Below, one piece after another: positions 1 through 64,000 of a DNA stretch of 64,000 nt. The notes beneath the pieces are model-generated. The model had not been told where the DNA came from. It worked only from the letters and a program-made list of their open reading frames with translations, and made no database searches. Where the stretch lies: positions 896,001-960,000 of the forward strand of contig OY759599.1 in the NCBI GenBank assembly GCA_963662465.1. Direction: 5' to 3'. The position numbers were made by a program, and so were the translations under genes. The DNA comes from Desulfatiglandales bacterium. GTDB lineage: Bacteria > Desulfobacterota > DSM-4660 > Desulfatiglandales > Desulfatiglandaceae. Positions within the stretch are counted from its first letter, which is position 1. The number at the start of each line of letters is the position of its first letter.

Positions 1-273
1 AAGATGGATCATGGGAAAACCCTCAACGCGAGTCTGGTGGATTACAAGATGCCTCTGGCATCGGATATCCCCAATATAGAGGTTGTTGATATTATTGCGG
101 AAGATCCGGACGGCCCTTTCGGCGCCAAGGAAGCCTCGGAAGGGGCCATCGTCAGCGTGCCTCCCTCCATTTTTACGGCGGTTCACGATGCCACCGGCAT
201 ATGGTTTAAGGAGCAGCCTCTGACGCCCGAGAAGATTGCCATGGCCTTGCGGGAAAAGAAAAAAAACGGATGA
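1..273 (+). CDS. Xanthine dehydrogenase-family molybdopterin-binding subunit, C-terminal part (truncated by window start)
   Basis: LVDYKMP...GPFGAKEASEG...AVHDATG...PLTPEKI is the typical C-terminus of XDH/CoxL/4-hydroxybenzoyl-CoA reductase large subunits. Confidence 0.85.
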   Translation, partial: KMDHGKTLNASLVDYKMPLASDIPNIEVVDIIAEDPDGPFGAKEASEGAIVSVPPSIFTAVHDATGIWFKEQPLTPEKIAMALREKKKNG

Positions 274-309
274 ATCCGGAAGGAACCTGAAAATAAAGGA
301 GAAGCCTCA

Positions 310-1830
310 ATGGAAGTGTATCCCTGGTGGACGGATGAACAGAAGGCCTTTCAGGAAGAGATGACGGCCTTTGTGGAAGAGATGATGCCGCGTGATGCGG
401 AAACCCGGTGGAAACGGGAGTTTCCCTGGGATATTTTTAAAACCATTGGTGAAAAGGGGTATACGGGCGCCGGCGTGCCAAAGGAATATGGCGGCATGGG
501 CATGGGCGCTACCGGGGCCTGCATTGCGGCGGCGGCCATGAATCGCATTCCGGGTCCGGGCCGGATTTATGTGGGCAATATGCTGGGCGGTTTGCGGCAG
601 ATCATTGAATTCGGCAATGAAGAACAGAAGAAACGCTTTCTTCCCAGGATTGCAAAAGGAGAGATCGGCGCCATCGTTATCACCGAACCGGTTGCGGGCA
701 CCGATGCCGCGGCCCAGGCCACCATGGCCCGACGGGATGGCGACGAATATGTGTTGAATGGCAAGAAACGCTACATTGTCTCGGCGGGCGTTGCGGACCG
801 ATACATGGTCTATGCCAGGACCAGTAATGACCCGGAAGACCGGCGCAAATACCGTCACCTCACGGCCTTCATTGTTGAAAAAGGGAGTCCTGGATTCAGC
901 GTGGAGAAACTCAATGAAGTCATTGGCTTTGAGAATATTCAAAATGGGGCTCTGGATTTCAAAGATGTTCGGGTTCCCGCATCCAATATGCTGGGCGAGG
1001 AAGGGCAGGGCTGGTCCGTGATGACGGCGGGTCTCAATTTTGAACGGACCCTCATTTGCGCCCAGACCGCCGGATGGATGGAAGAACTGCTTCGAAACAC
1101 GGTTCCCTATTGTCAGCGCCGGGTGCAGTTCGGAAAACCCACCATCAGTTTTGTGAACAACCGGTTCAAAGTAGCCGATCTGGTGAGCCGGTTAAAAATC
1201 GCCAGGCTCCTGACCTTTTATACGGCTTATTTATGGGATCTGGGCTGGGATATTACGTTGGAATCCAATATGGCCAAGGTCTATAACGCTGAGGGAGTCA
1301 TGGCATCGAGCCTCGATGCCATACAGGTCATGGGCGGGGACGGGCTTACGCCCTTTTACCCCCTTTCGGCCATCATGCATGTGGCTAAGGTGGAAAACAT
1401 CGCGGGCGGCACCATGGAGGCCTGCAGAATGGTGATTCACCGGACCGCCATGAGACAGATGGCCTCTGAGCTTAAGCAGCCCCGGCGCGTGATTCATGAG
1501 GAACTGGGCGTTCCCGTGCCGGTCGCGGGGGATCCCGAAAAAGCGCGTCAGGTGGACGAGATGAGCCTCCTGAAGGTATTGGCCGAGGACTATCGGGTCA
1601 ATCCCGGTCTCCACATGAACCGGGAAGATTTGTTGCTTTATTTTGATGTGGACGATCAAAGCCTGGATGACGTGCTGCTGGCCCTGGAGGAGAAAGGGTG
1701 GGTTCAGTTGAATCGGGATAAAAAGGGGATTGCCCTGGTCAAGGCTACCTATGACGGACTGGGTCAGGCTTTCCCCCTGGATCACTACAAGTGGTTTCCC
1801 GCCTGGGCCACCGAGGACAGAATCTTCTAA
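310..1830 (+). CDS. Acyl-CoA dehydrogenase with a ~110 aa C-terminal extension
   Basis: ITEPVAGTD, LNGKKRYI, RVQFGKP, AIQVMGGDG and IAGGT motifs; 506 aa versus ~385 aa typical. Confidence 0.9.
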   Translation: MEVYPWWTDEQKAFQEEMTAFVEEMMPRDAETRWKREFPWDIFKTIGEKGYTGAGVPKEYGGMGMGATGACIAAAAMNRIPGPGRIYVGNMLGGLRQIIEFGNEEQKKRFLPRIAKGEIGAIVITEPVAGTDAAAQATMARRDGDEYVLNGKKRYIVSAGVADRYMVYARTSNDPEDRRKYRHLTAFIVEKGSPGFSVEKLNEVIGFENIQNGALDFKDVRVPASNMLGEEGQGWSVMTAGLNFERTLICAQTAGWMEELLRNTVPYCQRRVQFGKPTISFVNNRFKVADLVSRLKIARLLTFYTAYLWDLGWDITLESNMAKVYNAEGVMASSLDAIQVMGGDGLTPFYPLSAIMHVAKVENIAGGTMEACRMVIHRTAMRQMASELKQPRRVIHEELGVPVPVAGDPEKARQVDEMSLLKVLAEDYRVNPGLHMNREDLLLYFDVDDQSLDDVLLALEEKGWVQLNRDKKGIALVKATYDGLGQAFPLDHYKWFPAWATEDRIF

Positions 1831-1976
1831 AGATACTCGCTGAAATTGCAATGGATGCAGAGCAAAGTTCGATTAGGCCGCAGTTGCTGAAAGACCTGAA
1901 AGAGTACAATGTGAAGATCCGAACTGTAAGGGAGGTGATTCGGGAGATCAAGTCACATGATGAGATGAGGGGATAA
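1831..1976 (+). pseudogene. Possible short remnant of a FAD-dependent (OYE/FadH-type) oxidoreductase C-terminal domain
   Basis: ILAEIAMDAEQSSIRPQLLKDLKEYNVKI resembles the E-I-A-x-D...LLxxLxxxGVxI segment of such enzymes; no proper start. Confidence 0.3.
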
Positions 1977-2032
1977 CGCGTTCAAAGAGAAAACTTGTGG
2001 TTCACAACCAGGTTCAAGGAAGGAGATTTGAA

Positions 2033-3046
2033 ATGAAAAAGGCATTATGGCTGGCAGTGGCTGTTTTCTTTGTGATGGGGTTTGCGGCGACCCATGCGCA
2101 GAGCGGTCCCATCGTTATCAAGGCGTTAACGGCGTTTCCGAAAAATCACTTGAACAATGATCCGGTTCCTATTTTTATTCAGAAGGTCAACGAGCGGGCC
2201 AAGGGACGGCTGAAGATTGACTGGATTGGGGGTCCCGAGGTCATCAAAACCTTCGACCAGATCCATGCCCTCAAGGCCGGCACCATCGATATGATTTTGT
2301 ATTACCCCTTCGGCTATATGAAGCCGGTGATGCCCGAAGCATGGGCCAAGGGATTGACGCTTTTGGCGGAATGGGAAGAGCGAAAAACCGGTCTTTATGA
2401 TCTGTGGTGCGAGATCTTTGCCAAAAGGGTGAATGCCAAGTATCTGGGAAGATTGCACAGCCTGGTTCCCTTCACGGTTTTTTCCAATAAAAAAATCACC
2501 AAGGTGGAAGATTTCAAGGGCTTGAAGATGCGCGTCATGCCGCTCTATATCCCCGCCCTGAAGGCATTGGGTGCGACGCCTGTCACCATTCCCCCCACGG
2601 AAATCTATACGGCCATGGAGCGCGGCGTAGTGGATGGCTTCATGTGGCCCAATGTGGGCATGATCAGCTGGGGGTTGCAGGAAGTCACCAAGTATCAAAT
2701 GAAACCCGGCGTTTTCGCTATGGAACCGGCTACCATGATCAATCTGGACAAGTGGAACAAAATCCCCAAGGACTTGCAGGAAATGATCATGGAGGTGATG
2801 AAGGACACGGAATATATCGCCACCATGCGCACCATCATGATTGAAAAGAAAGAAGAGGCCGTCAGAAAGGCCGCCGGCATGGAAATCATTACGCTATCGC
2901 CCGAAGAGGCCCAGAAATTTCTGACCATCTGTTATGACAAAACCTGGGAATATGTGACGGGAATGGCCCCTGAGTATGGTCCTAAATTGAAGGAATTGTC
3001 TTCCCCCAAGGCATTGCCTAAGGGAAGTTTCCCCTGGCAGCAGTAG
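2033..3046 (+). CDS. dctP: TRAP transporter substrate-binding protein
   Basis: Signal peptide, DFKGLKMRV and EIYTAMERGVVDG motifs; AGGAG RBS; followed by dctQM. Confidence 0.92.
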   Translation: MKKALWLAVAVFFVMGFAATHAQSGPIVIKALTAFPKNHLNNDPVPIFIQKVNERAKGRLKIDWIGGPEVIKTFDQIHALKAGTIDMILYYPFGYMKPVMPEAWAKGLTLLAEWEERKTGLYDLWCEIFAKRVNAKYLGRLHSLVPFTVFSNKKITKVEDFKGLKMRVMPLYIPALKALGATPVTIPPTEIYTAMERGVVDGFMWPNVGMISWGLQEVTKYQMKPGVFAMEPATMINLDKWNKIPKDLQEMIMEVMKDTEYIATMRTIMIEKKEEAVRKAAGMEIITLSPEEAQKFLTICYDKTWEYVTGMAPEYGPKLKELSSPKALPKGSFPWQQ

Positions 3047-3133
3047 GGACGTTGTCCAACGGACCTGAAAAGGTCCCGAAACAGGCGGAATACGGGACGT
3101 TCTTTCTTTTGGGCTGAATTACCGTTTCGGCCG

Positions 3134-3161
3134 GTAGGGGCGAAGAATTTTTCGCCCCTGC
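3134..3161 (+). repeat. REP-like palindrome GTAGGGGCGAAGAATTTTTCGCCCCTGC
   Basis: GTAG tetranucleotide followed by a GGGCGAA/TTCGCCC hairpin, intergenic between dctP and dctQ. Confidence 0.65.
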
Positions 3162-3197
3162 TTTTAATGAGGCATGATGGGTTGTTGAGGGATTGAG

Positions 3198-3689
3198 ATG
3201 AAGAGAAAAGGGCTTTTTGACCGGTTAATCGATTCCATGGCCTTCCTGGCCGGCATACTCCTTGTGGGGGCTGTGCTGATCGTATCACTTGAAATCTGCA
3301 TGCGCTACTTTTTTCAAAAGCCGCAGATATGGACGGTGGAGGTATGCGAATTTATCCTGTTTATTTTGACCTTCCTGGGAGCGCCGTGGCTTCTAAAAAA
3401 AGGAGGACACGCCAGCGTCGACATCCTGGTGGAAAGGATGAGTCCCGTGCCGAAGCGGTATGCCGGCCTTTTCGCAAGCGCCGTAGGAATGCTGGTGTCC
3501 CTGGTGCTTGTCTGGTTCAGCCTGGCCACCAGCTGGCAATGCTACGCCGACGGCGTGGTGCTGACTAAAACCCTCACGGTTTCCAAATACTATTTTCTGC
3601 TGTTTATTGCCCTGGGCTATTTTTGTCTTCTGATTGAATTCGGCAGGCAATTCATTCGGCTTTTCAGGCATGGCAAGGAGGTCTCCTGA
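3198..3689 (+). CDS. dctQ: TRAP transporter small permease
   Basis: 163 aa, about 4 TM helices, RYFF..P..W..E and GGHASVD motifs. Confidence 0.9.
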   Translation: MKRKGLFDRLIDSMAFLAGILLVGAVLIVSLEICMRYFFQKPQIWTVEVCEFILFILTFLGAPWLLKKGGHASVDILVERMSPVPKRYAGLFASAVGMLVSLVLVWFSLATSWQCYADGVVLTKTLTVSKYYFLLFIALGYFCLLIEFGRQFIRLFRHGKEVS

Positions 3690-5002
3690 TGGAATGGTGG
3701 GTTCCGCTTCTTTTTATTGTCGGCATCTTTCTGGTGCTTCTGGCGGTTGGTCTTCCCGTATTTCTGGCGTTCACTGTGGTGGATGTTCTGGGGATTTATT
3801 TTCTATGGGGGGGCAGCGCCGGTTTAAGCCAGCTCATTCACTCCATTTTTTCCTCCATTAGCAGTTTTGTGCTATTGCCGGTGCCGCTTTTTGTACTTAT
3901 GGGGGAGTTGCTGTTTCAATCCGGCGTCTTTGTTCGGGCCCTCGACACCCTGGACAAATGGATGGGGCGTCTGCCGGGCCGGTTGTGCATCCTCAGCGTG
4001 GGCGGGGGAACGCTTTTTTCAACGTTGAGCGGCTCCAGCATGGGCACCTCCGCCATGCTGGGTTCCCTGCTGCTTCCCGAGATGGAAAAAAGGGGATATC
4101 ATAAGACCATCGCCATTGGGTCTTGCATGAGCGGGGCTCTTGCCATGATTATCCCCCCCAGCGCCCTGGCAGTGATCATGGGAAGTCTGATGGAGGTTTC
4201 CATCGGGAAACTGCTCATATCCGGCGTGGTCCCCGGCCTTCTTATGGCGGCGATGTATACCTCCTATATTGTGATTCGGTGTACGGTTCAGCCGAGTCTC
4301 GCGCCGGACTACTCTCCTGAACAAACACCCTGGTCTGAAAAAATAAGCGCTTTTGTGAAGCACGTACTGCCCTTCGGCACCATTATTTTTGTGGTGACGG
4401 GCCTTATCTTTGCCGGTCTGGCAACGCCCACGGAATCCGCGGGGATGGGGGTCGTGGCAACAGCCGCGGTGGTGGCGGCCTATAGACGGTTATCGATTGA
4501 CATTATTCGTAAATCCGTGGAATCCACCCTGCGCATTACAGTGATGATGTTCATGATTCTTACAGGCTCCACCGCTTTCAGTCAGATCCTGGCCTTTACG
4601 GGCGCCAGCCGCGGCCTGGTGGAACTGGTGGTGAGTTTTCCCTTTCCGGATATCATGATCGTCGGCGTCATGCAGCTTCTGATGATCATCCTGGGAACCT
4701 TCATGGAGCCTGTTTCCATTATGATGATCACCTTTCCCGTGTACATGCCCATCGTGAATGCCTTCGGCTTCGACCCCATATGGTTTGGCCTGCTCACCCT
4801 GATCAACATGGAAATCGGCATGAAAACGCCGCCTTTCGGGATGGTCCTCTTTGTGATGAAGGGGGTGGTGCCGCCCAAGACCACTATGATGGATATTTAT
4901 CGGTCGGTGACGCCTTTTGTGACCATTGATATGGCAGCCATGCTGTTGATCATGATTTTCCCCGCTATTGCCACTGTGTTGCCAAACTTGATGAAGTATT
5001 AG
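3689..5002 (+). CDS. dctM: TRAP transporter large permease
   Basis: PLFVLMGE, IIPPS, TPTES and TPPFG motifs; overlaps the dctQ stop. Confidence 0.93.
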   Translation: MEWWVPLLFIVGIFLVLLAVGLPVFLAFTVVDVLGIYFLWGGSAGLSQLIHSIFSSISSFVLLPVPLFVLMGELLFQSGVFVRALDTLDKWMGRLPGRLCILSVGGGTLFSTLSGSSMGTSAMLGSLLLPEMEKRGYHKTIAIGSCMSGALAMIIPPSALAVIMGSLMEVSIGKLLISGVVPGLLMAAMYTSYIVIRCTVQPSLAPDYSPEQTPWSEKISAFVKHVLPFGTIIFVVTGLIFAGLATPTESAGMGVVATAAVVAAYRRLSIDIIRKSVESTLRITVMMFMILTGSTAFSQILAFTGASRGLVELVVSFPFPDIMIVGVMQLLMIILGTFMEPVSIMMITFPVYMPIVNAFGFDPIWFGLLTLINMEIGMKTPPFGMVLFVMKGVVPPKTTMMDIYRSVTPFVTIDMAAMLLIMIFPAIATVLPNLMKY

Positions 5003-5129
5003 CGACATTCTTTACTGGTAAACGGACATTCGCCTGAACATTCATCGCAAAAACGCCTATAAAATTGAAATCGTCGGAACCCTGGTCAAAAGGGCGTTTT
5101 TTGGTGGCGATAAAAAAGGAGACATAAGA

Positions 5130-5615
5130 ATGATCGACAGATTGGGAGGAAAGAGAGTTCTCATCGTGGATGATGAGCCGGATGTGTTGGAAACGCTTTC
5201 AGAGCTTCTCTTTATGTGTCATGTGGTTGAAGCTGCCACTTTTGAGAAGGCAAAGGAAAAGTTGGAAAGCGAGCGTTTTGATATGACCATTTTAGACATT
5301 ATGGGCGTGGATGGATATACATTGCTTGAGATTGCCAACCAGAAAAAGGTGATTGCCGTGATGCTGACCGCCCATGCCTTGAGTGTAAAGGACACGGTCA
5401 AATCCTTTAAGGGAGGCGCCGCCTCTTACGTCCCAAAAGAAGAGATGATGAATATCACAGTCTTTTTAAATGATATTCTGGAGGCTCATGAAAAGGGCAA
5501 GAGCGGCATGGGCCGATGGTTCGATCGGTTGGCGTCCTATTATGACAAAAGATTTGGCCCCGACTGGAAAAATGAAGACAAGGAATTCTGGGAAAAATTC
5601 AAATGTTGGATGTGA
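5130..5615 (+). CDS. Stand-alone response regulator receiver protein
   Basis: VLIVDDE, LDIMGVDG, MLTAH and YVPK motifs; short Trp-rich tail; no DNA-binding domain. Confidence 0.85.
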   Translation: MIDRLGGKRVLIVDDEPDVLETLSELLFMCHVVEAATFEKAKEKLESERFDMTILDIMGVDGYTLLEIANQKKVIAVMLTAHALSVKDTVKSFKGGAASYVPKEEMMNITVFLNDILEAHEKGKSGMGRWFDRLASYYDKRFGPDWKNEDKEFWEKFKCWM

Positions 5616-5648
5616 GAGAATCTGAATTACAGGGTCATTACATCAAGG

Positions 5649-5682
5649 GGCGTTACGCGAAAAAGCGTAGCGCCATTTTTTT
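5649..5682 (+). terminator. Rho-independent terminator
   Basis: GGCGTTACGC-GAAAAA-GCGTAGCGCC stem followed by ATTTTTTT. Confidence 0.7.
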
Positions 5683-5685
5683 GTA

Positions 5686-5727
5686 TTGACAGGCCGGAGA
5701 AGAAGTATTATTAGCCAACCGTTTGGC
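5686..5727 (+). promoter_or_regulatory. Sigma70-type promoter and putative TetR operator
   Basis: TTGACA at 5686, TATTAT/TATTAG at 5706-5714, near-palindrome GCCAACCGTTTGGC at 5714-5727 just before tetR. Confidence 0.5.
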
Positions 5728-5737
5728 AGGTAAAGAT

Positions 5738-6316
5738 ATGGATAGAGAAGATCGATTAGAAAAAATATACGAGAAGGCGCTGGAATTGTTTGTGGCCAAT
5801 GGTTACGACCAGACCGCATTGTCCCACATCGCAAAAGCCCTGGGACTGACGAAAGCTGGCCTTTATCATTATTTCAACAGCAAGGAAGATCTCCTGTTTT
5901 TTATTCATGAACGACACATGAAGCGGGTTTTCATCCCCATCCTTGAAGCGGCTGAAAAAATTTCCGATCCCGAAGAACGGATTGTCTATTTTATTAAGAA
6001 TTACACCCTGAAAGCCATGACCCGAGATGCTTCAGCCCGTGTCCTTGTCCATGAGACCCACAATCTGAAAATGGAAAACCGGGAAAAGATAAACGCTGTG
6101 TGGCGAAAAGGATTAGATTTCATCCGGGATAGCCTTTCCGAGATGGAGAGCCAGGGAAAGGTGCTGAACATCAACAAAACTTTTGCCGCTTTTGCGTTGA
6201 TCGGGATGTGCAGTTGGACGTTTTACTGGTTTGATTATGAGCAGCAAGCGTCCGGTGAGGAACTTGCGGACACCTATGAAAGGATCTTTTTGAAAGGCGT
6301 ATTAAATACGCTTTAA
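5738..6316 (+). CDS. TetR/AcrR family transcriptional regulator
   Basis: ALELFVANGYDQT..IAKALGLTKAGLYHYFNSKEDLL HTH. Confidence 0.93.
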   Translation: MDREDRLEKIYEKALELFVANGYDQTALSHIAKALGLTKAGLYHYFNSKEDLLFFIHERHMKRVFIPILEAAEKISDPEERIVYFIKNYTLKAMTRDASARVLVHETHNLKMENREKINAVWRKGLDFIRDSLSEMESQGKVLNINKTFAAFALIGMCSWTFYWFDYEQQASGEELADTYERIFLKGVLNTL

Positions 6317-6385
6317 AAAAGGCACAGAAAGAAAAGGAAATTTTTTTGATCATAAAAACGACCGTGCGGCAGGTTAGGAGGAGAG

Positions 6386-7046
6386 ATGCATGACAAAATT
6401 CCAAGGAACTGTCCCGTTACGCCATCGGCACCTATGGCGACATCATTTATCGAAACGCACTGCTTTATCCGGAAAATACCGCCTTTAAATGCGGACCGGA
6501 AAGTCTCACCTTTTCTCAATTCAATGAGCGCGTCAACCGGCTGATTCACGCTTTAAAATCGCATGGGGGCAAAAAAGGGATGTGCTTGGGATCCTGGCCT
6601 GGAATTGTCTTGAGTTCACTGAGGTTTACGGGGCCGCCATGAAGGGTGGTTTTATTGCTTCGCCCCTGAACGCCCGGTTGCAGGCGGATGAACTGGACTA
6701 TCTGATCAACTATTCCGAGACCCATACCCTCTTTCTTTCGGCCATCATGCATGTGGCCAAGGTGGAAAACATCGCGGGCGGCACCATGGAGGCTTGCAGA
6801 ATGGTGATTCACCTGACCGCCATGAGACAGATGGCCTCTGCGCTTAAGCAGCCCCGGCGCGTGATTCATGACTTGGGCGTTTCCGTGCCGGCCACGGGAG
6901 ATCCCGAAAAAGCGAGTCAGGTGGACGAGATGAGCCTCCTGAAGATATTGGCCGAGGACTATCGGGTCAATCCCGGTCTCCACATGAACCGGGAAGATCT
7001 GTACAAATGGTTTCCCGCCTGGGCTACTGAAGACAGGATTTTCTAA
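6386..7046 (+). pseudogene. Chimeric pseudogene: frameshifted acyl-CoA ligase 5' end fused to two pieces of the upstream acyl-CoA dehydrogenase 3' end
   Basis: GDIIYRNALLYP...TFSQFNERVNRL...GDVLGILAWN...PLNARL with frameshifts; 6735-7046 is a diverged copy of 1363-1630 joined to ~1786-1830. Confidence 0.85.
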
Positions 7047-7065
7047 TCCTTCATAATCGAATTTA

Positions 7066-7100
7066 ACGTTCGTTCCTGCGGGTTGTTTGGGAACGAACGT
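7066..7100. terminator. Hairpin between convergent genes, probable bidirectional terminator
   Basis: ACGTTCGTTCC...GGAACGAACGT 11-bp inverted repeat. Confidence 0.55.
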
Positions 7101-7108
7101 CAATAGCC

Positions 7109-7732
7109 TTAGGGTTCCTCCCATAAATTCGTAGGGCTCAGGCCGTCAATGAGGTCGGGGGAATTGCCCTTTTTTTCAAGAAATTTGCCACCGAGGGTGA
7201 ACGGGCACATGGCCAGAAGATGAAAATCAAAGGTTTGAAGAAAGCGTTCCTGAAATTCGTCGCAGAGCTTGGTATTGGTACAGGCGAAAATAACGTCGCC
7301 GGTGCTGTAGTTCCAGATCATGTCGTAAGCCTTAGAACCGGGAATCGCTCTTTTAAGGAGGCGAAGTCTCACGCCTTCCTTGATGTCCGCACGTCGCCGT
7401 TTTGGCAGAAAATCCACATTTTCAGCGACCTTGATCTTTTCTTCGGCCTCCAGGCAGTACTCTTTGATGGCCGTTGCGGGAATTTTTCTTTCATCCACGC
7501 GAAGGGACATGGCGATGTAGGGCTCTTTGAGAAATTCAAGCTCCGAAAACCGGTTATCGAACATATTCATGATATTGACCCATCCCGCGGACCGTTCGTC
7601 CGTGGAAATATCCGTCAGACTTTTGAAGGCGTAACGGCCAACCCTGTCAGCCAGACCTTCCAGAAAATTTTCCGCGGGTTTGCCCTTTACCAGATACCTG
7701 GTAAAGCTTCCTGATCCGGTTATGAGACCCAT
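7109..7732 (-). CDS. rdgC: RdgC-family recombination-associated protein
   Basis: MGLITGSGSFTRY, ERSAGW, LRVDERKIPA, LLKRAIP and F..TF motifs. Confidence 0.7.
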   Translation of the reverse strand: MGLITGSGSFTRYLVKGKPAENFLEGLADRVGRYAFKSLTDISTDERSAGWVNIMNMFDNRFSELEFLKEPYIAMSLRVDERKIPATAIKEYCLEAEEKIKVAENVDFLPKRRRADIKEGVRLRLLKRAIPGSKAYDMIWNYSTGDVIFACTNTKLCDEFQERFLQTFDFHLLAMCPFTLGGKFLEKKGNSPDLIDGLSPTNLWEEP

Positions 7733-7840
7733 TTGTTTCCTCTCTCTTTTCTTCAAAAAACGTACCCTAGCAGAATCAGAATGGTAGTGTCAATGTCTGA
7801 ACGGGGAGCATGAATATTATCCGTTAATCCGGGTGATGTC

Positions 7841-8791
7841 TCAATACCCGAAAAATGCGGCAACATATTTGCTTGCCGTGAAGATGATGATAACGGCCAA
7901 CATCCACTTGATGACCTTGGCGGGTACAAATTTTTGGCAACGTGCTCCGAGGTACATCCCCGCCATTCCGCCGATTCCGAACAGGATTCCCAACAACCAA
8001 TCCGGTGTCACCGATACACCCGGATAAAACGGTGCTATGGCTTGATAGAACATAACGCCGGCAATAGATGTGACAAAGGTTCCCATGAGGGCGGCGCCCG
8101 CTACGGTATAAACGGGCAGTCCGAAGAAAGTGACAAAAAACGGAGCGATAATCGAGCCGCCGCCGATGCCATAGATCCCTCCTACAATGCCGACAATGAA
8201 GCTGAGGGCGAAGATGCCCCAGAATGAAACGTCAAAGCTTTCGCCATAAAATGTGTAACCAAGCCGCTTTAAATTAAAATGGGTGACTTTAACGGTAGGC
8301 AACGGGATTTCCTGCCCCGCAGTCATTTCACGATGCCGACGCATTGCTTTTTGAAAGCGGTTTTCGCTGTTGGATTTTGTTGGGTCGCCTGAATTTTTCT
8401 TGACCAGATCCCGTATTATCTTTAGTCCGATATAGCTCAAGACGGCGGCGGCAAAGAGTTTGAAGTTCCTGGGATCAGGTAGATAACCCACTCGAACAAT
8501 AGCACCGATAAAAACCCCCGGCAAGGTGCCGGCTACGACGACCCAGGTCAGTGGCCACACCATTCTTCCTTCTTTCCAATAATGATAGACCCCACTTGGG
8601 ATGGCGACGATATTGAACAGCTGGTTGGTAGCGCTTACCGAAGGGTTTGTGTACCCGAGAAAAGACATTTGGAACGGCAAAAGCAAAAATGCCCCCGATA
8701 CTCCCCCCATGGAAGTGAAGAAAGAAATCACGAAAGCGACCAGGGGTGGAATCCAAAATGCGACTTCTATTCCAGCGGTTTCAAAAAGCAT
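7841..8791 (-). CDS. Sulfite exporter TauE/SafE family membrane protein
   Basis: GGVSGAFLLLP and GGIYGIGGGSIIAP repeats; multi-TM. Confidence 0.85.
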   Translation of the reverse strand: MLFETAGIEVAFWIPPLVAFVISFFTSMGGVSGAFLLLPFQMSFLGYTNPSVSATNQLFNIVAIPSGVYHYWKEGRMVWPLTWVVVAGTLPGVFIGAIVRVGYLPDPRNFKLFAAAVLSYIGLKIIRDLVKKNSGDPTKSNSENRFQKAMRRHREMTAGQEIPLPTVKVTHFNLKRLGYTFYGESFDVSFWGIFALSFIVGIVGGIYGIGGGSIIAPFFVTFFGLPVYTVAGAALMGTFVTSIAGVMFYQAIAPFYPGVSVTPDWLLGILFGIGGMAGMYLGARCQKFVPAKVIKWMLAVIIIFTASKYVAAFFGY

Positions 8792-8931
8792 AATGGTTTC
8801 CTCTGTATATGAATTAGGTGCTAACACGGGTTTTCCCCACAACCCAGTATCCTTACGCCGGTTCGAAGCTTTAGTCTCAAAACTCTAAGTCTTTTTAGTG
8901 TTATATGTCAAGACGCCGTGGGTCATTCTGG

Positions 8932-9036
8932 AATGTTGCGTCTTCGGCCCTAATGGTTTATAAGTTCCCGCGGAAGGCTATTTTGGAATGAAGAAAACCC
9001 TAAGGATTTTGATTTGAAAAAAATGCGGCTGTCCAA
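8932..9036 (+). repeat. Direct repeat copy 1 (promoter, RBS and TTG start also found at 17480-17590)
   Basis: 38 bp identical (AATGTTGCGTCTTCGGCCCTAATGGTTTATAAGTTCCC) then diverged similarity to GTCCAA; contains TTGCGT-N17-TATAAG. Confidence 0.85.
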
Positions 9037-9152
9037 CGGTCCGGCCCTGGTCATGGCGTCGATTAACGGGTAACCCCACTATGCAAGTTTCACCTGATGG
9101 ACATTCGGCATCAGTGACATATGGGCTTGGCAAAAGTCTTAAAGGCTGGTTT

Positions 9153-10976
9153 ATGAAAATTCCTTTCCCCATCACCTTCAAGCTTCTTCTTTTTATTCTC
9201 CCCCTTGTTTGCCTTCCCACAGTCATTGTCGGTTATTTTTCCTACCATGCATCTATAGAAAGCGTTACCGTTCTTTCCCGTGAACAGCAGTTGTTGCAGG
9301 CAAAAGCGGTTGCCGAGCAAATCAACAACATCTTTCGCGCCTGTTTTATGGATTTGAAATTGATGACGCAGTTGATTGTTGTTGAAAAGGGCGTGTGCAA
9401 AAAGGGGATGGAATCCATTGAGGACATAAACGGCGGCAACGATGTCAATGGGAAAATCCTGAAAGAATTCCTTGCCCGGTCTCCCTATTATAAGAGGCTT
9501 CGCATTGTCAACAGGGACGGCATGGCGATGACACGGGTATTCAGGGATGGGGCACTATTCCCGGTTGAAAAGGCCTTTGATCCTGTTAGCGCCACACATC
9601 ATAGAAAACAGGGCGCTTCTGTTTCCCAGGTATTGAGAGACCCTCTAGAAGACGGTTATATCGTTTATTTTGCCAGGGCTATTCATTGCCCGGAGGGAGA
9701 CTTAGCCGGCTACGTGGTACTTGATTTTGATTACGGAAAAGTGTTTGATCTGGTTCGGTCCGTGGTCATTGGGGTCGAGGGGTATGCTTTCATGGTGGAC
9801 CATCTCGGATGCACCGTGGCGCATCCCCGATTTCGCCCCTACGAGTATAACCTTTCCAAGTATTCGGATCCCCGACTTCGGGAACTCGTGGTGGACATGA
9901 TTTGCGGCGAAACAGGTTGGAAGCGCTTCAACTATCTGGGTGAAAAGGCGGCGGCGTACGCGGTGATCCCCGCCATGGATTGGTCCCTCGCCGTGAGCAT
10001 TCCCATTGAAGAATTTAAGAAAGAAGCCAAGACCCTCAGAAAACGGATGCTGGAAGTGGTCATCATTACCTTGCTTTTGGCGGGGTTTGTTGTGGTAATC
10101 CTGTCTTACCACCTGTTGAAGCCCATCAAAAGGTTGGTTGTCGCTACGGAACGGATTGCCGGTGGCGATCTGGCGCAAGAGATTCCGGTGAAATCGTTGG
10201 ATGAAATGGGTATGCTGACCCGTTCTTTTAACCGAATGGTGGAAAACCTGAGAAGAATGCGGGATGAATTGTTGCGCTCGGAAAAACTGATCGCCATGGG
10301 AAAGCTTTCCGCCGGTGTGGCCCATGAGGTTCGAAATCCCTTAAATGCCATGAAAGGCGCCATCGTCTACTTGCAGCGACGACGGTCCGGAGACGCATTG
10401 ATTCTGGAATACACAGGGCTCATTCTGGAAGAGGTGGAACGGTTGAATCGATTCGTAACGGAATTTCTTTCCTATGCACGGCAACCGCCCCTCAATTTGA
10501 TGCCGGAAGATCTTAACCTGTTGATCGGGAAAACCACTACTTTGTTTGAGGAAAAATTACGGGAGAAGAAGATCATCATTCTTAAAGACCTTGACCCTCA
10601 TTTGCCCATGATTCCCATGGATTCTAACCAGATGGGGCAAGTGATTGCAAACCTTTTGATTAACGCCATGCAGGCCATGCCGGAGGGGGGAACCCTTGAG
10701 ATGACCACGAAGGCTTTAAGCGAAACGGAATCGGAACGTTCTTTAAAAAAGGTCGTCATGACCATGCGGGATAACGGCGTCGGCATTCCGAAGGATAACT
10801 TGAACAGGATCTTCGATCCGTTTTTCAGCACCGGGGAAAGCGGCACGGGGTTGGGGCTTTCGATCAGTCTGAGAATTGTTGAGAATCATGGGGGGACCTT
10901 AAGGATAGAAAGCCGTGAAGGGGAGGGGACGACAATTACATTGGCGTTGACCGCACATAAGGAAAATGGAATATGA
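9153..10976 (+). CDS. Sensor histidine kinase (Cache-HAMP-HisKA-HATPase)
   Basis: Two TM segments, HAMP (DEMGMLTRSFNRM), AHEVRNPL H-box, N, G1, F and G2 boxes. Confidence 0.93.
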   Translation: MKIPFPITFKLLLFILPLVCLPTVIVGYFSYHASIESVTVLSREQQLLQAKAVAEQINNIFRACFMDLKLMTQLIVVEKGVCKKGMESIEDINGGNDVNGKILKEFLARSPYYKRLRIVNRDGMAMTRVFRDGALFPVEKAFDPVSATHHRKQGASVSQVLRDPLEDGYIVYFARAIHCPEGDLAGYVVLDFDYGKVFDLVRSVVIGVEGYAFMVDHLGCTVAHPRFRPYEYNLSKYSDPRLRELVVDMICGETGWKRFNYLGEKAAAYAVIPAMDWSLAVSIPIEEFKKEAKTLRKRMLEVVIITLLLAGFVVVILSYHLLKPIKRLVVATERIAGGDLAQEIPVKSLDEMGMLTRSFNRMVENLRRMRDELLRSEKLIAMGKLSAGVAHEVRNPLNAMKGAIVYLQRRRSGDALILEYTGLILEEVERLNRFVTEFLSYARQPPLNLMPEDLNLLIGKTTTLFEEKLREKKIIILKDLDPHLPMIPMDSNQMGQVIANLLINAMQAMPEGGTLEMTTKALSETESERSLKKVVMTMRDNGVGIPKDNLNRIFDPFFSTGESGTGLGLSISLRIVENHGGTLRIESREGEGTTITLALTAHKENGI

Positions 10977-12358
10977 AAAAACAAATTCTGATCGTAGATG
11001 ATAATGCCAATACCGTCAAAGTCATCGGGGCGATTCTTGAGGATGAAGGTTATCGGGTCCATAAGGCCGGAAGTGCTGAAAAAGCCCTGGGTATTTTTAA
11101 AGAAAAGGGGGATATGGATGCGATTCTGGCGGATCTCAAAATGCCGGGAAAGGATGGTCTGTGGTTGTACCGGCAAGCGAGAGGCATTGACGGAAATGTG
11201 CCTTTTGTGATTATGACGGCCCATGGGACCATCGAGTCGGCGGTTCGCGCCATGAAAGACGGGGTAACCAATTATCTGATCAAACCGCTGAACTACGAAG
11301 AGTTGAGCGTCGTTTTGGAACGGGCCATCAGGGAAAGGCAGATTGCCCGAGAACTGGCGGATTTGCGCCAAAAAGTCAAAGTGGGGGAGTCTTTCCAAAA
11401 CATTATCGGCATCAGCAAGGTTATGCGGAAGGTTTTTGAAACGTTGCGCACGGTGGCGCCAACCGATGCGCCCATCTTGATTCAGGGGGAAACGGGCACG
11501 GGAAAAGAGTTGCTGGCCAAAGCGATTCATTCCCTCAGCAAGCGGCATGATCGAAATATGATATGCATCAATTCGGCGGCACTCACGGAAACACTCCTTG
11601 AAGCCGAACTTTTCGGGTACGTTAAAGGTGCTTTTACCGGTGCGGTGGCCGACAAAAAGGGGCGACTTGAATTTTCCGACGGCGGCACCCTGTTTCTGGA
11701 TGAAATTGCCCATATGTCACTGAAACTCCAGTCCAAGCTTCTTCGTTTTCTCCAGGATGGCGCCTTTGAACCCGTGGGAAGCGTGGAGACCCGAAAAGTG
11801 GATGTTCGGGTGATTTCGGCGAGTAACCGGAATCTCCACGAAGCAATCTCTGAAGGCCTCTTTCTAAACGATCTCTTTTATCGTATCGAGGTGATTTCCA
11901 TTACCATGCCCCCGCTGCGGGATCGGAAGGACGATATCCCCCTCCTGGCGGATCACTTTGCCAGACGTTACGCCCGGCAATATGAAAAGTCGGTAAACGG
12001 CATTCAATCTCACGCACTGGAAGCATTGATGCGTCATTCCTGGCCGGGCAATGTCCGGGAATTGGAAAACTGTCTGGCCCGTGGCGTTATCCTCTCAAAG
12101 GAAAATAAAATTACCCTGAACGACCTTCCCGAAAGAATCAGAGCGGGTGCGGGGTTTTCCGTTTCCGCTCCATCAGGGGAAAGCTGCATCATTGGAGAGA
12201 TTCCTGAAACAGGGATCAAAATCAAAGAGATGGAGAAGAAACTGATTGAAAAAACCCTTGAAAAATGCAGTGAGAACAAGAGCCTGACGGCGGAATTTCT
12301 GGGGATATCCCGCAAGGCCCTTTATGAAAAGATCGGTCGGCATGGCATCCGTTCCTGA
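10973..12358 (+). CDS. Sigma54-dependent response regulator (NtrC family)
   Basis: Receiver domain, GETGTGKE, GAFTGA, WPGNVREL, Fis-type HTH. Confidence 0.95.
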   Translation: MKKQILIVDDNANTVKVIGAILEDEGYRVHKAGSAEKALGIFKEKGDMDAILADLKMPGKDGLWLYRQARGIDGNVPFVIMTAHGTIESAVRAMKDGVTNYLIKPLNYEELSVVLERAIRERQIARELADLRQKVKVGESFQNIIGISKVMRKVFETLRTVAPTDAPILIQGETGTGKELLAKAIHSLSKRHDRNMICINSAALTETLLEAELFGYVKGAFTGAVADKKGRLEFSDGGTLFLDEIAHMSLKLQSKLLRFLQDGAFEPVGSVETRKVDVRVISASNRNLHEAISEGLFLNDLFYRIEVISITMPPLRDRKDDIPLLADHFARRYARQYEKSVNGIQSHALEALMRHSWPGNVRELENCLARGVILSKENKITLNDLPERIRAGAGFSVSAPSGESCIIGEIPETGIKIKEMEKKLIEKTLEKCSENKSLTAEFLGISRKALYEKIGRHGIRS

Positions 12359-12487
12359 CCCAAATGATAGGGGTTCGTTTCTTTTCCATACAGGCGGTCC
12401 AAGTCTGCTTCCTTTCGTAACAATGACGCCTAACCATTTGAGAATGTGGTCATTATATTCCAATTTCAGCAGTCTTTACCCTGAAAC

Positions 12488-12502
12488 GTTACCAAAAGTA
12501 AC
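12488..12502. promoter_or_regulatory. Putative enhancer (UAS) GTTAC-N5-GTAAC
   Basis: Palindrome ~85 bp upstream of a sigma54 promoter; near-identical motif at 30154-30168. Confidence 0.55.
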
Positions 12503-12577
12503 ATCCCGTTTTTTCAGATTCCACGTGTAATCTTTAAAAAGTAAACCTTTTCAATTCGTTATCGTCAGAATTATTTC

Positions 12578-12593
12578 CGGCATGGTGCTTGCT
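12578..12593 (+). promoter_or_regulatory. Sigma54 (-24/-12) promoter for the liv operon
   Basis: CGGCATGGTGCTTGCT: GG at 12579-80 and GC at 12591-92, canonical spacing. Confidence 0.75.
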
Positions 12594-12639
12594 GTCATTA
12601 AACGCAATCTGCTTTTTTGAAAAACTTGGGGCACTTAAC

Positions 12640-13377
12640 TTGGATAGAACCGAAATCGTTTTCAGTCTCGACAGAGTCCGGAAAAATTTTGGCGGTTTGC
12701 TGGCACTGGACAGTCTCAGTCTGGATCTGGGACGTCGGGAAATTATAGGGATTCTCGGTCCCAATGGCGCCGGAAAATCAACCCTGTTCAATGTTATCAC
12801 TTCCATTGTCAAACCGGATGCCGGCGATGTCTACCTTGAAGGCAACCGGATTACTGCCAAGAGCCCCCACGCCATTTGCCGGATGGGGATCTCCCGCACC
12901 TTTCAACTGGTCAGGTCCTTTTTAAGCATGACGGCCCTTGAGAACGTGCTGGTGGGTTCCGTGTTTGGCAGCAGGCTGCGAGGAAAAGCGGCCCTGGCTA
13001 ACGCGTTGGAGGCCCTGGAACTGGTCGACCTTATCCATAAGAGAGATATGGCCACTGCCCACATGACCCTGTCCGATCGGCGCTTGCTTGAAGTGGCCAG
13101 GGCATTGGCTTCCCGTCCCCGGGTGACCCTTCTGGATGAACCCATGGCGGGACTGAATCCATCCGAAATCGTGATCATGCTGGAGGTCATCAATAAAGCC
13201 AGGGATCTAATGGGTGTGTCCATTTTGTGGGTTGAACATAAAGTGGAGGCCATCTTTCATCTTTGCGATCGGATTATGGTGTTGGAATACGGCCGGAAAA
13301 TCGCCGAAGGAACACCTGCGGAGATTGCTAAAAACGAGATTGTTATTGAGGCTTATCTGGGTGAAGCACCTGCTTGA
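12640..13377 (+). CDS. livG: Branched-chain amino acid-type ABC transporter ATPase (probable TTG start)
   Basis: GPNGAGKST, RTFQ, LLDEPMAG and EAYLG motifs. Confidence 0.88.
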   Translation: MDRTEIVFSLDRVRKNFGGLLALDSLSLDLGRREIIGILGPNGAGKSTLFNVITSIVKPDAGDVYLEGNRITAKSPHAICRMGISRTFQLVRSFLSMTALENVLVGSVFGSRLRGKAALANALEALELVDLIHKRDMATAHMTLSDRRLLEVARALASRPRVTLLDEPMAGLNPSEIVIMLEVINKARDLMGVSILWVEHKVEAIFHLCDRIMVLEYGRKIAEGTPAEIAKNEIVIEAYLGEAPA

Positions 13378-14080
13378 AGTGTCAAATGTCGATATTTTTT
13401 ATGGAGACGCCCAGGCTGTCTGGGATGTTTCTTTTTGGGTGGACCGGGAACAGATCGTCGCCCTGGTGGGGGCTAACGGCGCCGGCAAGAGTACCCTTCT
13501 GGATACCATTTCCTGTCTGATTCGACCGAGCAGTGGGGAGATTTTGTTCCAGGGGAAACCGATCAATTCTATAAAGCCTGAGGCTGTGGCGGATCTTGGC
13601 ATCAGCCATGTGCCGGAAGGCCGTGGTCTGTTTTCCCGAATGACGGTACTGGAAAATCTGGAACTGGGCGGGTTCCCCAAGCGTGCCAGACCTTTTTTCG
13701 AAGAATCTCTGGCCCGTGCTTTCAATTTGTTTCCAGTGCTGAAAAAGCGCATCCATCAACGGGCGGGTTCTCTCAGCGGCGGGGAACAACAGATGCTGGC
13801 CATCGCCCGCGCCGTCATGGCAAAACCGATTTTTCTCATGCTGGACGAACCCTCTCTCGGTCTGGCGCCGGTGATTGTCAAACTGATGTTTGAGATTATT
13901 CAGGAACTCAATAGAGAAAATGTCGCCATCCTTTTGGTGGAGCAGAATGTTCACCAGACCCTGGAAATTGCGGACTATGCCTACGTACTGAGAACGGGCC
14001 GAATGGAATTGAGCGGCAAAGGGCGTGAACTTCTTCAAAACCCGGATTTCAAGCAGGCCTACCTGGGGATGAAAGGATGA
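13361..14080 (+). CDS. livF: Branched-chain amino acid-type ABC transporter ATPase (GTG start)
   Basis: GANGAGKST, HVPEGR, LSGGEQQM and LDEPSLGLAP motifs. Confidence 0.9.
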   Translation: MKHLLEVSNVDIFYGDAQAVWDVSFWVDREQIVALVGANGAGKSTLLDTISCLIRPSSGEILFQGKPINSIKPEAVADLGISHVPEGRGLFSRMTVLENLELGGFPKRARPFFEESLARAFNLFPVLKKRIHQRAGSLSGGEQQMLAIARAVMAKPIFLMLDEPSLGLAPVIVKLMFEIIQELNRENVAILLVEQNVHQTLEIADYAYVLRTGRMELSGKGRELLQNPDFKQAYLGMKG

Positions 14081-14084
14081 ATCC

Positions 14085-14972
14085 ATGAGCGGACTTTCTC
14101 CATCCGGCGCATTTTTACAGATTTTAATCAACGGGGTTTTATTTGGCAGCATGTATGGGGTCGCCGCCATTGGATTGAGCCTTATTTTCGGCACCATGCA
14201 GATCATTTTTATCGCCCAGGGCGCCATGATGATATTGGCCGCCTATTTGACCTATTGGATTTTCACCCTTACCGCAATTGACCCCTTTTATTGTTTTGTG
14301 TTGATCCTCCCCATTTTTCTGGGTATCGGCTGGGCTTTTTACGCGGGACTTTTCAGCCGGGTGGCGGCGGCGGGGAAAAATCCTTCGTTGCTTCTGGCCT
14401 TTGGCCTCATGATCCTGCTGGAAAATCTCATGTCCCTGGCCTGGACCGCCAATACCCGGGCCGTTTCCACCAGCTACACCGGCATGGGGCTTAGCGTGGG
14501 GAACATTCAGATTTCCTTCACCCGGCTGGTGGTTTTCTTGATCAGTCTTCTGGCAACGGGCCTGGTCTTTTTTTTCATGAAAAAGACCCTTTGGGGAAAA
14601 GCGGTTCGCGCGGCATCGGAAAATATCAAGGCCGCCGCGCTCCTGGGCATCAGCCCTCGCCGGGTGAGCGGCATTACCTTTTCCATCGGCATTGCACTGG
14701 CTGGCATCGCGGGTGTGGCTACCGCTGTTACATACCCGTTTGATCCCTATTTCGGTTTTGTTTTCAGCCTGAAGGCCCTCATTGCCGTGGCATTCGGTGG
14801 CATCGGGAGTGTGGGGGGCGCCATGTTCGGTGGGATTTTGCTGGGGGTGATCGAAAGCGTCAGTTCCTATACCATCAGCGGCGGCTGGGCCGACGCCATT
14901 TCCTACGGCGCATTCCTTCTGGTGCTCATGTTTCGGCCCCAGGGGCTTTTTGGCCGTACAAATGCTTTGTAA
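14085..14972 (+). CDS. livH: Liv-type ABC transporter permease
   Basis: GLSLIFG, GKAVRAASEN and FRPQGLFG motifs. Confidence 0.9.
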   Translation: MSGLSPSGAFLQILINGVLFGSMYGVAAIGLSLIFGTMQIIFIAQGAMMILAAYLTYWIFTLTAIDPFYCFVLILPIFLGIGWAFYAGLFSRVAAAGKNPSLLLAFGLMILLENLMSLAWTANTRAVSTSYTGMGLSVGNIQISFTRLVVFLISLLATGLVFFFMKKTLWGKAVRAASENIKAAALLGISPRRVSGITFSIGIALAGIAGVATAVTYPFDPYFGFVFSLKALIAVAFGGIGSVGGAMFGGILLGVIESVSSYTISGGWADAISYGAFLLVLMFRPQGLFGRTNAL

Positions 14973-15022
14973 GGGTTACGTGTGTAATCCTGTTTTCCGG
15001 ATTTATCATTGAGGGAACAACC

Positions 15023-16015
15023 ATGACAGAGATGGGTGGGGGGCATAACTGGAAAGCGATTTGTTGGGGACTTCCCCTGCTGGGCTTCCTGTTGGTTTTT
15101 CCTTTCCTGGTGGATTCGGAGGGATCCTATCTGGTTTATTTTCTATTCCTGACCTTCATCTATGTGTCCATGGCCCAGGGATGGAACCTGGTGGCAGGTT
15201 ATGCGGGACAGGCTTCCCTGGGTCAGCATGCCTTCTTCGGATTTGGGGCTTATGTGACGGCCATGGCATGGAATGCCGGATGGATCGGGTACCTGGATCC
15301 TTTCGGGATGCTGCTGAGTGGTCTTGGGGCGGCCGTGCTGGCCATTGTGATTGGGATTCCCCTGTTGGCCAAGTTACGGGGGGACTATTTTGCTTTGGGC
15401 ACCCTGGGCCTGGGGGAAATTTTGCGGGTGGTGTTTACCCAGGGGGGGGCTCTTACGGGAGGTCCGGTGGGACTCATGCTCCCTTCTTCGGCATATGAAT
15501 CCATGGCGCCCTATTACTATATCGCCCTGAGCATCGCGCTTTTGACCCTGCTGACCCTTTTTTTTCTGGTTCGCTCCAGTGTCGGCCTGGCATTGGTGGC
15601 TGTTCGAGAGGATGAAGAGGCCGCCGCCGCCAACGGGATTTTTGTCTTAAAATACAAAATTTTGGCCTTTGCGGTGGGCGCTTTTTTTACCGGCATGTGC
15701 GGCAGTATATTTGCCTATTACCTGTTCCATATCCATCCATCGGGGGTTTTCAGTCTCAACTGGGCGTTGCTGCCGGTTCTCATGACGATTCTGGGGGGCA
15801 TTGGCACCCTGATGGGACCAATTATCGGCGCCTTTGTCATGTCGGCTGTTTTTGAAATGGCCAATACATGGCTTCCGGATATTCATCCTATTTTTTCAGG
15901 GGTGTTTATCATTCTGGTGATGCTTTTTCTGCCCAAGGGGATCATGAGTCTGGGATCGAAATTTAATCCATCTCCCATTTTGTTGCGACTATTTCCCTTT
16001 AAGCGGGGGTCTTGA
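15023..16015 (+). CDS. livM: Liv-type ABC transporter permease
   Basis: WNLVAGYAGQASLGQHAFFG, LRGDYFAL and AVREDE motifs. Confidence 0.9.
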   Translation: MTEMGGGHNWKAICWGLPLLGFLLVFPFLVDSEGSYLVYFLFLTFIYVSMAQGWNLVAGYAGQASLGQHAFFGFGAYVTAMAWNAGWIGYLDPFGMLLSGLGAAVLAIVIGIPLLAKLRGDYFALGTLGLGEILRVVFTQGGALTGGPVGLMLPSSAYESMAPYYYIALSIALLTLLTLFFLVRSSVGLALVAVREDEEAAAANGIFVLKYKILAFAVGAFFTGMCGSIFAYYLFHIHPSGVFSLNWALLPVLMTILGGIGTLMGPIIGAFVMSAVFEMANTWLPDIHPIFSGVFIILVMLFLPKGIMSLGSKFNPSPILLRLFPFKRGS

Positions 16016-16045
16016 GAAGTGAAACGTGAAAAGTGAAGCGTGACG
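16013..16045. repeat. Degenerate 7-bp tandem repeat (TGANNNG)
   Basis: TGAGAAG TGAAACG TGAAAAG TGAAGCG TGACG. Confidence 0.55.
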
Positions 16046-16129
16046 AAGGCAAGGGAAGGAGGTGGCGTGTTTGTTCAGAGGGGTGTTTTTAAATCATGAA
16101 CCCGGAAGACGATATGAAAGGAGAGCATT

Positions 16130-17368
16130 ATGTGGAAGGGAATTCTTGGGCGTGGCAAAATGACGACGGTTTTAATGGCGGTCTTTGTTGCGTTGTCGCT
16201 GCTTCTCTATGCGGCGCCGTCGGCTGAAGCAAAAAAGGAAAAGACGGAAATCCTCATTGGCAGCAATCTTCCGCTGACCGGTATTCTGGCGGGCGCCGGC
16301 ATTGAACAGCGGTGGGCTTATCAGACCGCCGTGGATGACATCAACAAGGCGGGGGGCATTTTTGTAAAGGAATACGGGAAGAAACTCCCCGTAAGGCTTA
16401 TTGTGGCCGATGATGCCAGTGATCCGGGAAAGGCGGCATCAGCCGTTGAGCGGTTGATCAAACAGAAGAAAGTGGATTTGCTGCTGGGTGGCTTTGCAGC
16501 GCCCTTTGGGGTGATCCCCGGATGTATTACCGCTGAAAAATACCGCCGCTATTATCATACGTCCATATGTCTGATTCCCCCATGGCTGGAGCACCATTTC
16601 AAATGGTCCACGCTCTTTTTCTTCAAGCTGGATCAGGCGTGCAGCGTTCCCTATCAGATTTGGGACAGCCTGCCTGAAAATGAACGGCCCAAGAAACCCG
16701 CGCTGATCATGGAGGATACTTTTGACGGCAGGGCCTTTGCCGGATTGTTCCGAAGCCTGGCCAAAAAATTCGGTTATACCTTTGCCTTGGATGAGCCCTG
16801 GGCGGTAGGCGCCAAGGATTATTCCTCACAGATTATCAAAGCCAAGAGTCAGGGCGTGGATGCCATTTTGATCTTCGGCGCCGATACCGATATTATCACC
16901 TTTGTGCGGCAGATGAAAGAGAACAACCTCAGCGTCAAATATTTCCACGGCTGGAAAGGGACCTGGGCCGGGGAGTTCTGGAAAGCGCTGGGCAAGGATG
17001 CCCAGTACATCCTTTGTGATGGATTCTGGTCCATGGATTTTCCCTTTCCCGGCGCTAAGGAACTGGGTGAACGTTACTACAACCACTTCAAAAAACATTC
17101 CGTAAGCGTGGGCGCTTTGTACGGACTGTGCCAGATCCTGTGGCAGGCCGTTGAAAAAGCCGGCACACTGGATTCGGCAAAGGTTCGACAGGCGGTTTTG
17201 GACAATGAATTCGAGACCGTCATGGGTAAGGTGAAGTACGGCAAGGACGGCGTGGCGGTCTTTGAGTCCACGGCCAGCCAGTGGTGGAATGGGAAACAGA
17301 TGACGGTGTATCCATTCAAATGGACGGATTATAGGATTAAACTGGCGCCTCCCTGGAATGACCGATAA
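16130..17368 (+). CDS. Liv-type ABC transporter substrate-binding protein
   Basis: Signal peptide; LPLTG, DINKAGGI, DDASDP and AGTLD...VR motifs. Confidence 0.9.
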   Translation: MWKGILGRGKMTTVLMAVFVALSLLLYAAPSAEAKKEKTEILIGSNLPLTGILAGAGIEQRWAYQTAVDDINKAGGIFVKEYGKKLPVRLIVADDASDPGKAASAVERLIKQKKVDLLLGGFAAPFGVIPGCITAEKYRRYYHTSICLIPPWLEHHFKWSTLFFFKLDQACSVPYQIWDSLPENERPKKPALIMEDTFDGRAFAGLFRSLAKKFGYTFALDEPWAVGAKDYSSQIIKAKSQGVDAILIFGADTDIITFVRQMKENNLSVKYFHGWKGTWAGEFWKALGKDAQYILCDGFWSMDFPFPGAKELGERYYNHFKKHSVSVGALYGLCQILWQAVEKAGTLDSAKVRQAVLDNEFETVMGKVKYGKDGVAVFESTASQWWNGKQMTVYPFKWTDYRIKLAPPWNDR

Positions 17369-17479
17369 GGATATGATATCGCAAAAAAACCAGCCGCCGT
17401 GATGGCGGAAAAATGAGTTTTGTTCGGGGGCGCCTTCCACATGAAGACGTCCCCGGCCTGTCATGGGGGCCGAAGATGC

Positions 17480-17590
17480 AATGTTGCGTCTTCGGCCCTA
17501 ATGGTTTATAAGTTCCCACAAAAGGCTGTTTTGGAATGCAAAAAAAAAGACCCTAAGGATTTCGATTTGAAAAATTTTGCGGGTGTCCAA
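17480..17590 (+). repeat. Direct repeat copy 2 (promoter and 5' end of the family-5 SBP gene)
   Basis: Matches 8932-9036. Confidence 0.85.
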
Positions 17591-19126
17591 TGGAAATTCT
17601 TTTCAATTGGGCTTGTTTCGATTTTACTCATATTGGGATCGACCATTCCTATCATCCCGGTTTTTGCGAGCGACAGTGCAATCCGTGTTGCCATGTTTTC
17701 AAACGATCCCGTGGGAATCGATGTTCTGTCCCAGGCATTCAGCCCGGACGGATTTTCCGTTCTTTCACAGATCAGTGAGCCGCTGCTTCATCCGGATGTT
17801 GACGGGAATCTTCAGGGCGCTATTGCCCACAGCTGGAAGCAGATCAACGCCACCGAATGGGAATTCGTCATCAGGAAAGGCATCACATTTCATAACGGCG
17901 AATTATGTGACGGTTACGCCGTAAAGACTTCCATCGAAACCATTCTTGATCCTCATGTGGGGTCAGCCTTTTCCCAGCCCCTTAATACCATCAAATCCGC
18001 ATCCGTAAGTTTGACGGATCCATATGTGGTTCGCATCAAAACCTTTGTGCCGGATGGTATGCTGCTCCACCGATTATCTTTCGCCGCCATTCTGCCGCCC
18101 CGATATTTAAAGGCGGTGGGTGTTGAGGGGTTTCACAGGCGCCCTGTGGGGACGGGTCCTTTCAAGTTTGTGAAATGGGTTCCCAAGCAAGAGATTGTTC
18201 TAAAAAGAAATGAGGATTACTGGCGGGAGGGTTATCCGAAAGTCGAAAATCTCGTTTATGTAATTTTACCGCCCGATCAATGGATTCAGGCTTTAACGGA
18301 GGGCCTGGTAAATGTGGTGCCCTTTCTGGATGGGCGGCATATCCGGGAAGTGGTAAAGAATAAGGATTTGAGGGTTAAAAAGAGAAAGTGTCTCTATACC
18401 ACGGTCATCATGTTGCACAACCGGGGACCCCTGGCCCTTAAGGCGGTTCGACAGGCCCTGAATTACGCCTTGGATAAGCAGGATATCGTAAGATATGCCG
18501 ATTACGGCAATTCCATTCCGGTGGCCTCACTGGGTCTGGAGGGAAGCATCGGCAGAAATATGGACATAAAACCCTATCCTTACGACATCGAAAAAGCGAA
18601 GCAGCTACTGGCCCAAACGCCCTTCGAAAACGGATTTACCCTGAAAGTGCTGACCGGGGATACTTCCCAGGCACTCGCCAAAATCATGAGAGCGCAATAC
18701 AGCAAGATAAACGTCAGGCTTGATTTGGAAGTGGTGCCGCGGACGGATTTGACGGAAAAGGTTATGATTTATCAAATCCAAAATCATTTGAAACGACCGG
18801 ACTATGATTTGGTCCTTTACCCGGTGGACAATCTATTGATCGATATCTCTTTTACGGCACGCTGGGCCTACTTTTCCCAAAGTCCCTGGTCTCTTTTGCG
18901 GAGCCGCGAATATGATGAAAAATATTTGTGGGCACTGCAGACGGATTCCTTCAAGACGCATGAAAGGCGGTTATGGAAATTGGATCGGTTCTTTCACGAG
19001 GAAGCCTTGTCGATCTTCACGACCCAGAGAATTTTGACGGTGGTGACCCATAAGGCGGTCACACTGCCCATTCCCTTGAACGGGAATTTTTACTATGGGA
19101 CCTTCGATAAGGCTGAAGTGAATTGA
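17567..19126 (+). CDS. Orphan ABC substrate-binding protein, family 5 (peptide/nickel type); probable TTG start
   Basis: TAAGGA RBS before TTG 17567, signal peptide; IRKGITFHNG, PVGTGPFKF and VRQALNYA motifs; no cognate permease nearby. Confidence 0.85.
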   Translation: MKNFAGVQWKFFSIGLVSILLILGSTIPIIPVFASDSAIRVAMFSNDPVGIDVLSQAFSPDGFSVLSQISEPLLHPDVDGNLQGAIAHSWKQINATEWEFVIRKGITFHNGELCDGYAVKTSIETILDPHVGSAFSQPLNTIKSASVSLTDPYVVRIKTFVPDGMLLHRLSFAAILPPRYLKAVGVEGFHRRPVGTGPFKFVKWVPKQEIVLKRNEDYWREGYPKVENLVYVILPPDQWIQALTEGLVNVVPFLDGRHIREVVKNKDLRVKKRKCLYTTVIMLHNRGPLALKAVRQALNYALDKQDIVRYADYGNSIPVASLGLEGSIGRNMDIKPYPYDIEKAKQLLAQTPFENGFTLKVLTGDTSQALAKIMRAQYSKINVRLDLEVVPRTDLTEKVMIYQIQNHLKRPDYDLVLYPVDNLLIDISFTARWAYFSQSPWSLLRSREYDEKYLWALQTDSFKTHERRLWKLDRFFHEEALSIFTTQRILTVVTHKAVTLPIPLNGNFYYGTFDKAEVN

Positions 19127-19310
19127 GGTTTTGTCAAGGGGATATCCGGTTATGCCCATATGAAACGCAAGGATTCGGCATTTATCTAATATTTCAGGCT
19201 AAACATGAAAGAGGAAAGGTCGTGCATTTTGATGGATAACATTTCAAATCGGATGAGATTCGGATCTGTATAATTACTGGTTGGGCGTATTAAGAAGTAG
19301 GAGAGCATAA

Positions 19311-20165
19311 ATGGGTAAATGGATTCTGATCGGGCTTGGAGTCATCGTCATTTGCATAGCGATCTCTTTCATAGTCGGGCGTGCTCGTGAAACTGCAAAG
19401 TTGGATCGAACGGTAGAGATGCTTGTCGACCAGGGCTCTGTCCCAGATGTTGACGTTGTGGATTTCGATTCCTTTTCCGATCTTCCACCGCCTGTTGCTC
19501 GCTATTTCAAGCACGTTTTGGTTGATAACCAAAAATTAATAAAGACTGCCAGAATGCACCAATCTGGTATGCTACGAACTAATATAAAAACCGATGTATG
19601 GTTTTCGTTCACTGCGAATCAGGTGGTTGTACCACCAGCCATTGGTTTCATTTGGAATGCTAAGGTTGAAATGCCTCTAGGCACTCACGTTCGCGTTCTG
19701 GACAGCTACATTGCTGGAGTGGGTGCAGGTAGAGTTAGTATCCTGTCTGCATTTGCTGTCGCCTCAGAAGCTGGTGACACAAAACTAAATTCAGGGGCAT
19801 TGCACAGATACCTTGCGGAAGCTGTATGGTTTCCGACAGCTCTTTTGCCTCAGTCAGGGGTGGTTTGGAGTTCGATTGACGACCGATCGGCAAAGGCCAT
19901 ACTGACGAATAGTGGTAACTCTGTATCTTTGGAGTTCCGCTTTAACGATGCCGATGAGGTGGTGGCTATTTATAGCTCAGGCCGATTCGGGCGCTTCGAT
20001 GGAGAGTACAAGAAAGTACCGTGGGAGGGACACTTCCGCGACTATCAAATCCGAGGGGGTATGCTCATTCCTATGTGTGGAGAAGTTGGCTGGTACGAAG
20101 AAGAAACCCTGGACCTAGTCTGGAAAGGAAACCTTATTGATGTACAGTATCAGCTTGGATACTGA
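19311..20165 (+). CDS. Cassette 1: DUF6544-like membrane-anchored protein
   Basis: N-terminal TM; DLPPPVARYF, RYLAEAVWFPTALLP and GW motifs. Confidence 0.7.
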   Translation: MGKWILIGLGVIVICIAISFIVGRARETAKLDRTVEMLVDQGSVPDVDVVDFDSFSDLPPPVARYFKHVLVDNQKLIKTARMHQSGMLRTNIKTDVWFSFTANQVVVPPAIGFIWNAKVEMPLGTHVRVLDSYIAGVGAGRVSILSAFAVASEAGDTKLNSGALHRYLAEAVWFPTALLPQSGVVWSSIDDRSAKAILTNSGNSVSLEFRFNDADEVVAIYSSGRFGRFDGEYKKVPWEGHFRDYQIRGGMLIPMCGEVGWYEEETLDLVWKGNLIDVQYQLGY

Positions 20166-20189
20166 GATATTGGTTAGCGCAACGGGTAC

Positions 20190-20280
20190 GCCCAACAAGT
20201 GCATGCAGACCGACTTGGCATCACTTGCCGCTCCTGACGTCGCTCTGCGGTCTACCAAGCGGCTGATGCTGCCGTTAGCG
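20190..20280 (+). repeat. attC site 1 (91 bp)
   Basis: GCCCAAC ... CATGCAG / CTGATG (one extrahelical base) ... GTTAGCG. Confidence 0.85.
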
Positions 20281-20297
20281 TGCTTAAAGAGGATTAT

Positions 20298-20639
20298 ATG
20301 GTTAATTCATTCATTATGAAACAAATTCCTGAGAGAGATTGGAAGGTCCTCAGAGCACTCAAAGATAAATTGACGGAGCGTTTCTGTGATCATGTTTTTG
20401 AACAACTTATTCCAATTATCGAAAGACGCACAAAAGGTAGTTACAAAGCGTATCTAGAGATGTGGAAAATTCTGAACAAAGAAGACGATGATTTTACTTC
20501 TATGTTTGATGATCTCAAAAGAAGCGCAGCTTTTTTTAAACTTGCTACGTGGAAGAAAAGTGGATTACTTTCAGATGAGGACTTTTCTGAGTTTAGTGAA
20601 GAAACTCAGAATACTATAGCCTTGCTTACTGATATCTAA
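20298..20639 (+). CDS. Cassette 2: hypothetical protein
   Basis: AGAGGA RBS; ORF fills the space between attC1 and attC2 (IPERDWK...ERFC...FSEET). Confidence 0.75.
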   Translation: MVNSFIMKQIPERDWKVLRALKDKLTERFCDHVFEQLIPIIERRTKGSYKAYLEMWKILNKEDDDFTSMFDDLKRSAAFFKLATWKKSGLLSDEDFSEFSEETQNTIALLTDI

Positions 20640-20641
20640 TC

Positions 20642-20701
20642 AGCTAACAAGCGCTTCCAGTTGAGCGGTCTTGCTGTCGCCAACTGAATCTAGTGTTTGG
20701 C
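20642..20701 (+). repeat. attC site 2 (60 bp)
   Basis: AGCTAAC ... TTCCAGTTG / CAACTGAA ... GTTTGGC. Confidence 0.85.
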
Positions 20702-20728
20702 ATGCTAAACATCCAGAGAAGGGAATAT

Positions 20729-21379
20729 ATGAAACAAAATGGCCCCAGTTTAACCGCACGAAAAGTTGCAATGATGCGGGCAGCAACATCAAATACTTGA
20801 TAGCCCGAAAGTATTCGAAGATCCAATGGCGTTAGATATTATCGGCCTTCAAGATGTTTTAAAAATTTATTCAGAAAAACGAAAGTTCAAGACAAGCTTA
20901 CAACGCTATCTCAGGGCTATCGTTATCGCTCGTAGCAAATTTGTTGAAGATGAACTATCTGTTGCTATAAATCGTGGTGTGCGTCAGTATGTTATTCTTG
21001 GTGCAGGCCTCGACACGTTTGCCTATCGCAATCCATATTCCGATGACGGTTTGAAAGTATTTGAAGTTGACCATCCAGCCACACAAGAATTGAAGCGGCA
21101 GCAACTTGATGCTGCAAAGATACCCATACCAGAAACTTTGACTTTCGTCCCAATAGACTTTGAAAATCAGATATTGGCAGATCAGTTGGGAAAAGCTGGA
21201 TTCAGGACGTATGAACCATCCTTTTTTTCGTGGCTTGGGGTAACGCGGATTTAAAAGCTATTGGCTTCAAACAGGCTGAAGACATTGGACCTGAAGAAAT
21301 AAATGCACGATTTTTCGTTGATCGAACAGATAAATTGATGGTTGGTAATTTCGGACATTTAATGAAAGCACAGGTTTGA
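20729..21379 (+). pseudogene. Cassette 3: class I SAM-dependent methyltransferase (LCM-like), frameshifted and internally deleted
   Basis: MKQNGPSLTARKVAMMRAA, then a +1 shift to HQILDSPKVFEDP; QYVILGAGLDTFAYR and FEVDHPATQ; breaks after SWLGVT and resumes out of frame at DLKAIGF. Confidence 0.8.
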
Positions 21380-21385
21380 AAGGGT

Positions 21386-21455
21386 GCCCAGCAAATCATT
21401 CCAGCGGATCGCCTTTCGCTTCGCTTCAGGCTGTCCCCTGAATTCGTCGTTATTC
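21386..21455 (+). repeat. attC site 3 (70 bp, degenerate AAC to AGC)
   Basis: GCCCAGC ... ATTCCAG / CTGAAT ... GTTATTC. Confidence 0.75.
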
Positions 21456-21483
21456 CGCAAGAAACATTAATGATGGTGAATAG

Positions 21484-23697
21484 ATGATAGAAAAGCAGTT
21501 TGATATACCGTTTATCTCAGACCTGGCACTTCGGGAAAAACAGATTCAGCAAAACTATCGCCCGGTCATTGCTGTGCATAAATGGTTTGCAAGACGTCCG
21601 GGCACTTTGTTCCGCGGTTTGCTCTTGTCTGAGTTTTCTGGAAAGCCGCTTCAGGAAGTGTTTTATAAAGCGAACGATCTTTCCGGCTGCCGGGTAGCTG
21701 ATCCATTCATGGGTGGTGGTACCCCGATCCTGGAGGCAAACCGTCTTGGGTGCGATGTTACCGCATTCGATATCAACCCGATGTCTTACTGGATCGTCAA
21801 ACAGGAAATCGAACATCTTGATCTTGGCGCTTATACAAAAGCAGCTGAGTTCCTTCGCACAACACTGGAAAAGGAAATCGGACAGTTTTATCGAACGCGA
21901 TGCACGCTATGCGGCTCGAACAATGCTCATGTAAAATACTTCCTTTGGGTTAAAGTAACGCCATGTCATGAATGTGGAAAGGATATGGACTTGTTTCCCG
22001 GCTATCTTCTTTCCGCGGATTCCAGACATCCCAAAAACGTTTTTATTTGCCCTACTTGCGGAGAACTGACCGAAACCAGCGACCGTAAAGAGCCCGGCTA
22101 CTGTAATCAATGCGCCGCTGAACTGACGTTGAATGGACCTGCCGGGCGAAGCCGTTGCAGATGCTCGGCGTGCGGCGCCGACAATCATTATCCTAATGCC
22201 GGTCTTGGCGCTCCGCGGCACCGCCTTTTTGCAATGGAATACCACTGCCAAAAATGCAAGCCATCTCATGCCGGCAGATTCTTCAAAAAACCTGATGATC
22301 AGGATATGGAGCGGATCAATGAGGTCGAGAGACGCTGGTCAAAAATGCGTCCAAAGTATGTTCCTGGCGATGAGATCCCAAGCGGTGATGAGACAGACCG
22401 CTTACACCGATGGGGGTACACACGCTATTTGGAAATGTTCAACAATCGTCAGCTTCTTGGCTTGGAACTTTCTGCCCGCATGATTGCGAGAACACCCAAC
22501 GAGCGCGTACGCAATGCGCTGGCGACGAACCTTTCCGACCTGCTCCGCTATCAGAACATGTTATGCCGTTACGACTCGATAGCGTTGAAGTCATTAGACA
22601 TTTTCTCTGTTCACGGTTTTCCGGTAGGCTTGATTCAATGCGAGTCTAATTTCCTTGGCATCATGGAGCTGGGGCGCAGCATGTGTGTGGGTAGCGGCGG
22701 GTGGGCAAATATAACCGAGAAATTTAAAAAGGCAAAGTCCTATTGTGATCATCCATTTGAGGTCAGACATCAGGGTCGCTCAAAGAAAATCATTCCAATC
22801 AATGGAGAATGGATCGGCGATCATTTGAACGGTGATAATTCCGCACCTGCCCGAGTTGTCGACATCTCATGCCAAAATGCAGCATCCTGCACGTTGCCGG
22901 ACGCTTCGCTGGATGCCGTATTTACCGATCCTCCCTATTTTGGCAACATCCAGTATGCGGAGCTTATGGATTTCTGCTATGTCTGGCTCAAAAAATTGGT
23001 TGGGTGGAACTCCAGCGCGTTTAATGCCGATTCTACCCGCACACCTGATGAGTTGACCGGCAATGTTAATATGGGGCGTGGGATCGATCATTTCACAGAG
23101 GGGCTTTCCTCTGTTTTCCGACGTATGGCGAGGGCGTTAAAGCCTGGTTCGCCTCTGGCATTCACCTACCACCACAACAATATCGAAGCTTACTATCCTG
23201 TCGCGGTGGCTATCCTTGACGCTGGGTTAACCTGTTCGGCGTCGCTTCCTTGTCCGGCGGAAATGAGCGCATCTATCCACATAAACGGAACAGGCTCCTC
23301 TATTATCGATACCGTGTTTGTTTGTCGGCAAACTGGTGCCATGCAGCGGAAGTGGCTAGCGAATTCTCCGGATGAAGCCGTTAGGATCGTTAAAGAAGAC
23401 TTGAATCAGCTCAGGGTTGGAAACGTTAAGCCGACGCCCGGCGATATCAGATGCGTCATCTATGGGCATTTGATTCGATTAGCCATCTGGTCCTTACGCC
23501 TTGATTGGATGAAAAACGAACCGACAACCACGCGCATCGAAAAAGTTTCAGCCTGGCTCCATCACTTCGGAGGCTGGGCCGAAATTGAAAAGTGCATGGC
23601 GTACGACAGAGTAGCGACAACGAAGGATATGCCTTTGTTCGCTGTACACGAAAGTGCTGTAGAATATGGAGCCGAATATGCCGACCTTCCCTTTTGA
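21484..23697 (+). CDS. Cassette 4a: DUF1156-like amino-DNA methyltransferase with Cys-rich (Zn-ribbon) insert
   Basis: HKWFARRP, DPFMGGGT (motif I), DPPY (motif IV), multiple CxxC pairs. Confidence 0.85.
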   Translation: MIEKQFDIPFISDLALREKQIQQNYRPVIAVHKWFARRPGTLFRGLLLSEFSGKPLQEVFYKANDLSGCRVADPFMGGGTPILEANRLGCDVTAFDINPMSYWIVKQEIEHLDLGAYTKAAEFLRTTLEKEIGQFYRTRCTLCGSNNAHVKYFLWVKVTPCHECGKDMDLFPGYLLSADSRHPKNVFICPTCGELTETSDRKEPGYCNQCAAELTLNGPAGRSRCRCSACGADNHYPNAGLGAPRHRLFAMEYHCQKCKPSHAGRFFKKPDDQDMERINEVERRWSKMRPKYVPGDEIPSGDETDRLHRWGYTRYLEMFNNRQLLGLELSARMIARTPNERVRNALATNLSDLLRYQNMLCRYDSIALKSLDIFSVHGFPVGLIQCESNFLGIMELGRSMCVGSGGWANITEKFKKAKSYCDHPFEVRHQGRSKKIIPINGEWIGDHLNGDNSAPARVVDISCQNAASCTLPDASLDAVFTDPPYFGNIQYAELMDFCYVWLKKLVGWNSSAFNADSTRTPDELTGNVNMGRGIDHFTEGLSSVFRRMARALKPGSPLAFTYHHNNIEAYYPVAVAILDAGLTCSASLPCPAEMSASIHINGTGSSIIDTVFVCRQTGAMQRKWLANSPDEAVRIVKEDLNQLRVGNVKPTPGDIRCVIYGHLIRLAIWSLRLDWMKNEPTTTRIEKVSAWLHHFGGWAEIEKCMAYDRVATTKDMPLFAVHESAVEYGAEYADLPF

Positions 23698-24709
23698 AGT
23701 TTCCTTGGATATCATACTCCAGGATACTGAAAGCTATGTTGATGCCGTCTTCTCATGCCTGGAGTCGGAGTTCCTTGTCTTGCCCAAGGGAGCTGGCTTT
23801 GTTGAATATCCGGTCTTCGAACGTGGATACGAAGCGTTGAAAGTTGCAACTGCGGGCTTTTCACAACTCGATCCGAATAAAGTGTTGCCCGTTACAGTCT
23901 CCGAGCCGATTGCAATTGTGGTTTTGCGCTCGATTCTGGGTTTCACACCCCCGGAATGGGGTTACGTCACAACGCAGAGAACCGGCGTATCGGTCACCCA
24001 GGGCTTCGTGCGCTCACTGGACAGAAAGGTGCGAATGGCCCCGGAAACGGAGCTTAACACCAATGGCGTTACCAAAGAACGGCTCAAAGCGATGGTTCAG
24101 ACAGCATGTCAATTACTGTCGGCAGGAGCTCCCAATGTAGATGGCGACCAGTTGCATCGCTTGGACAAGGCTGATACGAAACATGGTGTTGAAGGCATCC
24201 AGAATCTGGCCGGAATGGGCGTCCCTTACGCTATGTTGTTGTATGAACGATTCCTCGGAAGGCCATTCGCCGGACATCGAGATTCCGTAAGTGAAATTAT
24301 TGGCGACAGCTTGGAATTCGCAATAGAAGATGTCCTTTCCAAGGCAGGGGTAAGTTTCCGCAAAACAAAACGGGCGGAACGAATCGCAGGTTTTGACCAG
24401 ATGCCTGACTTCATCATTCCCAGCGAATTCAACCCGCAGGTCATTATTGAGGCAAAAATAACCAAGGATGACGGCACTGCCCGCGACAAGGTGACGCGCA
24501 TTCAGCATCTCGGCGAATTGAGCCTTGCCGGTCGTTCCGAGGATAACCCAAAATATGAGATTATAGCTTGCATCGGCGGGCGTGGCTTCGGGGTCCGCCG
24601 GGAAGACATGAAAAAGATGATCCTTGCGACCAGAGGCAAAGTGTTTACAGCGAAAACCCTGAATCGCATCGTGGAATGCACTAGAATTGGTGAATTTAAG
24701 AGTCGATAG
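23666..24709 (+). CDS. Cassette 4b: putative PD-(D/E)xK restriction endonuclease
   Basis: PDFIIP...VIIEAK motif, DDGTARDK; overlaps the MTase end. Confidence 0.7.
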   Translation: MEPNMPTFPFEVSLDIILQDTESYVDAVFSCLESEFLVLPKGAGFVEYPVFERGYEALKVATAGFSQLDPNKVLPVTVSEPIAIVVLRSILGFTPPEWGYVTTQRTGVSVTQGFVRSLDRKVRMAPETELNTNGVTKERLKAMVQTACQLLSAGAPNVDGDQLHRLDKADTKHGVEGIQNLAGMGVPYAMLLYERFLGRPFAGHRDSVSEIIGDSLEFAIEDVLSKAGVSFRKTKRAERIAGFDQMPDFIIPSEFNPQVIIEAKITKDDGTARDKVTRIQHLGELSLAGRSEDNPKYEIIACIGGRGFGVRREDMKKMILATRGKVFTAKTLNRIVECTRIGEFKSR

Positions 24710-24726
24710 CTTAGGATGAAAACACG

Positions 24727-24785
24727 GCATAACGGAATTAAGGGCGACGTCAAAAAGCTGCCGCGCCTTATGCTGGCCGTTCAGC
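24727..24785 (+). repeat. attC site 4 (59 bp)
   Basis: GCATAAC ... ATTAAGG / CCTTAT ... GTTCAGC. Confidence 0.75.
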
Positions 24786-24816
24786 TAATGGGGCATAGTT
24801 CAAGAGAGGCCATAGC

Positions 24817-24993
24817 ATGTCTGAGGAAACAAAAATTGATGAGCAATCCGGCGTGGACAGGGGATTGATCGCAGTGTTCTTGAGGATGTCGCCCGAGGAG
24901 CGATTGCGGGCTAACGACAACGCTTTCCGTACAATTCTGGAGTTGAGAGATGCCTACAGGCGGCAGAAAACCAACGAACGCAAGTCTAGGTGA
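24817..24993 (+). CDS. Cassette 5a: 58-aa protein (not in ORF track), probable partner of the nucleotidyltransferase
   Basis: GAGAGG RBS; MSEETKIDEQSGVDRGLIAVFLRMSPEERLRAND...; overlaps the next ORF. Confidence 0.6.
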   Translation: MSEETKIDEQSGVDRGLIAVFLRMSPEERLRANDNAFRTILELRDAYRRQKTNERKSR

Positions 24994-25300
24994 ACTTCTG
25001 GAAGAGCTGTTGAAGGCAGGGGTCGATTTTATTCTGGTCGGAGGCCTTGCCGCCGTGATCCAGGGCGCCCCTATCACAGCAATGGATGTGGACGTTGTTC
25101 ACAGCCAGTCAACCGAGAATATTACCAGACTACTTGCCTTTTTAAAAGCGGTTGATGCTGTTCATCGTCGCTTGGACGACAAGTTAATTGAACCAAAGGA
25201 ACGCGATCTATCGGGGAAGGGGCACGTGCTTCTTGATATACCGTTTATCGCAGACCTGGTACTTCGGGAAAAGCAGATTCAGCAAAACTATCGCCATTGA
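24950..25300 (+). pseudogene. Cassette 5b: truncated nucleotidyltransferase-family gene fused to a copy of the MTase 5' end
   Basis: GVDFILVGGLAAVIQG...DVDVV motif; last ~20 codons duplicate 21500-21562. Confidence 0.75.
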
Positions 25301-25322
25301 AACAGGGGGCCAGGACAATAGA

Positions 25323-26420
25323 ATGCTAGCCAACCCGGAAAAGGTGATTCAGAGCATCAGGGATGCGGGGCTTCAGCCACCGGAAATGCTGACCCTTATG
25401 ATCACCGGCCGGTGCAACCTTCATTGCCGGCACTGTTGGCTGGATTGCCGGCCCGATAGTGCCGCGGGCCCGGTACTGGTGAAGGTTGTTCGTGGCATTA
25501 TCGACGATTTTACCCGGTTGGGAGGCACCGGTTTGACCCTCACCGGTGGAGAGGTGCTGACCCATCCGGACTGGTTCGAAATCCTGGCATTTGCCTGTGA
25601 ACACAAAGGCTTGAAGGAGGTCTGCCTGCAAACCAATGCCATCCTGGTGACCCGCCATGTGGCGGCGGAACTCAGTGCGCTCGGGTCCATGAAGCTCTTG
25701 GTCCAAATCAGCTTGGACGGTGCTTTGGCAAAATCCCACGACCTTGTGCGCGGTAAGGGCAGCTTCAACCAGGCACTGGGCGGACTGAGTTGTTTGCTCG
25801 ACGTAGGTATGGGACCGCAAATTCGAGTCGCCTTTACGGAAATGGCGCACAACTTTGCCGAAATACCGCTTCTCATGAAAAAACTGAAAACATTCGGCAT
25901 AAGGCAGATGGTGAGTGGTACCCTGGTCAAGGGCGGGAGGGCAGGGCGGACAAACCGACTGGTCCTCCCCACCCCGAATCAGTATACTGAAATGGTCAAC
26001 TGGTACCGATCTGACACGGCATTTCGCACTCTGTACGACAAGATGGGCAATATTTCCGCCATCGAATGGTACAAGGGGCGATCCGTTCCTTCAAAACGGC
26101 TCTGCTGCTGCATCAAAACCCCGTTTGTCACCGCCGAAGGGCGGATTTACCCGTGTGTTATGTTGCCTGCCGAGAAATACAGCATCGATGGGATTCACCA
26201 GCGGCCCATGGCGGATATCATCCTCGCGGCCCTGCCCCTGTGGGCCCAATTGCCGGTTATGGAACGGGTCCGGCGCGAGGCACTTGAAAACTGCAAAGGG
26301 TGTCCGGGTGAAGGGCATTGTGGGGGTGGCTGTATGGGGCGGGCCTATGCAGCCTGTGGCGATTTGATGTCAGTAGAGGATCGCTGTGCATTGAGAAGGG
26401 CGGTTTACCGGTTGGACTAG
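25323..26420 (+). CDS. Radical SAM/SPASM domain protein
   Basis: CNLHCRHC, TGGE, QISLDG; C-terminal GRIYPC and CKGCPGEGHCGGGC...C. Confidence 0.9.
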   Translation: MLANPEKVIQSIRDAGLQPPEMLTLMITGRCNLHCRHCWLDCRPDSAAGPVLVKVVRGIIDDFTRLGGTGLTLTGGEVLTHPDWFEILAFACEHKGLKEVCLQTNAILVTRHVAAELSALGSMKLLVQISLDGALAKSHDLVRGKGSFNQALGGLSCLLDVGMGPQIRVAFTEMAHNFAEIPLLMKKLKTFGIRQMVSGTLVKGGRAGRTNRLVLPTPNQYTEMVNWYRSDTAFRTLYDKMGNISAIEWYKGRSVPSKRLCCCIKTPFVTAEGRIYPCVMLPAEKYSIDGIHQRPMADIILAALPLWAQLPVMERVRREALENCKGCPGEGHCGGGCMGRAYAACGDLMSVEDRCALRRAVYRLD

Positions 26421-26651
26421 GCCCAGGGTTTGTTCCCGGTTGTAAAGGGCCGTGATAAACATCATGGAAGAAAGGGTATCAGTTGAAGCAAGGCATGCGG
26501 GTAATGATCCGGAACGGGTGTCCGTTATATTGGAGTTTTAGTTCTCCTTTGATCTTTTGGTCGCCATGGGCTATTCTCCTGAAGGGTTTTAGCCCATTTT
26601 AATCCCCCTGGCCGCTGTTTTCATGCAGGCTTGCCGAAAGGAGACGGAAAA

Positions 26652-28553
26652 ATGGCGCCCAAGGGGCTCTTCTTGAAGCATTTATCAAAGGGTAAAGGTT
26701 TGTTTCATTTGGGAATTACCGGCAAACTACTGTGGATTGTCCTCCCGCTGGTGGTTTTGCCCTGTCTTGTCACCGGTGGCTTGGGGTATTTTGCATCAGA
26801 AGAGATCGTTACGCGTCTGCTCAACCAATCCCAGATCAACCTGGCCCGGGAAATCGCGGAGGAGATTGACCAGGTTTTTAATGTATGCCGAGCGGATCTT
26901 GAAATGATCTCCCATTTGCCGGTATTAAGAGACTATTACCTCAACCGCTTTTACGCTCTGGATTCGGAAGCGGGAATCAACCGCAAGGAAGCGGAAAGGT
27001 TTTTCAAGGATGTAGCCCGAAAATCCACCCTTTACTATCGAATTTCCTATATGGATGCCAAGGGTGTGCCGGTGGCATGTGTTCAGGAAGGCCGGATTGT
27101 TTCACTGAAGGGCATACTAAATGACTTGACCTCAATCTCGCAAAAACAACATTTTACCCCAAACAATACGGTGGTTTCCCCGGTTCGGAATTCCGAGCCG
27201 GAAGGGCGGTTGGTGTCACCGATGGCCCAACCATTGTTTGACAGATGGCATGAACTCTCAGGCATTGTTCAGATCGATCTTGACATCAACGAACTGGGAC
27301 GCCGCATTCTGTCTCGCCGGGTGGGCGTGAACGGCTATGCCTTCGTTCTGGATCATTCCGGAAGGATTCTCATTCATCCTGAACCCGTGCACGTCGGAAG
27401 AATGATCAGTCAAGTGGGGAACCCGTCTTTGGAGGCAATGTTTCGGGAAATGGTGGAACAGGGTCAGGGGATGTTATCTTATGACTACCAGGGAAACAGA
27501 ATCGCCGCCTTTACCGGGGTTCGGGAACTGGGTTGGACCATTGCCGTAACACTGCCGGTTGCCGAGTTCAAAGCCCATGTCACCGTCATTAAAAAGCAGG
27601 TCCTTCAGATCATCATGGTCGCCGCATCACTGGCCCTGGCGGCGGGTATTTTTTTCTCATGGCATTTTCTTCGTCCCATAAAAAAACTGGCCCGAGCGAC
27701 CCATGTCATCGCTGAAGGCCGTTTGCCCGAAAAGATTCATTTTGACTCCAATGACGAGTTGGGTATGTTAACCCGCTCGTTTAACCAGATGGTCAAAAAC
27801 CTTCGCCGCATTCAATCGGAGTTGGTCAAAAGCGAAAAGCTGGTTTCCGTGGGTCGTTTGGCGTCGGGGGTCGCCCATGAGGTTCGCAACCCACTGAACA
27901 CCATGAATGTCACATTGGGTTTGCTCAAGCGAAGGGTAGCGGGGAATAAAGAGGTGATGGCGCTGGCTGATACCATTTCCGCGGAGATTTCTCAGTTGGA
28001 TCATTTTCTCTCGGATTTCCTGAACTATTCCAGGCAGCCCCCTCCCAAGCCGACGCCGACGAATGTCAATGCGATGGCCGAAGATATTCTGTCGGGATAT
28101 GCTGCCCGGGCCATGGAAAAGGACATCACTTTAAAAAGCCGATTGGATCCGAATCTTCCGCTTTTCCCACTGGACCCGTTTCAGGCCGAAAGAGCCATTG
28201 TGAATATCGTGGTCAACGCCATTGAAGCGATGCCCCAAGGGGGCGAGCTGATCGTATCAACCAAATGGCATCCGTCTACAAATGAAGGCAGCGAGAGAGA
28301 ATTTCTGGAATTCTCCATTGCCGATACCGGGAAGGGGTTGTCGCTTGATGAACTTCAGAGCGTGCTGGATCCCTTTTACACCACAAAAGAGCTGGGCACG
28401 GGTTTAGGTCTGCCGATTTCCCAAAGCATTATCGAAAGCCACGGGGGCCATATCCAAATCCGGTCCGAACCGGGGTGGGGAACCACGGTAACCATTGCGT
28501 TGCCCATGCCCGATGCACGGGCAGATGGAGGTTTTGATCATGAGCAGGTTTAG
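26652..28553 (+). CDS. Sensor histidine kinase (Cache-HAMP-HisKA-HATPase), paralog of 9153-10976
   Basis: AHEVRNPL, DELGMLTRSFNQM and GTGLGL motifs. Confidence 0.93.
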   Translation: MAPKGLFLKHLSKGKGLFHLGITGKLLWIVLPLVVLPCLVTGGLGYFASEEIVTRLLNQSQINLAREIAEEIDQVFNVCRADLEMISHLPVLRDYYLNRFYALDSEAGINRKEAERFFKDVARKSTLYYRISYMDAKGVPVACVQEGRIVSLKGILNDLTSISQKQHFTPNNTVVSPVRNSEPEGRLVSPMAQPLFDRWHELSGIVQIDLDINELGRRILSRRVGVNGYAFVLDHSGRILIHPEPVHVGRMISQVGNPSLEAMFREMVEQGQGMLSYDYQGNRIAAFTGVRELGWTIAVTLPVAEFKAHVTVIKKQVLQIIMVAASLALAAGIFFSWHFLRPIKKLARATHVIAEGRLPEKIHFDSNDELGMLTRSFNQMVKNLRRIQSELVKSEKLVSVGRLASGVAHEVRNPLNTMNVTLGLLKRRVAGNKEVMALADTISAEISQLDHFLSDFLNYSRQPPPKPTPTNVNAMAEDILSGYAARAMEKDITLKSRLDPNLPLFPLDPFQAERAIVNIVVNAIEAMPQGGELIVSTKWHPSTNEGSEREFLEFSIADTGKGLSLDELQSVLDPFYTTKELGTGLGLPISQSIIESHGGHIQIRSEPGWGTTVTIALPMPDARADGGFDHEQV

Positions 28554-29913
28554 AGTACTCCTCGTAGATGATAATGCCGGCTCTTTGAGAGCGTTGGATG
28601 CTTTCCTCCATGAAGAGGGGTACGAAGCTGTAACCACCACGGACCCACTGAAAGCCGAGAAGATGTTCAAAGAGGGACCCCCGTTTGACATCGTATTGTC
28701 TGACCTTAAAATGCCGGGGATTGATGGATTACAGCTTTTTCACAGGTTGAAATCCTTGGACCGGCAACTGCTTTTCATCATTATGACTGCGCACGGCACC
28801 ATTGAATCCAGTGTAAAGGCCCTGAAAGAAGGCGTATACGACTATCTGGTGAAGCCCATTAACATCGATGAACTCTCCATCGTGCTGGAAAAAAGCCTGC
28901 GGGAACGTAAACAGGCCTTGGAATTAGATGCCCTTCGTCATGTGGTCAAGGCGCAATACGGCTTTGACAACATTGTCAGTGAAAGCCCTCAAATGGACGA
29001 AGTCTACAGCATTCTGAAGGCCGTATCGCCAACGGATGCCACCGTCCTCGTGACCGGTGAAACGGGTACGGGCAAGGAGTTGGTTACAAATGCTATTCAC
29101 TACAACAGTCGCCGCAATGGCGGTCCCCTTATTTGCATAAACTGCGCTGCCCTTTCAGAGCATTTACTGGAAGCGGAATTGTTCGGGTATGTCAAAGGGG
29201 CCTTTACCGGTGCAACTACCGATCGCATCGGCCGTCTGGAAGCGGCTCACAGGGGAACGCTTTTCCTGGACGAGGTGGGGCAGATGAGTTTATCGCTGCA
29301 GGCCAAGCTGCTCCGTTTCCTTGAGGAAAGGACCTTCGAACCGGTGGGCGCCGTCAATACGCGGACGGTTGATGTTCGCATCATTGCGGCCACCAACAAG
29401 GATTTGCGGAAGGAAGTTGAGACGCGGCGGTTCCTTCCTGACTTTTTTTACAGGCTTCAGGTGATCCGTATCCCCATTCCCCCGTTGCGGGATCGTAAAG
29501 TTGATATTCCCCCTTTGGTTAACCACTTTCTTCAGAAGGCCGCAACGGCAAACAACCGCGATGTCCCCGCCATTGCGTCCGAAGCCATGGATGCGTTGCT
29601 GTCCTATTCCTGGCCGGGCAACGTTCGGGAGGTCAGAAATGTCATCGATCGTGTCGTCATTCTGGCACGCCACCACACCATTGAACTGAAAGATTTGCCG
29701 CCGGAAATACTCCCTTCAGGTCTGTCCGGTAAGGCGGATACACCCTTTATCAATTGTCTGCCCCCCGAGGGTTTAGAACTGAGACACGTTGAAAAAGAAC
29801 TCATCAAAAAAACCTTGGCGCAGTTCCAGGGCCACCGTTCCAGGACAGCCCAGGCGTTGGGTATCTCCAGAAAATCGTTATATGAACGAATGCATCGATT
29901 TAAACTGAAATGA
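28540..29913 (+). CDS. Sigma54-dependent response regulator (NtrC family)
   Basis: Receiver domain, GETGTGKE, GAFTGA, WPGNVRE, HTH. Confidence 0.95.
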   Translation: MSRFRVLLVDDNAGSLRALDAFLHEEGYEAVTTTDPLKAEKMFKEGPPFDIVLSDLKMPGIDGLQLFHRLKSLDRQLLFIIMTAHGTIESSVKALKEGVYDYLVKPINIDELSIVLEKSLRERKQALELDALRHVVKAQYGFDNIVSESPQMDEVYSILKAVSPTDATVLVTGETGTGKELVTNAIHYNSRRNGGPLICINCAALSEHLLEAELFGYVKGAFTGATTDRIGRLEAAHRGTLFLDEVGQMSLSLQAKLLRFLEERTFEPVGAVNTRTVDVRIIAATNKDLRKEVETRRFLPDFFYRLQVIRIPIPPLRDRKVDIPPLVNHFLQKAATANNRDVPAIASEAMDALLSYSWPGNVREVRNVIDRVVILARHHTIELKDLPPEILPSGLSGKADTPFINCLPPEGLELRHVEKELIKKTLAQFQGHRSRTAQALGISRKSLYERMHRFKLK

Positions 29914-30153
29914 GTTTCCTGGGAACTTGTGTATTTTGGTAACGACTTCGCCTTTCTAACGGGTAGATTTGTTACCACTCTTCCATCCTTATCTTACAAC
30001 ATACTGTTATTACAACTGATATTCGCTTTTTGGGCATTAAGGGCGGAGACGCCGAATATATTTCTAAAGTTGTTGCTGTCCGTTAAATCAGGCCTCGGGC
30101 GGGTTTTCAGGTGGATTCCCACATCGGTACGGATGCAGTTCGAATGGGGAAAT

Positions 30154-30168
30154 GTTACCAAAGGTTAC
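30154..30168. promoter_or_regulatory. Putative enhancer (UAS) GTTACCAAAGGTTAC
   Basis: 13/15 identical to 12488-12502; ~75 bp upstream of a sigma54 promoter. Confidence 0.5.
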
Positions 30169-30233
30169 AAAATAGAGTCTGAATGGGTTTGTTTTTTTTC
30201 TTAACCTACTGAAAAGTATTGAAATGTTGTTCC

Positions 30234-30249
30234 TGGCATCCTTTGTGCA
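30234..30249 (+). promoter_or_regulatory. Sigma54 (-24/-12) promoter for the ADH/ALDH/mft genes
   Basis: TGGCATCCTTTGTGCA: GG at 30235-36 and GC at 30247-48. Confidence 0.75.
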
Positions 30250-30381
30250 GTTAGAAGACGGTGATTGACGTCTGAAAAAGGAAGCTTTTCCCCTGTTTCA
30301 GGATCCGGTGCGGTATTTGTCCTTGAATAATAAGATTTTGACATTGCAGCATAATTCGAAATCCCAAAAAGGAGGAACATC

Positions 30382-31599
30382 ATGGCAATTAGTATCGAAA
30401 GAAAACAATTTCCGTTGCTTTATGTGCATCAGCATTCCCGAGGTATTTTCGGTTTCGGGGCCCACCAAATGGCGGGGCAGGAATGCCAGATGTACGGTAT
30501 CAAGCATGCTCTGCTCGTCACTACCGGCCTAAGAGGAACGGGGATCGTTGACGAGGTGGAAGGCGTCCTTAAGGCTAACGGTATTGCCGTAACCCGTTTC
30601 GAAGGGTTCACATCCAATCCCAAGGATTTCGAATGTGTGGAAGGGACAAAGGTCTACCTTGAGGCAGAGTGTGACGGTATTGTATCGGTGGGTGGCGGCA
30701 GTGCCCATGATGGCGCTAAGGGTATCCGGATTATGGTAACGAATGATGGGCCTGATACAAGCCTCAAGGATTTTTGCGCTGTTCTGGACCCTCACTATAC
30801 GACCCGCATCCCTACTTACAAAGTCGTGAATATTCCACATGTGGCAATTAATACGACCACCGGCACGGGGGCGGAGGGCACGGCTTTTGCCATCATTAAT
30901 GACTCGGACTGGGTGTACAAACTCATCCTGGTGGTCCCGGGCGTGGCGCCGTCGGTGGGTATAAATGATCCCGCATTCATGAGACTCCAACCGCCGCAGT
31001 TAGTTGCCTGGACCGGAATAGATGCCTTTTGTCATGCCATGGAGCCTGGTATCGGCCGTTTTAATATGCCCGTGGTCCATGCTACCGCTATGAGGGCAAT
31101 CAAGCTGTTGAGTGAGAATATCCGACAGGCCTATGCCAATCCCGCCAATGACGTGGCGATTGAGAACATGGCCTGGGCACAGTTCATTGCCTCCATGTCT
31201 TATAATCTGGGAGGGGGCATGGGGATGGTTCACGGTACGGCCCATATGCTGTCGGTGATCAAGGACCTTCATCATGGTTACACCAACGCTATTATGATGT
31301 TGCCGGTGGAGCGTTTTAATGCGATGGCCTGCCCTGAGAAATTTAAGGAGATCGGAGAGGCCATGGGACTGGATATCCACCATATGAATCCAGTCCATGC
31401 GACTGACGTGACACTTGATGAAATTGAGAGACTCAGAAATGATGTGGGTATTCCCCAAGTCCCGCTCAAGGAGTTCGATTTCAGTGAGGCGGACATTGAG
31501 CATACTGCCAAATGGGCTATTAATGACCTGTCAAGGGAAGCCAATCCTCGCGACATTACACCGGAACAGATCAAGGAAATTATGCGTTCCTGTATTTGA
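30382..31599 (+). CDS. Iron-containing alcohol dehydrogenase resembling Mdo/MNO nicotinoproteins
   Basis: GGGSAHD, TTTGTGAE and DAFCHAME family motifs; TTGLRGTGI and SNPKD match actinobacterial Mdo/MNO as I recall them. Confidence 0.85.
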   Translation: MAISIERKQFPLLYVHQHSRGIFGFGAHQMAGQECQMYGIKHALLVTTGLRGTGIVDEVEGVLKANGIAVTRFEGFTSNPKDFECVEGTKVYLEAECDGIVSVGGGSAHDGAKGIRIMVTNDGPDTSLKDFCAVLDPHYTTRIPTYKVVNIPHVAINTTTGTGAEGTAFAIINDSDWVYKLILVVPGVAPSVGINDPAFMRLQPPQLVAWTGIDAFCHAMEPGIGRFNMPVVHATAMRAIKLLSENIRQAYANPANDVAIENMAWAQFIASMSYNLGGGMGMVHGTAHMLSVIKDLHHGYTNAIMMLPVERFNAMACPEKFKEIGEAMGLDIHHMNPVHATDVTLDEIERLRNDVGIPQVPLKEFDFSEADIEHTAKWAINDLSREANPRDITPEQIKEIMRSCI

Positions 31600-31630
31600 T
31601 TGACTGATCATTTTGAGTTTGACCTTAATG

Positions 31631-31659
31631 CCATCTATCCTGGGAGGATGGATGGTTTC
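31631..31659 (+). terminator. Hairpin after the ADH gene (terminator or stabilising stem)
   Basis: CCATCTATCC-TGGGA-GGATGGATGG followed by TTTC. Confidence 0.5.
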
Positions 31660-31689
31660 AAATTAAACGTTAGGGACAGGAGGAATTAG

Positions 31690-33165
31690 ATGGATTACAA
31701 AGTGCTCATCGGTGGTGAATGGATGTCCGCTGAAAGTGGAGAGACGATTACGATTATTAATCCGGCTAACGGGGAGGTGGTTGGGACCGTTCCCAAATGC
31801 GGCGATGCTGAAGTGGAAAAGGCCGTTGCCGCAGCCCAAAAGGCCTTTCCCGGTTGGGCGGGCAAAACCATGACCGAAAGGTCCAAAGTGCTCCTGAAAA
31901 TGTCCCAACTTATCATGGCGCACCAGGAAGAACTCGCCACTCTGGAAACCCGGGAGCATGGCTCCCCAATCCGTAAAACCATGAATTTCGATGTGCCCCT
32001 TTGTGCCGAACAATTGGAATTTTTCGCCGGGGCCGCACGGGGCTTAACCGGTGAGACCCTTCCCGTGGGTCCCTGGTGCATTTCCATGACCGTCCGGGAA
32101 CCCCTAGGGGTTGTGGGACTTATCACTCCGTGGAATTTTCCGGCCCTCATGGTGATTTGGAAAATGGGGGCAGCCCTTGTTACGGGCAATACCTGCGTCA
32201 TCAAACCGCCTTCCATAGCGCCGTTGACGGCTTTGAAGCTGGGGGAAATCGCCATGGAGGCAGGTGTGCCCGCCGGGGTAGTGAATGTGATCACCGGTCC
32301 GGGAGAAACAGTCGGTGAGGCATTGGTCCGGCACCCGGAAGTGGCGAAGATCGGTTTTACCGGGGATACCGCCACGGGTAAACGGATCATGAAAGTGGCC
32401 AGCGATACTGTAAAGCAGGTGGGTCTGGAGTTGGGTGGCAAGAACCCCTTTCTGATCATGCCCGACGCGGACGTGGATGCCGCGGTGGAAGCAGCGGTTT
32501 TCGGGGCCTTTTTTAATTCGGGACAGGTTTGTGCATCTCCCAGCCGATTTTATATCCATGAGTCCCTGTACGACGCCTTTGCGGAAAAATTCGTGGCCGG
32601 CGCCAAACTCCTGAAATACGGAGATCCCACAGATATGGCAACGGTCATCGGCCCGGTGGCCTATGGGGAGCACCGGGATAAGATCGAAGCCTATGTTCAG
32701 GGAGCAAAGGCGGCCGGCGCCAAGGTTCTACTGGGTGGAGAGAGACCGGATACGCCGGATACCAAAGACGGCTTTTTTGTGCTTCCCACCATCCTGGGCG
32801 AATGTACCAATGACATGGTAATCATGCGGGAGGAGGTCTTTGGTCCCGTGGTGGGACTCTCCCGTTTCAGTTCGCCGGAAGAAGCGCTGGCCCTGGCCAA
32901 CGACACGCATTACGGCCTTTGTGCATCCGTCTGGACCAAGGATGTTCGTGCCGGCCTGGCCATGGCCGGCCAGATAAAGGCAGGGACCGTGTGGATCAAT
33001 GAGCATCTCATGATTTTCTGCGAGACGCCCTGGGGGGGATGCAAACAATCGGGATGGGGAAAGGATCTTTCCACCATGGCGCTCGATGAGTATACCACCA
33101 CCAAGCATATCTATGTGGATCTCATCGGACAGCCTGAAAAGCCGTGGCATGCCCTCATGAAATAA
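31690..33165 (+). CDS. NAD(P)-dependent aldehyde dehydrogenase
   Basis: TPWNFP, FTG, LELGGKNP, GQVC and EEVFGPV motifs. Confidence 0.95.
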   Translation: MDYKVLIGGEWMSAESGETITIINPANGEVVGTVPKCGDAEVEKAVAAAQKAFPGWAGKTMTERSKVLLKMSQLIMAHQEELATLETREHGSPIRKTMNFDVPLCAEQLEFFAGAARGLTGETLPVGPWCISMTVREPLGVVGLITPWNFPALMVIWKMGAALVTGNTCVIKPPSIAPLTALKLGEIAMEAGVPAGVVNVITGPGETVGEALVRHPEVAKIGFTGDTATGKRIMKVASDTVKQVGLELGGKNPFLIMPDADVDAAVEAAVFGAFFNSGQVCASPSRFYIHESLYDAFAEKFVAGAKLLKYGDPTDMATVIGPVAYGEHRDKIEAYVQGAKAAGAKVLLGGERPDTPDTKDGFFVLPTILGECTNDMVIMREEVFGPVVGLSRFSSPEEALALANDTHYGLCASVWTKDVRAGLAMAGQIKAGTVWINEHLMIFCETPWGGCKQSGWGKDLSTMALDEYTTTKHIYVDLIGQPEKPWHALMK

Positions 33166-33172
33166 CGCCAAA

Positions 33173-33234
33173 CAACGGATTCCGGATGGCGAATGGGTTA
33201 ACGACCTGTTCGTTCATCCGGGGTTGTTCCGTTG
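33173..33234. other. Long imperfect hairpin between ALDH and mftA
   Basis: Nested pairing CAACGGA/TCCGTTG, CCGGATG/CATCCGG and GCGAATGGGT/ACCTGTTCGT. Confidence 0.6.
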
Positions 33235-33284
33235 CCCAAAATAACTTGGAAATTACATTTTATAGACCGGAGATTTAACGAACA

Positions 33285-33407
33285 ATGGAAAATCAAGAAA
33301 AGAATGTGAAGACAGACCACAAGGAAAACAGTCCGGAAGATATTTTTGCCACCCAGGAAATTGAGATCGAGGAAATGGCCATTGATGGGATCTGCGGCGT
33401 TTACTAG
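33285..33407 (+). CDS. mftA: Mycofactocin precursor peptide (40 aa; not in ORF track)
   Basis: MENQEKNVKTDHKENSPEDIFATQEIEIEEMAIDGICGVY*; C-terminal IDGxCGVY signature; GGAG RBS; directly before mftBC. Confidence 0.95.
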   Translation: MENQEKNVKTDHKENSPEDIFATQEIEIEEMAIDGICGVY

Positions 33408-33429
33408 CCGTTCTTTGGAAGGTTGAACC

Positions 33430-33711
33430 ATGATAGCAAGTGCGACAAACAGTAGAAGGTATATCCTGGAATCCGGTACACAAGTGCGCAATGAGGATTT
33501 CGGGCTGCTTTTCTATACCATGAAGGGACCGCGGCTCTATTTTCTGTCTTCCGGCCCATGGCTGGATGCGGCATTCTTCCATGGTGACCGGTCACTGGAT
33601 GAGTGGTTGCAAACGGAAAATCAGGCGGGTTTGATGTCTCAAGATCGTATGGAAAAAATACAGGGAAGCTTGGATCGGCTTAAAGACAAGGGAGTTATCA
33701 TTGAGTGCTAA
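33430..33711 (+). CDS. mftB: Mycofactocin chaperone (PqqD-like RRE)
   Basis: VRNEDFGLLFY...RLYFL; 93 aa; lies between mftA and the radical SAM gene. Confidence 0.9.
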   Translation: MIASATNSRRYILESGTQVRNEDFGLLFYTMKGPRLYFLSSGPWLDAAFFHGDRSLDEWLQTENQAGLMSQDRMEKIQGSLDRLKDKGVIIEC

Positions 33712-34720
33712 TATGGCCAGGATGGGGCTTCGGGCTCCCGTGAATGTGACCTGGGAAGTCACATTGAAATGCAATCTCCATTGCGTTCACTGCCTTTCGG
33801 ATGCGGGGATTCCCTCCAAAGACGAATTGACCGCTCCGGAATGTCGAGCCCTGGTGGATCAATTGACATCCCTCCGGGTGTTCCAGGTGAATATCGGTGG
33901 GGGAGAACCTTTTATCCGTCCTGATTTTCCGGATCTGCTCACCTATTGTCATGAAAAGGGGTTGGTCACCTGCGTCAGCACCAACGGCATGCTCATTGAC
34001 GACAACCTGGCCCGTCAGTTATCCCGTCTGAAAATGCTCTATCTACAAATAAGTCTCGATGGCGCCACGGCAGACGTGAATGATCCCATACGGGGTGAAG
34101 GAACCTACCCAAAGATCTTGAACGCTGCCGATTGCCTGGCGCGTCATGGGGTGAAGTTCAGCATCAACACGGTTTTGACCCGAACCAATTATCCACAACT
34201 GGATGATCTTCGGAAACTTGCCGGCGGTTACGGGGCTGAGCTGCGGGTTTCCCGATTTCGGCCGTCGGGCCGGGCCAAAGAGAGCCGGGAATCCCTGGGG
34301 CCGGAGAAATGGCAGTTGGAGGCTTTTGCCGAGTGGCTGGAAGGGCATGATCTGGTGCGGACCGGGGATTCCTTCTTTTGCCTCACTTCCGAGCATCGGC
34401 GCCGAAAGGGCCTGGATATGTGCGGCGCTGCCAAGATGACCTGCTGCATCTCTCCCACAGGGGATGTTTATCCCTGCGCTTTCTTGCAGGAACCGCCGTT
34501 TCGGGTGGGGAACGTTCGGGATGTGTCCTTTAAGACCATGTGGGATCAGGCCCCGGTTTTCAAAGAACTTCGCAACCTGAATGTTGAGACTTGCGTGACC
34601 TGCGAACGATTTGAGTTCTGCCGGGGGGGGTGTCCGGCCATGGCCTATCACACTTACCAGGACATCAACATGCCGGACCCGGAATGCCTTGTGAATATCA
34701 AACATTTCAATTTTGCTTGA
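33701..34720 (+). CDS. mftC: Mycofactocin radical SAM/SPASM maturase
   Basis: APVNVTWE..CNLHCVHCLS, VFQVNIGGGEP, RFRPSGR, GLDMCGAAKMTC, DVYPC, CRGGCPA and PDPEC. Confidence 0.95.
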   Translation: MSANMARMGLRAPVNVTWEVTLKCNLHCVHCLSDAGIPSKDELTAPECRALVDQLTSLRVFQVNIGGGEPFIRPDFPDLLTYCHEKGLVTCVSTNGMLIDDNLARQLSRLKMLYLQISLDGATADVNDPIRGEGTYPKILNAADCLARHGVKFSINTVLTRTNYPQLDDLRKLAGGYGAELRVSRFRPSGRAKESRESLGPEKWQLEAFAEWLEGHDLVRTGDSFFCLTSEHRRRKGLDMCGAAKMTCCISPTGDVYPCAFLQEPPFRVGNVRDVSFKTMWDQAPVFKELRNLNVETCVTCERFEFCRGGCPAMAYHTYQDINMPDPECLVNIKHFNFA

Positions 34721-34745
34721 TTATAGCTATGAAGATGGCTATTAT
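34717..34745 (+). promoter_or_regulatory. Putative TA promoter and operator
   Basis: TTGATT-N17-TATTAT overlapping near-palindrome ATAGCTAT-GAAG-ATGGCTAT. Confidence 0.5.
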
Positions 34746-34759
34746 GGGGAACGCTTTCG

Positions 34760-35059
34760 ATGCAGGAGATGCGCTTTATGCAAAAACAATACTCAATAGC
34801 CGAAGCTAAGAACAAGCTCCCTGCCATTATTCATCAAGTAGAGAAAGGGCCTTTCGTGGAGCTTACGAGGAGAGGAAAACCGGTTGTGGTTTTGTTGTCC
34901 ATCGACGAATTCAAGCGGCTCAGTCTTTCCAATTCGGGTTTCTGGAAAGCTCTGACAGCTTTTCGTGAAACGCTCAATTCAGAAGGGACGGTTGTTTCAG
35001 ATCAGGATTTCGAAGGGCTTCGAGATTCTTCCCCCGGACGGGAAGTGGATTTGAACTGA
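34760..35059 (+). CDS. Phd/YefM family antitoxin (start may be 34778)
   Basis: SIAEAKNKLPAII..VE.G..VELTRRGKPVVVL. Confidence 0.9.
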   Translation: MQEMRFMQKQYSIAEAKNKLPAIIHQVEKGPFVELTRRGKPVVVLLSIDEFKRLSLSNSGFWKALTAFRETLNSEGTVVSDQDFEGLRDSSPGREVDLN

Positions 35060-35481
35060 TGAAATTTCTTCTTGACACCAATGTGTTGTCGGAACCTTTA
35101 AAATCTGAACCTGACCCATCCGTCCTTTCCATGTTGAAAAAGCACCAGTATGAAATTGTGACGGGTGCGCCGGTCTGGCATGAACTTCAGTACGGTTGCC
35201 GTCGTCTTCCGCCATCACGAAAACGCAAGGAGATTGAATTTTTCCTCGATGAGGTTGTGAAAAAGAACCTGATCGTTCTTCCCTACGATGACCGGGCTGC
35301 CGAGTGGCATGCAAAAGAGAGGGCGAGATTGTCGCAGAAGGGAATGTCGCCCCCATTTGTGGATGGTCAAATTGCGGCCATTGCCAAAGTGAACGATCTG
35401 GTTTTGGTAACCCGCAATGTTAAAGACTTCCACCATTTTTCGGAATTGATAGTTGAAAACTGGCACGGAAAAGAAAGATGA
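35059..35481 (+). CDS. vapC: PIN-domain VapC toxin
   Basis: FLLDTNVLSE, DGQIAAIA and LVTRNVKDF motifs. Confidence 0.92.
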   Translation: MKFLLDTNVLSEPLKSEPDPSVLSMLKKHQYEIVTGAPVWHELQYGCRRLPPSRKRKEIEFFLDEVVKKNLIVLPYDDRAAEWHAKERARLSQKGMSPPFVDGQIAAIAKVNDLVLVTRNVKDFHHFSELIVENWHGKER

Positions 35482-35514
35482 TTTCATGCCGTGCGATTCG
35501 GAATGACAGGGAAA

Positions 35515-37458
35515 ATGTTTGATCATCTGTTCACCCCCATCACCTTTGGAACAAAGGCGCTTGCCAATCGCATCTGTTTCCTGGCGCATCGCACCAATTT
35601 CGCCCGGAAAGGCCGGCTGGATGATCGCCATGTGGCCTATTACCGGCGTAGAGCCGAGGGCGGCTGTAGTCTGATTGTCGTCGGGGAACTGGCCATTCAT
35701 GAAAATGACCGTCCGTGGGATGCCATGATCGAGGCTTACGGTTCTCATGTGGTGGAAGACTTTCAAAAGCTCACCCTAGCCATTCACGATTTCGACACCC
35801 GGATATTCGCCCAGTTAAACCATCACGGTTTCCAGGGAAGCGGCGCTGTTACCCGGCATGCGGTATGGGGACCTTCAGCCCTGTCGGATATCGCTTTCGG
35901 CGAGACGGCCAAACCCATGGAGCCGGAAGATATGGCGGCTGTCATCGAAGCCTTCGGGCGCGCCGCGATCCTGGCTCGGGAAGGCGGATTTGACGGCCTT
36001 GAGATCGATATGGGGCCCGAATCCCTGCTGCGCCAGTTTCTCTCTCCCTTGAGCAATCATCGCCGGGATGAATACGGCGGCAGCCTGGAAAACCGAATGC
36101 GGCTGCCCCTTGAGGTCCTGGAAGCGGTGCGGAAGATGGCGGGGGACGATTTTACCATGGGTGTCCGCCTGTGCGCCGACGAAAAGTTCTGGGGCGCCAT
36201 AGCCCCGGAGGAGTCCTGTGAAATGGCACGGGTTTTCGAGACTGAGGGTCGCGCTCAATTCATCAACGTGGCTGTGGGAACCTACTACAATCTTCACCTT
36301 TCAATGCCTTCCATGCACACCCCGTTCGGTTTCACCATCGATACGGCGGCGCAGATCAAATCCGCCGTGACCATTCCGGTGATCGCTAGCCACCAAATTG
36401 ATACGCCCCAAATGGCCGAAGATATCCTGCAAAAGGGCAAAGGCGACGCCATCGGCCTCATCCGTAACCTCATCTGCGATCCGGACTGCCCTAAAAAGGC
36501 CCTGCAAGGCCGTACACGGGATATTCGCTATTGCGTGCGGGACAACCAGGGCTGCATCGGCCGCATCAACCAGTCCAAAACCTTGAGCTGCGTCCAGAAT
36601 CCCGCGGTCGGTTATGAAAATTCCGCAATCCGCAATCCGCATTCCGCATTCCAAAAGCTCGTCATCGTCGTTGGTGCCGGTCCCGGGGGGCTTTCGGCCG
36701 CTTTAAGCGCCCGTAAAAAGGGACATGATGTGTCTGTTTACGAAAAGGTGGACCGGGTGGGAGGCCAGATGAACCTCCTGGTAAAGGGGGCGGGCCGCGA
36801 GGGCATGGGTGAAATAATCCGCTATTTGTCCCATCGTCTGGAACAGCTCCAAGTTCCGATTATTACAGGAGTTACGGCAACGCCTTCATGGATTCAGGAA
36901 AAGAACCCGGATGTGGTGATCGTGGCTACGGGATCAAGACCCATCGAAAGGCCCGTTCCCGGAGACTACGGTCCGCCCCTGGTGCAGAATGTGTGGGATG
37001 TGATGGCGGAAAGTTACCCGGTGGGAGACAAGATCCTCTTTATCGATGAAAACGGGGGGCACCATGCCGCCGCCACCGTGGAAAGAATGGCCGACCAGGG
37101 GAAACAGGTGGATATGGTCACCAGCGACCTGTTTATCGGCATCGAGCTGGGGCCCATCGGGGATCTGTACCTGACCCGGCAGCGACTGCTTCAGAAAGGG
37201 GTGACTTTCACCACCGATGTGGTGGTGGATGAAATCAGCGGAAACAGGGTGAAGGCAAGGAATCTTTACACGAACAGCGTAATTGTTTTTGAGGGCTATG
37301 ACACCATTGTTCTGGATATGGGGAATCGGGTGGATGACGATTTGTACCGCCGATTGAAGGGCCGCGTGAAGGAACTCCACCGGGTGGGAGACTGCGTCGC
37401 GCCCCGGGGCATCGGCATGGCCGTTTACGAAGGACAAAAGGTGGGAGAAGAACTGTGA
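35515..37458 (+). CDS. Mycofactocin-system FadH/OYE family flavoprotein 1
   Basis: TIM-barrel OYE motifs (RRDEYGGSLENRMR), VVGAGPGG FAD domain, VGDCVAPR; located in the mft operon. Confidence 0.88.
   Translation: MFDHLFTPITFGTKALANRICFLAHRTNFARKGRLDDRHVAYYRRRAEGGCSLIVVGELAIHENDRPWDAMIEAYGSHVVEDFQKLTLAIHDFDTRIFAQLNHHGFQGSGAVTRHAVWGPSALSDIAFGETAKPMEPEDMAAVIEAFGRAAILAREGGFDGLEIDMGPESLLRQFLSPLSNHRRDEYGGSLENRMRLPLEVLEAVRKMAGDDFTMGVRLCADEKFWGAIAPEESCEMARVFETEGRAQFINVAVGTYYNLHLSMPSMHTPFGFTIDTAAQIKSAVTIPVIASHQIDTPQMAEDILQKGKGDAIGLIRNLICDPDCPKKALQGRTRDIRYCVRDNQGCIGRINQSKTLSCVQNPAVGYENSAIRNPHSAFQKLVIVVGAGPGGLSAALSARKKGHDVSVYEKVDRVGGQMNLLVKGAGREGMGEIIRYLSHRLEQLQVPIITGVTATPSWIQEKNPDVVIVATGSRPIERPVPGDYGPPLVQNVWDVMAESYPVGDKILFIDENGGHHAAATVERMADQGKQVDMVTSDLFIGIELGPIGDLYLTRQRLLQKGVTFTTDVVVDEISGNRVKARNLYTNSVIVFEGYDTIVLDMGNRVDDDLYRRLKGRVKELHRVGDCVAPRGIGMAVYEGQKVGEEL
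36622..36652 (+). repeat. 7-bp tandem repeat (TCCGCAW x4) inside the OYE1 coding sequence
   Basis: TCCGCAA TCCGCAA TCCGCAT TCCGCAT TCC encoding SAIRNPHSAF. Confidence 0.8.
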
Positions 37459-39413
37459 GCGAATATCGATACCTCTTTTCCCCTCTCAAAATCGGTTCAG
37501 TGGTGGTTCCCAATCGGATCAATTTCGCGGCACACCTGACCAACCTATCCGAAGACCATCAGATTAGCGAACGTCACATTTATTACTACAGTGAACGGGC
37601 CAGAGGCGGGTGCGGCCTCATTACCACGGAAGAGCTGACGGTCCATCCGTCGGATTTGGCCTACGTAAGGCTGGTGGATGCCTTTGTTCCGGAGGTGATT
37701 CCGGGGTTTCAAAGACTCACAAGGGCTATTCACAGGTATGATACCAAAATTTTTGCCCAGTTGAATCACAACGGCATGCAGGCGGACGGCAAGATTTCAA
37801 GGCTTCCCGTGTGGGGACCCTCGCCAGGGAAAGACCCCCTCTTTCGGGAGATGGCCAAGGAGATGGAAATTGAAGATATCAAGGAGTGTATCGAATACTT
37901 CCAAAAGAGCGCGATGCATGTGGTGGAAGGGGGCTTTGACGGGATTGAGTTTCAGTTGGGACACAGTTCCCTGATCCGGCAGTTTCTCTCTCCTGCCACC
38001 AACTTCAGGGAGGATGAATATGGCGGCAGCCTGGAGAACCGCATGCGGTTCTGTTTGGAGGTGATTGAAGGGGTCCGAAAAAGCGTAGGCAAAGATTTCA
38101 CCCTGGGGGTTCGGCTCAATGCCGATGAGATGCATCCCAGGGGCGGGTTGACCATTCATGATGCCATGGAAATTGCCGGACTTCTGGAAGCCGCGGGCCT
38201 CATCGATTTTGTGGATCTGAGTCTGGGAACCTTTCACAACCTTTTTCTGGTGGAAGGGTCCATGCACACGCCGCTCGCTTACACGACGCCCCTTTCCGCC
38301 GCCATCCGTTCGGTGGTGAGCCTTCCTGTCCATGCCACCAACCGCATCAATGATCCCCACCTGGCGGAAAAGATTCTGGAAGATGGGCAGGGGGATATGA
38401 TCAACATGGTTCGCGCCCTCATTGCGGACCCGGAATTACCAAACAAGGCCATGGAGGGCCGGGAAGACGATATCCGGCAGTGCATCGCCTGCAATCAGGG
38501 GTGTATCGGTCGCATGGGGCTGGGATACACCATCGGGTGCATGCAGAGTCCCGCGGCGGGGAACGAAAAGGAATTGGGTCTTGGAACCCTTACGCCTTGT
38601 GACACACCGAAAAAAGTGGTGGTCGTTGGGGCGGGTCCTGCCGGTCTTGAAGCGGCCCGGGTGGCGGCCCTCAGAAAGCATCATGTGATTTTTTTTGAGA
38701 AAAATGATCAGGTTGGCGGACAGAATATCATCGCCGGCAAGGTGACCGGCCGCCAGGAGATTCAGGGGGTGACCCGATGGTTGCTGGGTCAGGTGGAGAA
38801 GCTGGATATGGACCTGCGCCTGGGGGTTGAAGCGGATGAGGCAATGGTCCTGGCCGAAAACCCCGATGTTGTGGTTGTAGCCACCGGTTCCACGCCCAAA
38901 CAGAACCCCATTCCCGGGAGTTACGCCTATCCAGAGGTGGTGAGTACCTGGGATGTTTTGAATGAAACCGTGGAAACTGGCGAAAAGGTGCTGCTTATCG
39001 ACCTGGATGGGCACCATCAGGGCACGGGGACGGCGGAGTTCCTGGCGGATCGGGGCAAAAAGGTTCATGTGCTGGTGCCTGCCCTGTTTCAGGGTTCGCA
39101 ACTGGGGCCCCTTCAGGACCTGTTTTTAGCCCGTCAACGCCTGGCGCGAAAGGGCGTCACCTGCACGCCGGATATCGCGGTCCTGGAAATCCAGGGCACA
39201 GTGGCCAAGGGTCTCAACGTCTACTCCAACGAGATGATGGATTTTGAAGGGTACGATACCATTGTGCTGGCAGCGGGAAACGTTTCCAATGACAATCTTT
39301 ATTTTGCTCTCAAGGGGAAGGTCAAAGAAATTTACCGGATCGGAGACTGTGTGGCGCCGCGTAAGACGGATATGGCCATTGTGGAAGGGCATCGGGTGGG
39401 AAGAAGAATATGA
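37455..39413 (+). CDS. Mycofactocin-system FadH/OYE family flavoprotein 2
   Basis: Paralog of OYE1; CIACNQGC...C 4Fe-4S motif, VVGAGPAG. Confidence 0.9.
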   Translation: MSEYRYLFSPLKIGSVVVPNRINFAAHLTNLSEDHQISERHIYYYSERARGGCGLITTEELTVHPSDLAYVRLVDAFVPEVIPGFQRLTRAIHRYDTKIFAQLNHNGMQADGKISRLPVWGPSPGKDPLFREMAKEMEIEDIKECIEYFQKSAMHVVEGGFDGIEFQLGHSSLIRQFLSPATNFREDEYGGSLENRMRFCLEVIEGVRKSVGKDFTLGVRLNADEMHPRGGLTIHDAMEIAGLLEAAGLIDFVDLSLGTFHNLFLVEGSMHTPLAYTTPLSAAIRSVVSLPVHATNRINDPHLAEKILEDGQGDMINMVRALIADPELPNKAMEGREDDIRQCIACNQGCIGRMGLGYTIGCMQSPAAGNEKELGLGTLTPCDTPKKVVVVGAGPAGLEAARVAALRKHHVIFFEKNDQVGGQNIIAGKVTGRQEIQGVTRWLLGQVEKLDMDLRLGVEADEAMVLAENPDVVVVATGSTPKQNPIPGSYAYPEVVSTWDVLNETVETGEKVLLIDLDGHHQGTGTAEFLADRGKKVHVLVPALFQGSQLGPLQDLFLARQRLARKGVTCTPDIAVLEIQGTVAKGLNVYSNEMMDFEGYDTIVLAAGNVSNDNLYFALKGKVKEIYRIGDCVAPRKTDMAIVEGHRVGRRI

Positions 39414-40435
39414 AAGCCATGTCTGAAACCCTGAACCTTTTTGATATCTGGATATTGACCGAACATCATGAGGGTGTTTTTACCGGGGATACATTCGGTC
39501 TGATTAACGAAGCCCGAAGACTGATTTGCCAATGGGAAGCACCGGGCCGGATTACGGCGGTGGTATTGGGTTGGGAACTGCCAGAAGACTTTGAAACTCT
39601 CGGATATTATGGGGTGGACCGGGTGCTGTGCTTCAAAAGTGAAACCCTTTCGTATTATCATGGGGAGCGGTTTGCGGGGGTGCTTTTCCGGTTGCTGAAT
39701 CAACATACGCCAAATGTCCTTCTGACGGTACAGCACCCGGATACGGCGGACCTCTGTGCCAGACTAGGCGCCCTGCTTGAAACCGGCGTTGTGACGCATG
39801 CCATGGATCTCAAGGTTGAAGACGAAGGGGAATGGATGGCGACCCGTCCCGTGGCCAATGGTTATCTATGTGAAGCGGTGGCGCTGGAATGCAAGCCTAC
39901 GCCCATTGTTTCATTTCTGCCCGCCGTGCTGATGCCGGCCGAAAAAATCCGGACACAAACCGCAACGGTGGAATTTATTCCCGTAGAAGAGTCCCTCGAC
40001 GGCCTGAAAACAGAGGTGGTGGAAGTGATCGAGGCCGACCCCGAGACCCTTGATATCGAAGAGGCGGATATCATCGTTTCCGGAGGACGGGGAGTCGGCA
40101 AGGGAAAAAGGTTTGATATTGTGCATGAACTGGCCCAAGCCCTGGGCGGGTCCGTGGCCGCCACCCGCCCGATCATCGATTGGCATGTGTTACCCTATGA
40201 ACGACAGATCGGCCAGACGGGCAAGACGGTGACCCCGCGCCTGATCATCAACTGCGGCATTTCAGGGGCCAATGAATATACGGCGGGCATGGAGAAGGCC
40301 CATCGGGTTGTGGCTGTCAACACCGACCCCCGGGCCAGAATATTCCGGTTTGCCGATCTGGGAATTGTAGCGGATGTCCATGACCTGCTGCCCCTTCTTA
40401 TCAACCGTATTCGCGAGATCAAAGATGCGTTGTAA
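39410..40435 (+). CDS. etfA: Electron transfer flavoprotein alpha subunit
   Basis: ADIIVSGGRG, QIGQTGKTV, GISGA and AVNTDP motifs. Confidence 0.93.
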   Translation: MKAMSETLNLFDIWILTEHHEGVFTGDTFGLINEARRLICQWEAPGRITAVVLGWELPEDFETLGYYGVDRVLCFKSETLSYYHGERFAGVLFRLLNQHTPNVLLTVQHPDTADLCARLGALLETGVVTHAMDLKVEDEGEWMATRPVANGYLCEAVALECKPTPIVSFLPAVLMPAEKIRTQTATVEFIPVEESLDGLKTEVVEVIEADPETLDIEEADIIVSGGRGVGKGKRFDIVHELAQALGGSVAATRPIIDWHVLPYERQIGQTGKTVTPRLIINCGISGANEYTAGMEKAHRVVAVNTDPRARIFRFADLGIVADVHDLLPLLINRIREIKDAL

Positions 40436-41195
40436 TGTCATAAGTTGGTATACGGTTTCACTCTTCTTCCTGCTGACGTCCGGTTTGTTTGCCTACGAAC
40501 CGGATGAATGTCTCAATTGCCACCGTGAAGGGAGCGGAAAAAGTGCGCTTCACATATCTCAGGCGCAATATGAGGGTTCGGTTCACCACAACGAGATCAC
40601 CTGCATGGATTGCCATGGAGAGGTCGTGGACGATGCCCATACGAAAAATAGAGGATCAGGGAATGTGGATTGCGGCGCGTGTCACGATCAGGTAAACCGG
40701 CACGGATTGGGGGGTACGGGCACGCGCCCCCAATGCCATTCCTGCCACACCCGACACGGCATACTGGGAAAGGACAATCCAGCATCCTCTGTGCATCCCG
40801 ACCATCTTTCCCGTACCTGCGGCCCATGCCATCCGGCCCAGACGGGCGATGCCGGTTTCCTGGCCTGGTTGCCGTCGGTCCGGATCAAAACCCACGGCAA
40901 ACAGGATTTTGCCTGTGATTTTGATGAAGCCGATTGCCTGGGGTGCCATCAGGGGCACGCCGCCCATGGTGAAGAAATGCCCCTGAACAAAAAGGATTGC
41001 CGGAAATGCCATTTCCCCGCAAATAATCGGGCGGGCGTTATGGGTAGTATCCACCCGAAACCCAAAGGCAAAAAAGATACCATTGACATCATCGCCGGGG
41101 CGGTTTACGGGGTAGCCGTCGCTTTTCTCCTGATTGGCGGTTGCTGTTTTTATACGCGCCGATTTTCAGGAAAAGCTGGAAAAGGGAGGGGATGA
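40425..41195 (+). CDS. Membrane-anchored multiheme cytochrome c (7 CxxCH)
   Basis: CLNCH, CMDCH, CGACH, CHSCH, CGPCH, CLGCH, CRKCH; N-terminal signal peptide and C-terminal TM helix. Confidence 0.92.
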   Translation: MRCNVISWYTVSLFFLLTSGLFAYEPDECLNCHREGSGKSALHISQAQYEGSVHHNEITCMDCHGEVVDDAHTKNRGSGNVDCGACHDQVNRHGLGGTGTRPQCHSCHTRHGILGKDNPASSVHPDHLSRTCGPCHPAQTGDAGFLAWLPSVRIKTHGKQDFACDFDEADCLGCHQGHAAHGEEMPLNKKDCRKCHFPANNRAGVMGSIHPKPKGKKDTIDIIAGAVYGVAVAFLLIGGCCFYTRRFSGKAGKGRG

Positions 41196-41196
41196 T

Positions 41197-43050
41197 TTGT
41201 TGTTAACCGCTTTTGATCTGCTCCTGATGGGTATTTCCCTGGTTATTTTTCTGACAGGCATGGCGAAGCTGAAGCGTTCATGGCGCATGGGGCGTACGGA
41301 AGATTGCGACCGGGATTTGAAAGGCCTCTTCGTTTACCTGCTGGGGCACCGAAAGATCCTTCAGAATCCTCCGAAAGGTATGGCCCATATGCTGGTATTC
41401 TGGGGGTTCCTCTTTTCCCTGTTGATGGGCATTCTGCCCCAGTTCGGGGTTTCGCTGCCGCCGTTTCCGGCAGGGCTGCTGTCTCTTTTGAGCGATCTTT
41501 CGGGACTGGCCCTCTTGCTGGGTCTTGTCTATTTTCTTATAAGGCGGCTCAAAAGCGATGCCCCGACCGGGAGAGTCCTATTGCCCGTGATGCTTCTTCT
41601 GGTGATGGTGTTGAGCGGCTTTCTCGCTGAAGGGGTACGCCTTTCCATCATGGAAACGCAGTGGCACTGGCGCACCCCAGTGGGCGGGTTGCTGGCCCTG
41701 GCCATATGCCCTTCCCCCCTGTTCATGCAGGTCATGATTCGGGTTCATTTCTTTACGTTGCTCATTTTTATTGCCATCCTTCCCTTTTCCTTCATGCGAC
41801 ACCTGATTTCAGGAAGCCTGAATGTGGTCTACCGGCAAAAACGGCCGCGGGGCGCAATGCGGGGGATGGACCTGGAGGACAGGGTCGGCGCTCAATCGGT
41901 CGGAGATTTCACCTGGAAGCAGCTTTTGGATGTGCAGGCCTGTATGTCCTGCGGGCGTTGCGACGAGGCCTGTCCCGCGGCCATATCCGGCAAGCCTCTT
42001 TCCCCCCGTCAGGTCATGGGGGGGATCTATGACCTTGTCTGCAAATCCTCTTCCGCCCCCCTTGAAAATACCGTTTCATCCGATGCCCTGTGGGCCTGTA
42101 CCACCTGTATGGCCTGCGTGGTCCGGTGTCCGGTGTATGCGAGCCCCATGGACAAACTCATGGACTTGAGACGCGCCGAGGTCATGGGGAAGGGCCTTTT
42201 ACCCGAAGCCGCCATGGGCATGATGCGGGATCTGGAAATTTACGGGGATGTGAATGGTAAAGGGTCGGCCCATCGGGAAGACTGGGCCATGCACCTGGGG
42301 GTTCCCCATATATCCGAAGAAGGGTTGGAAATCCTTTTATGGGTGGGATGCTCCGGCGCCTTTCATCCTCGATACCAGGAGACCTGTCGCGCCATGGTGC
42401 GGATTCTTCAGGCGGGCGGGGTGCGCTTCGGTATTCTGGGTCGGGAAGAATCCTGCTGCGGGGATGGGGCCAGGCGGCTGGGAAATGAGACCCTGTTCCA
42501 GACCCTTGCAAAAAAAAATATGGCAGTCTTTAAAAAATACCATATTCAAAAAATTGTCTGTCTCTGCCCCCACGGGTATAATACCCTCAAAAACGAATAT
42601 CCCGGCGATTTTGAAGTTTTTCATGCCGTTCCCTTTGTGCTGGACCTGATCAAACAACAACGAATTGCTCCGAAATATCCGGTGAATAAACGGATGGCCA
42701 TTCACGATCCCTGTTATCTGGGTCGGGTCAACGGGATATACGATTCCTTGAGGGACGCCGCCGCGAGTGTTCCCGGCATTGAACTTCGGGAACTGACGCG
42801 AAACCGGGAAAACGCCCTCTGTTGCGGCGGTGGGGGCGGCCGTATGTGGCTCCATGAGAGCATGGGGCAAAACATCAACCGGCTTCGGGCCGAAGATGTG
42901 GCTGAAGCGGGGGTGAACCTGGTGGCAACCGCCTGTCCTTACTGTCTGACCATGCTGGAAGACGGTATTAACGCACTGGAGATGGAAAATCCTCCCCGGG
43001 TCATGGACCTGGTGGAGATTGTCGATGCCGCCCTGGGTCGGGTCTACTGA
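41197..43050 (+). CDS. Membrane Fe-S oxidoreductase (NarI-like TM, two 4Fe-4S, two CCG domains), ETF:quinone oxidoreductase-like
   Basis: ~5 TM helices with His; CMSCGRCDEACP and CTTCMACVVRCP; ESCCG, HDPCYLGR and CCGGGGG. Confidence 0.88.
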   Translation: MLLTAFDLLLMGISLVIFLTGMAKLKRSWRMGRTEDCDRDLKGLFVYLLGHRKILQNPPKGMAHMLVFWGFLFSLLMGILPQFGVSLPPFPAGLLSLLSDLSGLALLLGLVYFLIRRLKSDAPTGRVLLPVMLLLVMVLSGFLAEGVRLSIMETQWHWRTPVGGLLALAICPSPLFMQVMIRVHFFTLLIFIAILPFSFMRHLISGSLNVVYRQKRPRGAMRGMDLEDRVGAQSVGDFTWKQLLDVQACMSCGRCDEACPAAISGKPLSPRQVMGGIYDLVCKSSSAPLENTVSSDALWACTTCMACVVRCPVYASPMDKLMDLRRAEVMGKGLLPEAAMGMMRDLEIYGDVNGKGSAHREDWAMHLGVPHISEEGLEILLWVGCSGAFHPRYQETCRAMVRILQAGGVRFGILGREESCCGDGARRLGNETLFQTLAKKNMAVFKKYHIQKIVCLCPHGYNTLKNEYPGDFEVFHAVPFVLDLIKQQRIAPKYPVNKRMAIHDPCYLGRVNGIYDSLRDAAASVPGIELRELTRNRENALCCGGGGGRMWLHESMGQNINRLRAEDVAEAGVNLVATACPYCLTMLEDGINALEMENPPRVMDLVEIVDAALGRVY

Positions 43051-43067
43051 TGGGCAAAAGGGATATT

Positions 43068-43940
43068 ATGCGAATTATCGTTTGCGTCAAGCAGATCGCT
43101 CATACCTACGCCAGAACCGGAAAAGAGACTGACCGGAACTATCTGTCCTCTGACGATGTGGTGTTCCGGATTAACCCTTATGATGAACTGGCCGTAGGCG
43201 CCGCGTTGCATGCCAGAGACCTGGCGGGCGGCGGCCACATCAGCCTGCTGACCCTGGGACCCATCATTGCGGAGGCGGAACTGAGAAGATGTATGGCCCT
43301 GGGGGCGGATGAGTTGTACCAGATCCATATGGACGCGAAATTAGATCCGTGGCAAAAGTCCGTTTTTCTGGCCCAAGCCATTGAGAAAATCGGCGCCGAT
43401 CTGGTACTCTGCGGCAAGGAAAGCCTGGATACCCGAAACGGGCAGGTGGGCGCTTTGCTGGGGTGCCACCTGAACCGGCCTTTTATTGCCGGCATACGGG
43501 ATTTTCATGGGGTATCGAAGAAAGACGGTTTCCTGGTTGAGCGGAGTGCGGGCCGGGGAAAACGGGAAAGGGTCAAATGTATGTTGCCGGCCGTGTGCAG
43601 CGTGGATGCGGGCGGTATTCTGTTGCCGGTTCCCACCTGTGATGCAATGGAAAAAAGTCAAACCCTCCCGGTTCAAAAACTGATATTCGGTGAAAATGCG
43701 GTTCGTCCCAAGGTCGTCCGCATGAGCCTCTATCCGCCCCGTCCCCGCCCGAAGGCTCCGTCTCCCCCGGATAGCCGGCTTCAATCTTATGATCGGACAA
43801 GACAGCTTTTGACCGGCAGCCGCGTTGAAAAAAAGGGCGAGATGCTGACGGGAAGTTTTGGCGCCCAGGTGGAGGGGCTCATCTCTTTCCTTCAATCCAA
43901 CGATTTCCTGGAATCCCCAGAGAAAAAATCCGGGGGTTGA
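43068..43940 (+). CDS. etfB: Electron transfer flavoprotein beta subunit
   Basis: MRIIVCVKQ, INPYDE, ALGAD and DLVLCGKES.D..GQVG motifs. Confidence 0.92.
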   Translation: MRIIVCVKQIAHTYARTGKETDRNYLSSDDVVFRINPYDELAVGAALHARDLAGGGHISLLTLGPIIAEAELRRCMALGADELYQIHMDAKLDPWQKSVFLAQAIEKIGADLVLCGKESLDTRNGQVGALLGCHLNRPFIAGIRDFHGVSKKDGFLVERSAGRGKRERVKCMLPAVCSVDAGGILLPVPTCDAMEKSQTLPVQKLIFGENAVRPKVVRMSLYPPRPRPKAPSPPDSRLQSYDRTRQLLTGSRVEKKGEMLTGSFGAQVEGLISFLQSNDFLESPEKKSGG

Positions 43941-43947
43941 TCGTTTG

Positions 43948-45435
43948 ATGCAAGGGCAATGGCAACCCCCCCTCGGCTACCGTCTGGCCAAAGGCGTTAC
44001 CCGGCATGAAAAAAATGACGGAATTTTTCTGCTCCTGGGTTTCCCCCTCAAAAGCCTCTCCCTTCATCCCGCGTGGAAGGGTATTATCCGCTGCCTGTCC
44101 GGACGCGATTACGTGGCCTTTCAGCAACTACTCCCCCTGATTGAAAACGTGGATGCCGATCGGGTGGAATCTATGCTGAACGATCTGGTGCTAAAAGGTT
44201 TCCTGGAGCAGCAGGGTATTCCGGCCCTTTCCGAATTGCCGATGGTATCCATTATCATCCCGGTCAGGAATCGGCCCGAAGAGATCAGCGCATGCCTCAA
44301 ATCCCTGGAAGATCTGGATTACCCGGCAAACCGACTTGAAACCATCGTGGTGGACGACGCTTCAACGGACCACACACCGGAAATTGTATCCGGATTTCCG
44401 GTTCGTCTCATTCGTCTTGAAAATAATCAGCAGGCCCCCTTTTGTCGTAACCTGGCTGCCGGGGAAGCCAAAGGTGAGATCCTGGCCTTCGTGGACTCCG
44501 ATTGCCTGGTGGATCCGCTTTGGTTAAAAGAGCTTCTGCCCACGTTCAAGGCTGCGTCCGTGGGCGCCGTGGGCGGCAGAGTTGCGTCATATTTCAACAC
44601 ATCGGGGCTGGATTGTTACGAAGCGGCGAACTCTTCTCTGATCATGGGGCGGCATGCCATGCGGTCCCAGGAAAGAGATACCGCCTTTTACGTGCCTTCC
44701 TGCAACCTGCTGGTGAGGCGAAGTTTATTTCTGGGAATGGATGGGTTCCGGGAAGAACTGGTGGTGGGGGAGGATGTGGATCTTTGCTGGCGAATACAGG
44801 ACCATGGTCTTCATGTGGCGTTTCAACCCGTGGGAAAGGTTTTCCACAAACACCGGAACCGCCTGATCCCGTTTTGCGGGAGACGGTTTGATTACGGCAC
44901 CTCTGAGCCGCTGCTTCAGAAACTGCACAAAAAGAGAAGCAAGAAAATGGTCTTTCCCGTGGGGGGATCTTTTTTTCTGGCTTTGGGAATCCTTGCCATG
45001 ATGACGGCCTCTCCCATGTTGCTGATTCCATGTGGTGCCATATCCATTGGGGATGCTTTGAACCGGTGGTGCATTGTTAGAAAAAAGGGTGTGCCGGTGG
45101 GCGTCATGTCCATTCTGCTTGCGGTTTTAAGGGAGTATTTTTCTTTTGCCTATCATTTATGCGCTTTTGCATCCCGGTATTATCTGATTTGGGCTATTTT
45201 GCTTTTACCCCTTTTCCAGACGGCTTCAATGGTCATTATGACCATGCACCTGGTTGTGGGAATCGTGGGCTATGTCATCAAAAAGCCTCAGCTGAATCCT
45301 TTTTCTTTTCTATTTTACTTCACCCTTGACCAGCTTTCCTACCAGTCTGGCGTCTGGTGGGGATGTTTCAGGCATCGCGCTTTCGGGTCGGTGAATCCAA
45401 AACTGGTTTGGTCGGCATTTTCCGGGAAAAGTTGA
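43948..45435 (+). CDS. mftF: Mycofactocin glycosyltransferase (GT2)
   Basis: L.GFPL N-terminus, IIPVRNR, VDDAS, FVDSDC, SSLIMG, YVPSCNLLVRR, VGEDVDLCWR, RFDYGTSE; GVWWGC C-terminus. Confidence 0.9.
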   Translation: MQGQWQPPLGYRLAKGVTRHEKNDGIFLLLGFPLKSLSLHPAWKGIIRCLSGRDYVAFQQLLPLIENVDADRVESMLNDLVLKGFLEQQGIPALSELPMVSIIIPVRNRPEEISACLKSLEDLDYPANRLETIVVDDASTDHTPEIVSGFPVRLIRLENNQQAPFCRNLAAGEAKGEILAFVDSDCLVDPLWLKELLPTFKAASVGAVGGRVASYFNTSGLDCYEAANSSLIMGRHAMRSQERDTAFYVPSCNLLVRRSLFLGMDGFREELVVGEDVDLCWRIQDHGLHVAFQPVGKVFHKHRNRLIPFCGRRFDYGTSEPLLQKLHKKRSKKMVFPVGGSFFLALGILAMMTASPMLLIPCGAISIGDALNRWCIVRKKGVPVGVMSILLAVLREYFSFAYHLCAFASRYYLIWAILLLPLFQTASMVIMTMHLVVGIVGYVIKKPQLNPFSFLFYFTLDQLSYQSGVWWGCFRHRAFGSVNPKLVWSAFSGKS

Positions 45436-45461
45436 ATCAAAATGGATGATAGGAGAAACCG

Positions 45462-46610
45462 ATGAGTGATTCTCTCTTGAAACTAGCAGGGCATCTGGCA
45501 TTGAACGGCCTTCGTTTCCAATATCTTAAACGAACCGGACATCCCGGAAAACCGCAGGCTTTAAGCCTTGAGGTGACGCATCATTGCATTGCAAAGTGTA
45601 TGATGTGCAACATCTGGAAAATTCCCAATTATGTGAAGGATCTGCCGTTGGCTCACTGGGTCAATCTCCTGTCATCAAATCTATTTTCGGATTTGAGAGA
45701 ATTGGATATTACCGGCGGCGAGCCGTTTCTGCGAAAAGACCTTCCCGATCTTTTGGGTGAAATTTGTCGTTTGAAGAATGAAAATCTTCGTAAACTCAGA
45801 AGCATCGCGGTGACCACCAACGGCCTGCTGACCGAACGCGTACCGGATGCCGTCGAAACCATTCTCAAAGACCTGAAAGTGGCTGGTTTGGATCTGGTGG
45901 TGGTATGCGCCATGGACGGCATCGGGGACATCCATGACCGCATCAGGAATTTCAAGGATGCATGGAAAAAGGTCAATGAAACAATTCAGAGGCTGAAAGA
46001 ACTGCGCAAGTCATATCCCAACCTGATTATCGGTCTAAAAACAACCATTTTGCCCATCAATGTGGACGCATTGGCGGACATCTCCCGTTATGCAAATGAA
46101 AACGGGCTGTTTACCATCATCTCCCCCTGTATTATTACCCGGGAGCGCTACTTGAACCCGGATCGGGCTGTCGATCTGGTGTTTACCGAGGAAATGAAAC
46201 AGAAGGCGGCGGACTTTTTCAGAACCGATCTTTCCCGCTGGAGCTATCATGCGGAGGCCCTGGTTCGATATTTTGAAACAGGCGTTATGGAAAAACCTTG
46301 TACCTGCGGATTTAACTATTTCTTTGTGCGAAGTACGGGGCGGGTGTTACTATGTCCCCTCATCGACAGCAGTCCCGGCAACATTCAAGATCAATCCGTG
46401 GACGATATTTTCCGGTCGGAAGAGGCGTTCCGCATACGCCGGAGAATCGGCTGTTATCCCGAATGCCGCCAATGTACGGAACCCGGGCTTGAGCGCTATG
46501 CTCTGCCATATGAAGGGTTCAAATATCTTTCCATGCTTTTGAAAGAGGGAAAAGATTCATTCTTGAGTTTACACCAGCATATGGGGCTTGGGAAATATTT
46601 TGGGTCATGA
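45462..46610 (+). CDS. Radical SAM protein with twitch/SPASM-like C-terminus
   Basis: CIAKCMMCNIW, TGGEPF, PCTCG...G.V.LC, CRQCTE. Confidence 0.88.
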   Translation: MSDSLLKLAGHLALNGLRFQYLKRTGHPGKPQALSLEVTHHCIAKCMMCNIWKIPNYVKDLPLAHWVNLLSSNLFSDLRELDITGGEPFLRKDLPDLLGEICRLKNENLRKLRSIAVTTNGLLTERVPDAVETILKDLKVAGLDLVVVCAMDGIGDIHDRIRNFKDAWKKVNETIQRLKELRKSYPNLIIGLKTTILPINVDALADISRYANENGLFTIISPCIITRERYLNPDRAVDLVFTEEMKQKAADFFRTDLSRWSYHAEALVRYFETGVMEKPCTCGFNYFFVRSTGRVLLCPLIDSSPGNIQDQSVDDIFRSEEAFRIRRRIGCYPECRQCTEPGLERYALPYEGFKYLSMLLKEGKDSFLSLHQHMGLGKYFGS

Positions 46611-47333
46611 GATAATTTCAACGGGCAGCCTGATTACAAATTTTGCGCCTTTGCCGGGGCTTGATTCAACGGTCATTTCGCCCGAATGGTTTTCGGTGAT
46701 AATAAAATAGGATACGCTCAGTCCAAGGCCGGTGCCCACGCCCACGGGTTTGGTGGTATAAAAGGGTTCGAAAACCCGCTTGCGGGTGGTTTCATTCATG
46801 CCGGGTCCGTTGTCCTCAATTTCCATGCAAACCCTTTTGCGCTCTTTTTCGAACCGTGTTCGGATAATCAATCGAGGCTTCCCGATTCCCCCTTCCTGCA
46901 TGGCCTGGGCGCCGTTGCGCAGGACGTTGAGCAAAACCTGCTGGATCTTGGCCCCCTCACAGGGCACGAGGGGCAGATTGTTTTCATACTCTTTTTTAAC
47001 CGTAATGCGTTTAAAGTCGTACTGCTTTTTCAAGTCATAGTTGGTAGCGGCCAGTTCCAGTGTTTTTTCAATGAGGTCCGTGAGATCTTGGGAAGATGCG
47101 GCAGCCTCGCTCTTGCGGGCAAAACTGAGCATGTTGCTCACAATGGAGACGATTCGACGGCCTGATCCCATGATGGTCGTAATCATGGCGGGGATGCCCC
47201 TGGCCTCCATGAAATTTCGAATGGTTTCCATGGTGACGCCTGCCGCTTCCGCGGCCTTGAGATTGGCAGGCATGTTTATGCTTTTGTACAGGCGGTTTGC
47301 CATAACATCGGCATTCTGCATGATGCTGGCCAG
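46605..47333 (-). pseudogene. Histidine kinase C-terminal fragment (H-box and sensor domains missing)
   Basis: IQQVLLNVLRNG, DNGPGM and FEPFYTTKPVGVGTGLGL; begins just after where HEINNP should be. Confidence 0.8.
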
Positions 47334-47472
47334 CCTTGATGGGCATATTGAAAAAATACCGCCCCACCACATCCGCCGCACCCAGGAACATCAGCCCCAT
47401 CAACAACGCCATCCCAATATAGCAGAGAACGTTGTTGATGCCACGAATCCCCTTTTCCAATGTCTGGATCAT
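47334..47472 (-). pseudogene. dctQ: 5' fragment of a TRAP small permease
   Basis: ADVVGRYFFNMPI then abrupt switch into the kinase fragment; overlaps the dctP stop. Confidence 0.75.
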
Positions 47473-48500
47473 TTTATGAACGGCTCCTTTACGCCGGCTT
47501 CCTGAAGAATGGTATAGAGTTCATCCAGGGCCTTTTTTCCGGGCAGTCTCTTTTTCTCCATATCTTGCTCCCAATTATCAAAAAGGGGCTTCAACCGAAG
47601 ATTGATGGCTTTCAAATCCTTGGGGACCAGCATCTTGGCGTTGGCTTTTTTCATCATATTGATGCCCACCTGATTAAATCCGTGGTGAACGGCGCCCATG
47701 AGTGTGGAATACTTCTCGGCGTTTTGGTTGAGAACGTCCTTTGCCGCCTGGGGGAGTTTATCATAAGTGTTTTGATTCATGACAATGGCAAAGGTAAACG
47801 CACTCACATTTAATTCCGTTACGGTTTTGCACACTTCATTGAGTTTGAATACCGGCACGGCCGGCCATGTCTGCAATATGCCGTCGATGGTGCCTCGTTC
47901 AATGGCCATATAAGATTCCGCCGGACTGATGCTCACGGGAATGCCGCCGAGGGCTTCCGTCATTTTGGTCCACGGTCCACCGGGGCACCGGATTTTCTTC
48001 CCTTTAAACCCTTCCAATGTGTCGATTTCATCCTTGCTCCATAGGAAATTATAGGGCGCCGTCGTGCCCACGCAGATTACTTTCACCCCTTCGAATTGTT
48101 TGTTAAGATACCCCCGCTTCCAGAGTTCATAATGGGCCTTTGTGGCAACCTGGTTGTCGGGAAAATGAATGGGAAGACCCAGCATTTCGGAAAAAGGGAA
48201 CCTTCCGGGTGTATAGGGCAGTCCCACATAGGCCATATCGCAAATGCCCATTTCAACGGCATCATAATAATCCTGGGGTTTCCCCAACGCCTTGAAGGAA
48301 AGTTCCGTCTTTACTGTCCCCTTGGAGGCCTTCTCCAGGTCGGCGGCAATGGTTTTAAGGACTTTTGTATTGGGATCTTTCGGTACATTCCAGCTTGCGA
48401 TGTGTATTTTCATGGTTTTAGCTTCCACCGAGACACAGAACATGGCAGACAATAGGCACACCGCGATCACAAAAAATAACTTCATGCTGAGCTGTTTCAT
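47469..48500 (-). CDS. dctP: TRAP transporter substrate-binding protein (now orphan)
   Basis: Signal peptide; YTPGRFP, FKGKKIR and ESYMAIERGTIDG motifs. Confidence 0.92.
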   Translation of the reverse strand: MKQLSMKLFFVIAVCLLSAMFCVSVEAKTMKIHIASWNVPKDPNTKVLKTIAADLEKASKGTVKTELSFKALGKPQDYYDAVEMGICDMAYVGLPYTPGRFPFSEMLGLPIHFPDNQVATKAHYELWKRGYLNKQFEGVKVICVGTTAPYNFLWSKDEIDTLEGFKGKKIRCPGGPWTKMTEALGGIPVSISPAESYMAIERGTIDGILQTWPAVPVFKLNEVCKTVTELNVSAFTFAIVMNQNTYDKLPQAAKDVLNQNAEKYSTLMGAVHHGFNQVGINMMKKANAKMLVPKDLKAINLRLKPLFDNWEQDMEKKRLPGKKALDELYTILQEAGVKEPFIK

Positions 48501-48761
48501 TGCACACCTCCATTGGGAAAAAATAAGGGATTTAAAAAATGTACTAACCGTTCACCATATGTATGAAATTTAGTATTTCTTTGTCAAGTTTTTTTTGCAG
48601 TCAATATGTGAATATTTAAATATAAATAAATCGATGTCTTATAAGAGTAAAGGCCATGATTTTACGCCGATTCATATGCATGGATAAGCGTGTTGATACA
48701 AAATTTAAACCTTAATCTCTTATGCTTTGACAATTTTTATGGCGGAATCCTGCTATTTCCC

Positions 48762-48792
48762 TTGACAAAAAAACTTACTGTTCAGTATGTTT
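48762..48792 (+). promoter_or_regulatory. Promoter -35 and TetR operator
   Basis: TTGACA at 48762 followed by near-palindrome AAACTTACTG-TT-CAGTATGTTT. Confidence 0.6.
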
Positions 48793-48834
48793 TAATGAAA
48801 CTCGCAGAAGAGAGATAAAAGTTGGAGATATGAT

Positions 48835-49437
48835 ATGAGTACGGCCAAAAAGAAAAAAACCGAGCAAAAACTCCTGAAGGCGGCTTTGTCGCTTTTTGTC
48901 CGAAAGGGCTATAATGGAACGAGTGTTGATGAAATTACCCGAACGGCGGAAGTGACCAAGGGCGCCCTTTACGGTCACTTCAAGAGCAAAGCGGATTTGG
49001 TACTCAAGCTGATCGATGAATTTAAAGCCCGGTTCGTTCACGAGATGATTGAATCTACCGAACGTGAAAAGTTAAACGCGCTCGGTAAACTTCACAAGAT
49101 CCTGACGTATAATGCCCGGCTGGTGCTTGAAGACCAGGCCCTGTGCGTTTTGCCGACATTTATGACATTTGAACTCAAGGAACATGACAAATTTGAGATT
49201 GCCTTAAAGAATGTTTATCAGGAATATAAGGTCTATATTACAAAAATAATTGAACAGGGGCAAAAAGAAGGCGACTTCAAACAAGATCTTGATCCTGAAC
49301 TGGCGGCATTGGTCTTCATGAGCCTCCATGACGGCATCCTTCACCAATGGATATTAAACCAGGAGGTTGTTGAAGGCAAAGAGTTCGTGAAGACCTTTCG
49401 GAAAATATTTTTTGAGGGTCTGCAAAATACAGTGTGA
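48835..49437 (+). CDS. TetR/AcrR family transcriptional regulator
   Basis: ALSLFVRKGYNGTSVDEI...TKGALYGHFKSK. Confidence 0.93.
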   Translation: MSTAKKKKTEQKLLKAALSLFVRKGYNGTSVDEITRTAEVTKGALYGHFKSKADLVLKLIDEFKARFVHEMIESTEREKLNALGKLHKILTYNARLVLEDQALCVLPTFMTFELKEHDKFEIALKNVYQEYKVYITKIIEQGQKEGDFKQDLDPELAALVFMSLHDGILHQWILNQEVVEGKEFVKTFRKIFFEGLQNTV

Positions 49438-49544
49438 GACACCCGGGAGTTTGGATGACGCGTTACGCTTAAAACAGGTGGTTGAATGGGCATGATTGAC
49501 GTACCTGGCTACACCGTCAAAAAAGAGATCTACAGGGGATCCGA

Positions 49545-49793
49545 ATGGGTCTTACATTGAATGTCACGTGGGAAATCACCCTGAAATACAATCTCCACTG
49601 TGTTCACTGCCTTTCGGACGCGGGGATTCCCTCCAAAGACGAAAGGGGCATGATGTGTCTGTTTACGAAAAGGCGGTCCGCCCTTGGTGTGGAATGTGTG
49701 GGACATAATGGCGGAAAACTACCCCATGGACCAAAAGGTTCTTTTTTGAGTTTACACCATCATATGGGGCTTGAAAAATATTTTGGGTCATGA
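49545..49793 (+). pseudogene. Collapsed remnant of the mft operon (mftC 5' + two OYE1 pieces + terminal radical SAM 3' end)
   Basis: Ordered diverged copies of 33722-33826, 36717-36751, 36969-37041 and 46563-46610. Confidence 0.9.
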
Positions 49794-50007
49794 GCGAAGA
49801 GGCGTGATAAAAACTTCTAAATGATTGAGTTCTGGAAAGTCTTCCGCTTTAAGTTGGCAGCCTGGCGTGCAATGCGGATTCCCATTGACAATTCATCTCT
49901 CCAGCCTGTAAATTCACAAGAAAAAATGCAGACTGATGGCCATTGGGGACTGAGAGTGATTGCACGGAAAAATGTTTTTCACAAGTGAGGAATTTCAAGG
50001 AGCTAAA

Positions 50008-50964
50008 ATGCGGAATATTTCCAGACGAAAACCTAACAAGTATCAGATGATGGTTTCAATGATGGCACTCCTTTTCACATTTCTTTTTGTATCGGCTGTC
50101 TGGGTGGAGTATTCGGAGGCCAGGTCAAGGGGCGGCGGGCGGTCTTTCAGCCGCAGCAGCCCTTCCAGAACGCCCAGCCGGACGGCGCCCAGCTCCGGCA
50201 TGAATACGCCTCGAAGAAGCTCAAGTTTCATGAGCGGTTTGGGCGGTGGGCTTCTCGGGGGCGCCATTGGGAGCATGCTGTTCGGCGGCGTGGGTCATGG
50301 CATGGGGATGGGCGGCGGTGTCGGCGGCAGCGGCCTTGGTTTGTTTGAGATTCTCATTATTGGAGGCTTGATTTACTTCCTTTATAGAAAATTTAAAAAG
50401 AAGTCATCGCAAAATTCCAACAGATCTTCATTTTCGTCGCCCGATGCGGGATATTCTGCCGGAGGGGGATATGCGGATGATTTCTCCTCCCCATCTCCCC
50501 CTCCGGATATGGCTTCGGGGGATGCCGTCATGGATGAGCTGGATACGATTCGAAGATACGATCCGGGATTCGATCCCGAGAGATTCAAGGAGTTTGCCCA
50601 GGATGTGTTTTTTAAAGTCCAGGCGGCCTGGACCCGAAGGGATATCTCCGTGATGAAACAGCACCTGGGCACTCAACTTCTCGGAGAATACGAACAGCAT
50701 TTTGCCGATTTGAAGGCCAAAGGGCAGGAGAACCGCCTTGAAAACATCGCAGTCCGCAAAGTGGACATCGTAGACATGGGGGAGATGGGCGGAGAACCCT
50801 TCGTTATTGTCCAGTTTACGGCAAACCTGCTCGATTATACAGTGGATGAGGCCTCTGGAAAGGTTATCGAAGGAAGTCCCTCGGAGCCTGTGAAGTTTTT
50901 GGAACGGTGGGCCTTTTCCAAAGTCGGTTCCGCCAACTGGAAACTGGAAGGCATTCAGGAATGA
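50008..50964 (+). CDS. Tim44 domain-containing protein
   Basis: ARSRGGGRSF, Gly-rich TM region, DPGFDPERF...VQAAW...F.ERWAF...WKLEGIQ. Confidence 0.88.
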   Translation: MRNISRRKPNKYQMMVSMMALLFTFLFVSAVWVEYSEARSRGGGRSFSRSSPSRTPSRTAPSSGMNTPRRSSSFMSGLGGGLLGGAIGSMLFGGVGHGMGMGGGVGGSGLGLFEILIIGGLIYFLYRKFKKKSSQNSNRSSFSSPDAGYSAGGGYADDFSSPSPPPDMASGDAVMDELDTIRRYDPGFDPERFKEFAQDVFFKVQAAWTRRDISVMKQHLGTQLLGEYEQHFADLKAKGQENRLENIAVRKVDIVDMGEMGGEPFVIVQFTANLLDYTVDEASGKVIEGSPSEPVKFLERWAFSKVGSANWKLEGIQE

Positions 50965-50970
50965 AATTGC

Positions 50971-51002
50971 ATGGCACGTCGTCCTGAAGGGCGGCGTGCC
51001 GT
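50971..51002. terminator. Hairpin between convergent genes
   Basis: ATGGCACGTCGTCC-TGAA-GGGCGGCGTGCCGT. Confidence 0.6.
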
Positions 51003-51035
51003 CTGGAATCCTGGCGGTTTTCTCTTAAATCAGGC

Positions 51036-54000
51036 TTATTCCTCTCCATTTAGACCCTCAAGCCAGACCTTTGCCTCATTTTCAATTTCCTTCAATCGTG
51101 CATCCGACCACGTTTCGATATAGTAGGGCAGGGCTTGGTTTTTAACAAAGAACTCTTCTTCGTATTTTTCACAGTAATCGGCCAGCACAAGGATTTTGCA
51201 GATGAACCAACTGTCCTTCGGATTCAGATCCTGGTTCAGATAAGCCCGCGTGAGCCTGGCCTGCAGTTGTAAATTATTGATTTCCAAAGCGTTCGCCGAT
51301 TCCATGGCCAGAACAACCCCTTGCCAGTCTCCGTTATTCATATATTGATCAACGGTTTCATAAAGTTCCAGACCTCGTTTCATGTCATCTCTGATCCTGC
51401 TTCGTTTCCGTTGCTTTTCATTTTTGAGTGAAAGTTTGGCATAAGTGATGTAGGGATCCAGCTCGCAACGCCCGTCTTTATAACGCTTTCCCTGTTTCCA
51501 GATGCGTAAGGCTTTTTCGGCATCCCCCACGATGAAATAGGCCATTCCCAGAAGATGACATCTGTGGCAGGCGGCGCCGCCATCAAGATCCCGCGGCGCA
51601 ACCCTTTCAAGAAGCGAGATCACCCGCGGCCAGTCTTGCTTTCCGGCAGCGTTTTTTGCCGATTCCATGAGGACCCTGCAATGATCCGGATGGTGTTTTT
51701 TCAGCCAGTCTCTCAAAGACTTCGCTTCATCCATCAGGGAACAATACTCCAGGGCTCGAATTTGAATTGCGGCCTGTTCCGGATCATTTTTCAACTTTAT
51801 GTTTCTTGATTGCTCAAAACGGAGAAAATGCCGATTTTCTTCCAATTGAACGACACGGGCCAGCATCTCCGCTTTAAAAGCGCCGGTTTCCACATCGCAG
51901 AACCAAATGGCATCAAATGAGGGGAAAAAATATTTCTTTTCCGCCAAATCATCCTGACCTTCAAAACGCGGCGGGCGGTGATCAAGGCGTACGGCCTTCA
52001 GCCCCGTGGATGATGGACTCATTGCCACGAGGCCGTCCGAATGTTCATTTGAAAAAATAATGAGCTTCCTCGGCGCGGAGACACGGTAGAGTGCTTCAAA
52101 ACCCTTTTTTGACGGTTTTAAGGCCAAAAGGCCGGCCCCAGTTTCATCGTCGCTCATGAAATACACGAAAATAATGCCGGCATTATGCAATATGGCCATC
52201 GTGTTTTGGAGCTCTACATGGGAACCTTCGATAATAAAGGGGGCAATTTTTTTGTCCAAATCCGGCTTTGCCTGAACGGTAAAAGCGGCATCACCCGGTT
52301 CGTCGCCGTCCTTCGACATGTCCGTAATCGAATCGTGAAAATCCGGATCCTGGTAGGTTAGAAGCACATAGTCCACCCCGTTTGGGTGGGGGACAACCCC
52401 ATCCATAATGCAAGGTTCATCAAACGTAATGGTTTTGACCGTTCGTCCGTTTTCCGAACAGATCCGAACGGTCCGCTGATGGGAATCCGCCATGGCGATT
52501 TCAAAGCGTCCGCCATGATTGACTGGAACAAGCAGGGTACTCCAGTTGATCCTGCGAATGGTTTGTATCCGGTCCAACCGGATGATTTCGATAATTTCAT
52601 CGGGTTCTCGCGTATTTCGTTTCTGCAGCCAGAGCATTTGTTCATCCGGAAAAATGAGGGTGTCCTCAATCAGTTCATCTTCCTTGGCAAAGGTGGAAAA
52701 ATCATACCAGTATCGAATCGTCAGGGGCGCCAGGCAAAGCGCCATCACACGGCCCTCTTCACCGACGATCCAGAGCATTTTTCCGGAGGATGACAGCCTT
52801 GGCAGAGACAGTTTTTCCGGTGTGCGAAAAACAATGCCGTTTTTGAAGGTCTGGTCATCCAGACAGAAGGTCCGGATAAAGATCCACTGGCCATGGGAGG
52901 TTGTCAGAAGCGCATTGCGGCCGTCCGGCAACAGCAGGTGGCTGTTTAACTCGGATGTCCCGGTGATGCCCCTGCGACCATAGATCTTCGGGGTATCCCT
53001 CATATGAAAAGATAGCAGCGACCATTCCCGTTTCACGGCTTTCACATGATTTCCGATTTTCCCGTTCCAATCACCTGAAACCGCATCGCCGTCCAGCTCG
53101 GCAAGCTTTTCCGCCACATCCATGCAGATAAAATGTTCACCTCTCGCGGCGGCGGATTCGTACTGTTGCGCAAGCATCTGAAGGGATTCCAGGTGCTTGT
53201 ATTTTGATGTCAATGCCTCCAGATCTTGTCTTTGCGCCTCATCAAGATGCCCGATCTTGACAGCTGAAAGCGCCTGTTCCGCTTTCTCAAGATTTCGATG
53301 GGGTTTGCCGAGAAATTGGGCGGCTTGCGCCAGGCAGTTCCTGTTTTCGGCGGCGGCAATGGCTTGCGCGTTGGATTCGGCCTGATTCATAAGGGTCCGG
53401 GCATCGGATACGGATTGAAGCATTCCAGCATGAAGCGCCAACGCCTCAAGGATTGTTTCCGGATCCTCTTCCGCTTCCAGCCCTTTTTTTGCCCGGCCGA
53501 GGGCCAAAACCGCGTCCACCGCTTTCTTTCGGCCCGAGGCCCTGTCAGTGGACGACATCTCTTCCAGCCAGCGAAAGTGAGGGTCCTGAATAAGTGCTGC
53601 AAAACGTTCCCGTTTTTTTTCGTTGAAATTTAAAAATTCGGTAAGGGATGCTTCAATCCTCCCATCTTCCCAAAGATTTCGCAGGTTAGCGATTTCTATT
53701 TCTTCCCGTTGTTTTTCCGCCAGGTTTCTTGCGGTTTCAAGTCGTTCGGACAATTCATGCCTGTCGGCGCCCAGAGAAACGGCTTTTGCCAGCAGTTCCG
53801 CCTCCCGAGCATAATCTTGTCTCTTTCCAGCATCATCCGTCTCCCGCAGGAGCTGGGAGATTTTGTCCCGGCGCCGGCGCTTCAAAACTTTATGGCGAAC
53901 CTGCTGCGCCTCCCTGTTTTCGGGCAAAATCGACATGATCCGATCCGCCAGGTTCAGTGCGGCATCAAGACGGCCTTCCTTCCAGGCTTGCACCATCTCC

Positions 54001-54962
54001 TTTTCCAAAGGCGTCACGTGTTCGGCCTTCTTTAACCGGAACTTTTGCTCGAGATCTTCAATATCCAGCTGTTGCGACGCATTTGCGTAGGATTTCAGTT
54101 TGGAAAGGGCTTTAGCCGCAAGGGTTTCAATGCCCTCTTCTATGAAATGCTGAGCTGCGGGCAGATATATTTCCGTAACGCGAGCATCCGATATCCGGTC
54201 AACGTAATCCATGGCACGCTTAAAATCCCCGCAATGGACCGAGGCTAAGCCCAACAGCAGTCTCACCGTTTCATCTTTGAGAGTCCCGGATGAAAAATCG
54301 GCGCTGACTGCAAGCGCCTTTTCATAGGTCCCCAGATGGTCAACGTACAATTCAAGCACCAAAACGGCAGCCTCGATCCCGCCGCCGGATGTTTTGAGTG
54401 CGGACTTGAAATATCCTTCACATGCGTCATAATCATAGATGTCAAGTGCTTTTTTCCCCAGGCGGATACACTCATCAGCGCTCAGGTTTTCATTCGTCGG
54501 CGCCGGCGCTGTTTCTTCGGGTAAATCATTACGACTTGGTGGACCGCCGGTTTCGGGAACCTCCGTCGGATTTTCCGGATTTGAGGCTGTTTCGCTCGTG
54601 GCTTCATCAATCCGTCTTCTGACCCATGAGGCGGCATCCTCGTCCAATTCCTGGATCAGCGCATGACAGGCGTCCTCGTTAAATCGCGGAAGCCGCAAGC
54701 CTACCAGGTCAGGGTTTTCCGGTGTCGGAACCTCCACCCTCAACCCTTCAGCAAATCGTCTGATGAGAAGGCTCTGGAGTTGCGCTTTGAGACGATAGCG
54801 CTCGGAAGCCTTATGAGCACTTATTTCCCGGCTGGTGGGATTGACGCTGTGAATCAGCCGGATCAGTTCAAGTGCCGAAACCTGCCTGCTGCCATCAAGG
54901 ACCATATGGGGGTCAAGTGGGCCTTGCTTTTTTTTCTTCTTTTTTCTCTTTTTGGGAGCCAT
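51036..54962 (-). CDS. Large hypothetical protein (~1308 aa) with TPR-like repeats
   Basis: Long uninterrupted ORF; helical TPR-like segments (e.g. HLLGMAYFIVGDAEKALRIWKQG); basic N-terminus. Confidence 0.75.
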   Translation of the reverse strand: MAPKKRKKKKKKQGPLDPHMVLDGSRQVSALELIRLIHSVNPTSREISAHKASERYRLKAQLQSLLIRRFAEGLRVEVPTPENPDLVGLRLPRFNEDACHALIQELDEDAASWVRRRIDEATSETASNPENPTEVPETGGPPSRNDLPEETAPAPTNENLSADECIRLGKKALDIYDYDACEGYFKSALKTSGGGIEAAVLVLELYVDHLGTYEKALAVSADFSSGTLKDETVRLLLGLASVHCGDFKRAMDYVDRISDARVTEIYLPAAQHFIEEGIETLAAKALSKLKSYANASQQLDIEDLEQKFRLKKAEHVTPLEKEMVQAWKEGRLDAALNLADRIMSILPENREAQQVRHKVLKRRRRDKISQLLRETDDAGKRQDYAREAELLAKAVSLGADRHELSERLETARNLAEKQREEIEIANLRNLWEDGRIEASLTEFLNFNEKKRERFAALIQDPHFRWLEEMSSTDRASGRKKAVDAVLALGRAKKGLEAEEDPETILEALALHAGMLQSVSDARTLMNQAESNAQAIAAAENRNCLAQAAQFLGKPHRNLEKAEQALSAVKIGHLDEAQRQDLEALTSKYKHLESLQMLAQQYESAAARGEHFICMDVAEKLAELDGDAVSGDWNGKIGNHVKAVKREWSLLSFHMRDTPKIYGRRGITGTSELNSHLLLPDGRNALLTTSHGQWIFIRTFCLDDQTFKNGIVFRTPEKLSLPRLSSSGKMLWIVGEEGRVMALCLAPLTIRYWYDFSTFAKEDELIEDTLIFPDEQMLWLQKRNTREPDEIIEIIRLDRIQTIRRINWSTLLVPVNHGGRFEIAMADSHQRTVRICSENGRTVKTITFDEPCIMDGVVPHPNGVDYVLLTYQDPDFHDSITDMSKDGDEPGDAAFTVQAKPDLDKKIAPFIIEGSHVELQNTMAILHNAGIIFVYFMSDDETGAGLLALKPSKKGFEALYRVSAPRKLIIFSNEHSDGLVAMSPSSTGLKAVRLDHRPPRFEGQDDLAEKKYFFPSFDAIWFCDVETGAFKAEMLARVVQLEENRHFLRFEQSRNIKLKNDPEQAAIQIRALEYCSLMDEAKSLRDWLKKHHPDHCRVLMESAKNAAGKQDWPRVISLLERVAPRDLDGGAACHRCHLLGMAYFIVGDAEKALRIWKQGKRYKDGRCELDPYITYAKLSLKNEKQRKRSRIRDDMKRGLELYETVDQYMNNGDWQGVVLAMESANALEINNLQLQARLTRAYLNQDLNPKDSWFICKILVLADYCEKYEEEFFVKNQALPYYIETWSDARLKEIENEAKVWLEGLNGEE

Positions 54963-55062
54963 TTTTTTATTCAGAATCATCCAATGTTTCTTAAATTTAA
55001 ATCTTCGTTAATCCTATCATAAAGAAACTTATAGTGGACAGAAAGATTTTTTAATTTTTTTC

Positions 55063-55113
55063 TTGACACTAGATCGATCGTTCGATATTACTGATATCGA
55101 ACGATCGATCTAG
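55063..55113 (+). promoter_or_regulatory. Promoter -35 with a perfect 20-5-20 palindrome (putative double TetR operator)
   Basis: TTGACA then CTAGATCGATCGTTCGATAT-TACTG-ATATCGAACGATCGATCTAG. Confidence 0.75.
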
Positions 55114-55160
55114 GCTGTTTTCGAAATATTTCGTTCTCCAGCCCGTCCATCTCATTTATT

Positions 55161-55772
55161 TTGGAAAGGGGACGCATTTTGGGAAATATCAACACCAACA
55201 AGGACAAAATTTTTCAAACGGCCATTTCCCTTTTTGCCGCCAAGGGATTCCGCGGCACCTCCATTCGCGATATCGCCAACGAGATGCATATCAGCATCTC
55301 GAATATCTACCATCACTTCGGCAATAAAGAAGGTCTTCTGGTTGCCATCCTGGCCCATTCATCCGAGCGTCTGATCAAAGCGCTGAATGAGGTTTCGCTT
55401 CTGGATATTCCGCCGAAAGAAAAGCTCAAAAGTCTGCTTGAAACCCATATCCGGCTTGCGGGAGCCTACAGTGAGGAAACCAGGATCTTCTTTCTGGATG
55501 AGGAGCATCTTTCAGAAGAAGGGGACAAAATCAACCGCAATATTCAGCGTCAAATCTATGGATTTTATCAAAAGGTATTACATGAACTGGATGAAACGGG
55601 ATTCATCCAATGCCGGAGCATCAAGGTTCTGGCATTCAATATTTTCGGGGTCATCAACTGGCAGCTTCGCTGGTATCGAGCCGATGGCCCCCTTTCCTTT
55701 GAAGAAGTCAAAGAAGAGGTGATGTGTTTTATCATGAAAGGGGTTTTTGGGACCATTGAGCAGACTGAATAG
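55161..55772 (+). CDS. TetR/AcrR family transcriptional regulator (start uncertain)
   Basis: AISLFAAKGFRGTSIRDIA...IYHHFGNKEGLL; WYRADGPLS. Confidence 0.92.
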   Translation: MERGRILGNINTNKDKIFQTAISLFAAKGFRGTSIRDIANEMHISISNIYHHFGNKEGLLVAILAHSSERLIKALNEVSLLDIPPKEKLKSLLETHIRLAGAYSEETRIFFLDEEHLSEEGDKINRNIQRQIYGFYQKVLHELDETGFIQCRSIKVLAFNIFGVINWQLRWYRADGPLSFEEVKEEVMCFIMKGVFGTIEQTE

Positions 55773-55830
55773 GGGACGTTTCATGGGCCGTTTATTTTTC
55801 CATGCATAAAATTTAAGGAGGGGAAAGGTC

Positions 55831-57864
55831 ATGGGGTATACGATTGACATTGACACCGGGGGGACTTTCACCGACGGGTTTTTCGTTTCAGGGGACCGGG
55901 TTGAGCCTGTAAAAGTGCCTACTTCGCCGCACGATTTGACGATTTGTTTTCTGGAATGTATTCGAGCCGGCGCAAAACGCTTCGGTGTGGCGGTGGAGGA
56001 TTTGTTGTATGACACGGACATCATCCGGTTTTCAAACACCATCGGCACCAATACTATCATACAACGTGACGGGAGCCGGTTGGGGCTGCTGGTGACGGGG
56101 GGGCATGAAAACCTGTCGCCCACCCGCATGGAGGATGGAAAACCGCCCCTGGTGTATCCCGAAATGCTGGTGGGGATTGAAGAAGAGACGTCCCCCTCGG
56201 GGGAAGTCCTGAAGGCCCCCAATGAAAAGGCCGTCATGGCGGCGGCTCAGAAACTCATTGACATGGGGGCGCGATGCCTGGTGGTGGCACTGGGGAATTC
56301 CGACGCCAATCCGCAAAATGAACGTGCGATTCGCGGGATCATCAAGAATGAATATCCCCGTGATTTTCTGGGGTCAGTGCCGGTGTTTCTCTCTTCGGAT
56401 ATCTCCAGCCGGGCCGGAGAAGAAGAACGGATCAATGCCGCCGTGTTGAACGCCTATATCCATGGCAAGCTGGTGAGTATGCTTTACAAGGCGGGAGAAA
56501 ACCTTCGCCAACGAATGTACGGGAAAAATCTCTTTATTGTTCACAACAACCATGCGGTGGCCCGGGTGGCCAAAACGCGCGCCATCAATACCTACAATTC
56601 CGGCCCGGCGGCAGGCCTTATGGGGGCGCGGTTGACCGGGCTCGCCTACGGGGCGGACCCTATTATTTCCGCGGACATGGGCGGTACCTCATTCGACCTG
56701 GGTTATGTTCAACAGGGTCAGGTCAGCTATACCCTAAAGCCGGATGTGGAGGGCTTTCGGGTCAATGTCCCCATGGTGGAGATCAAGGCTGTGGGAGCGG
56801 GGGGCGGGTCCATTGCCGCTGTTTCAGAGGGGGTTCTGCGGGTGGGTCCCCAATCGGCGGGCGCGCTTCCGGGACCGGTGTGCTTTGATCTGGGCGGCAC
56901 GGAACCCACCGTGACGGACGCGGACCTTTTGCTGGGCATCTTTGATCCCGACTATTTCCTGGGGGGCGCCATGAAGCTCAACATGGAAAAGGCCCGTGCC
57001 GTTATGGTGGATAAGATTGGTGAACCGTTGGGTCTCTCGGTGGAAGAGGCGGCATTTTCGGTGAAGGAGACCATTGATGATGCCATGGGACGGGAACTGG
57101 GCATAATCCGGAAGAAGTTGGGACAACGTGACCCGTTGCTGGTGGTGTACGGGGGAGCGGGGCCGGCCCATTGCTGTCGGACGGCAAAGGTCGCGGGCAT
57201 CAAAAAAATCGTTATCACCCCTTTTTCCGCCGTTTTTTCCGCCTATTCGTCCTCCGGCATGGATGTGGGACACATTTATTATGCCCGCATTGACATCCCT
57301 TTCAGTGAAAAGGCGGATTTTTCGGGTTTGCCCGCTGTCCTGGAATCTTTAACGCAAGAGGCCGAACGGGATATCCGTGGTGAAGGGTTTGCCATGGAAG
57401 AGATGACGCTGAGCCTCGAACTTCTGGTGCGAGGAGATGGGACGGAAATCAAGTTTGACGCGCCCCTCGATTTTTTTAAGTCGCCGGAGGGGATTGCGCA
57501 GGTTGTTTCCCGGGCTAAAAAGCTGATGGGACCCAATGGCAAAGGCTTTGAAGGAGATCCGGTCTTAAATATGGTGAGCCTGAGGGCTCAAGCGGCGGTT
57601 CCCCATTTTGACGTTAAAGAAGTGCCTCGATCCGCCACGGATGTCGCGACAGCGCGTAAGGGCGTCAGAGACGCGTTTCTTGACCGGAAAACGGGACTGC
57701 GGGAGATCCCCGTGTATGACCGTGCCCTGCTCACCCATGGTCATCGGTTGACGGGGCCTGCCCTGGTGGAATCGGAACAGACCACAATTCTGGTCGCCGC
57801 AGGATGGACCATGACCGTGGACAAGTTTAACAATGCCGTTCTGGAGGAGGGTATCGAGCTATGA
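55831..57864 (+). CDS. Hydantoinase A/oxoprolinase family protein (ApcA-like carboxylase subunit)
   Basis: IDTGGTFTD, SGPAAG, DMGGTSFD, VGPQSAGA.PGP and PTVTDA motifs. Confidence 0.88.
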   Translation: MGYTIDIDTGGTFTDGFFVSGDRVEPVKVPTSPHDLTICFLECIRAGAKRFGVAVEDLLYDTDIIRFSNTIGTNTIIQRDGSRLGLLVTGGHENLSPTRMEDGKPPLVYPEMLVGIEEETSPSGEVLKAPNEKAVMAAAQKLIDMGARCLVVALGNSDANPQNERAIRGIIKNEYPRDFLGSVPVFLSSDISSRAGEEERINAAVLNAYIHGKLVSMLYKAGENLRQRMYGKNLFIVHNNHAVARVAKTRAINTYNSGPAAGLMGARLTGLAYGADPIISADMGGTSFDLGYVQQGQVSYTLKPDVEGFRVNVPMVEIKAVGAGGGSIAAVSEGVLRVGPQSAGALPGPVCFDLGGTEPTVTDADLLLGIFDPDYFLGGAMKLNMEKARAVMVDKIGEPLGLSVEEAAFSVKETIDDAMGRELGIIRKKLGQRDPLLVVYGGAGPAHCCRTAKVAGIKKIVITPFSAVFSAYSSSGMDVGHIYYARIDIPFSEKADFSGLPAVLESLTQEAERDIRGEGFAMEEMTLSLELLVRGDGTEIKFDAPLDFFKSPEGIAQVVSRAKKLMGPNGKGFEGDPVLNMVSLRAQAAVPHFDVKEVPRSATDVATARKGVRDAFLDRKTGLREIPVYDRALLTHGHRLTGPALVESEQTTILVAAGWTMTVDKFNNAVLEEGIEL

Positions 57865-58190
57865 AAGTGAGAATCACCGAGTATCTGGAGATTGATCTGG
57901 AGCAGGAATCATGGTGTTGCAATCGTTGCGGGCAAGTGCTCATCGGGGCTCGCGAGAACTATAAAAGGGGGTGCTTGGTGGCTGAAAAGCCCCTTGGTGA
58001 AGTGCATCCACCTCTGGTGGAAGGAAAAGAATTCAGTTTTTCGCCGGATCCCGACTATTGCCGGCTGTTGGAATTTTATTGTCCCGCCTGCGGGGTGATT
58101 ATTGAAAATGAGTATCTTCCGCCCGGGCATCCTATTACCCATGACATTGAGCTGGATGTGGATGCGCTCAAAAAAAGACACGGGGTATGA
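57861..58190 (+). CDS. Acetone carboxylase gamma / ApcB-like Zn subunit
   Basis: MKVRITEYLEIDL, CNRCG, NYKRGCL, EFYCPACG...EYLPPGHP..HDIE. Confidence 0.88.
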   Translation: MKVRITEYLEIDLEQESWCCNRCGQVLIGARENYKRGCLVAEKPLGEVHPPLVEGKEFSFSPDPDYCRLLEFYCPACGVIIENEYLPPGHPITHDIELDVDALKKRHGV

Positions 58191-58193
58191 GCA

Positions 58194-59138
58194 ATGGCAA
58201 CGGGAAGGGAGCTCTTCAACCACTTTTTGAATGACGAACCCCTGGAAAGACCGGTGTTTGTGCCCATGATCAGGGGTATGCTGTCCCGCGTCGAGGGCCT
58301 GCCCATGGAGCGGCTGATGAATGATCCCACCCTGTGGGCCAACAGCATGGTAAAAACCCACAAACTATTTCGTTTTGACGGGGTGGTGGCGGGGTTGGAT
58401 TTCACCTTGATGGCCGAGGCCTGCGGTTGTGAAATTTTATGGGAGAATGATCGCCCCATCGCTTCTCTTCCGCAAAAAGGCCTTTATGAAAAACCGGAAG
58501 AAACCGGCCGGATGAAGCATGCGCTGGAGGCGGCGGCCCGGGTTTTCGAGGTGAGCCGGAAGGATCAGGCCTGCATTGCCGCCGTCACCGGCCCCGTGAC
58601 GCTTGCCGACATGTTGTTCGGTCGCGGAAAAGGGGTTGAACACCTGGGGGAAATTAAACAGTTGATGGTTCAGGTGGCGGAAGCCTTCTGCAAAACAGGG
58701 CCTGATGTCCTGATTTTCATGGAGGGAAGGCCTCTGGGTTCCACGGAAATCACTTTTTCCCACAAAAAGATCTACAACACCCTTAAAAATATCACCGGGT
58801 ATTATGATGTGAAGTCGGGGCTTTATGTGCAGCGATATGATCCTTCCCGGGTTGACCGGTTTAACGCGCTTAAAATGGACCTGTACGTGCTGGGTCCTTC
58901 GGCGGATGGAACCTTGCCGGAGGTTTCGCGAGTGTGGGATCTTGGGGTGGGCGCCCTTGGGGTGGGTCTCGGTCTGCCGCTGAACGATCTGACCACGGCT
59001 CGCAGGCTCATCCGGGAAGGCCGGGAACTGTATGAATCCAGCGGCGGCCGGGGCATCTTTTTTACCAGTCTGGGACCGGCCACCCGGGATGTAGATCTTG
59101 AAACGCTTCACCAACTGGTTCAGGAATTCTTTCATTGA
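58194..59138 (+). CDS. URO-D-fold protein (possible ApcE-like accessory subunit)
   Basis: AEACGC and VTGPVTLA URO-D/MtaA-like motifs; 314 aa; lies within the carboxylase cluster. Confidence 0.6.
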   Translation: MATGRELFNHFLNDEPLERPVFVPMIRGMLSRVEGLPMERLMNDPTLWANSMVKTHKLFRFDGVVAGLDFTLMAEACGCEILWENDRPIASLPQKGLYEKPEETGRMKHALEAAARVFEVSRKDQACIAAVTGPVTLADMLFGRGKGVEHLGEIKQLMVQVAEAFCKTGPDVLIFMEGRPLGSTEITFSHKKIYNTLKNITGYYDVKSGLYVQRYDPSRVDRFNALKMDLYVLGPSADGTLPEVSRVWDLGVGALGVGLGLPLNDLTTARRLIREGRELYESSGGRGIFFTSLGPATRDVDLETLHQLVQEFFH

Positions 59139-59193
59139 TAACGCACCAAAACAATTGCATCGAGACAATCGTATCAAGATAAGGAGACGTGTC

Positions 59194-61329
59194 ATGGGTA
59201 TTTCAATCAGCGTCGATATCGGCGGAACATTTACGGATTTTTACGCCCACAGCGAGGATGGTCAAACGGAAATCACCAAAACCCCCAGCACTCACTATGA
59301 TCTCTCTGTCGGGTTCATGAAGGGGATGAAGACATTGGCCCGATCCTTCGGGAAGGGGTTAACTGATTTCCTGGGAGAGAGCGACGTGGTGCGCTATTGC
59401 ACCACCGTGGGGACCAATGCCCTCATAGAGAGGACGGGTCCGAAGCTGGGGTTTATTACCACCGCCGGTTTTGAGGATGCCATTTTCCTGGGGCGCGGCC
59501 GAAGCTGGGCCGACGGCGGTTCGGTTCTTGAAAACAAGGACCTGGCCCGCATTCGAAAACCGGACCCCCTCATTGCGCCGGAGATGGTGGTGGGGGTTCG
59601 AGAACGGATCGATTCCTTCGGCAACATCATCAGTCCGCTAACGCGGGAGGACGTGCGTGAAAAACTTCAGCGCCTGGTAGACCGGGGCGCCATGGGATTT
59701 GTGGTGGGCCTTTTGTGGTCTTTCAGCAACCCGGCCCATGAGCGGATGATCAAAGAGATCATTGAGGAGGAATATCCGGAGGACTATCTGGGAAGCATGC
59801 CGGTGATCCTGTCCAGCGATGTGTCTCCCAAATCCGCCGAATACACCCGTTTTACCACCACCATTGTCAACGCCTATATTCATGGGGTCATGGCGGAAAA
59901 GCTGAACAAGCTGGGCAATGAACTGAGGGACGGCGGTTACCGGCGCCCCCTGGTGCTGGTACACAATACGGGGGGAATGAAAAAGATGTCCCGGACCCGG
60001 GCTGTGTTGACCCATAACGCGGGGCCCGTGGCGGGACTTCATGGCGCTCTCGCCGTGGGCGCCCATTACGGTCATGAAAAGATCATCTTTACCGATATGG
60101 GGGGCACTTCCTTTGATATCGGGGTCATTACCGGCGGGGAACTGAAAACCTACGATTTTATTCCCCTCATCGATCGCTGGCGTACCAATATCCCGGCCAT
60201 CGAGGTGAAATCCATCGGGGCCGGCGGCGGCTCCATCGCCTGGATCAACCAGCTCATGGGAAATGCCATGGAAGTGGGCCCCCAGTCGGCTGGTTCCATG
60301 CCCGGACCCGCCTGCTACGATCAGGGCGGTCGGGAACCCACGGTGACGGATGCGGACCTGCTGCTGGGGTATCTCAATCCGGAAAATTATCTGGGCGGCA
60401 ATATGTTGCTGGATCCTGATCTGAGTCGGGAAGTCATCAAAGAGAAAATCGCCGATCCCCTGGGCATCGATCCAGTGGAGGCGGCCTTTCGCATCCGGCA
60501 GGTGGTGGACGCCCGCATGGGGCAGGAGGTGTTTAACGAGGTGGCGCTCAAGGGGCATGACCCCAGGGAATTCGTCCTCATGGCCTGCGGGGGGGCAGGC
60601 GCCACCCATGCCTGCGGTTTTGCGCCCTATCTGAAGGTGGAAAAAGTCATCGTGTCTCCCTATTCTCCTGTTTTCGGGGCCTTCGGCGCGTCTACGGTGA
60701 ACGTCAGCCAGGTGTGGGAAATGTCAAAAACCATGAAGATCTTTCAATGGGCCACCCAATCCTATTCCGAAGATATGGACGCCTTTAACGCCGTGGTGGC
60801 GGATCTGAAAAACAAAGCGGTACGGGACCTTCAATTGGAGGGGTACAGCGAGGACCGGATTTTGTTCCGGCTGGAACTGGATATGCGCTACGGCATGCAG
60901 TACAACCTCATGAAAGTGGTCTCCCCCCGTTTGACCCTTCAAAATTCCGATGATTTCAAGGCCATCTGCGATGAGTTTACCCGGCAATATGCGGAAGTTT
61001 ACTCGCCTGAAGCCACTTTTCCCATGGGCGGCATCAACCTGGAGTGTTTTCATTTAACCGCCATGGTGACGTTGCCGCCCCTTACGCTTCCGGTCTTTGA
61101 AGAAAAGGGCAAAACGCCTGTCCCCGCTGCAATTCTCCCTTCGCGCAAAGCCTATTGGGCGGCGCTGTCCGGGTTTGCGGAAACACCGGTTTTTGCTTTT
61201 AACGAACTGCTGGTGGGAAATGTTATTGAGGGGCCTGCCCTGGTGGAAGCGAATGATACCACCTACGTGATCGAACCGGGGTGGCGATTTGAACTGGATC
61301 GTTTTTGCAATGCAATTTTGAGCCGTTAG
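59194..61329 (+). CDS. Hydantoinase A/oxoprolinase family protein (ApcC-like carboxylase subunit)
   Basis: VDIGGTFTD, TTVGTNALIER, DMGGTSFD and PGPACY motifs. Confidence 0.88.
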   Translation: MGISISVDIGGTFTDFYAHSEDGQTEITKTPSTHYDLSVGFMKGMKTLARSFGKGLTDFLGESDVVRYCTTVGTNALIERTGPKLGFITTAGFEDAIFLGRGRSWADGGSVLENKDLARIRKPDPLIAPEMVVGVRERIDSFGNIISPLTREDVREKLQRLVDRGAMGFVVGLLWSFSNPAHERMIKEIIEEEYPEDYLGSMPVILSSDVSPKSAEYTRFTTTIVNAYIHGVMAEKLNKLGNELRDGGYRRPLVLVHNTGGMKKMSRTRAVLTHNAGPVAGLHGALAVGAHYGHEKIIFTDMGGTSFDIGVITGGELKTYDFIPLIDRWRTNIPAIEVKSIGAGGGSIAWINQLMGNAMEVGPQSAGSMPGPACYDQGGREPTVTDADLLLGYLNPENYLGGNMLLDPDLSREVIKEKIADPLGIDPVEAAFRIRQVVDARMGQEVFNEVALKGHDPREFVLMACGGAGATHACGFAPYLKVEKVIVSPYSPVFGAFGASTVNVSQVWEMSKTMKIFQWATQSYSEDMDAFNAVVADLKNKAVRDLQLEGYSEDRILFRLELDMRYGMQYNLMKVVSPRLTLQNSDDFKAICDEFTRQYAEVYSPEATFPMGGINLECFHLTAMVTLPPLTLPVFEEKGKTPVPAAILPSRKAYWAALSGFAETPVFAFNELLVGNVIEGPALVEANDTTYVIEPGWRFELDRFCNAILSR

Positions 61330-61366
61330 CTAATACCTAACAGCTAATGGCTAACAGCTAACAGCT
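61329..61366. repeat. 7-bp tandem repeat (GCTAACA-like x5)
   Basis: GCTAATA CCTAACA GCTAATG GCTAACA GCTAACA GCT. Confidence 0.75.
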
Positions 61367-61414
61367 TCTTTCCGCTTAAACAATTCGGGGCTGCAAACCC
61401 CGGGGAGGTGACGT

Positions 61415-63487
61415 ATGCAAGACATGGCTTATGGCAGGGATATGGAAGTCGTCAAACGGTTGAATCCCGAGCCTATGACGATGGATGAAACGTCGGCGCA
61501 GGAACAGATCAATGATGTGGATTTTGAAATTTTCACCCACAAGGTGGATATGATCGCCCAGGAAGGAAAAGAAACCACCATGAAGCTGGGCGCGAGTTCG
61601 GGAATGCGCTGGGGCGATGTGGCATTTGGGGTATATACGGGGCTGGGGGATCTGGCCGTTGTGGCCACCGGCATCTGGTTTCATGCGGTTTTAGGCCAGA
61701 TTCCGGTGAAATATATCGTGAAACACTGGGTTGATGAGTCCTCCGTGGGCGTGAAGGAAGGGGATTCCTTTTTCTGGAATGATCCCTTTTACGGGGGGGT
61801 CCATGGGGCCGACATGGGGCTCTGCGTGCCGGTTTTTTATGACGGAGAGCTGGTTTGTTTTACCGGGGCCGTGGTTCATACCGGGGAATCCGGGGCTACG
61901 GATCCGGGCGGCATGAGCCTGCGGGCCCGGAGCAAGTATGATGAAGGGCTTCTGATTCCGCCCCTGAAGGTGGGGGAAAATTATGCCCTCAAAGAGGATG
62001 TCCTCAATATGTTCAGCGCCATGACAAGGGACCCAAGGACCATGATTCTGGACATCAAGGCGCGTCTGGCGGCCTGCCGTATTGCTCAGCGCCGCATTGT
62101 GGATCTCATTGACGAAAAGGGCATCGCCTTTTTCAGAGGGGCCTTGCGCCGCATTCTGACGGTGACCGGAGCGGCGGCTCGCAAAAAGGTATCTCTTTTA
62201 AACGACGGCATTTTCCGTCAGCCCCGGTTCATGGATACGGTGGGCATGGAGCCTGGGCTCACCAAGATCGATATTACCATGGAGAAAAAGGGGGACAAAA
62301 TCAAGTTTTCCTTTGACGACACCACGCCCATGCTGCCGGACCTGGCGCTCAATACGTTTTTTCAGGGGATCATCGGGCTATCCATGGTCTATTTCTGCGG
62401 CTGGTTCCTCCATGATCTTCCTGCCAACAACGGGCTGCTGGAAGCCATTGAATGGGATTTTCCCGACAATATCTTTATCAATGCCAAAGGGGATGTGCCC
62501 ACCAACATGGCGCCTTTTACCCAGACCTGTTTTTCCCACGGCGTGTTCCTGGCGGGCGCCCGCATGACCTATCATCTGGAGCCCACCCGGGCTGTGGCAG
62601 CCTGGTTTCAGGGATTTGGCGTGCCGGTATACGGGGGGATGAACCAGTGGAACGAGCCTATTGCCGACATTACCCCAGAGATCAATGCCACGGGCGCCGG
62701 CGCTAGACCGGACATGGACGGGGTAAACGGGTCAGGGGCCTATTTTGCCACCATGAGCGACTGTTCCGATGTGGAAACCACCGAGTCGGACCGGCCCTTT
62801 CTGTATCTTTTCAGAAATTACGCCATCAACTCCTATGGACACGGTAAATTCAGGGGGGGCGCAGGCGTTGGCTTCGGCATGATGATGCACCATGTGCCGT
62901 GGGTGGCGATGGGCGCCTTTGGATACGGCGCCAAATTTCCGTCTACCCTGGGCATATTCGGGGGCTATGCGACCCCGCCCGCCTTTATTTCCACGGTGGG
63001 ACAGAGCAATGCCAAGACGTTGCTGGCTGAAAGCAATACACATCTGCCCACGCGCCTGGAACAGGTCTATGAGGAAGGAAACCCCGAACAGGGCATGGCG
63101 CAACAGCACAATGTGACCATGAGCATTCAACCGCTCATGAACGGCGACACCTTCTACGTTCCCGTGGGAGGCGGCGCGGGCTATGGCGATGTGCTGGAAC
63201 GGGCGCCCGATGCCATCCTGAAAGATCTGAAAGAGGGGATGGTGTCCCACTGGGCCGCTCAAAATGTTTACAGCATCGTCTATGACGAGGATACCCTTCG
63301 CCTGGATGAGGAAAAGACCGCTGCTTTACGGGACAAGGTGCGTAAGGATCGGATTGCAAAGGGAAAACCCTTTGATGAATTTGAAGTTCAGTGGCAACAG
63401 CAACGTCCATCGGATCAGGCCATTAAGCATTACGGGAATTATCCCCATCCCAGTGAAGGATCGCCTCAGGGTCCTCCGGGAATGTAA
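61415..63487 (+). CDS. Hydantoinase B/oxoprolinase family protein (ApcD-like carboxylase subunit)
   Basis: NDPFYGGVH..D, EGLLIPPLK, GHGKFRGG and GGGAGYGDVLER motifs. Confidence 0.88.
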   Translation: MQDMAYGRDMEVVKRLNPEPMTMDETSAQEQINDVDFEIFTHKVDMIAQEGKETTMKLGASSGMRWGDVAFGVYTGLGDLAVVATGIWFHAVLGQIPVKYIVKHWVDESSVGVKEGDSFFWNDPFYGGVHGADMGLCVPVFYDGELVCFTGAVVHTGESGATDPGGMSLRARSKYDEGLLIPPLKVGENYALKEDVLNMFSAMTRDPRTMILDIKARLAACRIAQRRIVDLIDEKGIAFFRGALRRILTVTGAAARKKVSLLNDGIFRQPRFMDTVGMEPGLTKIDITMEKKGDKIKFSFDDTTPMLPDLALNTFFQGIIGLSMVYFCGWFLHDLPANNGLLEAIEWDFPDNIFINAKGDVPTNMAPFTQTCFSHGVFLAGARMTYHLEPTRAVAAWFQGFGVPVYGGMNQWNEPIADITPEINATGAGARPDMDGVNGSGAYFATMSDCSDVETTESDRPFLYLFRNYAINSYGHGKFRGGAGVGFGMMMHHVPWVAMGAFGYGAKFPSTLGIFGGYATPPAFISTVGQSNAKTLLAESNTHLPTRLEQVYEEGNPEQGMAQQHNVTMSIQPLMNGDTFYVPVGGGAGYGDVLERAPDAILKDLKEGMVSHWAAQNVYSIVYDEDTLRLDEEKTAALRDKVRKDRIAKGKPFDEFEVQWQQQRPSDQAIKHYGNYPHPSEGSPQGPPGM

Positions 63488-63531
63488 TGAATTGCGGATT
63501 GCGGAAAGAAATGAGGAACAGGAGTTAAAAA

Positions 63532-64000
63532 ATGTCGTCAGTTGAGGAAGTGCGAAAAAGGACCATTCACGGGGTTCTCAAACAGAAAGTCGCGGAATGT
63601 GGATCTCGTGAGTTTTTCTATTATAAAGATCAGGCTTTTACCTACGAGGACCTGGACCGGGCCTCGGACCGGGTGGCGGCGGGACTTCAAGCCCTGGGTA
63701 TCGGTAAAGGGGACAAGGTAGCCATTATTATGGGAAACCGACCGGAGTTCCTGTTTCTGTGGTTCGGTTTGAGTAAGCTGGGGGCCGTTGAAGTGCCGGT
63801 GAACACGGCCCATCGGGGGGAGCTGTTGACCTACATGATGGACAAATCCGACTCCCGATTGCTGGTGATGGAGGCTGGATTCATGGATCGGGTGGCGCCG
63901 GTATTGAAAGATTTGCCAAAGCTGGAGCAGGTGATTGTTCTGGCGGCGCCTGAAGAGACGGTTCCGGAAGTAGGGAAGCCGGTGCTGGATTATGGCCGGG
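63532..64000 (+). CDS. AMP-dependent CoA ligase (CaiC/Bal-like), truncated by window end; not in ORF track
   Basis: AGGAG RBS; MSSVEEVRKRTIHG...TYEDLDRASDRVAAGLQALGIGKGDKVAI..NRPEFL..WFGLSKLGAVEVPVN. Confidence 0.88.
   Translation, partial: MSSVEEVRKRTIHGVLKQKVAECGSREFFYYKDQAFTYEDLDRASDRVAAGLQALGIGKGDKVAIIMGNRPEFLFLWFGLSKLGAVEVPVNTAHRGELLTYMMDKSDSRLLVMEAGFMDRVAPVLKDLPKLEQVIVLAAPEETVPEVGKPVLDYGR

What the first reader, a model, noticed from the sequence alone, without database searches (positions are those of the whole stretch)
30382..46610. Anaerobe-type mycofactocin operon with an embedded ETF, membrane Fe-S oxidoreductase and heptaheme cytochrome
Seen: adh-aldh-mftA-mftB-mftC-(TA)-OYE1-OYE2-etfA-cytochrome c-membrane FeS-etfB-mftF-rSAM, all co-oriented, and from OYE1 onward overlapping or within ~30 bp. 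Known: mycofactocin is a peptide-derived redox cofactor that reoxidises nicotinoprotein dehydrogenases, studied almost entirely in aerobic Actinobacteria; mft-linked OYE genes have been noted before. Inference: the locus encodes both the cofactor and its electron exit route: alcohol -> ADH-bound NAD(P)H -> mycofactocin -> OYE1/2 -> EtfAB -> membrane FeS/heme b -> menaquinone or periplasmic cytochrome. I know of no characterisation of such a chain, but cannot check the literature.
Basis: partly seen in the sequence, partly recalled or inferred. Interest (0 to 1): 0.92.

Follow-up and report, generated by a model that had tools for sequence, protein, structure and literature searches.

The report
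MftD-less mycofactocin operon with ETF chain
An anaerobe's operon for the redox cofactor mycofactocin lacks three enzymes known from mycobacteria and carries instead its own flavoprotein, membrane iron-sulfur and cytochrome chain, which probably finishes the cofactor and passes its electrons to respiration.

Summary
In detail: adh, aldh, mftA, mftB, mftC, phd/vapC, two FadH/OYE Fe-S flavoproteins, etfA, a 7-haem cytochrome c, a membrane Fe-S protein, etfB, mftF and a radical SAM gene lie co-oriented at 30382-46610. From vapC to mftF, spacing runs from an 11-base overlap to a 9-base gap. The membrane protein is a full-length homologue of mycobacterial EtfD (PDB 9OJN, E 2e-83), the ETF:menaquinone link. 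Of 44 informative related mftC loci, 42 carry OYE2 and 39 an ETF pair split by a membrane or quinone module. That module is EtfD-like plus cytochrome (29), EtfD-like alone (5) or FixCX (6); three loci fuse cytochrome and EtfD-like protein.

New here: the genome has no mftD, mftE or mftG. In two phylum samples (702 genomes, 55 mftC+), 32 have mftD and 20 have OYE2, never both. The MftC tree needs at least 7 switches. So the module replaces MftD, not merely MftG. Best reading (0.55): it oxidises the cofactor core, in maturation and probably in turnover, and sends electrons via ETF to menaquinone or cytochromes. Nothing is shown biochemically.

NCBIfam already names mycofactocin-linked OYE and ETF families. 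My searches found no paper on this, and this scan met the layout before on other DNA. Verdict: new variant of a known kind.

The parts
26631..28553 (+). dCache/HAMP sensor histidine kinase, likely regulator of the operon
   Evidence: Pfam dCache_1, HAMP, HisKA, HATPase_c. An HK plus sigma-54 regulator pair also lies upstream in L012 and L058.
28495..29913 (+). sigma-54-dependent response regulator (AtoC/NtrC type)
   Evidence: Pfam Response_reg, Sigma54_activat, HTH_8. A sigma-54 regulator lies in 11 of 59 related loci.
30234..30249 (+). sigma-54 promoter-like site TGGCAT-N5-GTGCA, 133 nt upstream of adh (weak)
   Evidence: 2 mismatches. Matches in the whole window are not above chance (29 found, 34.7 expected), so only its position speaks for it.
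30382..31599 (+). iron-type alcohol dehydrogenase, candidate mycofactocin-coupled nicotinoprotein
   Evidence: Pfam Fe-ADH and ADH_Fe_C. It carries TSNPKDFECV, close to the TSNPKDYEVH hot spot that Haft 2011 linked to mycofactocin (passage). No NCBIfam cut-off is met.
31690..33165 (+). aldehyde dehydrogenase
   Evidence: Pfam Aldedh 576 bits. No equivalog cut-off is met.
33285..33407 (+). mftA precursor peptide, core ...EEMAIDGICGVY
   Evidence: NF040489 34.6 bits (cut-off 30) and TIGR03969 28.5 bits (cut-off 25). A peptide ending G[VI]Y lies upstream of mftC in 49 of 53 loci with at least 600 nt upstream; 48 of them end ..DG[IV]CGVY.
33430..33711 (+). mftB chaperone (RRE)
   Evidence: TIGR03967 43.6 bits, cut-off 33.
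33701..34720 (+). mftC radical SAM/SPASM maturase (likely start ATG 33713)
   Evidence: TIGR03962 365.4 bits, cut-off 265. It is the only copy over the cut-off in the genome.
34760..35481 (+). phd/vapC toxin-antitoxin pair inserted in the operon (passenger)
   Evidence: Pfam PhdYeFM_antitox and PIN. At this place it occurs only in the window and in L012, 1 of 59 related loci.
35491..37458 (+). OYE1: FadH/OYE-type FMN/Fe-S/FAD flavoprotein paralogue with Asp in the cluster motif
   Evidence: TIGR03997 754.8 bits, below the cut-off of 793. Motif C-x2-D-x3-C-x11-C here and in 35 of 40 orthologues. Present in 37 of 44 informative loci.
37455..39413 (+). OYE2: mycofactocin-system FadH/OYE family oxidoreductase 2
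   Evidence: TIGR03997 866.9 bits, cut-off 793. Full C-x2-C-x3-C-x11-C motif and a single GxGxxG. Best solved relatives: NCR 6QKG 2e-92, FadH 1PS9 1e-81, TMADH 2e-57. Present in 42 of 44 informative loci.
39410..40435 (+). etfA (ETF large subunit)
   Evidence: Pfam ETF and ETF_alpha. NF038209 mft_etfA 141 bits, below the cut-off of 240. Nearest solved: bifurcating ETF 5OL2_A 1e-52.
40425..41195 (+). periplasmic heptahaem cytochrome c with C-terminal membrane anchor (ORF from 40374)
   Evidence: 7 CXXCH here and in 21 of the 23 extracted orthologue ORFs; the other two are an extraction artefact (L042) and the fusion L062 with 8. Pfam Cytochrome_C7. Fused to the next protein in L058, L062 and L069.
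41197..43050 (+). EtfD-like membrane protein: membrane domain with haem-b ligands, two [4Fe-4S] motifs, two CCG domains (ORF from 41134)
   Evidence: PDB 9OJN_A (M. smegmatis EtfD) 2.2e-83 over residues 22-631. His85/His223, equal to EtfD His78/His241, and all cluster Cys are conserved in the 23 of 27 cytochrome-type rows that were properly extracted; 4 were extraction artefacts. Pfam CCG x2 and Fer4.
43050..43940 (+). etfB (ETF small subunit), separated from etfA by the two membrane genes
   Evidence: Pfam ETF. TIGR04503 mft_etfB 77 bits, below the cut-off of 200. Nearest solved: 4KPU_B 5e-20.
43948..45435 (+). mftF glycosyltransferase (ORF from 43858)
   Evidence: TIGR03965 365.5 bits, cut-off 280.
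45462..46610 (+). radical SAM/SPASM-twitch protein of no named family; loosely attached
   Evidence: Pfam Radical_SAM and SPASM. No NCBIfam cut-off is met. It follows mftF in 2 of 59 related loci and lies beside AOR genes in the Desulfocapsaceae loci.

Best explanation
This is a distinct type of mycofactocin system. It keeps the precursor, chaperone, radical SAM maturase and glycosyltransferase (MftA, B, C, F). It has no MftD (premycofactocin synthase), no MftE (peptidase) and no MftG (the mycobacterial link to respiration).

In their place it carries one or two FadH/OYE-type FMN/Fe-S flavoproteins, a dedicated ETF, and a membrane module set between etfA and etfB. Here that module is an EtfD-type haem-b/Fe-S protein with a heptahaem cytochrome c.

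Proposed working:
1. The OYE flavin takes a hydride from the C3 position of the mycofactocin core. It would act on the amine precursor to create the keto form (the MftD job). Most likely it also acts on the reduced hydroxy form after each turnover with the nicotinoprotein alcohol and aldehyde dehydrogenases (the MftG job).
2. Electrons go FMN > [4Fe-4S] > ETF FAD > EtfD-like clusters > haem b > menaquinone, and possibly on to the periplasmic cytochrome.

Shown here: gene content, conservation, the either/or relation with MftD, homology to EtfD with conserved ligands, and the cytochrome/EtfD-like fusion.

Inferred: every electron-transfer step, the substrate of the OYE proteins and the direction of flow.
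For: 1.

2. The genome (complete, one contig) lacks three known enzymes:
- mftD: best match 22 bits, cut-off 471.
- mftG: no match.
- mftE: only a creatininase-like stretch of 151 bits (cut-off 172), inside a 744-aa ORF about 460 kb away.

3. Conservation in 44 informative mftC loci: 42 have OYE2, 41 etfA, 39 etfB, and 40 a membrane or quinone partner. The partner is EtfD-like plus cytochrome in 29, EtfD-like alone in 5 and FixC/FixX in 6. Two apparent exceptions carry the module nearby or in another form:
- L015/L079 has HmcABC plus an EtfD-like gene.
- L060/L080 has the module inverted beside IS66 copies.

4. Four different membrane modules occupy the same slot between etfA and etfB. This argues that the slot's job is 'ETF to membrane'.

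5. The Fe-S protein is a full-length homologue of EtfD, with haem, menaquinone-site and cluster residues conserved.

6. Either/or relation with MftD:
- In the phylum-of-G010 sample, 46 of 401 genomes have mftC. Of these, 32 have mftD with OYE2 in 0 of 32, and 14 lack mftD with OYE2 in 12 of 14.
- All 12 OYE2+ genomes are mftC+.
- In the own-phylum sample, 9 of 301 genomes have mftC (G000 included). Of the 8 others, 0 have mftD and 7 have OYE2 over the cut-off.
- On the MftC tree the D/O label changes at least 9 times, and at least 7 changes are forced by well-supported branches.

7. mft_etfA over its cut-off is found in exactly the 9 classical-clade OYE2+ genomes.

8. These OYE-type loci carry mycofactocin-coupled SDR genes over their cut-offs or ADH/ALDH/AOR genes (35 of 59 loci). 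A redox-active cofactor is therefore still needed.

9. Energetics: PMFT/PMFTH2 is -255 mV (eLife passage) and menaquinone -74 mV (abstract listing), so the flow is downhill.

10. Precedent: TMADH, of the same flavoprotein family, is solved in complex with its ETF (1O94/1O95).
Against: - There is no biochemical or genetic evidence for any step.
- OYE2 is nearer in sequence to C=C reductases (NCR 314 bits, FadH 279) than to amine dehydrogenases (TMADH 198, histamine dehydrogenase 195). NCBIfam ranks BaiCD and bilirubin reductase next.
- A dedicated ETF plus a membrane complex is heavy equipment for a low-flux biosynthetic step. Conversely, 22 of 32 mftD+ genomes manage without TIGR03970-type MftG or OYE2, so a dedicated recycler is not obviously obligatory.
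- EtfA and EtfB score below the NCBIfam mycofactocin-ETF cut-offs.
- With no MftE it is unclear how a free core is released.
- The EtfD homologue's haem b lies, by homology, at the cytoplasmic face. No complete second haem site was found, so the path to the periplasmic cytochrome is unexplained.
- Exceptions: L029 (mftABC only; no OYE2 over the cut-off in that genome) and L070 (OYE genes but no ETF within 10 kb).
- Many genomes are MAGs. Kin are not independent. Two of the mftD-/OYE2- genomes have mftC on contigs of 2.6 and 5.3 kb.
Confidence: 0.55

Rival explanations
1. Biosynthesis only. OYE2 (with OYE1) is an oxygen-independent premycofactocin synthase. It oxidises the amine AHDP to the keto form, and ETF plus EtfD/FixCX merely dispose of those two electrons into the quinone pool. 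Recycling of the reduced cofactor is done by something else.
For: - Strict either/or relation with MftD in 55 mftC+ genomes, with at least 7 forced switches on the tree.
- In the classical actinobacterial clade, the OYE-type genomes keep MftE (9 of 9) and differ from the standard set essentially by MftD being exchanged for OYE2+ETF+FixCX.
- The family includes amine dehydrogenases that use ETF, such as TMADH.
Against: - Two flavoproteins, an ETF, a membrane haem/Fe-S protein and a 7-haem cytochrome (in one locus a whole HmcABC set) are disproportionate for making a cofactor.
- They are translationally coupled with catabolic ADH/ALDH genes under a sigma-54 regulator.
- It leaves the cofactor without any route back to the oxidised state in genomes without MftG.
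Confidence: 0.2
2. The module is purely the electron exit route (an MftG analogue): alcohol > ADH-bound NADH > mycofactocin > OYE > ETF > membrane. The keto centre is made by an unidentified enzyme, or this cofactor does not need one.
For: - No MftG in the genome or in any of the 12 OYE2+ genomes of the second sample.
- An open question in print is what replaces MftG.
- The EtfD homology gives a ready quinone link.
Against: - Absence of MftG does not predict the module: 22 of 32 mftD+ genomes lack both. Absence of MftD does predict it: 12 of 14.
- No other conserved candidate for the MftD step exists in the minimal clusters mftABC-OYE2-etfA-fixCX-etfB-mftF.
Confidence: 0.12
3. Reverse direction. 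The ETF, which is nearest to bifurcating types, together with EtfD/FixCX feeds electrons from quinol, cytochromes or a bifurcation into the OYE proteins. These then act as ene-reductases on a catabolic substrate or on the cofactor.
For: - OYE2's nearest solved relatives are reductases: NCR and FadH.
- EtfA is nearest to bifurcating ETFs: 5OL2, 7QH2, 6FAH, 4KPU, 7KOE.
- FixABCX-type modules are known bifurcators (abstract listings).
Against: - The either/or relation with the oxidase-type enzyme MftD is not explained.
- The neighbours are dehydrogenases that produce reducing equivalents, not substrates needing reduction.
- The EtfB motif at the second nucleotide site does not fit the bifurcating type as I recall it.
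Confidence: 0.08
4. Chance neighbourhood. The OYE/ETF/EtfD genes serve an unrelated pathway (for example aromatic or fatty-acid CoA ester metabolism) and only happen to lie beside mft genes.
For: The genome holds 10 other EtfD/HdrD-like paralogues. Related genomes hold many OYE paralogues.
Against: - The order is conserved in 39 of 44 loci across Thermodesulfobacteriota, Chloroflexota and Actinomycetota.
- OYE2 over its cut-off is found only in mftC+ genomes, 12 of 12 against a base rate of 46 of 401.
- The mft-linked EtfD-like protein is at most 35% identical to its paralogues.
Confidence: 0.03

Closest known systems
Canonical mycofactocin system mftR-mftABCDEF(+mftG) of Mycobacterium and Rhodococcus
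   Same: MftA with the IDGxCGVY core. MftB, MftC and MftF are all over their NCBIfam cut-offs. Linked alcohol and aldehyde dehydrogenases are present, and the Fe-ADH carries the signature region that Haft 2011 tied to mycofactocin.
   Different: No MftD, MftE, MftG or MftR. It has OYE1/OYE2, a split ETF, an EtfD-like protein and a 7-haem cytochrome instead. Regulation is by a sigma-54 two-component pair.
NCBIfam 'mycofactocin system FadH/OYE family oxidoreductase 2' (TIGR03997) with 'mycofactocin-associated ETF' alpha/beta (NF038209, TIGR04503): the actinobacterial OYE/ETF/FixCX cluster type
   Same: OYE2 is a member (867 bits, cut-off 793). The logic is the same: mftC, OYE, etfA, a membrane or quinone partner, etfB, mftF, with no mftD.
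   Different: The window's EtfA and EtfB are below those models' cut-offs (141 against 240; 77 against 200). FixC/FixX is replaced by an EtfD-like protein plus a cytochrome. MftE is also missing, whereas 9 of 9 actinobacterial OYE-type genomes keep it. The families are named in the database, but my searches found no paper on them.
Mycobacterial EtfD (Rv0338c family; M. smegmatis structure PDB 9OJN, EMBO J 2026, PMC13083937)
   Same: Homologous over residues 22-631 (E 2e-83). The two haem-b histidines, the two phenylalanines at the menaquinone site, two cubane [4Fe-4S] motifs and two CCG domains all align.
   Different: - The first CCG domain has the Hdr-type Cys-Cys where EtfD has Cys-Thr, and Gly where EtfD has Cys584. 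A noncubane [4Fe-4S] is therefore expected rather than the linear [3Fe-4S].
- It has no roughly 265-residue disordered tail.
- It is partnered or fused with a 7-haem cytochrome.
- It is linked to mft genes, not to beta-oxidation.
Trimethylamine dehydrogenase with its ETF (PDB 1O94/1O95) and histamine dehydrogenase
   Same: The same FMN/[4Fe-4S]/ADP-type three-domain family (TMADH E 2e-57). OYE2 has only one GxGxxG, so no obvious NAD(P)H site. A dedicated ETF is the partner. The chemistry (C-N oxidation next to a heteroatom) would fit the MftD step.
   Different: OYE2 is closer to NCR and FadH than to TMADH. The covalent-FMN cysteine and the aromatic bowl of TMADH were not tested. The role as an ETF partner is inferred only.
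Tmc and Hmc transmembrane redox complexes of sulfate reducers (periplasmic multihaem cytochrome + membrane cytochrome b + cytoplasmic HdrD-like CCG protein)
   Same: The same three kinds of module. Weak TmcB, HmcF and DsrK matches fall on the CCG part. In one related locus HmcABC replaces the 7-haem cytochrome next to the EtfD-like gene.
   Different: Far below those families' cut-offs (TmcB 69.5 bits against 735). The membrane and CCG parts are one polypeptide, and the cytoplasmic partner is an ETF.
EMO, the ETF:methylmenaquinone oxidoreductase (DUF224-type) of syntrophic fatty-acid oxidisers (recalled: Agne et al. 2021; only a search listing that holds the term was seen)
   Same: As I recall it: a membrane haem-b/Fe-S protein encoded next to etfAB that passes ETF electrons to a menaquinone.
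   Different: Not tested here, since no sequence was at hand. EMO serves acyl-CoA dehydrogenases and has no cytochrome c partner, as far as I recall.

Membership tests
Mycofactocin system (core) | MftA precursor ending in the Gly-Val-Tyr core | tested here: met
   ...IDGICGVY; NF040489 34.6 bits (cut-off 30), TIGR03969 28.5 bits (cut-off 25).
Mycofactocin system (core) | MftB and MftC over the curated cut-offs, adjacent to mftA | tested here: met
   TIGR03967 43.6 bits (cut-off 33); TIGR03962 365.4 bits (cut-off 265).
Mycofactocin system (core) | MftF glycosyltransferase | tested here: met
   TIGR03965 365.5 bits, cut-off 280.
Canonical (mycobacterial) mycofactocin pathway | MftD premycofactocin synthase (TIGR03966) | tested here: not met
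   Whole-genome search: best match 22.4 bits, cut-off 470.85. Also 0 of 5 + 0 of 5 + 0 of 8 relatives with this locus type.
Canonical (mycobacterial) mycofactocin pathway | MftE peptidase (TIGR03964) | tested here: not met
   Best match 151 bits (cut-off 172), inside a 744-aa ORF about 460 kb away. 0 of 5 relatives are over the cut-off and 3 of 5 have no match at all.
Canonical (mycobacterial) mycofactocin pathway | MftG GMC oxidoreductase (TIGR03970) | tested here: not met
   No match in the genome. TIGR04542 and NF038210 were not run on the own genome.
mycofact_OYE_2 (TIGR03997) | Score over the curated cut-off of 793.15 | tested here: met
   OYE2 scores 866.9 bits. OYE1 scores 754.8 bits and fails; it also fails TIGR03996 (355.7 bits, cut-off 627.9).
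mft_etfA / mft_etfB (NF038209, TIGR04503) | Score over the curated cut-offs of 240 and 200 | tested here: not met
   141 and 77.1 bits. The position in the operon is equivalent, but they are not members by score.
EtfD (mycobacterial ETF:menaquinone link, PDB 9OJN) | Membrane domain with the two haem-b histidines and the menaquinone-site phenylalanines | tested here: met
   By the HMMER alignment, His78/His241 and Phe85/Phe230 of EtfD align with His/His and Phe/Phe (residue list). The histidines are conserved in all 23 properly extracted orthologues, out of 27 rows. The count of five transmembrane helices is taken from homology, not predicted here.
EtfD (mycobacterial ETF:menaquinone link, PDB 9OJN) | Two cubane [4Fe-4S] motifs and two CCG domains | tested here: met
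   All eight cubane Cys and the D2 ligands align. Pfam CCG gives 2 stretches, plus Fer4.
EtfD (mycobacterial ETF:menaquinone link, PDB 9OJN) | Linear [3Fe-4S] signature (Thr539 in place of the Hdr cysteine; Cys584 as ligand) | tested here: not met
   The window protein has Cys-Cys at 538-539 and Gly at 584 by the alignment. This is the Hdr type.
EtfD (mycobacterial ETF:menaquinone link, PDB 9OJN) | Accepts electrons from ETF and reduces menaquinone | not testable with these tools
   Needs a membrane assay.
FixABCX / EtfABCX | FixC (ETF-QO-like flavoprotein) and FixX ferredoxin beside the ETF genes | tested here: not met
   None in the window. They are present at the same slot in 6 related loci (proteins 39-40, 95-96, 107-108, 122-123, 136-137).
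TmcABCD / HmcABCDEF | TmcB or HmcF over the curated cut-off | tested here: not met
   TmcB 69.5 bits (cut-off 735); HmcF 40.8 bits (cut-off 750).
Bifurcating ETF | Second FAD and NADH site in the small subunit | tested here: inconclusive
   EtfA is nearest to bifurcating ETFs. EtfB matches them only over residues 7-150 or 7-181. The consensus 'ESLDxxNGQVGA' fits neither motif as I recall them.

The most novel reading that the evidence does not exclude
The OYE-ETF type is the ancestral, oxygen-independent form of the mycofactocin system, and MftD (with MftG) is a later replacement in aerobic actinobacteria. In anaerobes the cofactor is made and recycled by one enzyme line (OYE2 to ETF). That line feeds a dedicated respiratory complex, a cytochrome c/EtfD-like unit that is a single fused protein in some lineages. 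This makes alcohol and aldehyde oxidation independent of the NAD pool. It may also conserve energy, through a menaquinone loop between a cytoplasmic-side reduction site and a periplasmic cytochrome, or through ETF-based bifurcation.
Probability: 0.3. Interest if true: 0.85.

Novelty: new variant of a known kind. Interest (0 to 1): 0.72.

Why it matters
Mycofactocin biochemistry rests almost wholly on aerobic mycobacteria. There MftD creates the redox centre and MftG returns electrons to respiration. The MftG paper leaves open what happens in the quarter of mftC genomes without MftG.

This locus type gives a concrete, testable answer for strict anaerobes and for some actinobacteria: a flavoprotein-ETF-membrane chain that is never found together with MftD.

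If confirmed, it would:
- add an oxygen-independent route to a peptide-derived cofactor;
- give ETF a new donor class;
- give the newly solved EtfD fold a second physiological role;
- explain how sulfate reducers and their kin can oxidise alcohols at a potential above NAD.

A cultured, non-pathogenic carrier (Desulfosarcina variabilis, L043) makes it tractable.

Tried and rejected
- **Complex prediction of OYE2 with EtfB** (alignments A1 and A2). The tool did not fold it.
- **Expression.**
  - One RNA-library run held a small share of the stretch.
  - Its 24 short contigs (5 at 99%+, 12 at 95-99%, 7 at 90-95% likeness) touch 17 of 30 bins.
  - One contig bridges the EtfD-like/etfB junction, but with 12 differences.
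  - This may be a relative or DNA carry-over and is not evidence of co-transcription.
- **Sigma-54 promoter scan.** 29 matches against 34.7 expected; only the site at 30234 is well placed.
- **Terminator and sigma-70 scans inside the operon.** Not above the shuffles (30 against 22.2 ± 4.9; 19 against 13.2 ± 3.6), so no operon boundary could be set.
- **A second haem-b site in the EtfD-like protein.**
  - A third invariant His205 lies 18 residues from His223. It is conserved in the 23 properly extracted cytochrome-linked forms (of 27 rows) and in 0 of 5 cytochrome-less forms.
  - No fourth conserved His was found, so the question stays open.
- **Bifurcating or not.** Undecided.
- **MftG models TIGR04542 and NF038210 on 46 genomes.**
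  - Nothing was found at E <= 1e-100, and nothing rang in the controls.
  - For NF038210 the 300-bit cut-off may lie above that E-value, so absence is not shown.
- **The creatininase-like match at C1:436532-437260 as a remote mftE.** Rejected: it is below the cut-off, part of a 744-aa ORF, and has no counterpart in 3 of 5 relatives.
- **MftD's electron acceptor in the literature.** The mBio 2021 passages held nothing on it.
- **Gaps in coverage.**
  - Firmicutes (Pelotomaculum, Desulfotomaculum, named by Haft 2011) and archaea were not covered. None appeared among the 62 loci apart from three non-mftC radical SAM rows (L071-L073).
  - Supplements of the eLife paper (the table of genomes without MftG) were not opened.

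Full report
**What is in the window.**
- The + strand between 30382 and 46610 holds fifteen co-oriented genes (ORFs, translations). The order is iron-type ADH, ALDH, mftA, mftB, mftC, phd, vapC, OYE1, OYE2, etfA, a cytochrome c, a membrane Fe-S protein, etfB, mftF and a radical SAM/SPASM gene.
- Pfam and NCBIfam put mftB, mftC, mftF and OYE2 over their curated cut-offs.
- mftA ends in the canonical IDGICGVY. It scores best on the 'variant-type' precursor model (34.6 bits, cut-off 30).
- OYE1 falls just short of the OYE2 model (755 bits against 793).
- EtfA and EtfB hit the 'mycofactocin-associated ETF' models only below cut-off (141 against 240; 77 against 200).
- The cytochrome has seven CXXCH motifs, a signal-like N-terminus and a C-terminal membrane helix followed by a basic tail.
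- With the likeliest starts, the spacing from vapC to mftF runs from -11 to +9 bases.
- A dCache histidine kinase and a sigma-54 response regulator lie directly upstream. A sigma-54-like site at 30234 is well placed, but such matches are not above chance in the window.

**The membrane protein.**
- It is not just 'HdrD-like'. It matches one solved chain, 9OJN_A, at E 2.2e-83 over residues 22-631.
- 9OJN is EtfD of Mycobacterium smegmatis. In the EMBO J 2026 paper (PMC13083937) I read the abstract and sections 8 and 9. EtfD has five transmembrane helices and one haem b (His78, His241). A menaquinone site lies next to the haem (Phe85, Phe230). It also has two cubane [4Fe-4S] clusters, a noncubane [4Fe-4S] and a linear [3Fe-4S], which together wire ETF to menaquinone.
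- I read those residues off the printed alignment. The two histidines, the two phenylalanines, Arg306, all eight cubane cysteines and the ligands of the noncubane cluster align with identical residues.
- There are two informative differences. The window protein has Cys-Cys where EtfD has Cys538-Thr539. It has Gly where EtfD has Cys584.
- That is the heterodisulfide-reductase pattern described in section 9. I therefore expect a second noncubane [4Fe-4S], not the linear cluster.
- I aligned 27 cytochrome-linked orthologue rows and 5 cytochrome-less ones. Four of the 27 were extraction artefacts. The haem histidines and all cluster cysteines are invariant in the 23 valid rows.
- The genome has ten other EtfD/HdrD-like paralogues, none more than 38% identical. 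This one is therefore dedicated.

**Conservation.**
- A scan of one genome per species with MftC gave 62 loci. Of these, 59 carry a true mftC at 49-96% identity. They come mostly from Thermodesulfobacteriota, some from Chloroflexota, and one from an Actinomycetota-labelled MAG. The cultured isolate Desulfosarcina variabilis is among them (L043).
- I mapped the window's proteins on them by tblastn. 44 loci reach at least 8.5 kb beyond mftC.
- Counts among those 44:

| Feature | Loci (of 44) |
|---|---|
| OYE2 | 42 |
| OYE1 | 37 |
| etfA | 41 |
| etfB | 39 |
| membrane or quinone partner between etfA and etfB | 40 |
| whole ETF module (etfA + etfB + partner) | 39 |

- The partner takes several forms:
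  - the EtfD-like protein plus the 7-haem cytochrome in 29 loci;
  - a reduced EtfD-like protein without a cytochrome in 5 Desulfocapsaceae-type loci;
  - FixC plus FixX in 6 loci;
  - in one Desulfobacula MAG, HmcA-HmcB-HmcC followed by an EtfD-like gene.
- In L058, L062 and L069 the cytochrome and the EtfD-like protein are one polypeptide of 858-923 residues.
- Of the five loci without a full module:
  - L016 runs off its contig inside the Fe-S gene;
  - L015 is the Hmc form;
  - L060 has the module about 9 kb away, inverted, beside IS66 copies;
  - L029 (mftABC only; no OYE2 over the cut-off in that genome) and L070 remain true exceptions.
- 35 of the 59 loci also carry ADH, ALDH or tungsten-type AOR genes. 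Several of the 15 loci annotated have NDMA-type zinc ADHs and Liv-type ABC transporters.

**What is missing.**
- The genome is complete (one contig, 8.16 Mb).
- It has no MftD: the best match is 22 bits against a cut-off of 471.
- It has no MftG.
- It has no MftE. A creatininase-like stretch of 151 bits (cut-off 172) sits inside a 744-aa ORF about 460 kb away. It has no counterpart in three of five relatives.
- MftD is also absent from five further Thermodesulfobacteriota genomes with this locus and from five genomes with the FixCX form.
- None of the 146 unassigned ORFs from 15 loci hit MftD or MftE. Only the best five families per protein were shown.
[quoted passage not shown] Their functions were found later, and that makes the absence meaningful.

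**The either/or test.** I sampled two phyla.
- **Sample 1: the phylum of the Actinomycetota-labelled MAG (401 genomes).**
  - 46 have mftC, 32 have mftD and 12 have OYE2 over the cut-off.
  - All mftD+ and all OYE2+ genomes are mftC+.
  - No genome has both mftD and OYE2.
  - Two have neither. In both, mftC lies on a contig of 2.6 or 5.3 kb.
  - mft_etfA over its cut-off is found in exactly the nine OYE2+ genomes of the classical MftC clade.
  - MftE is kept in those nine and lost in the three variant-type genomes.
  - TIGR03970-type MftG is found in 10 genomes, all of them mftD+.
  - So 22 mftD+ genomes have neither MftG of that type nor OYE2.
- **Sample 2: the window's own phylum (301 genomes).**
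  - 9 have mftC, G000 included, scattered over at least seven families.
  - Of the other eight, none has mftD.
  - Seven have OYE2 over the cut-off. The eighth scores 736 bits at a contig edge.
- **MftC tree of 111 rows** (quick IQ-TREE with LG+G4, rooted on two distant radical SAM rows).
  - The OYE-type rows are basal.
  - A well-supported classical clade of 43 rows mixes 32 mftD-type with 9 OYE-type rows.
  - The label needs at least 9 changes, and at least 7 are forced by branches with SH-aLRT of 95 or more.
  - The complementarity is thus not one old split but repeated displacement.
  - Regions around the OYE2 genes of that phylum show etfA-fixC-fixX-etfB, mftE and mycofactocin-coupled SDR genes, but no mftD.

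**Reading.**
- The module travels with mftC. It is never found with MftD. It still accompanies the dehydrogenase families that need a redox-active mycofactocin.
- In the minimal clusters (mftABC, OYE2, etfA, fixC, fixX, etfB, mftF), OYE2 is the only candidate for the oxidation that creates the keto group.
- OYE2 belongs to the FMN/[4Fe-4S] three-domain family. It has a complete cluster motif and only one dinucleotide motif, so an NAD(P)H site is not evident. In TMADH, a member of this family, ETF is the natural acceptor (1O94/1O95 listed; the mechanism is recalled).
- At the same time, the hardware looks like catabolic electron transport rather than disposal of two electrons per cofactor molecule. 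It includes two flavoproteins, an ETF, an EtfD-type wire, a 7-haem cytochrome and in one case HmcABC. It is coupled to ADH and ALDH genes behind a sigma-54 regulator.
- The amine of the precursor and the hydroxyl of the reduced cofactor sit on the same carbon. One enzyme could plausibly oxidise both. This is inference.
- I therefore favour a dual role (0.55).
- The potentials allow the forward direction: -255 mV for premycofactocin (eLife passage citing Ayikpoe and Latham) and -74 mV for menaquinone (abstract listing).

**Open points.**
- OYE2 is closer to C=C reductases than to amine dehydrogenases.
- Without MftE, the release of the core is unexplained.
- OYE1 carries Asp in place of the second cluster cysteine in 35 of 40 orthologues. 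Its role is unknown, and the FixCX-type loci lack OYE1.
- By homology, the haem b and the quinone site lie at the cytoplasmic face. A third invariant histidine lies 18 residues up the same helix. It occurs in the cytochrome-linked forms only (all 23 valid rows against 0 of 5) and hints at a second, outer haem. No fourth ligand was found.
- EtfA is nearest to bifurcating ETFs, but the small subunit does not settle the matter.
- The complex prediction was not run by the tool.
- The RNA data are too thin to show co-transcription.

**What is known.**
- NCBIfam names 'mycofactocin system FadH/OYE family oxidoreductase 1/2' and 'mycofactocin-associated electron transfer flavoprotein'. Curators have therefore seen the association.
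- In the held library no paper contains mycofactocin together with 'electron transfer flavoprotein' or 'ETF'.
- The ten listed papers for FixC/EtfA/EtfB terms hold no mention of mycofactocin. Only one paper pairs it with OYE terms, with a single mention.
- The MftG paper calls the MftG-less quarter an open question.
- Subscription papers and the supplements I did not open could hold more.
- This scan has met the same layout before on other DNA, in FixCX forms and in one form with a cytochrome and an HdrD-like protein, and read it the same way. Those are AI notes seen after my own counts. They are not independent evidence.
- Particular to this window:
  - the EtfD-type/cytochrome form and its fusions;
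  - the tie to the 2026 EtfD structure, with Hdr-type cluster ligands;
  - the Hmc variant;
  - the tree-based count of switches;
  - a toxin-antitoxin pair inserted in the operon.

**Verdict.** The locus is real and strongly conserved. It is a new variant of a known kind, and no step has been tested at the bench. Interest is 0.72.

Noticed in passing
window 34760-35481: A phd/vapC toxin-antitoxin pair sits inside the operon between mftC and OYE1. At that place it is shared only with the nearest relative L012, 1 of 59 related loci, so it is a recent passenger.
   Followed up: partly
window 35491-37458 (OYE1) against 37455-39413 (OYE2): The OYE1 paralogue has Asp for the second cysteine of the [4Fe-4S] motif (C-x2-D-x3-C-x11-C) in 35 of 40 orthologues. 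OYE2 keeps Cys in 34 of 44. The FixCX-type loci have OYE2 only.
   Followed up: partly
L015 16046-19926 and L079 9824-16918: In a Desulfobacula MAG, HmcA (16-haem), HmcB and HmcC, all over their cut-offs, lie between etfA and the EtfD-like gene in place of the 7-haem cytochrome.
   Followed up: partly
L058 15989-18568, L062 15807-18578, L069: The heptahaem cytochrome and the EtfD-like protein are fused into one ORF of 858-923 residues in Desulfarculales/Desulfomonilaceae-type loci.
   Followed up: yes
window 25188-26420: A further radical SAM/SPASM paralogue (mftC model 99.5 bits, AhbD model 108.7 bits, both far below cut-off) lies just upstream of the histidine kinase. Its homologues follow etfB directly in 7 Desulfatiglans-type loci. 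No precursor peptide was found for it.
   Followed up: partly
window 55831-63487: A set of acetophenone/acetone-carboxylase-like subunits (ApcC-, ApcB-, ApcE-, ApcC- and ApcD-like, all below equivalog cut-offs) follows a TetR regulator at 55161-55772.
   Followed up: no
window 51036-54980 (-): A 1314-residue ORF has no NCBIfam match at E <= 1e-5.
   Followed up: no
window 20826-24709: A truncated SAM-methyltransferase fragment, a 737-aa DUF1156 'anti-phage-associated'-like protein (99 bits, cut-off 1000) and an unassigned 347-aa ORF lie in a stretch of lower G+C (0.436 at 20001-22000). This may be a defence or mobile islet.
   Followed up: no
window 9081-17368: A second histidine kinase/sigma-54 regulator pair is followed by a Liv-type ABC transporter. 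In relatives (L014, L044, L058) such a transporter lies in the 10 kb upstream of mftA, separated from it by ADH or AOR genes.
   Followed up: no
L066 19404-20649, L067 17970-19253: LarA-like (nickel-pincer-dependent racemase family) genes lie next to mftF in Chloroflexota loci. Earlier notes of this scan describe variant-mycofactocin plus nickel-pincer operons.
   Followed up: no
G000:C1:970027-971757 (10 kb beyond the window's end): Another full-length EtfD-like paralogue (34% identity) lies close to the locus. There are two more full-length and seven HdrD-like copies elsewhere in the genome.
   Followed up: no
phylum-of-G010 sample, 46 mftC+ genomes: 22 of 32 mftD+ genomes have neither TIGR03970-type MftG nor OYE2. 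How they recycle the cofactor is unknown; MftD itself, with its alpha-hydroxy-acid dehydrogenase fold, might do it.
   Followed up: no

Follow-up and report, generated by a model that had tools for sequence, protein, structure and literature searches.

A TMADH-like OYE pair and an ETF-to-quinone gene set as a candidate O2-independent stand-in for MftD in a Desulfatiglandales mycofactocin locus

How can mycofactocin be made and recycled in organisms that avoid oxygen? Its genes have been recognised in strict anaerobes since 2011. The MftD step of its biosynthesis is termed aerobic (PMC8406134), and according to PMC7491314 a ΔmftD strain makes no mycofactocin and ΔmftE is bypassed via an unknown peptidase. 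In addition, a 2025 eLife paper posed as a question why MftG is missing in about a quarter of mycofactocin genomes. The locus described here offers a single candidate module for both gaps, the aerobic MftD step and the missing MftG, and this putative module probably accounts for the making and recycling of mycofactocin in oxygen-avoiding microbes.

We analysed a window of 64,000 nucleotides (positions 896,001–960,000, forward strand of contig OY759599.1, assembly GCA_963662465.1) from a Desulfatiglandales bacterium, whose complete, single-contig genome of 8.16 Mb is labelled G000. The universal mycofactocin set mftA, mftB, mftC and mftF (Haft 2011) is complete in the window (Table 1), mftB being assigned by position and homology and not by an HMM, and the TSNPKDFE motif of the alcohol dehydrogenase resembles the TSNPKDYEVH signature (Haft 2011). 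The vapC pair lies outside the conserved module, as VapC occurs only in the window and in locus L017 among 71 loci. Promoter/terminator and sigma-54 scans gave results at or near chance level.

Table 1. Features of the mycofactocin locus (coordinates refer to the 64,000-nt window).
Feature	Position	Strand	Basis and remarks
Second extra radical SAM protein (rSAMy)	25188..26420	+	Orthologues within cassette in other genomes; 19/75 loci
Iron-containing alcohol dehydrogenase, likely mycofactocin-coupled	30382..31599	+	PF00465/PF25137; contains TSNPKDFE
Aldehyde dehydrogenase	31690..33165	+	PF00171, 576 bits
mftA precursor, 40 aa, C-terminal IDGICGVY	33285..33407	+	Sole genome match to the MftA pattern used
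mftB chaperone, 93 aa	33430..33711	+	Position; conserved homologues between mftA and mftC
mftC radical SAM maturase	33701..34720	+	TIGR03962, 365 bits (cut-off 265)
Antitoxin-like ORF + vapC (toxin-antitoxin pair)	34778..35481	+	PIN/VapC; insertion between mftC and OYE1
OYE1, degenerate OYE2 paralog	35491..37458 (GTG 35491; ATG 35515)	+	TIGR03997 754.8 (cut-off 793.15); TIGR03996 355.7 (cut-off 627.9); conservation, trees
OYE2, mycofactocin FadH/OYE oxidoreductase 2	37455..39413	+	TIGR03997 866.9 (cut-off 793.15); FMN barrel, [4Fe-4S] and nucleotide domains
EtfA	39410..40435	+	PF00766/PF01012; NF038209 mft_etfA 141 bits (cut-off 240)
Heptahaem c-type cytochrome, two hydrophobic segments	40374..41195	+	Pfam cytochrome c7; 7 CxxCH
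EMO-like membrane Fe-S/CCG oxidoreductase (putative ETF:quinone)	41134..43050	+	~6 hydrophobic segments (simple hydropathy scan), 4Fe-4S dicluster, 2 CCG domains
EtfB	43050..43940	+	No DGDT motif; predicted non-bifurcating type
mftF glycosyltransferase	43858..45435	+	TIGR03965, 365.5 (cut-off 280)
Extra radical SAM/SPASM protein (rSAMx)	45462..46610	+	28/75 loci; conserved in many Desulfobacterota mft loci

None of the window ORFs matched creatininase or FMN alpha-hydroxy-acid oxidase models (scans of 34 and 29 ORFs), and the absence of MftD and MftE, which a preliminary description had noted for the window, extends to the entire genome. The best TIGR03966 score for MftD in G000 was 22.4 bits versus a cut-off of 470.85, and PF01070 gave only short partial matches, two of four being barely above the Pfam cut-off (29–31 bits, ≤94 model positions). 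A single creatininase turned up, as the C-terminal part of a fusion protein of 744 aa encoded at 436.5 kb, ~490 kb off the locus; it was rejected as MftE on account of the fusion, an epimerase-like neighbouring ORF and a score of 151 bits versus the MftE cut-off of 172. For MftG, no match was obtained in G000 at E≤1e-80 with TIGR03970, the one of three MftG models (TIGR03970, TIGR04542, NF038210) that was used throughout. No conserved substitute peptidase was found among the recurring unassigned clusters scanned in mft loci (Zn-ADH, aldehyde:ferredoxin oxidoreductase, FixC, acyl-CoA ligase, SDR and two without match), nor was any other conserved deaminase candidate seen in the loci.

Both OYE genes are genuine ORFs, which overlap by 4 nt and encode proteins with 47% identity. 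All motifs quoted in the preliminary description were recovered, i.e. DMGPES (nt 36007–36024) and CVRDNQGC (nt 36532–36555) in OYE1, and QLGHSS (nt 37953–37970) and CIACNQGC (nt 38481–38504) in OYE2. Its view that both active sites are rewritten applies to the degenerate OYE1, but not to OYE2, which keeps a His at the position of TMADH His172. All 71 aligned OYE2-type proteins retain His170-Ser-Ser, while 41/42 OYE1 proteins carry Asp in place of the second cluster Cys. As these motifs are conserved across the OYE1 and OYE2 groups, they are family traits and not private changes of the window proteins. The noted Asp of OYE1 is thus present, but it is no mark of a dead cluster, since 11/14 single-copy enzymes share it, and its reading as a sign of cluster loss was rejected on this ground. 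Window OYE1 further carries Pro at His170, Gln at Arg297 and Gly at Glu59 next to its cluster motif of three Cys and one Asp; across the OYE1 group, His170 and the FMN-side Arg are mostly gone. OYE2 belongs to TIGR03997, whereas OYE1 scores below this cut-off, yet falls into the same clade as OYE2 in the tree, and it is no member of TIGR03996. Grouping of window and actinobacterial OYE1 in one clade was rejected by the AU test (p=0.005; 29 rows, the tested group having been defined after viewing a first tree). Judged from these trees, OYE1 is a lineage-specific paralog that arose as a separate duplicate of OYE2. It probably acts as a subunit alongside OYE2 or as an enzyme with other catalytic tuning, and the two may form the heterodimer raised in the preliminary description.

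The AF2 model of OYE2 (pLDDT 89) matched NCR, DCR, TMADH and HADH in Foldseek with TM 0.90–0.93, and the invariant His170 aligns with TMADH His172. Asp516 is present and the glycine-rich motif of the small domain is absent in 120/120 mft-OYEs, as in TMADH and HADH; among outgroup OYEs the NAD(P)H glycine motif is kept in 19/21. The single Asp-bearing outgroup OYE itself precedes etfA-etfB-EMO. The proton-donor Tyr of ene-reductases, which we take to be located in the HxxH/NxY motif, is found in 19/21 outgroup proteins versus Ser172 in all mft-OYE groups. OYE1 and OYE2 hence lack both the donor Tyr and the glycine motif of NAD(P)H ene-reductases and FadH, and they possess the FMN barrel, 4Fe-4S and nucleotide domains without NAD(P)H glycine motif that typify TMADH and HADH. 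Cys30 of TMADH, the site of covalent 6-S-cysteinyl FMN attachment, is not retained, this column holding Leu28, Met or Arg; Pno of P. geniculata likewise binds FMN non-covalently, according to PMC7688666. The earlier likening to trimethylamine/histamine dehydrogenase is supported, and the OYEs look, by their residues, more like ETF-coupled dehydrogenases of this type than like NAD(P)H ene-reductases.

Among MftC-positive genomes lacking MftD, OYE2 is present in 29/31 (11/12 Actinomycetota, 18/19 Desulfobacterota), and in such genomes the ETF-to-quinone chain typically fills the slot of mftD, giving the order mftABC-[OYE(s)-etfA-fixC-fixX-etfB], usually with mftE/F next. The 46 MftC-positive genomes out of 401 Actinomycetota comprise 34 with MftD only, 11 with OYE2 only, none with both and one with neither; in the latter (G230), mftC ends a 5-kb contig and its MftC is nearly identical to one from an MftD-positive genome (the MftC tree used was a quick tree). 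Out of 401 Desulfobacterota, 19 genomes are MftC-positive and none of these has MftD, while OYE2 is above cut-off in 15 and truncated at contig ends in three more; G790 has neither enzyme (best OYE2 match 38% identity). OYE2 above cut-off was found in 0/382 MftC-negative Desulfobacterota. Metagenome loci, ranked by similarity to the window MftC and hence biased, comprised 41 with OYE only, 2 with MftD only, none with both and 37 with neither, mostly on short contigs (80 in total). In the 46 Actinomycetota, OYE2 follows absence of MftD (naive Fisher p=9e-10) and not of MftG (p=0.09); once kinship is taken into account, the exclusion falls short of significance, all three starred independent pairs of Actinomycetota rows agreeing (sign test p=0.25). 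TIGR03970 detected MftG neither in 34 OYE-positive genomes (G000–G033) nor in the 11 OYE-positive Actinomycetota, and 24 MftD-positive genomes have neither MftG nor the OYE-ETF module. MftE is above cut-off in 0/36 OYE2-selected genomes, but is kept in 8/11 OYE-positive Actinomycetota, by which a role of the OYEs as MftE replacement was rejected. Where the OYE cassette appeared to lack mftC, the gene was located elsewhere in 8/10 such genomes, and was absent from two MAGs of 3–4 Mb (G021, G024). The module also occurs on Streptomyces and haloarchaeal plasmids and is therefore not confined to anaerobes; the haloarchaeal homologue lacks Glu59, Glu60 and Gln167 and is below the TIGR03997 cut-off. 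RefSeq already assigns NCBIfam mycofactocin OYE/ETF names to genes on Streptomyces plasmids.

Counter-examples to exclusion of MftD by OYEs were sought deliberately. In one actinobacterial family, OYE2 is present in 105/391 genomes, and MftD too in 15/15 tested; intact OYE1 and OYE2 adjoin mftD in 20/20 fetched loci, together with mftG in 18/20. This led us to reject strict mutual exclusion between mftD and the OYE pair, to which neither the phylum sample nor the 80 metagenome loci had shown an exception. The anti-correlation suggested in the preliminary description stands in one direction only: absence of MftD nearly always goes with OYE2, but not the reverse. The ETF chain is absent from these 20 loci, mft_etfA is below cut-off in 5/5 genomes of the family, and most of the loci have an SDR separating OYE1 from OYE2. 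As the pair adjoins mftD here, what excludes MftD in our samples is the OYE+ETF module and not the pair. His170 of OYE2 is changed to Gln in 15/20 loci and the median OYE2 divergence relative to MftC is 3.79 versus 0.52–0.92, so OYE2 looks relaxed where MftD coexists. Glu59, Glu60, Gln167 and Arg297 are nevertheless retained in 20/20, and the intact pair may thus serve something other than the step of MftD.

In the window, OYE2 is followed by EtfA, the heptahaem cytochrome, the EMO-like membrane Fe-S protein and EtfB, both ETF subunits scoring below the mft-specific cut-offs (NF038209, TIGR04503). The seven CxxCH motifs are present in 39/39 cytochrome homologues of >230 aa. DGDT, the nucleotide-binding motif which we take as the mark of bifurcating ETFs, is found in 0/51 cassette EtfBs and in one of seven other EtfB paralogs of G000, and we infer that the cassette EtfB is non-bifurcating. 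G000 also carries seven other EtfA paralogs. Overall, etfA is present in 66/75 loci and EMO or FixC in 61/75, FixC/FixX being used in Geobacter-type, actinobacterial and haloarchaeal loci. Among MftC-positive Actinomycetota, mft_etfA is above cut-off in 8/46 genomes, all OYE-positive; none of the 35 OYE-negative genomes, 24 of which have MftD but no MftG, reaches it.

We favour, with some confidence, the reading that OYE2, a non-homologous enzyme coupled to ETF, stands in for MftD without requiring O2 and possibly reoxidises mycofactocinol as well. MftC would cyclise MftA and a general peptidase would release AHDP, whose C3 amine would be oxidised by the FMN of OYE2; hydrolysis of the imine would then yield the alpha-keto-lactam PMFT. 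Electrons would pass from FMN via [4Fe-4S] and EtfAB to a membrane ETF:quinone oxidoreductase and on to (methyl)menaquinone, the membrane step being assigned here to the EMO-like protein and the heptahaem cytochrome, and to FixC/FixX elsewhere. OYE1 would be a duplicated, probably catalytically impaired partner, and this C3-H oxidation may in addition serve to regenerate the cofactor from mycofactocinol as the alcohol dehydrogenase next to it turns over. The data themselves show gene content, co-occurrence, residue conservation and fold; substrate, electron path and OYE1 role are what we infer. The reading is favoured by the need for MftD, the co-occurrence, the position of mftD, mft_etfA, His170, Asp516 with the missing glycine motif, the relaxed OYE2 beside MftD and the precedent of Pno, a TMADH-family enzyme (FMN/[4Fe-4S]/ADP) which, according to PMC7688666, relies on EtfAB and an ETF:quinone oxidoreductase encoded alongside it for deamination that does not use O2. 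Against this reading, an ETF, a membrane oxidoreductase and a heptahaem cytochrome seem excessive for trace biosynthesis beside seven other EtfA paralogs; the best fold matches of the model are the reductases NCR and DCR, though only marginally above TMADH/HADH; G790 does without MftD and OYE2, the haloarchaeal homologue without three of the residues, and OYEs are kept beside mftD.

Such respiratory-scale hardware would suit a mycofactocinol dehydrogenase only, i.e. an MftG analogue feeding quinones, in which case a transaminase or another enzyme encoded away from the locus would deaminate AHDP. MftG is missing, as judged with TIGR03970, from the 34 OYE-positive genomes and the 11 OYE-positive Actinomycetota, and, as published, from ~25% of MftC genomes (2025 eLife paper), and electron flow from PMFTH2 (-255 mV) to menaquinone (-74 mV) is downhill (PMC11778925). 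However, OYE2 tracks the absence of MftD and not that of MftG, 24 MftD-positive genomes manage without both MftG and the module, and the loci offer no alternative deaminase; the balance leans towards the MftD stand-in, and we regard the dehydrogenase-only reading as unlikely. Still less probable is a different end product cycled by the OYEs, for instance a carrier built on AHDP or glycosyl-AHDP, or one that the extra radical SAM proteins modify further. The missing MftE in 36/36 OYE2-selected genomes, the extra rSAM genes and the Val-to-Ile precursor variant (CGIY) of 21 loci would fit, but other cassettes have ordinary mftE, mftF and DGMCGVY precursors and no extra rSAMs, and flavin-oxidised AHDP should, on chemical grounds, form an imine that hydrolyses to PMFT. 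We consider it highly improbable that the OYEs act as common NAD(P)H ene-reductases, or that they are catabolic enzymes which just cluster with mycofactocin-dependent dehydrogenases: naphthoyl-CoA and dienoyl-CoA reductases head the PDB matches, and the MftD-positive family mostly has an SDR between its OYEs and lacks a co-encoded ETF, but Ser172, the missing glycine motif and the absence of above-cut-off OYE2 from the 382 MftC-negative Desulfobacterota argue against it.

More tentatively, and with reservations, the OYE-ETF-EMO/FixCX cassette could be a second, widespread and unrelated mycofactocin route, in which one TMADH-like site performs AHDP to PMFT and MFTH2 to MFT conversion, replaces MftD and MftG, and delivers alcohol electrons to the quinone pool and heptahaem cytochrome, its His-less partner having arisen by duplication at least twice. 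If so, sulfate reducers, Geobacter relatives and syntrophs would possess an undescribed route of energy-conserving alcohol oxidation. Taken together, the preliminary interpretation is partly supported. The OYE/ETF families were already catalogued; no functional account of these families was found in the literature covered, with Ayikpoe and Latham 2019 and the 2019 mycofactocin review lying outside it. If right, the MftD stand-in would give TIGR03997 and its partners a reaction, and extend anaerobic alcohol respiration by a branch that uses a RiPP-derived cofactor.

Like canonical mycobacterial mftABCDEF(G), the window has mftA, B, C and F, an IDGxCGVY precursor and a likely coupled Fe-ADH, but an OYE-fold enzyme, unrelated to MftD with its FMN alpha-hydroxy-acid oxidase fold, and an ETF chain are present instead of MftD, MftE and MftG. 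It shares the operon context of the NCBIfam set TIGR03997/TIGR03996, NF038209 mft_etfA and TIGR04503 mft_etfB, models which name the association and no reaction, with OYE2 above cut-off, and differs by the EMO-like protein and heptahaem cytochrome in place of FixC/FixX. FadH (1PS9) and 2-naphthoyl-CoA reductase (6QKG) gave the top scores (29–32% identity, TM 0.90–0.93), but the NADPH motif and catalytic Tyr of FadH are missing from OYE1/2. With TMADH (1DJN), HADH (3K30) and Pno (6L6J), OYE2 shares the three-domain fold (TM 0.92–0.93), the His, the Asp-type small domain and ETF linkage, the latter here as gene linkage; it differs in identity (24–27%), in Leu28 at Cys30, in Gln167 and Glu60 at TMADH Tyr169 and Tyr60, in the presence of two paralogs and in the proposed RiPP-derived substrate. 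The EMO (ETF:methylmenaquinone oxidoreductase) system of Syntrophus aciditrophicus, described in PMC8805022, is likened by domains and not by direct alignment: in both, a membrane Fe-S/CCG protein is co-encoded with a presumably non-bifurcating ETF, but in the window an OYE takes the place of the acyl-CoA dehydrogenase, together with a heptahaem cytochrome c.

Both OYE open reading frames of the preliminary description were recovered at their coordinates, along with its four quoted motifs (4/4). They lie in a single plus-strand run of Fe-ADH, aldehyde dehydrogenase, mftA, mftB, mftC, a vapBC-type pair, OYE1, OYE2 and etfA, which continues with a heptahaem cytochrome c, a membrane Fe-S/CCG protein, etfB, mftF and an extra radical SAM gene; from OYE1 to mftF, neighbouring genes mostly overlap or abut. 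OYE2 exceeds the cut-off of the mycofactocin OYE 2 model TIGR03997 (866.9 vs 793), and OYE1 stays below those of both TIGR03997 (754.8 vs 793) and the OYE 1 model TIGR03996 (355.7 vs 628). The mftA pattern matches once in the complete genome. MftD and MftG were not found there and the sole creatininase, a fusion, scores under the MftE cut-off; the absence of mftD and mftE noted for the window thus extends to the whole genome.

Features of the window, its genome and related loci
Feature	Position	Strand	Remarks
DNA methyltransferase/putative restriction gene pair	window 21484-24709		with the rSAMy-like stretch at its start, suggests an insertion with partial duplication
rSAMy N-terminus-like stretch	window ~21491-21694		63% identity over 38 aa; at start of methyltransferase/restriction pair
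Sigma-54-like TGGCA...TGC site	window 30234-30248		between sigma-54 response regulator (28495-29913) and Fe-ADH start; total matches in scan at chance level
vapBC-type toxin-antitoxin pair	window 34778-35481	+	inserted within mft operon, between mftC and OYE1; among loci compared, only here and in L017 (95% identical)
Membrane-anchored cytochrome c	window 40374-41195	+	between etfA and EMO-like gene; homologues have exactly 7 CxxCH (39/39)
Acetophenone-carboxylase/hydantoinase-like gene cluster	window 55831-63487		scores under curated cut-offs
Second OYE-etfA-etfB-EMO cassette (locus L008)	G000:C1:965912-971769		unrelated to mycofactocin
744-aa protein, creatininase domain fused to N-terminal region	L001:28-2262 (G000 ~435-437 kb)		adjoins epimerase-like ORF; similarly long creatininase-matching frames (~780-880 aa) in 6/36 related genomes
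AAA ATPase + VWA-domain gene pair	L195:11706-14880; L197:8753-11877		haloarchaeal mft loci; directly upstream of OYE cassette

A scan of species genomes yielded 70 loci; identity to OYE2 was >=46% in 50, nearly all annotated as Desulfobacterota/deltaproteobacteria. Relatives share the order mftABC-OYE1-OYE2-etfA-cytc-EMO-etfB-mftF; the Geobacter type reads mftABC-OYE2-etfA-fixC-fixX-etfB-mftF. Among 36 genomes from the 50 loci, picked for longer contigs and mostly MAGs, neither MftD nor MftE exceeded its cut-off (0/36 each); weak alpha-hydroxy-acid-oxidase matches (88-174 bits) occurred in 12 and creatininase matches of at most 165 bits (cut-off 172) in 20. The cassette also stands beside mftE, with mftD absent, in the stretches fetched from plasmids of Streptomyces, Haloterrigena and Halolamina; anaerobes are therefore not its sole hosts. 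The haloarchaeal loci L195 and L197 also hold arrays of mycofactocin-coupled SDRs.

The extra radical SAM proteins rSAMx (window 45462-46610) and rSAMy (window 25188-26420) are recurrent in Desulfobacterota mft-OYE loci, present in 28/75 and 19/75 loci, respectively, and were not found in Geobacter-type loci L058-L062 or in actinobacterial loci. In 21 loci of one Desulfobacterota subgroup (L137-L144, L180, L182, L183, L209-L221) MftA ends in CGIY rather than CGVY, from which a mycofactocin homologue built on isoleucine (+14 Da) would be expected; the corresponding MftCs cluster on the tree (3 rows sampled), and these mft genes are often separate from the OYE cassette. Aldehyde:ferredoxin oxidoreductase-like genes often stand beside the cassette (L022-L024, L027, L032, L038, L056, L058, L059, L062, L066), consistent with alcohol-to-acid oxidation.

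Co-occurrence was assessed in samples drawn without regard to OYE. MftC occurs in 19/401 Desulfobacterota genomes; MftD is present in 0/19, OYE2 exceeds its cut-off in 15/19, and truncated orthologues lie at contig ends in 3 more. The remaining genome (G790, locus L183; scored 100% complete, 460 contigs) lacks both, owing either to a gap in the assembly or to a third solution. OYE2 did not exceed its cut-off in any of the 382 MftC-negative genomes (2 candidates scored per genome). In the phylum of an actinobacterial MAG, 46/401 genomes are MftC-positive: 34 have MftD only, 11 OYE2 only, none both, and one fragmented genome (G230) neither. MftG occurs in 10 of these 46, every one MftD-positive, and mft_etfA in 8, every one OYE-positive; the remaining 3/11 OYE-positive genomes have diverged etfA/etfB in the locus. 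MftE exceeds its cut-off in 41/46, including 8/11 with OYE. Across both samples, OYE2 is present in 29/31 MftD-less mycofactocin genomes, truncated orthologues counted. The naive Fisher p of 9e-10 for MftD/OYE2 exclusion ignores kinship and overstates the case; only 3-4 independent pairs are available, and the sign test falls short of significance (p=0.25). The OYE label requires 8 changes on a quick MftC tree, and starred branches force at least 4 of them.

The NCBI mycofactocin OYE models were described from Rhodococcus; therefore, we searched the family of an MftD- and MftG-containing genome, by gene content probably GTDB Mycobacteriaceae. OYE2 exceeded its cut-off in 105/391 genomes, with MftD in 15/15 of those checked. 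All 20 fetched loci (L307-L326) read mftABC-D-OYE1-(SDR)-OYE2-...-mftE-F, with mftG in 18/20. The anti-correlation of the OYE pair with mftD, proposed as a check in the preliminary description, thus holds in one direction only: the pair is not exclusive of MftD. Etf genes are present in 0/20 of these loci, mft_etfA stays under cut-off in 5/5 genomes of the family, and the OYE-plus-ETF module was never met together with MftD in everything examined. The 20 OYE2s form one clade (support 99), in which His170 is Gln in 15/20 and the other 5 keep His with Gly for Asn30. Relative to MftC, OYE2 diverges by 3.79 in this family vs 0.52-0.92 in three MftD-less sets; mean identities of OYE2 and OYE1 are close here (0.64 and 0.60), whereas OYE2 is much more conserved elsewhere (0.72 vs 0.55; 0.76 vs 0.59). 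We interpret this as a relaxation or redirection of selection on OYE2 where MftD and MftG are present, which fits functional overlap; the alternative reading gives the OYEs another job throughout. The insert between mftD and mftE may serve as a back-up under hypoxia, or the pair may have been repurposed.

The AlphaFold2 model of OYE2 (pLDDT 89, pTM 0.88) fits NCR, DCR, TMADH, HADH and 6-hydroxypseudooxynicotine amine oxidase with similar scores (TM 0.85-0.93), and therefore the fold is not decisive. Gln167, His170, Ser171, Ser172, Asp67, Tyr70 and Arg297 are invariant in 71/71 OYE2-type proteins of MftD-less loci, as are His27, Glu59 and Glu60 in the 70/70 covering those positions. His170 aligns with the catalytic His172 of TMADH. 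The Tyr position of ene-reductases is Ser in OYE2. In 120/120 mft-OYEs, Asp516 replaces the small-domain glycine-rich motif, similar to the Asp of TMADH and HADH; 19/21 outgroup OYEs retain the motif. The lone Asp-bearing outgroup OYE has its own etfA-etfB-EMO genes downstream, just past the window end, where cassette L008 lies; the OYE of L008 is likewise without the NAD(P)H glycine motif and is the closest outgroup to the mft-OYE clade in trees. The DGDT motif of bifurcating ETFs was found in 0/51 cassette EtfBs.

OYE1 has lost His170 in 40/42 proteins, with Arg297 changed to Gln in 41/42 and Glu59 to Gly in 42/42; its conservation is below that of OYE2 in 818/820 genome pairs. Actinobacterial OYE1, a separate duplication (AU test p=0.005, LG+G4, 29 rows), lost the same two residues (7/7), and the haloarchaeal second paralog also lacks the His170 equivalent. 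Asp replaces the second cluster Cys in 41/42 OYE1 proteins and likewise in 11/14 single-copy enzymes; the cluster is therefore probably of a 3Cys+Asp type.

MftD deaminates AHDP to PMFT (-255 mV; PMC7491314/PMC11778925) in an aerobic step (PMC8406134); ΔmftD abolishes the cofactor, and in ΔmftE an unknown peptidase partly stands in (PMC7491314). Losing MftE calls for no dedicated substitute; losing MftD does. OYE2 is the sole conserved gene in these loci with chemistry fitting the MftD step and hence a candidate: it would take the C3 hydride of AHDP, the resulting imine would hydrolyse, and electrons would exit via Fe-S to ETF and the membrane oxidoreductase. We lean towards OYE2 filling the MftD role. 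Mycofactocinol is reoxidised by MftG, which ~25% of MftC genomes lack (PMC11778925). An electron chain this large points to a flux beyond the needs of biosynthesis, which makes it plausible that mycofactocinol too is recycled, by oxidation at the same carbon. We consider it unlikely that the module serves recycling only. OYE2 performing both, a special case of its taking the MftD role, is a tentative possibility. OYE1 and OYE2 may form a heterodimer.

The mycofactocin OYE genes are already catalogued, named by association. Haft 2011 (PMC3023750) lists anaerobic hosts and describes the MftD and MftE families as not universal; "TIGR03996", "TIGR03997" and "old yellow" are absent from its main text. 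A full-text search for mycofactocin with "electron transfer flavoprotein" returned 0 papers, and searches of open full text, with passages of PMC7744413, PMC9679996 and bioRxiv 10.1101/821413 included, turned up no published function for the mycofactocin OYE/ETF genes. The OYE-ETF layout is genuine and recurs widely as a variant of the mycofactocin system; the mechanism proposed for it is specific and testable. Among known systems, EMO couples ETF to methylmenaquinone in Syntrophus (PMC8805022), and the TMADH-family enzyme Pno performs O2-free deamination by way of EtfAB and an ETF:quinone oxidoreductase encoded alongside it (PMC7688666).
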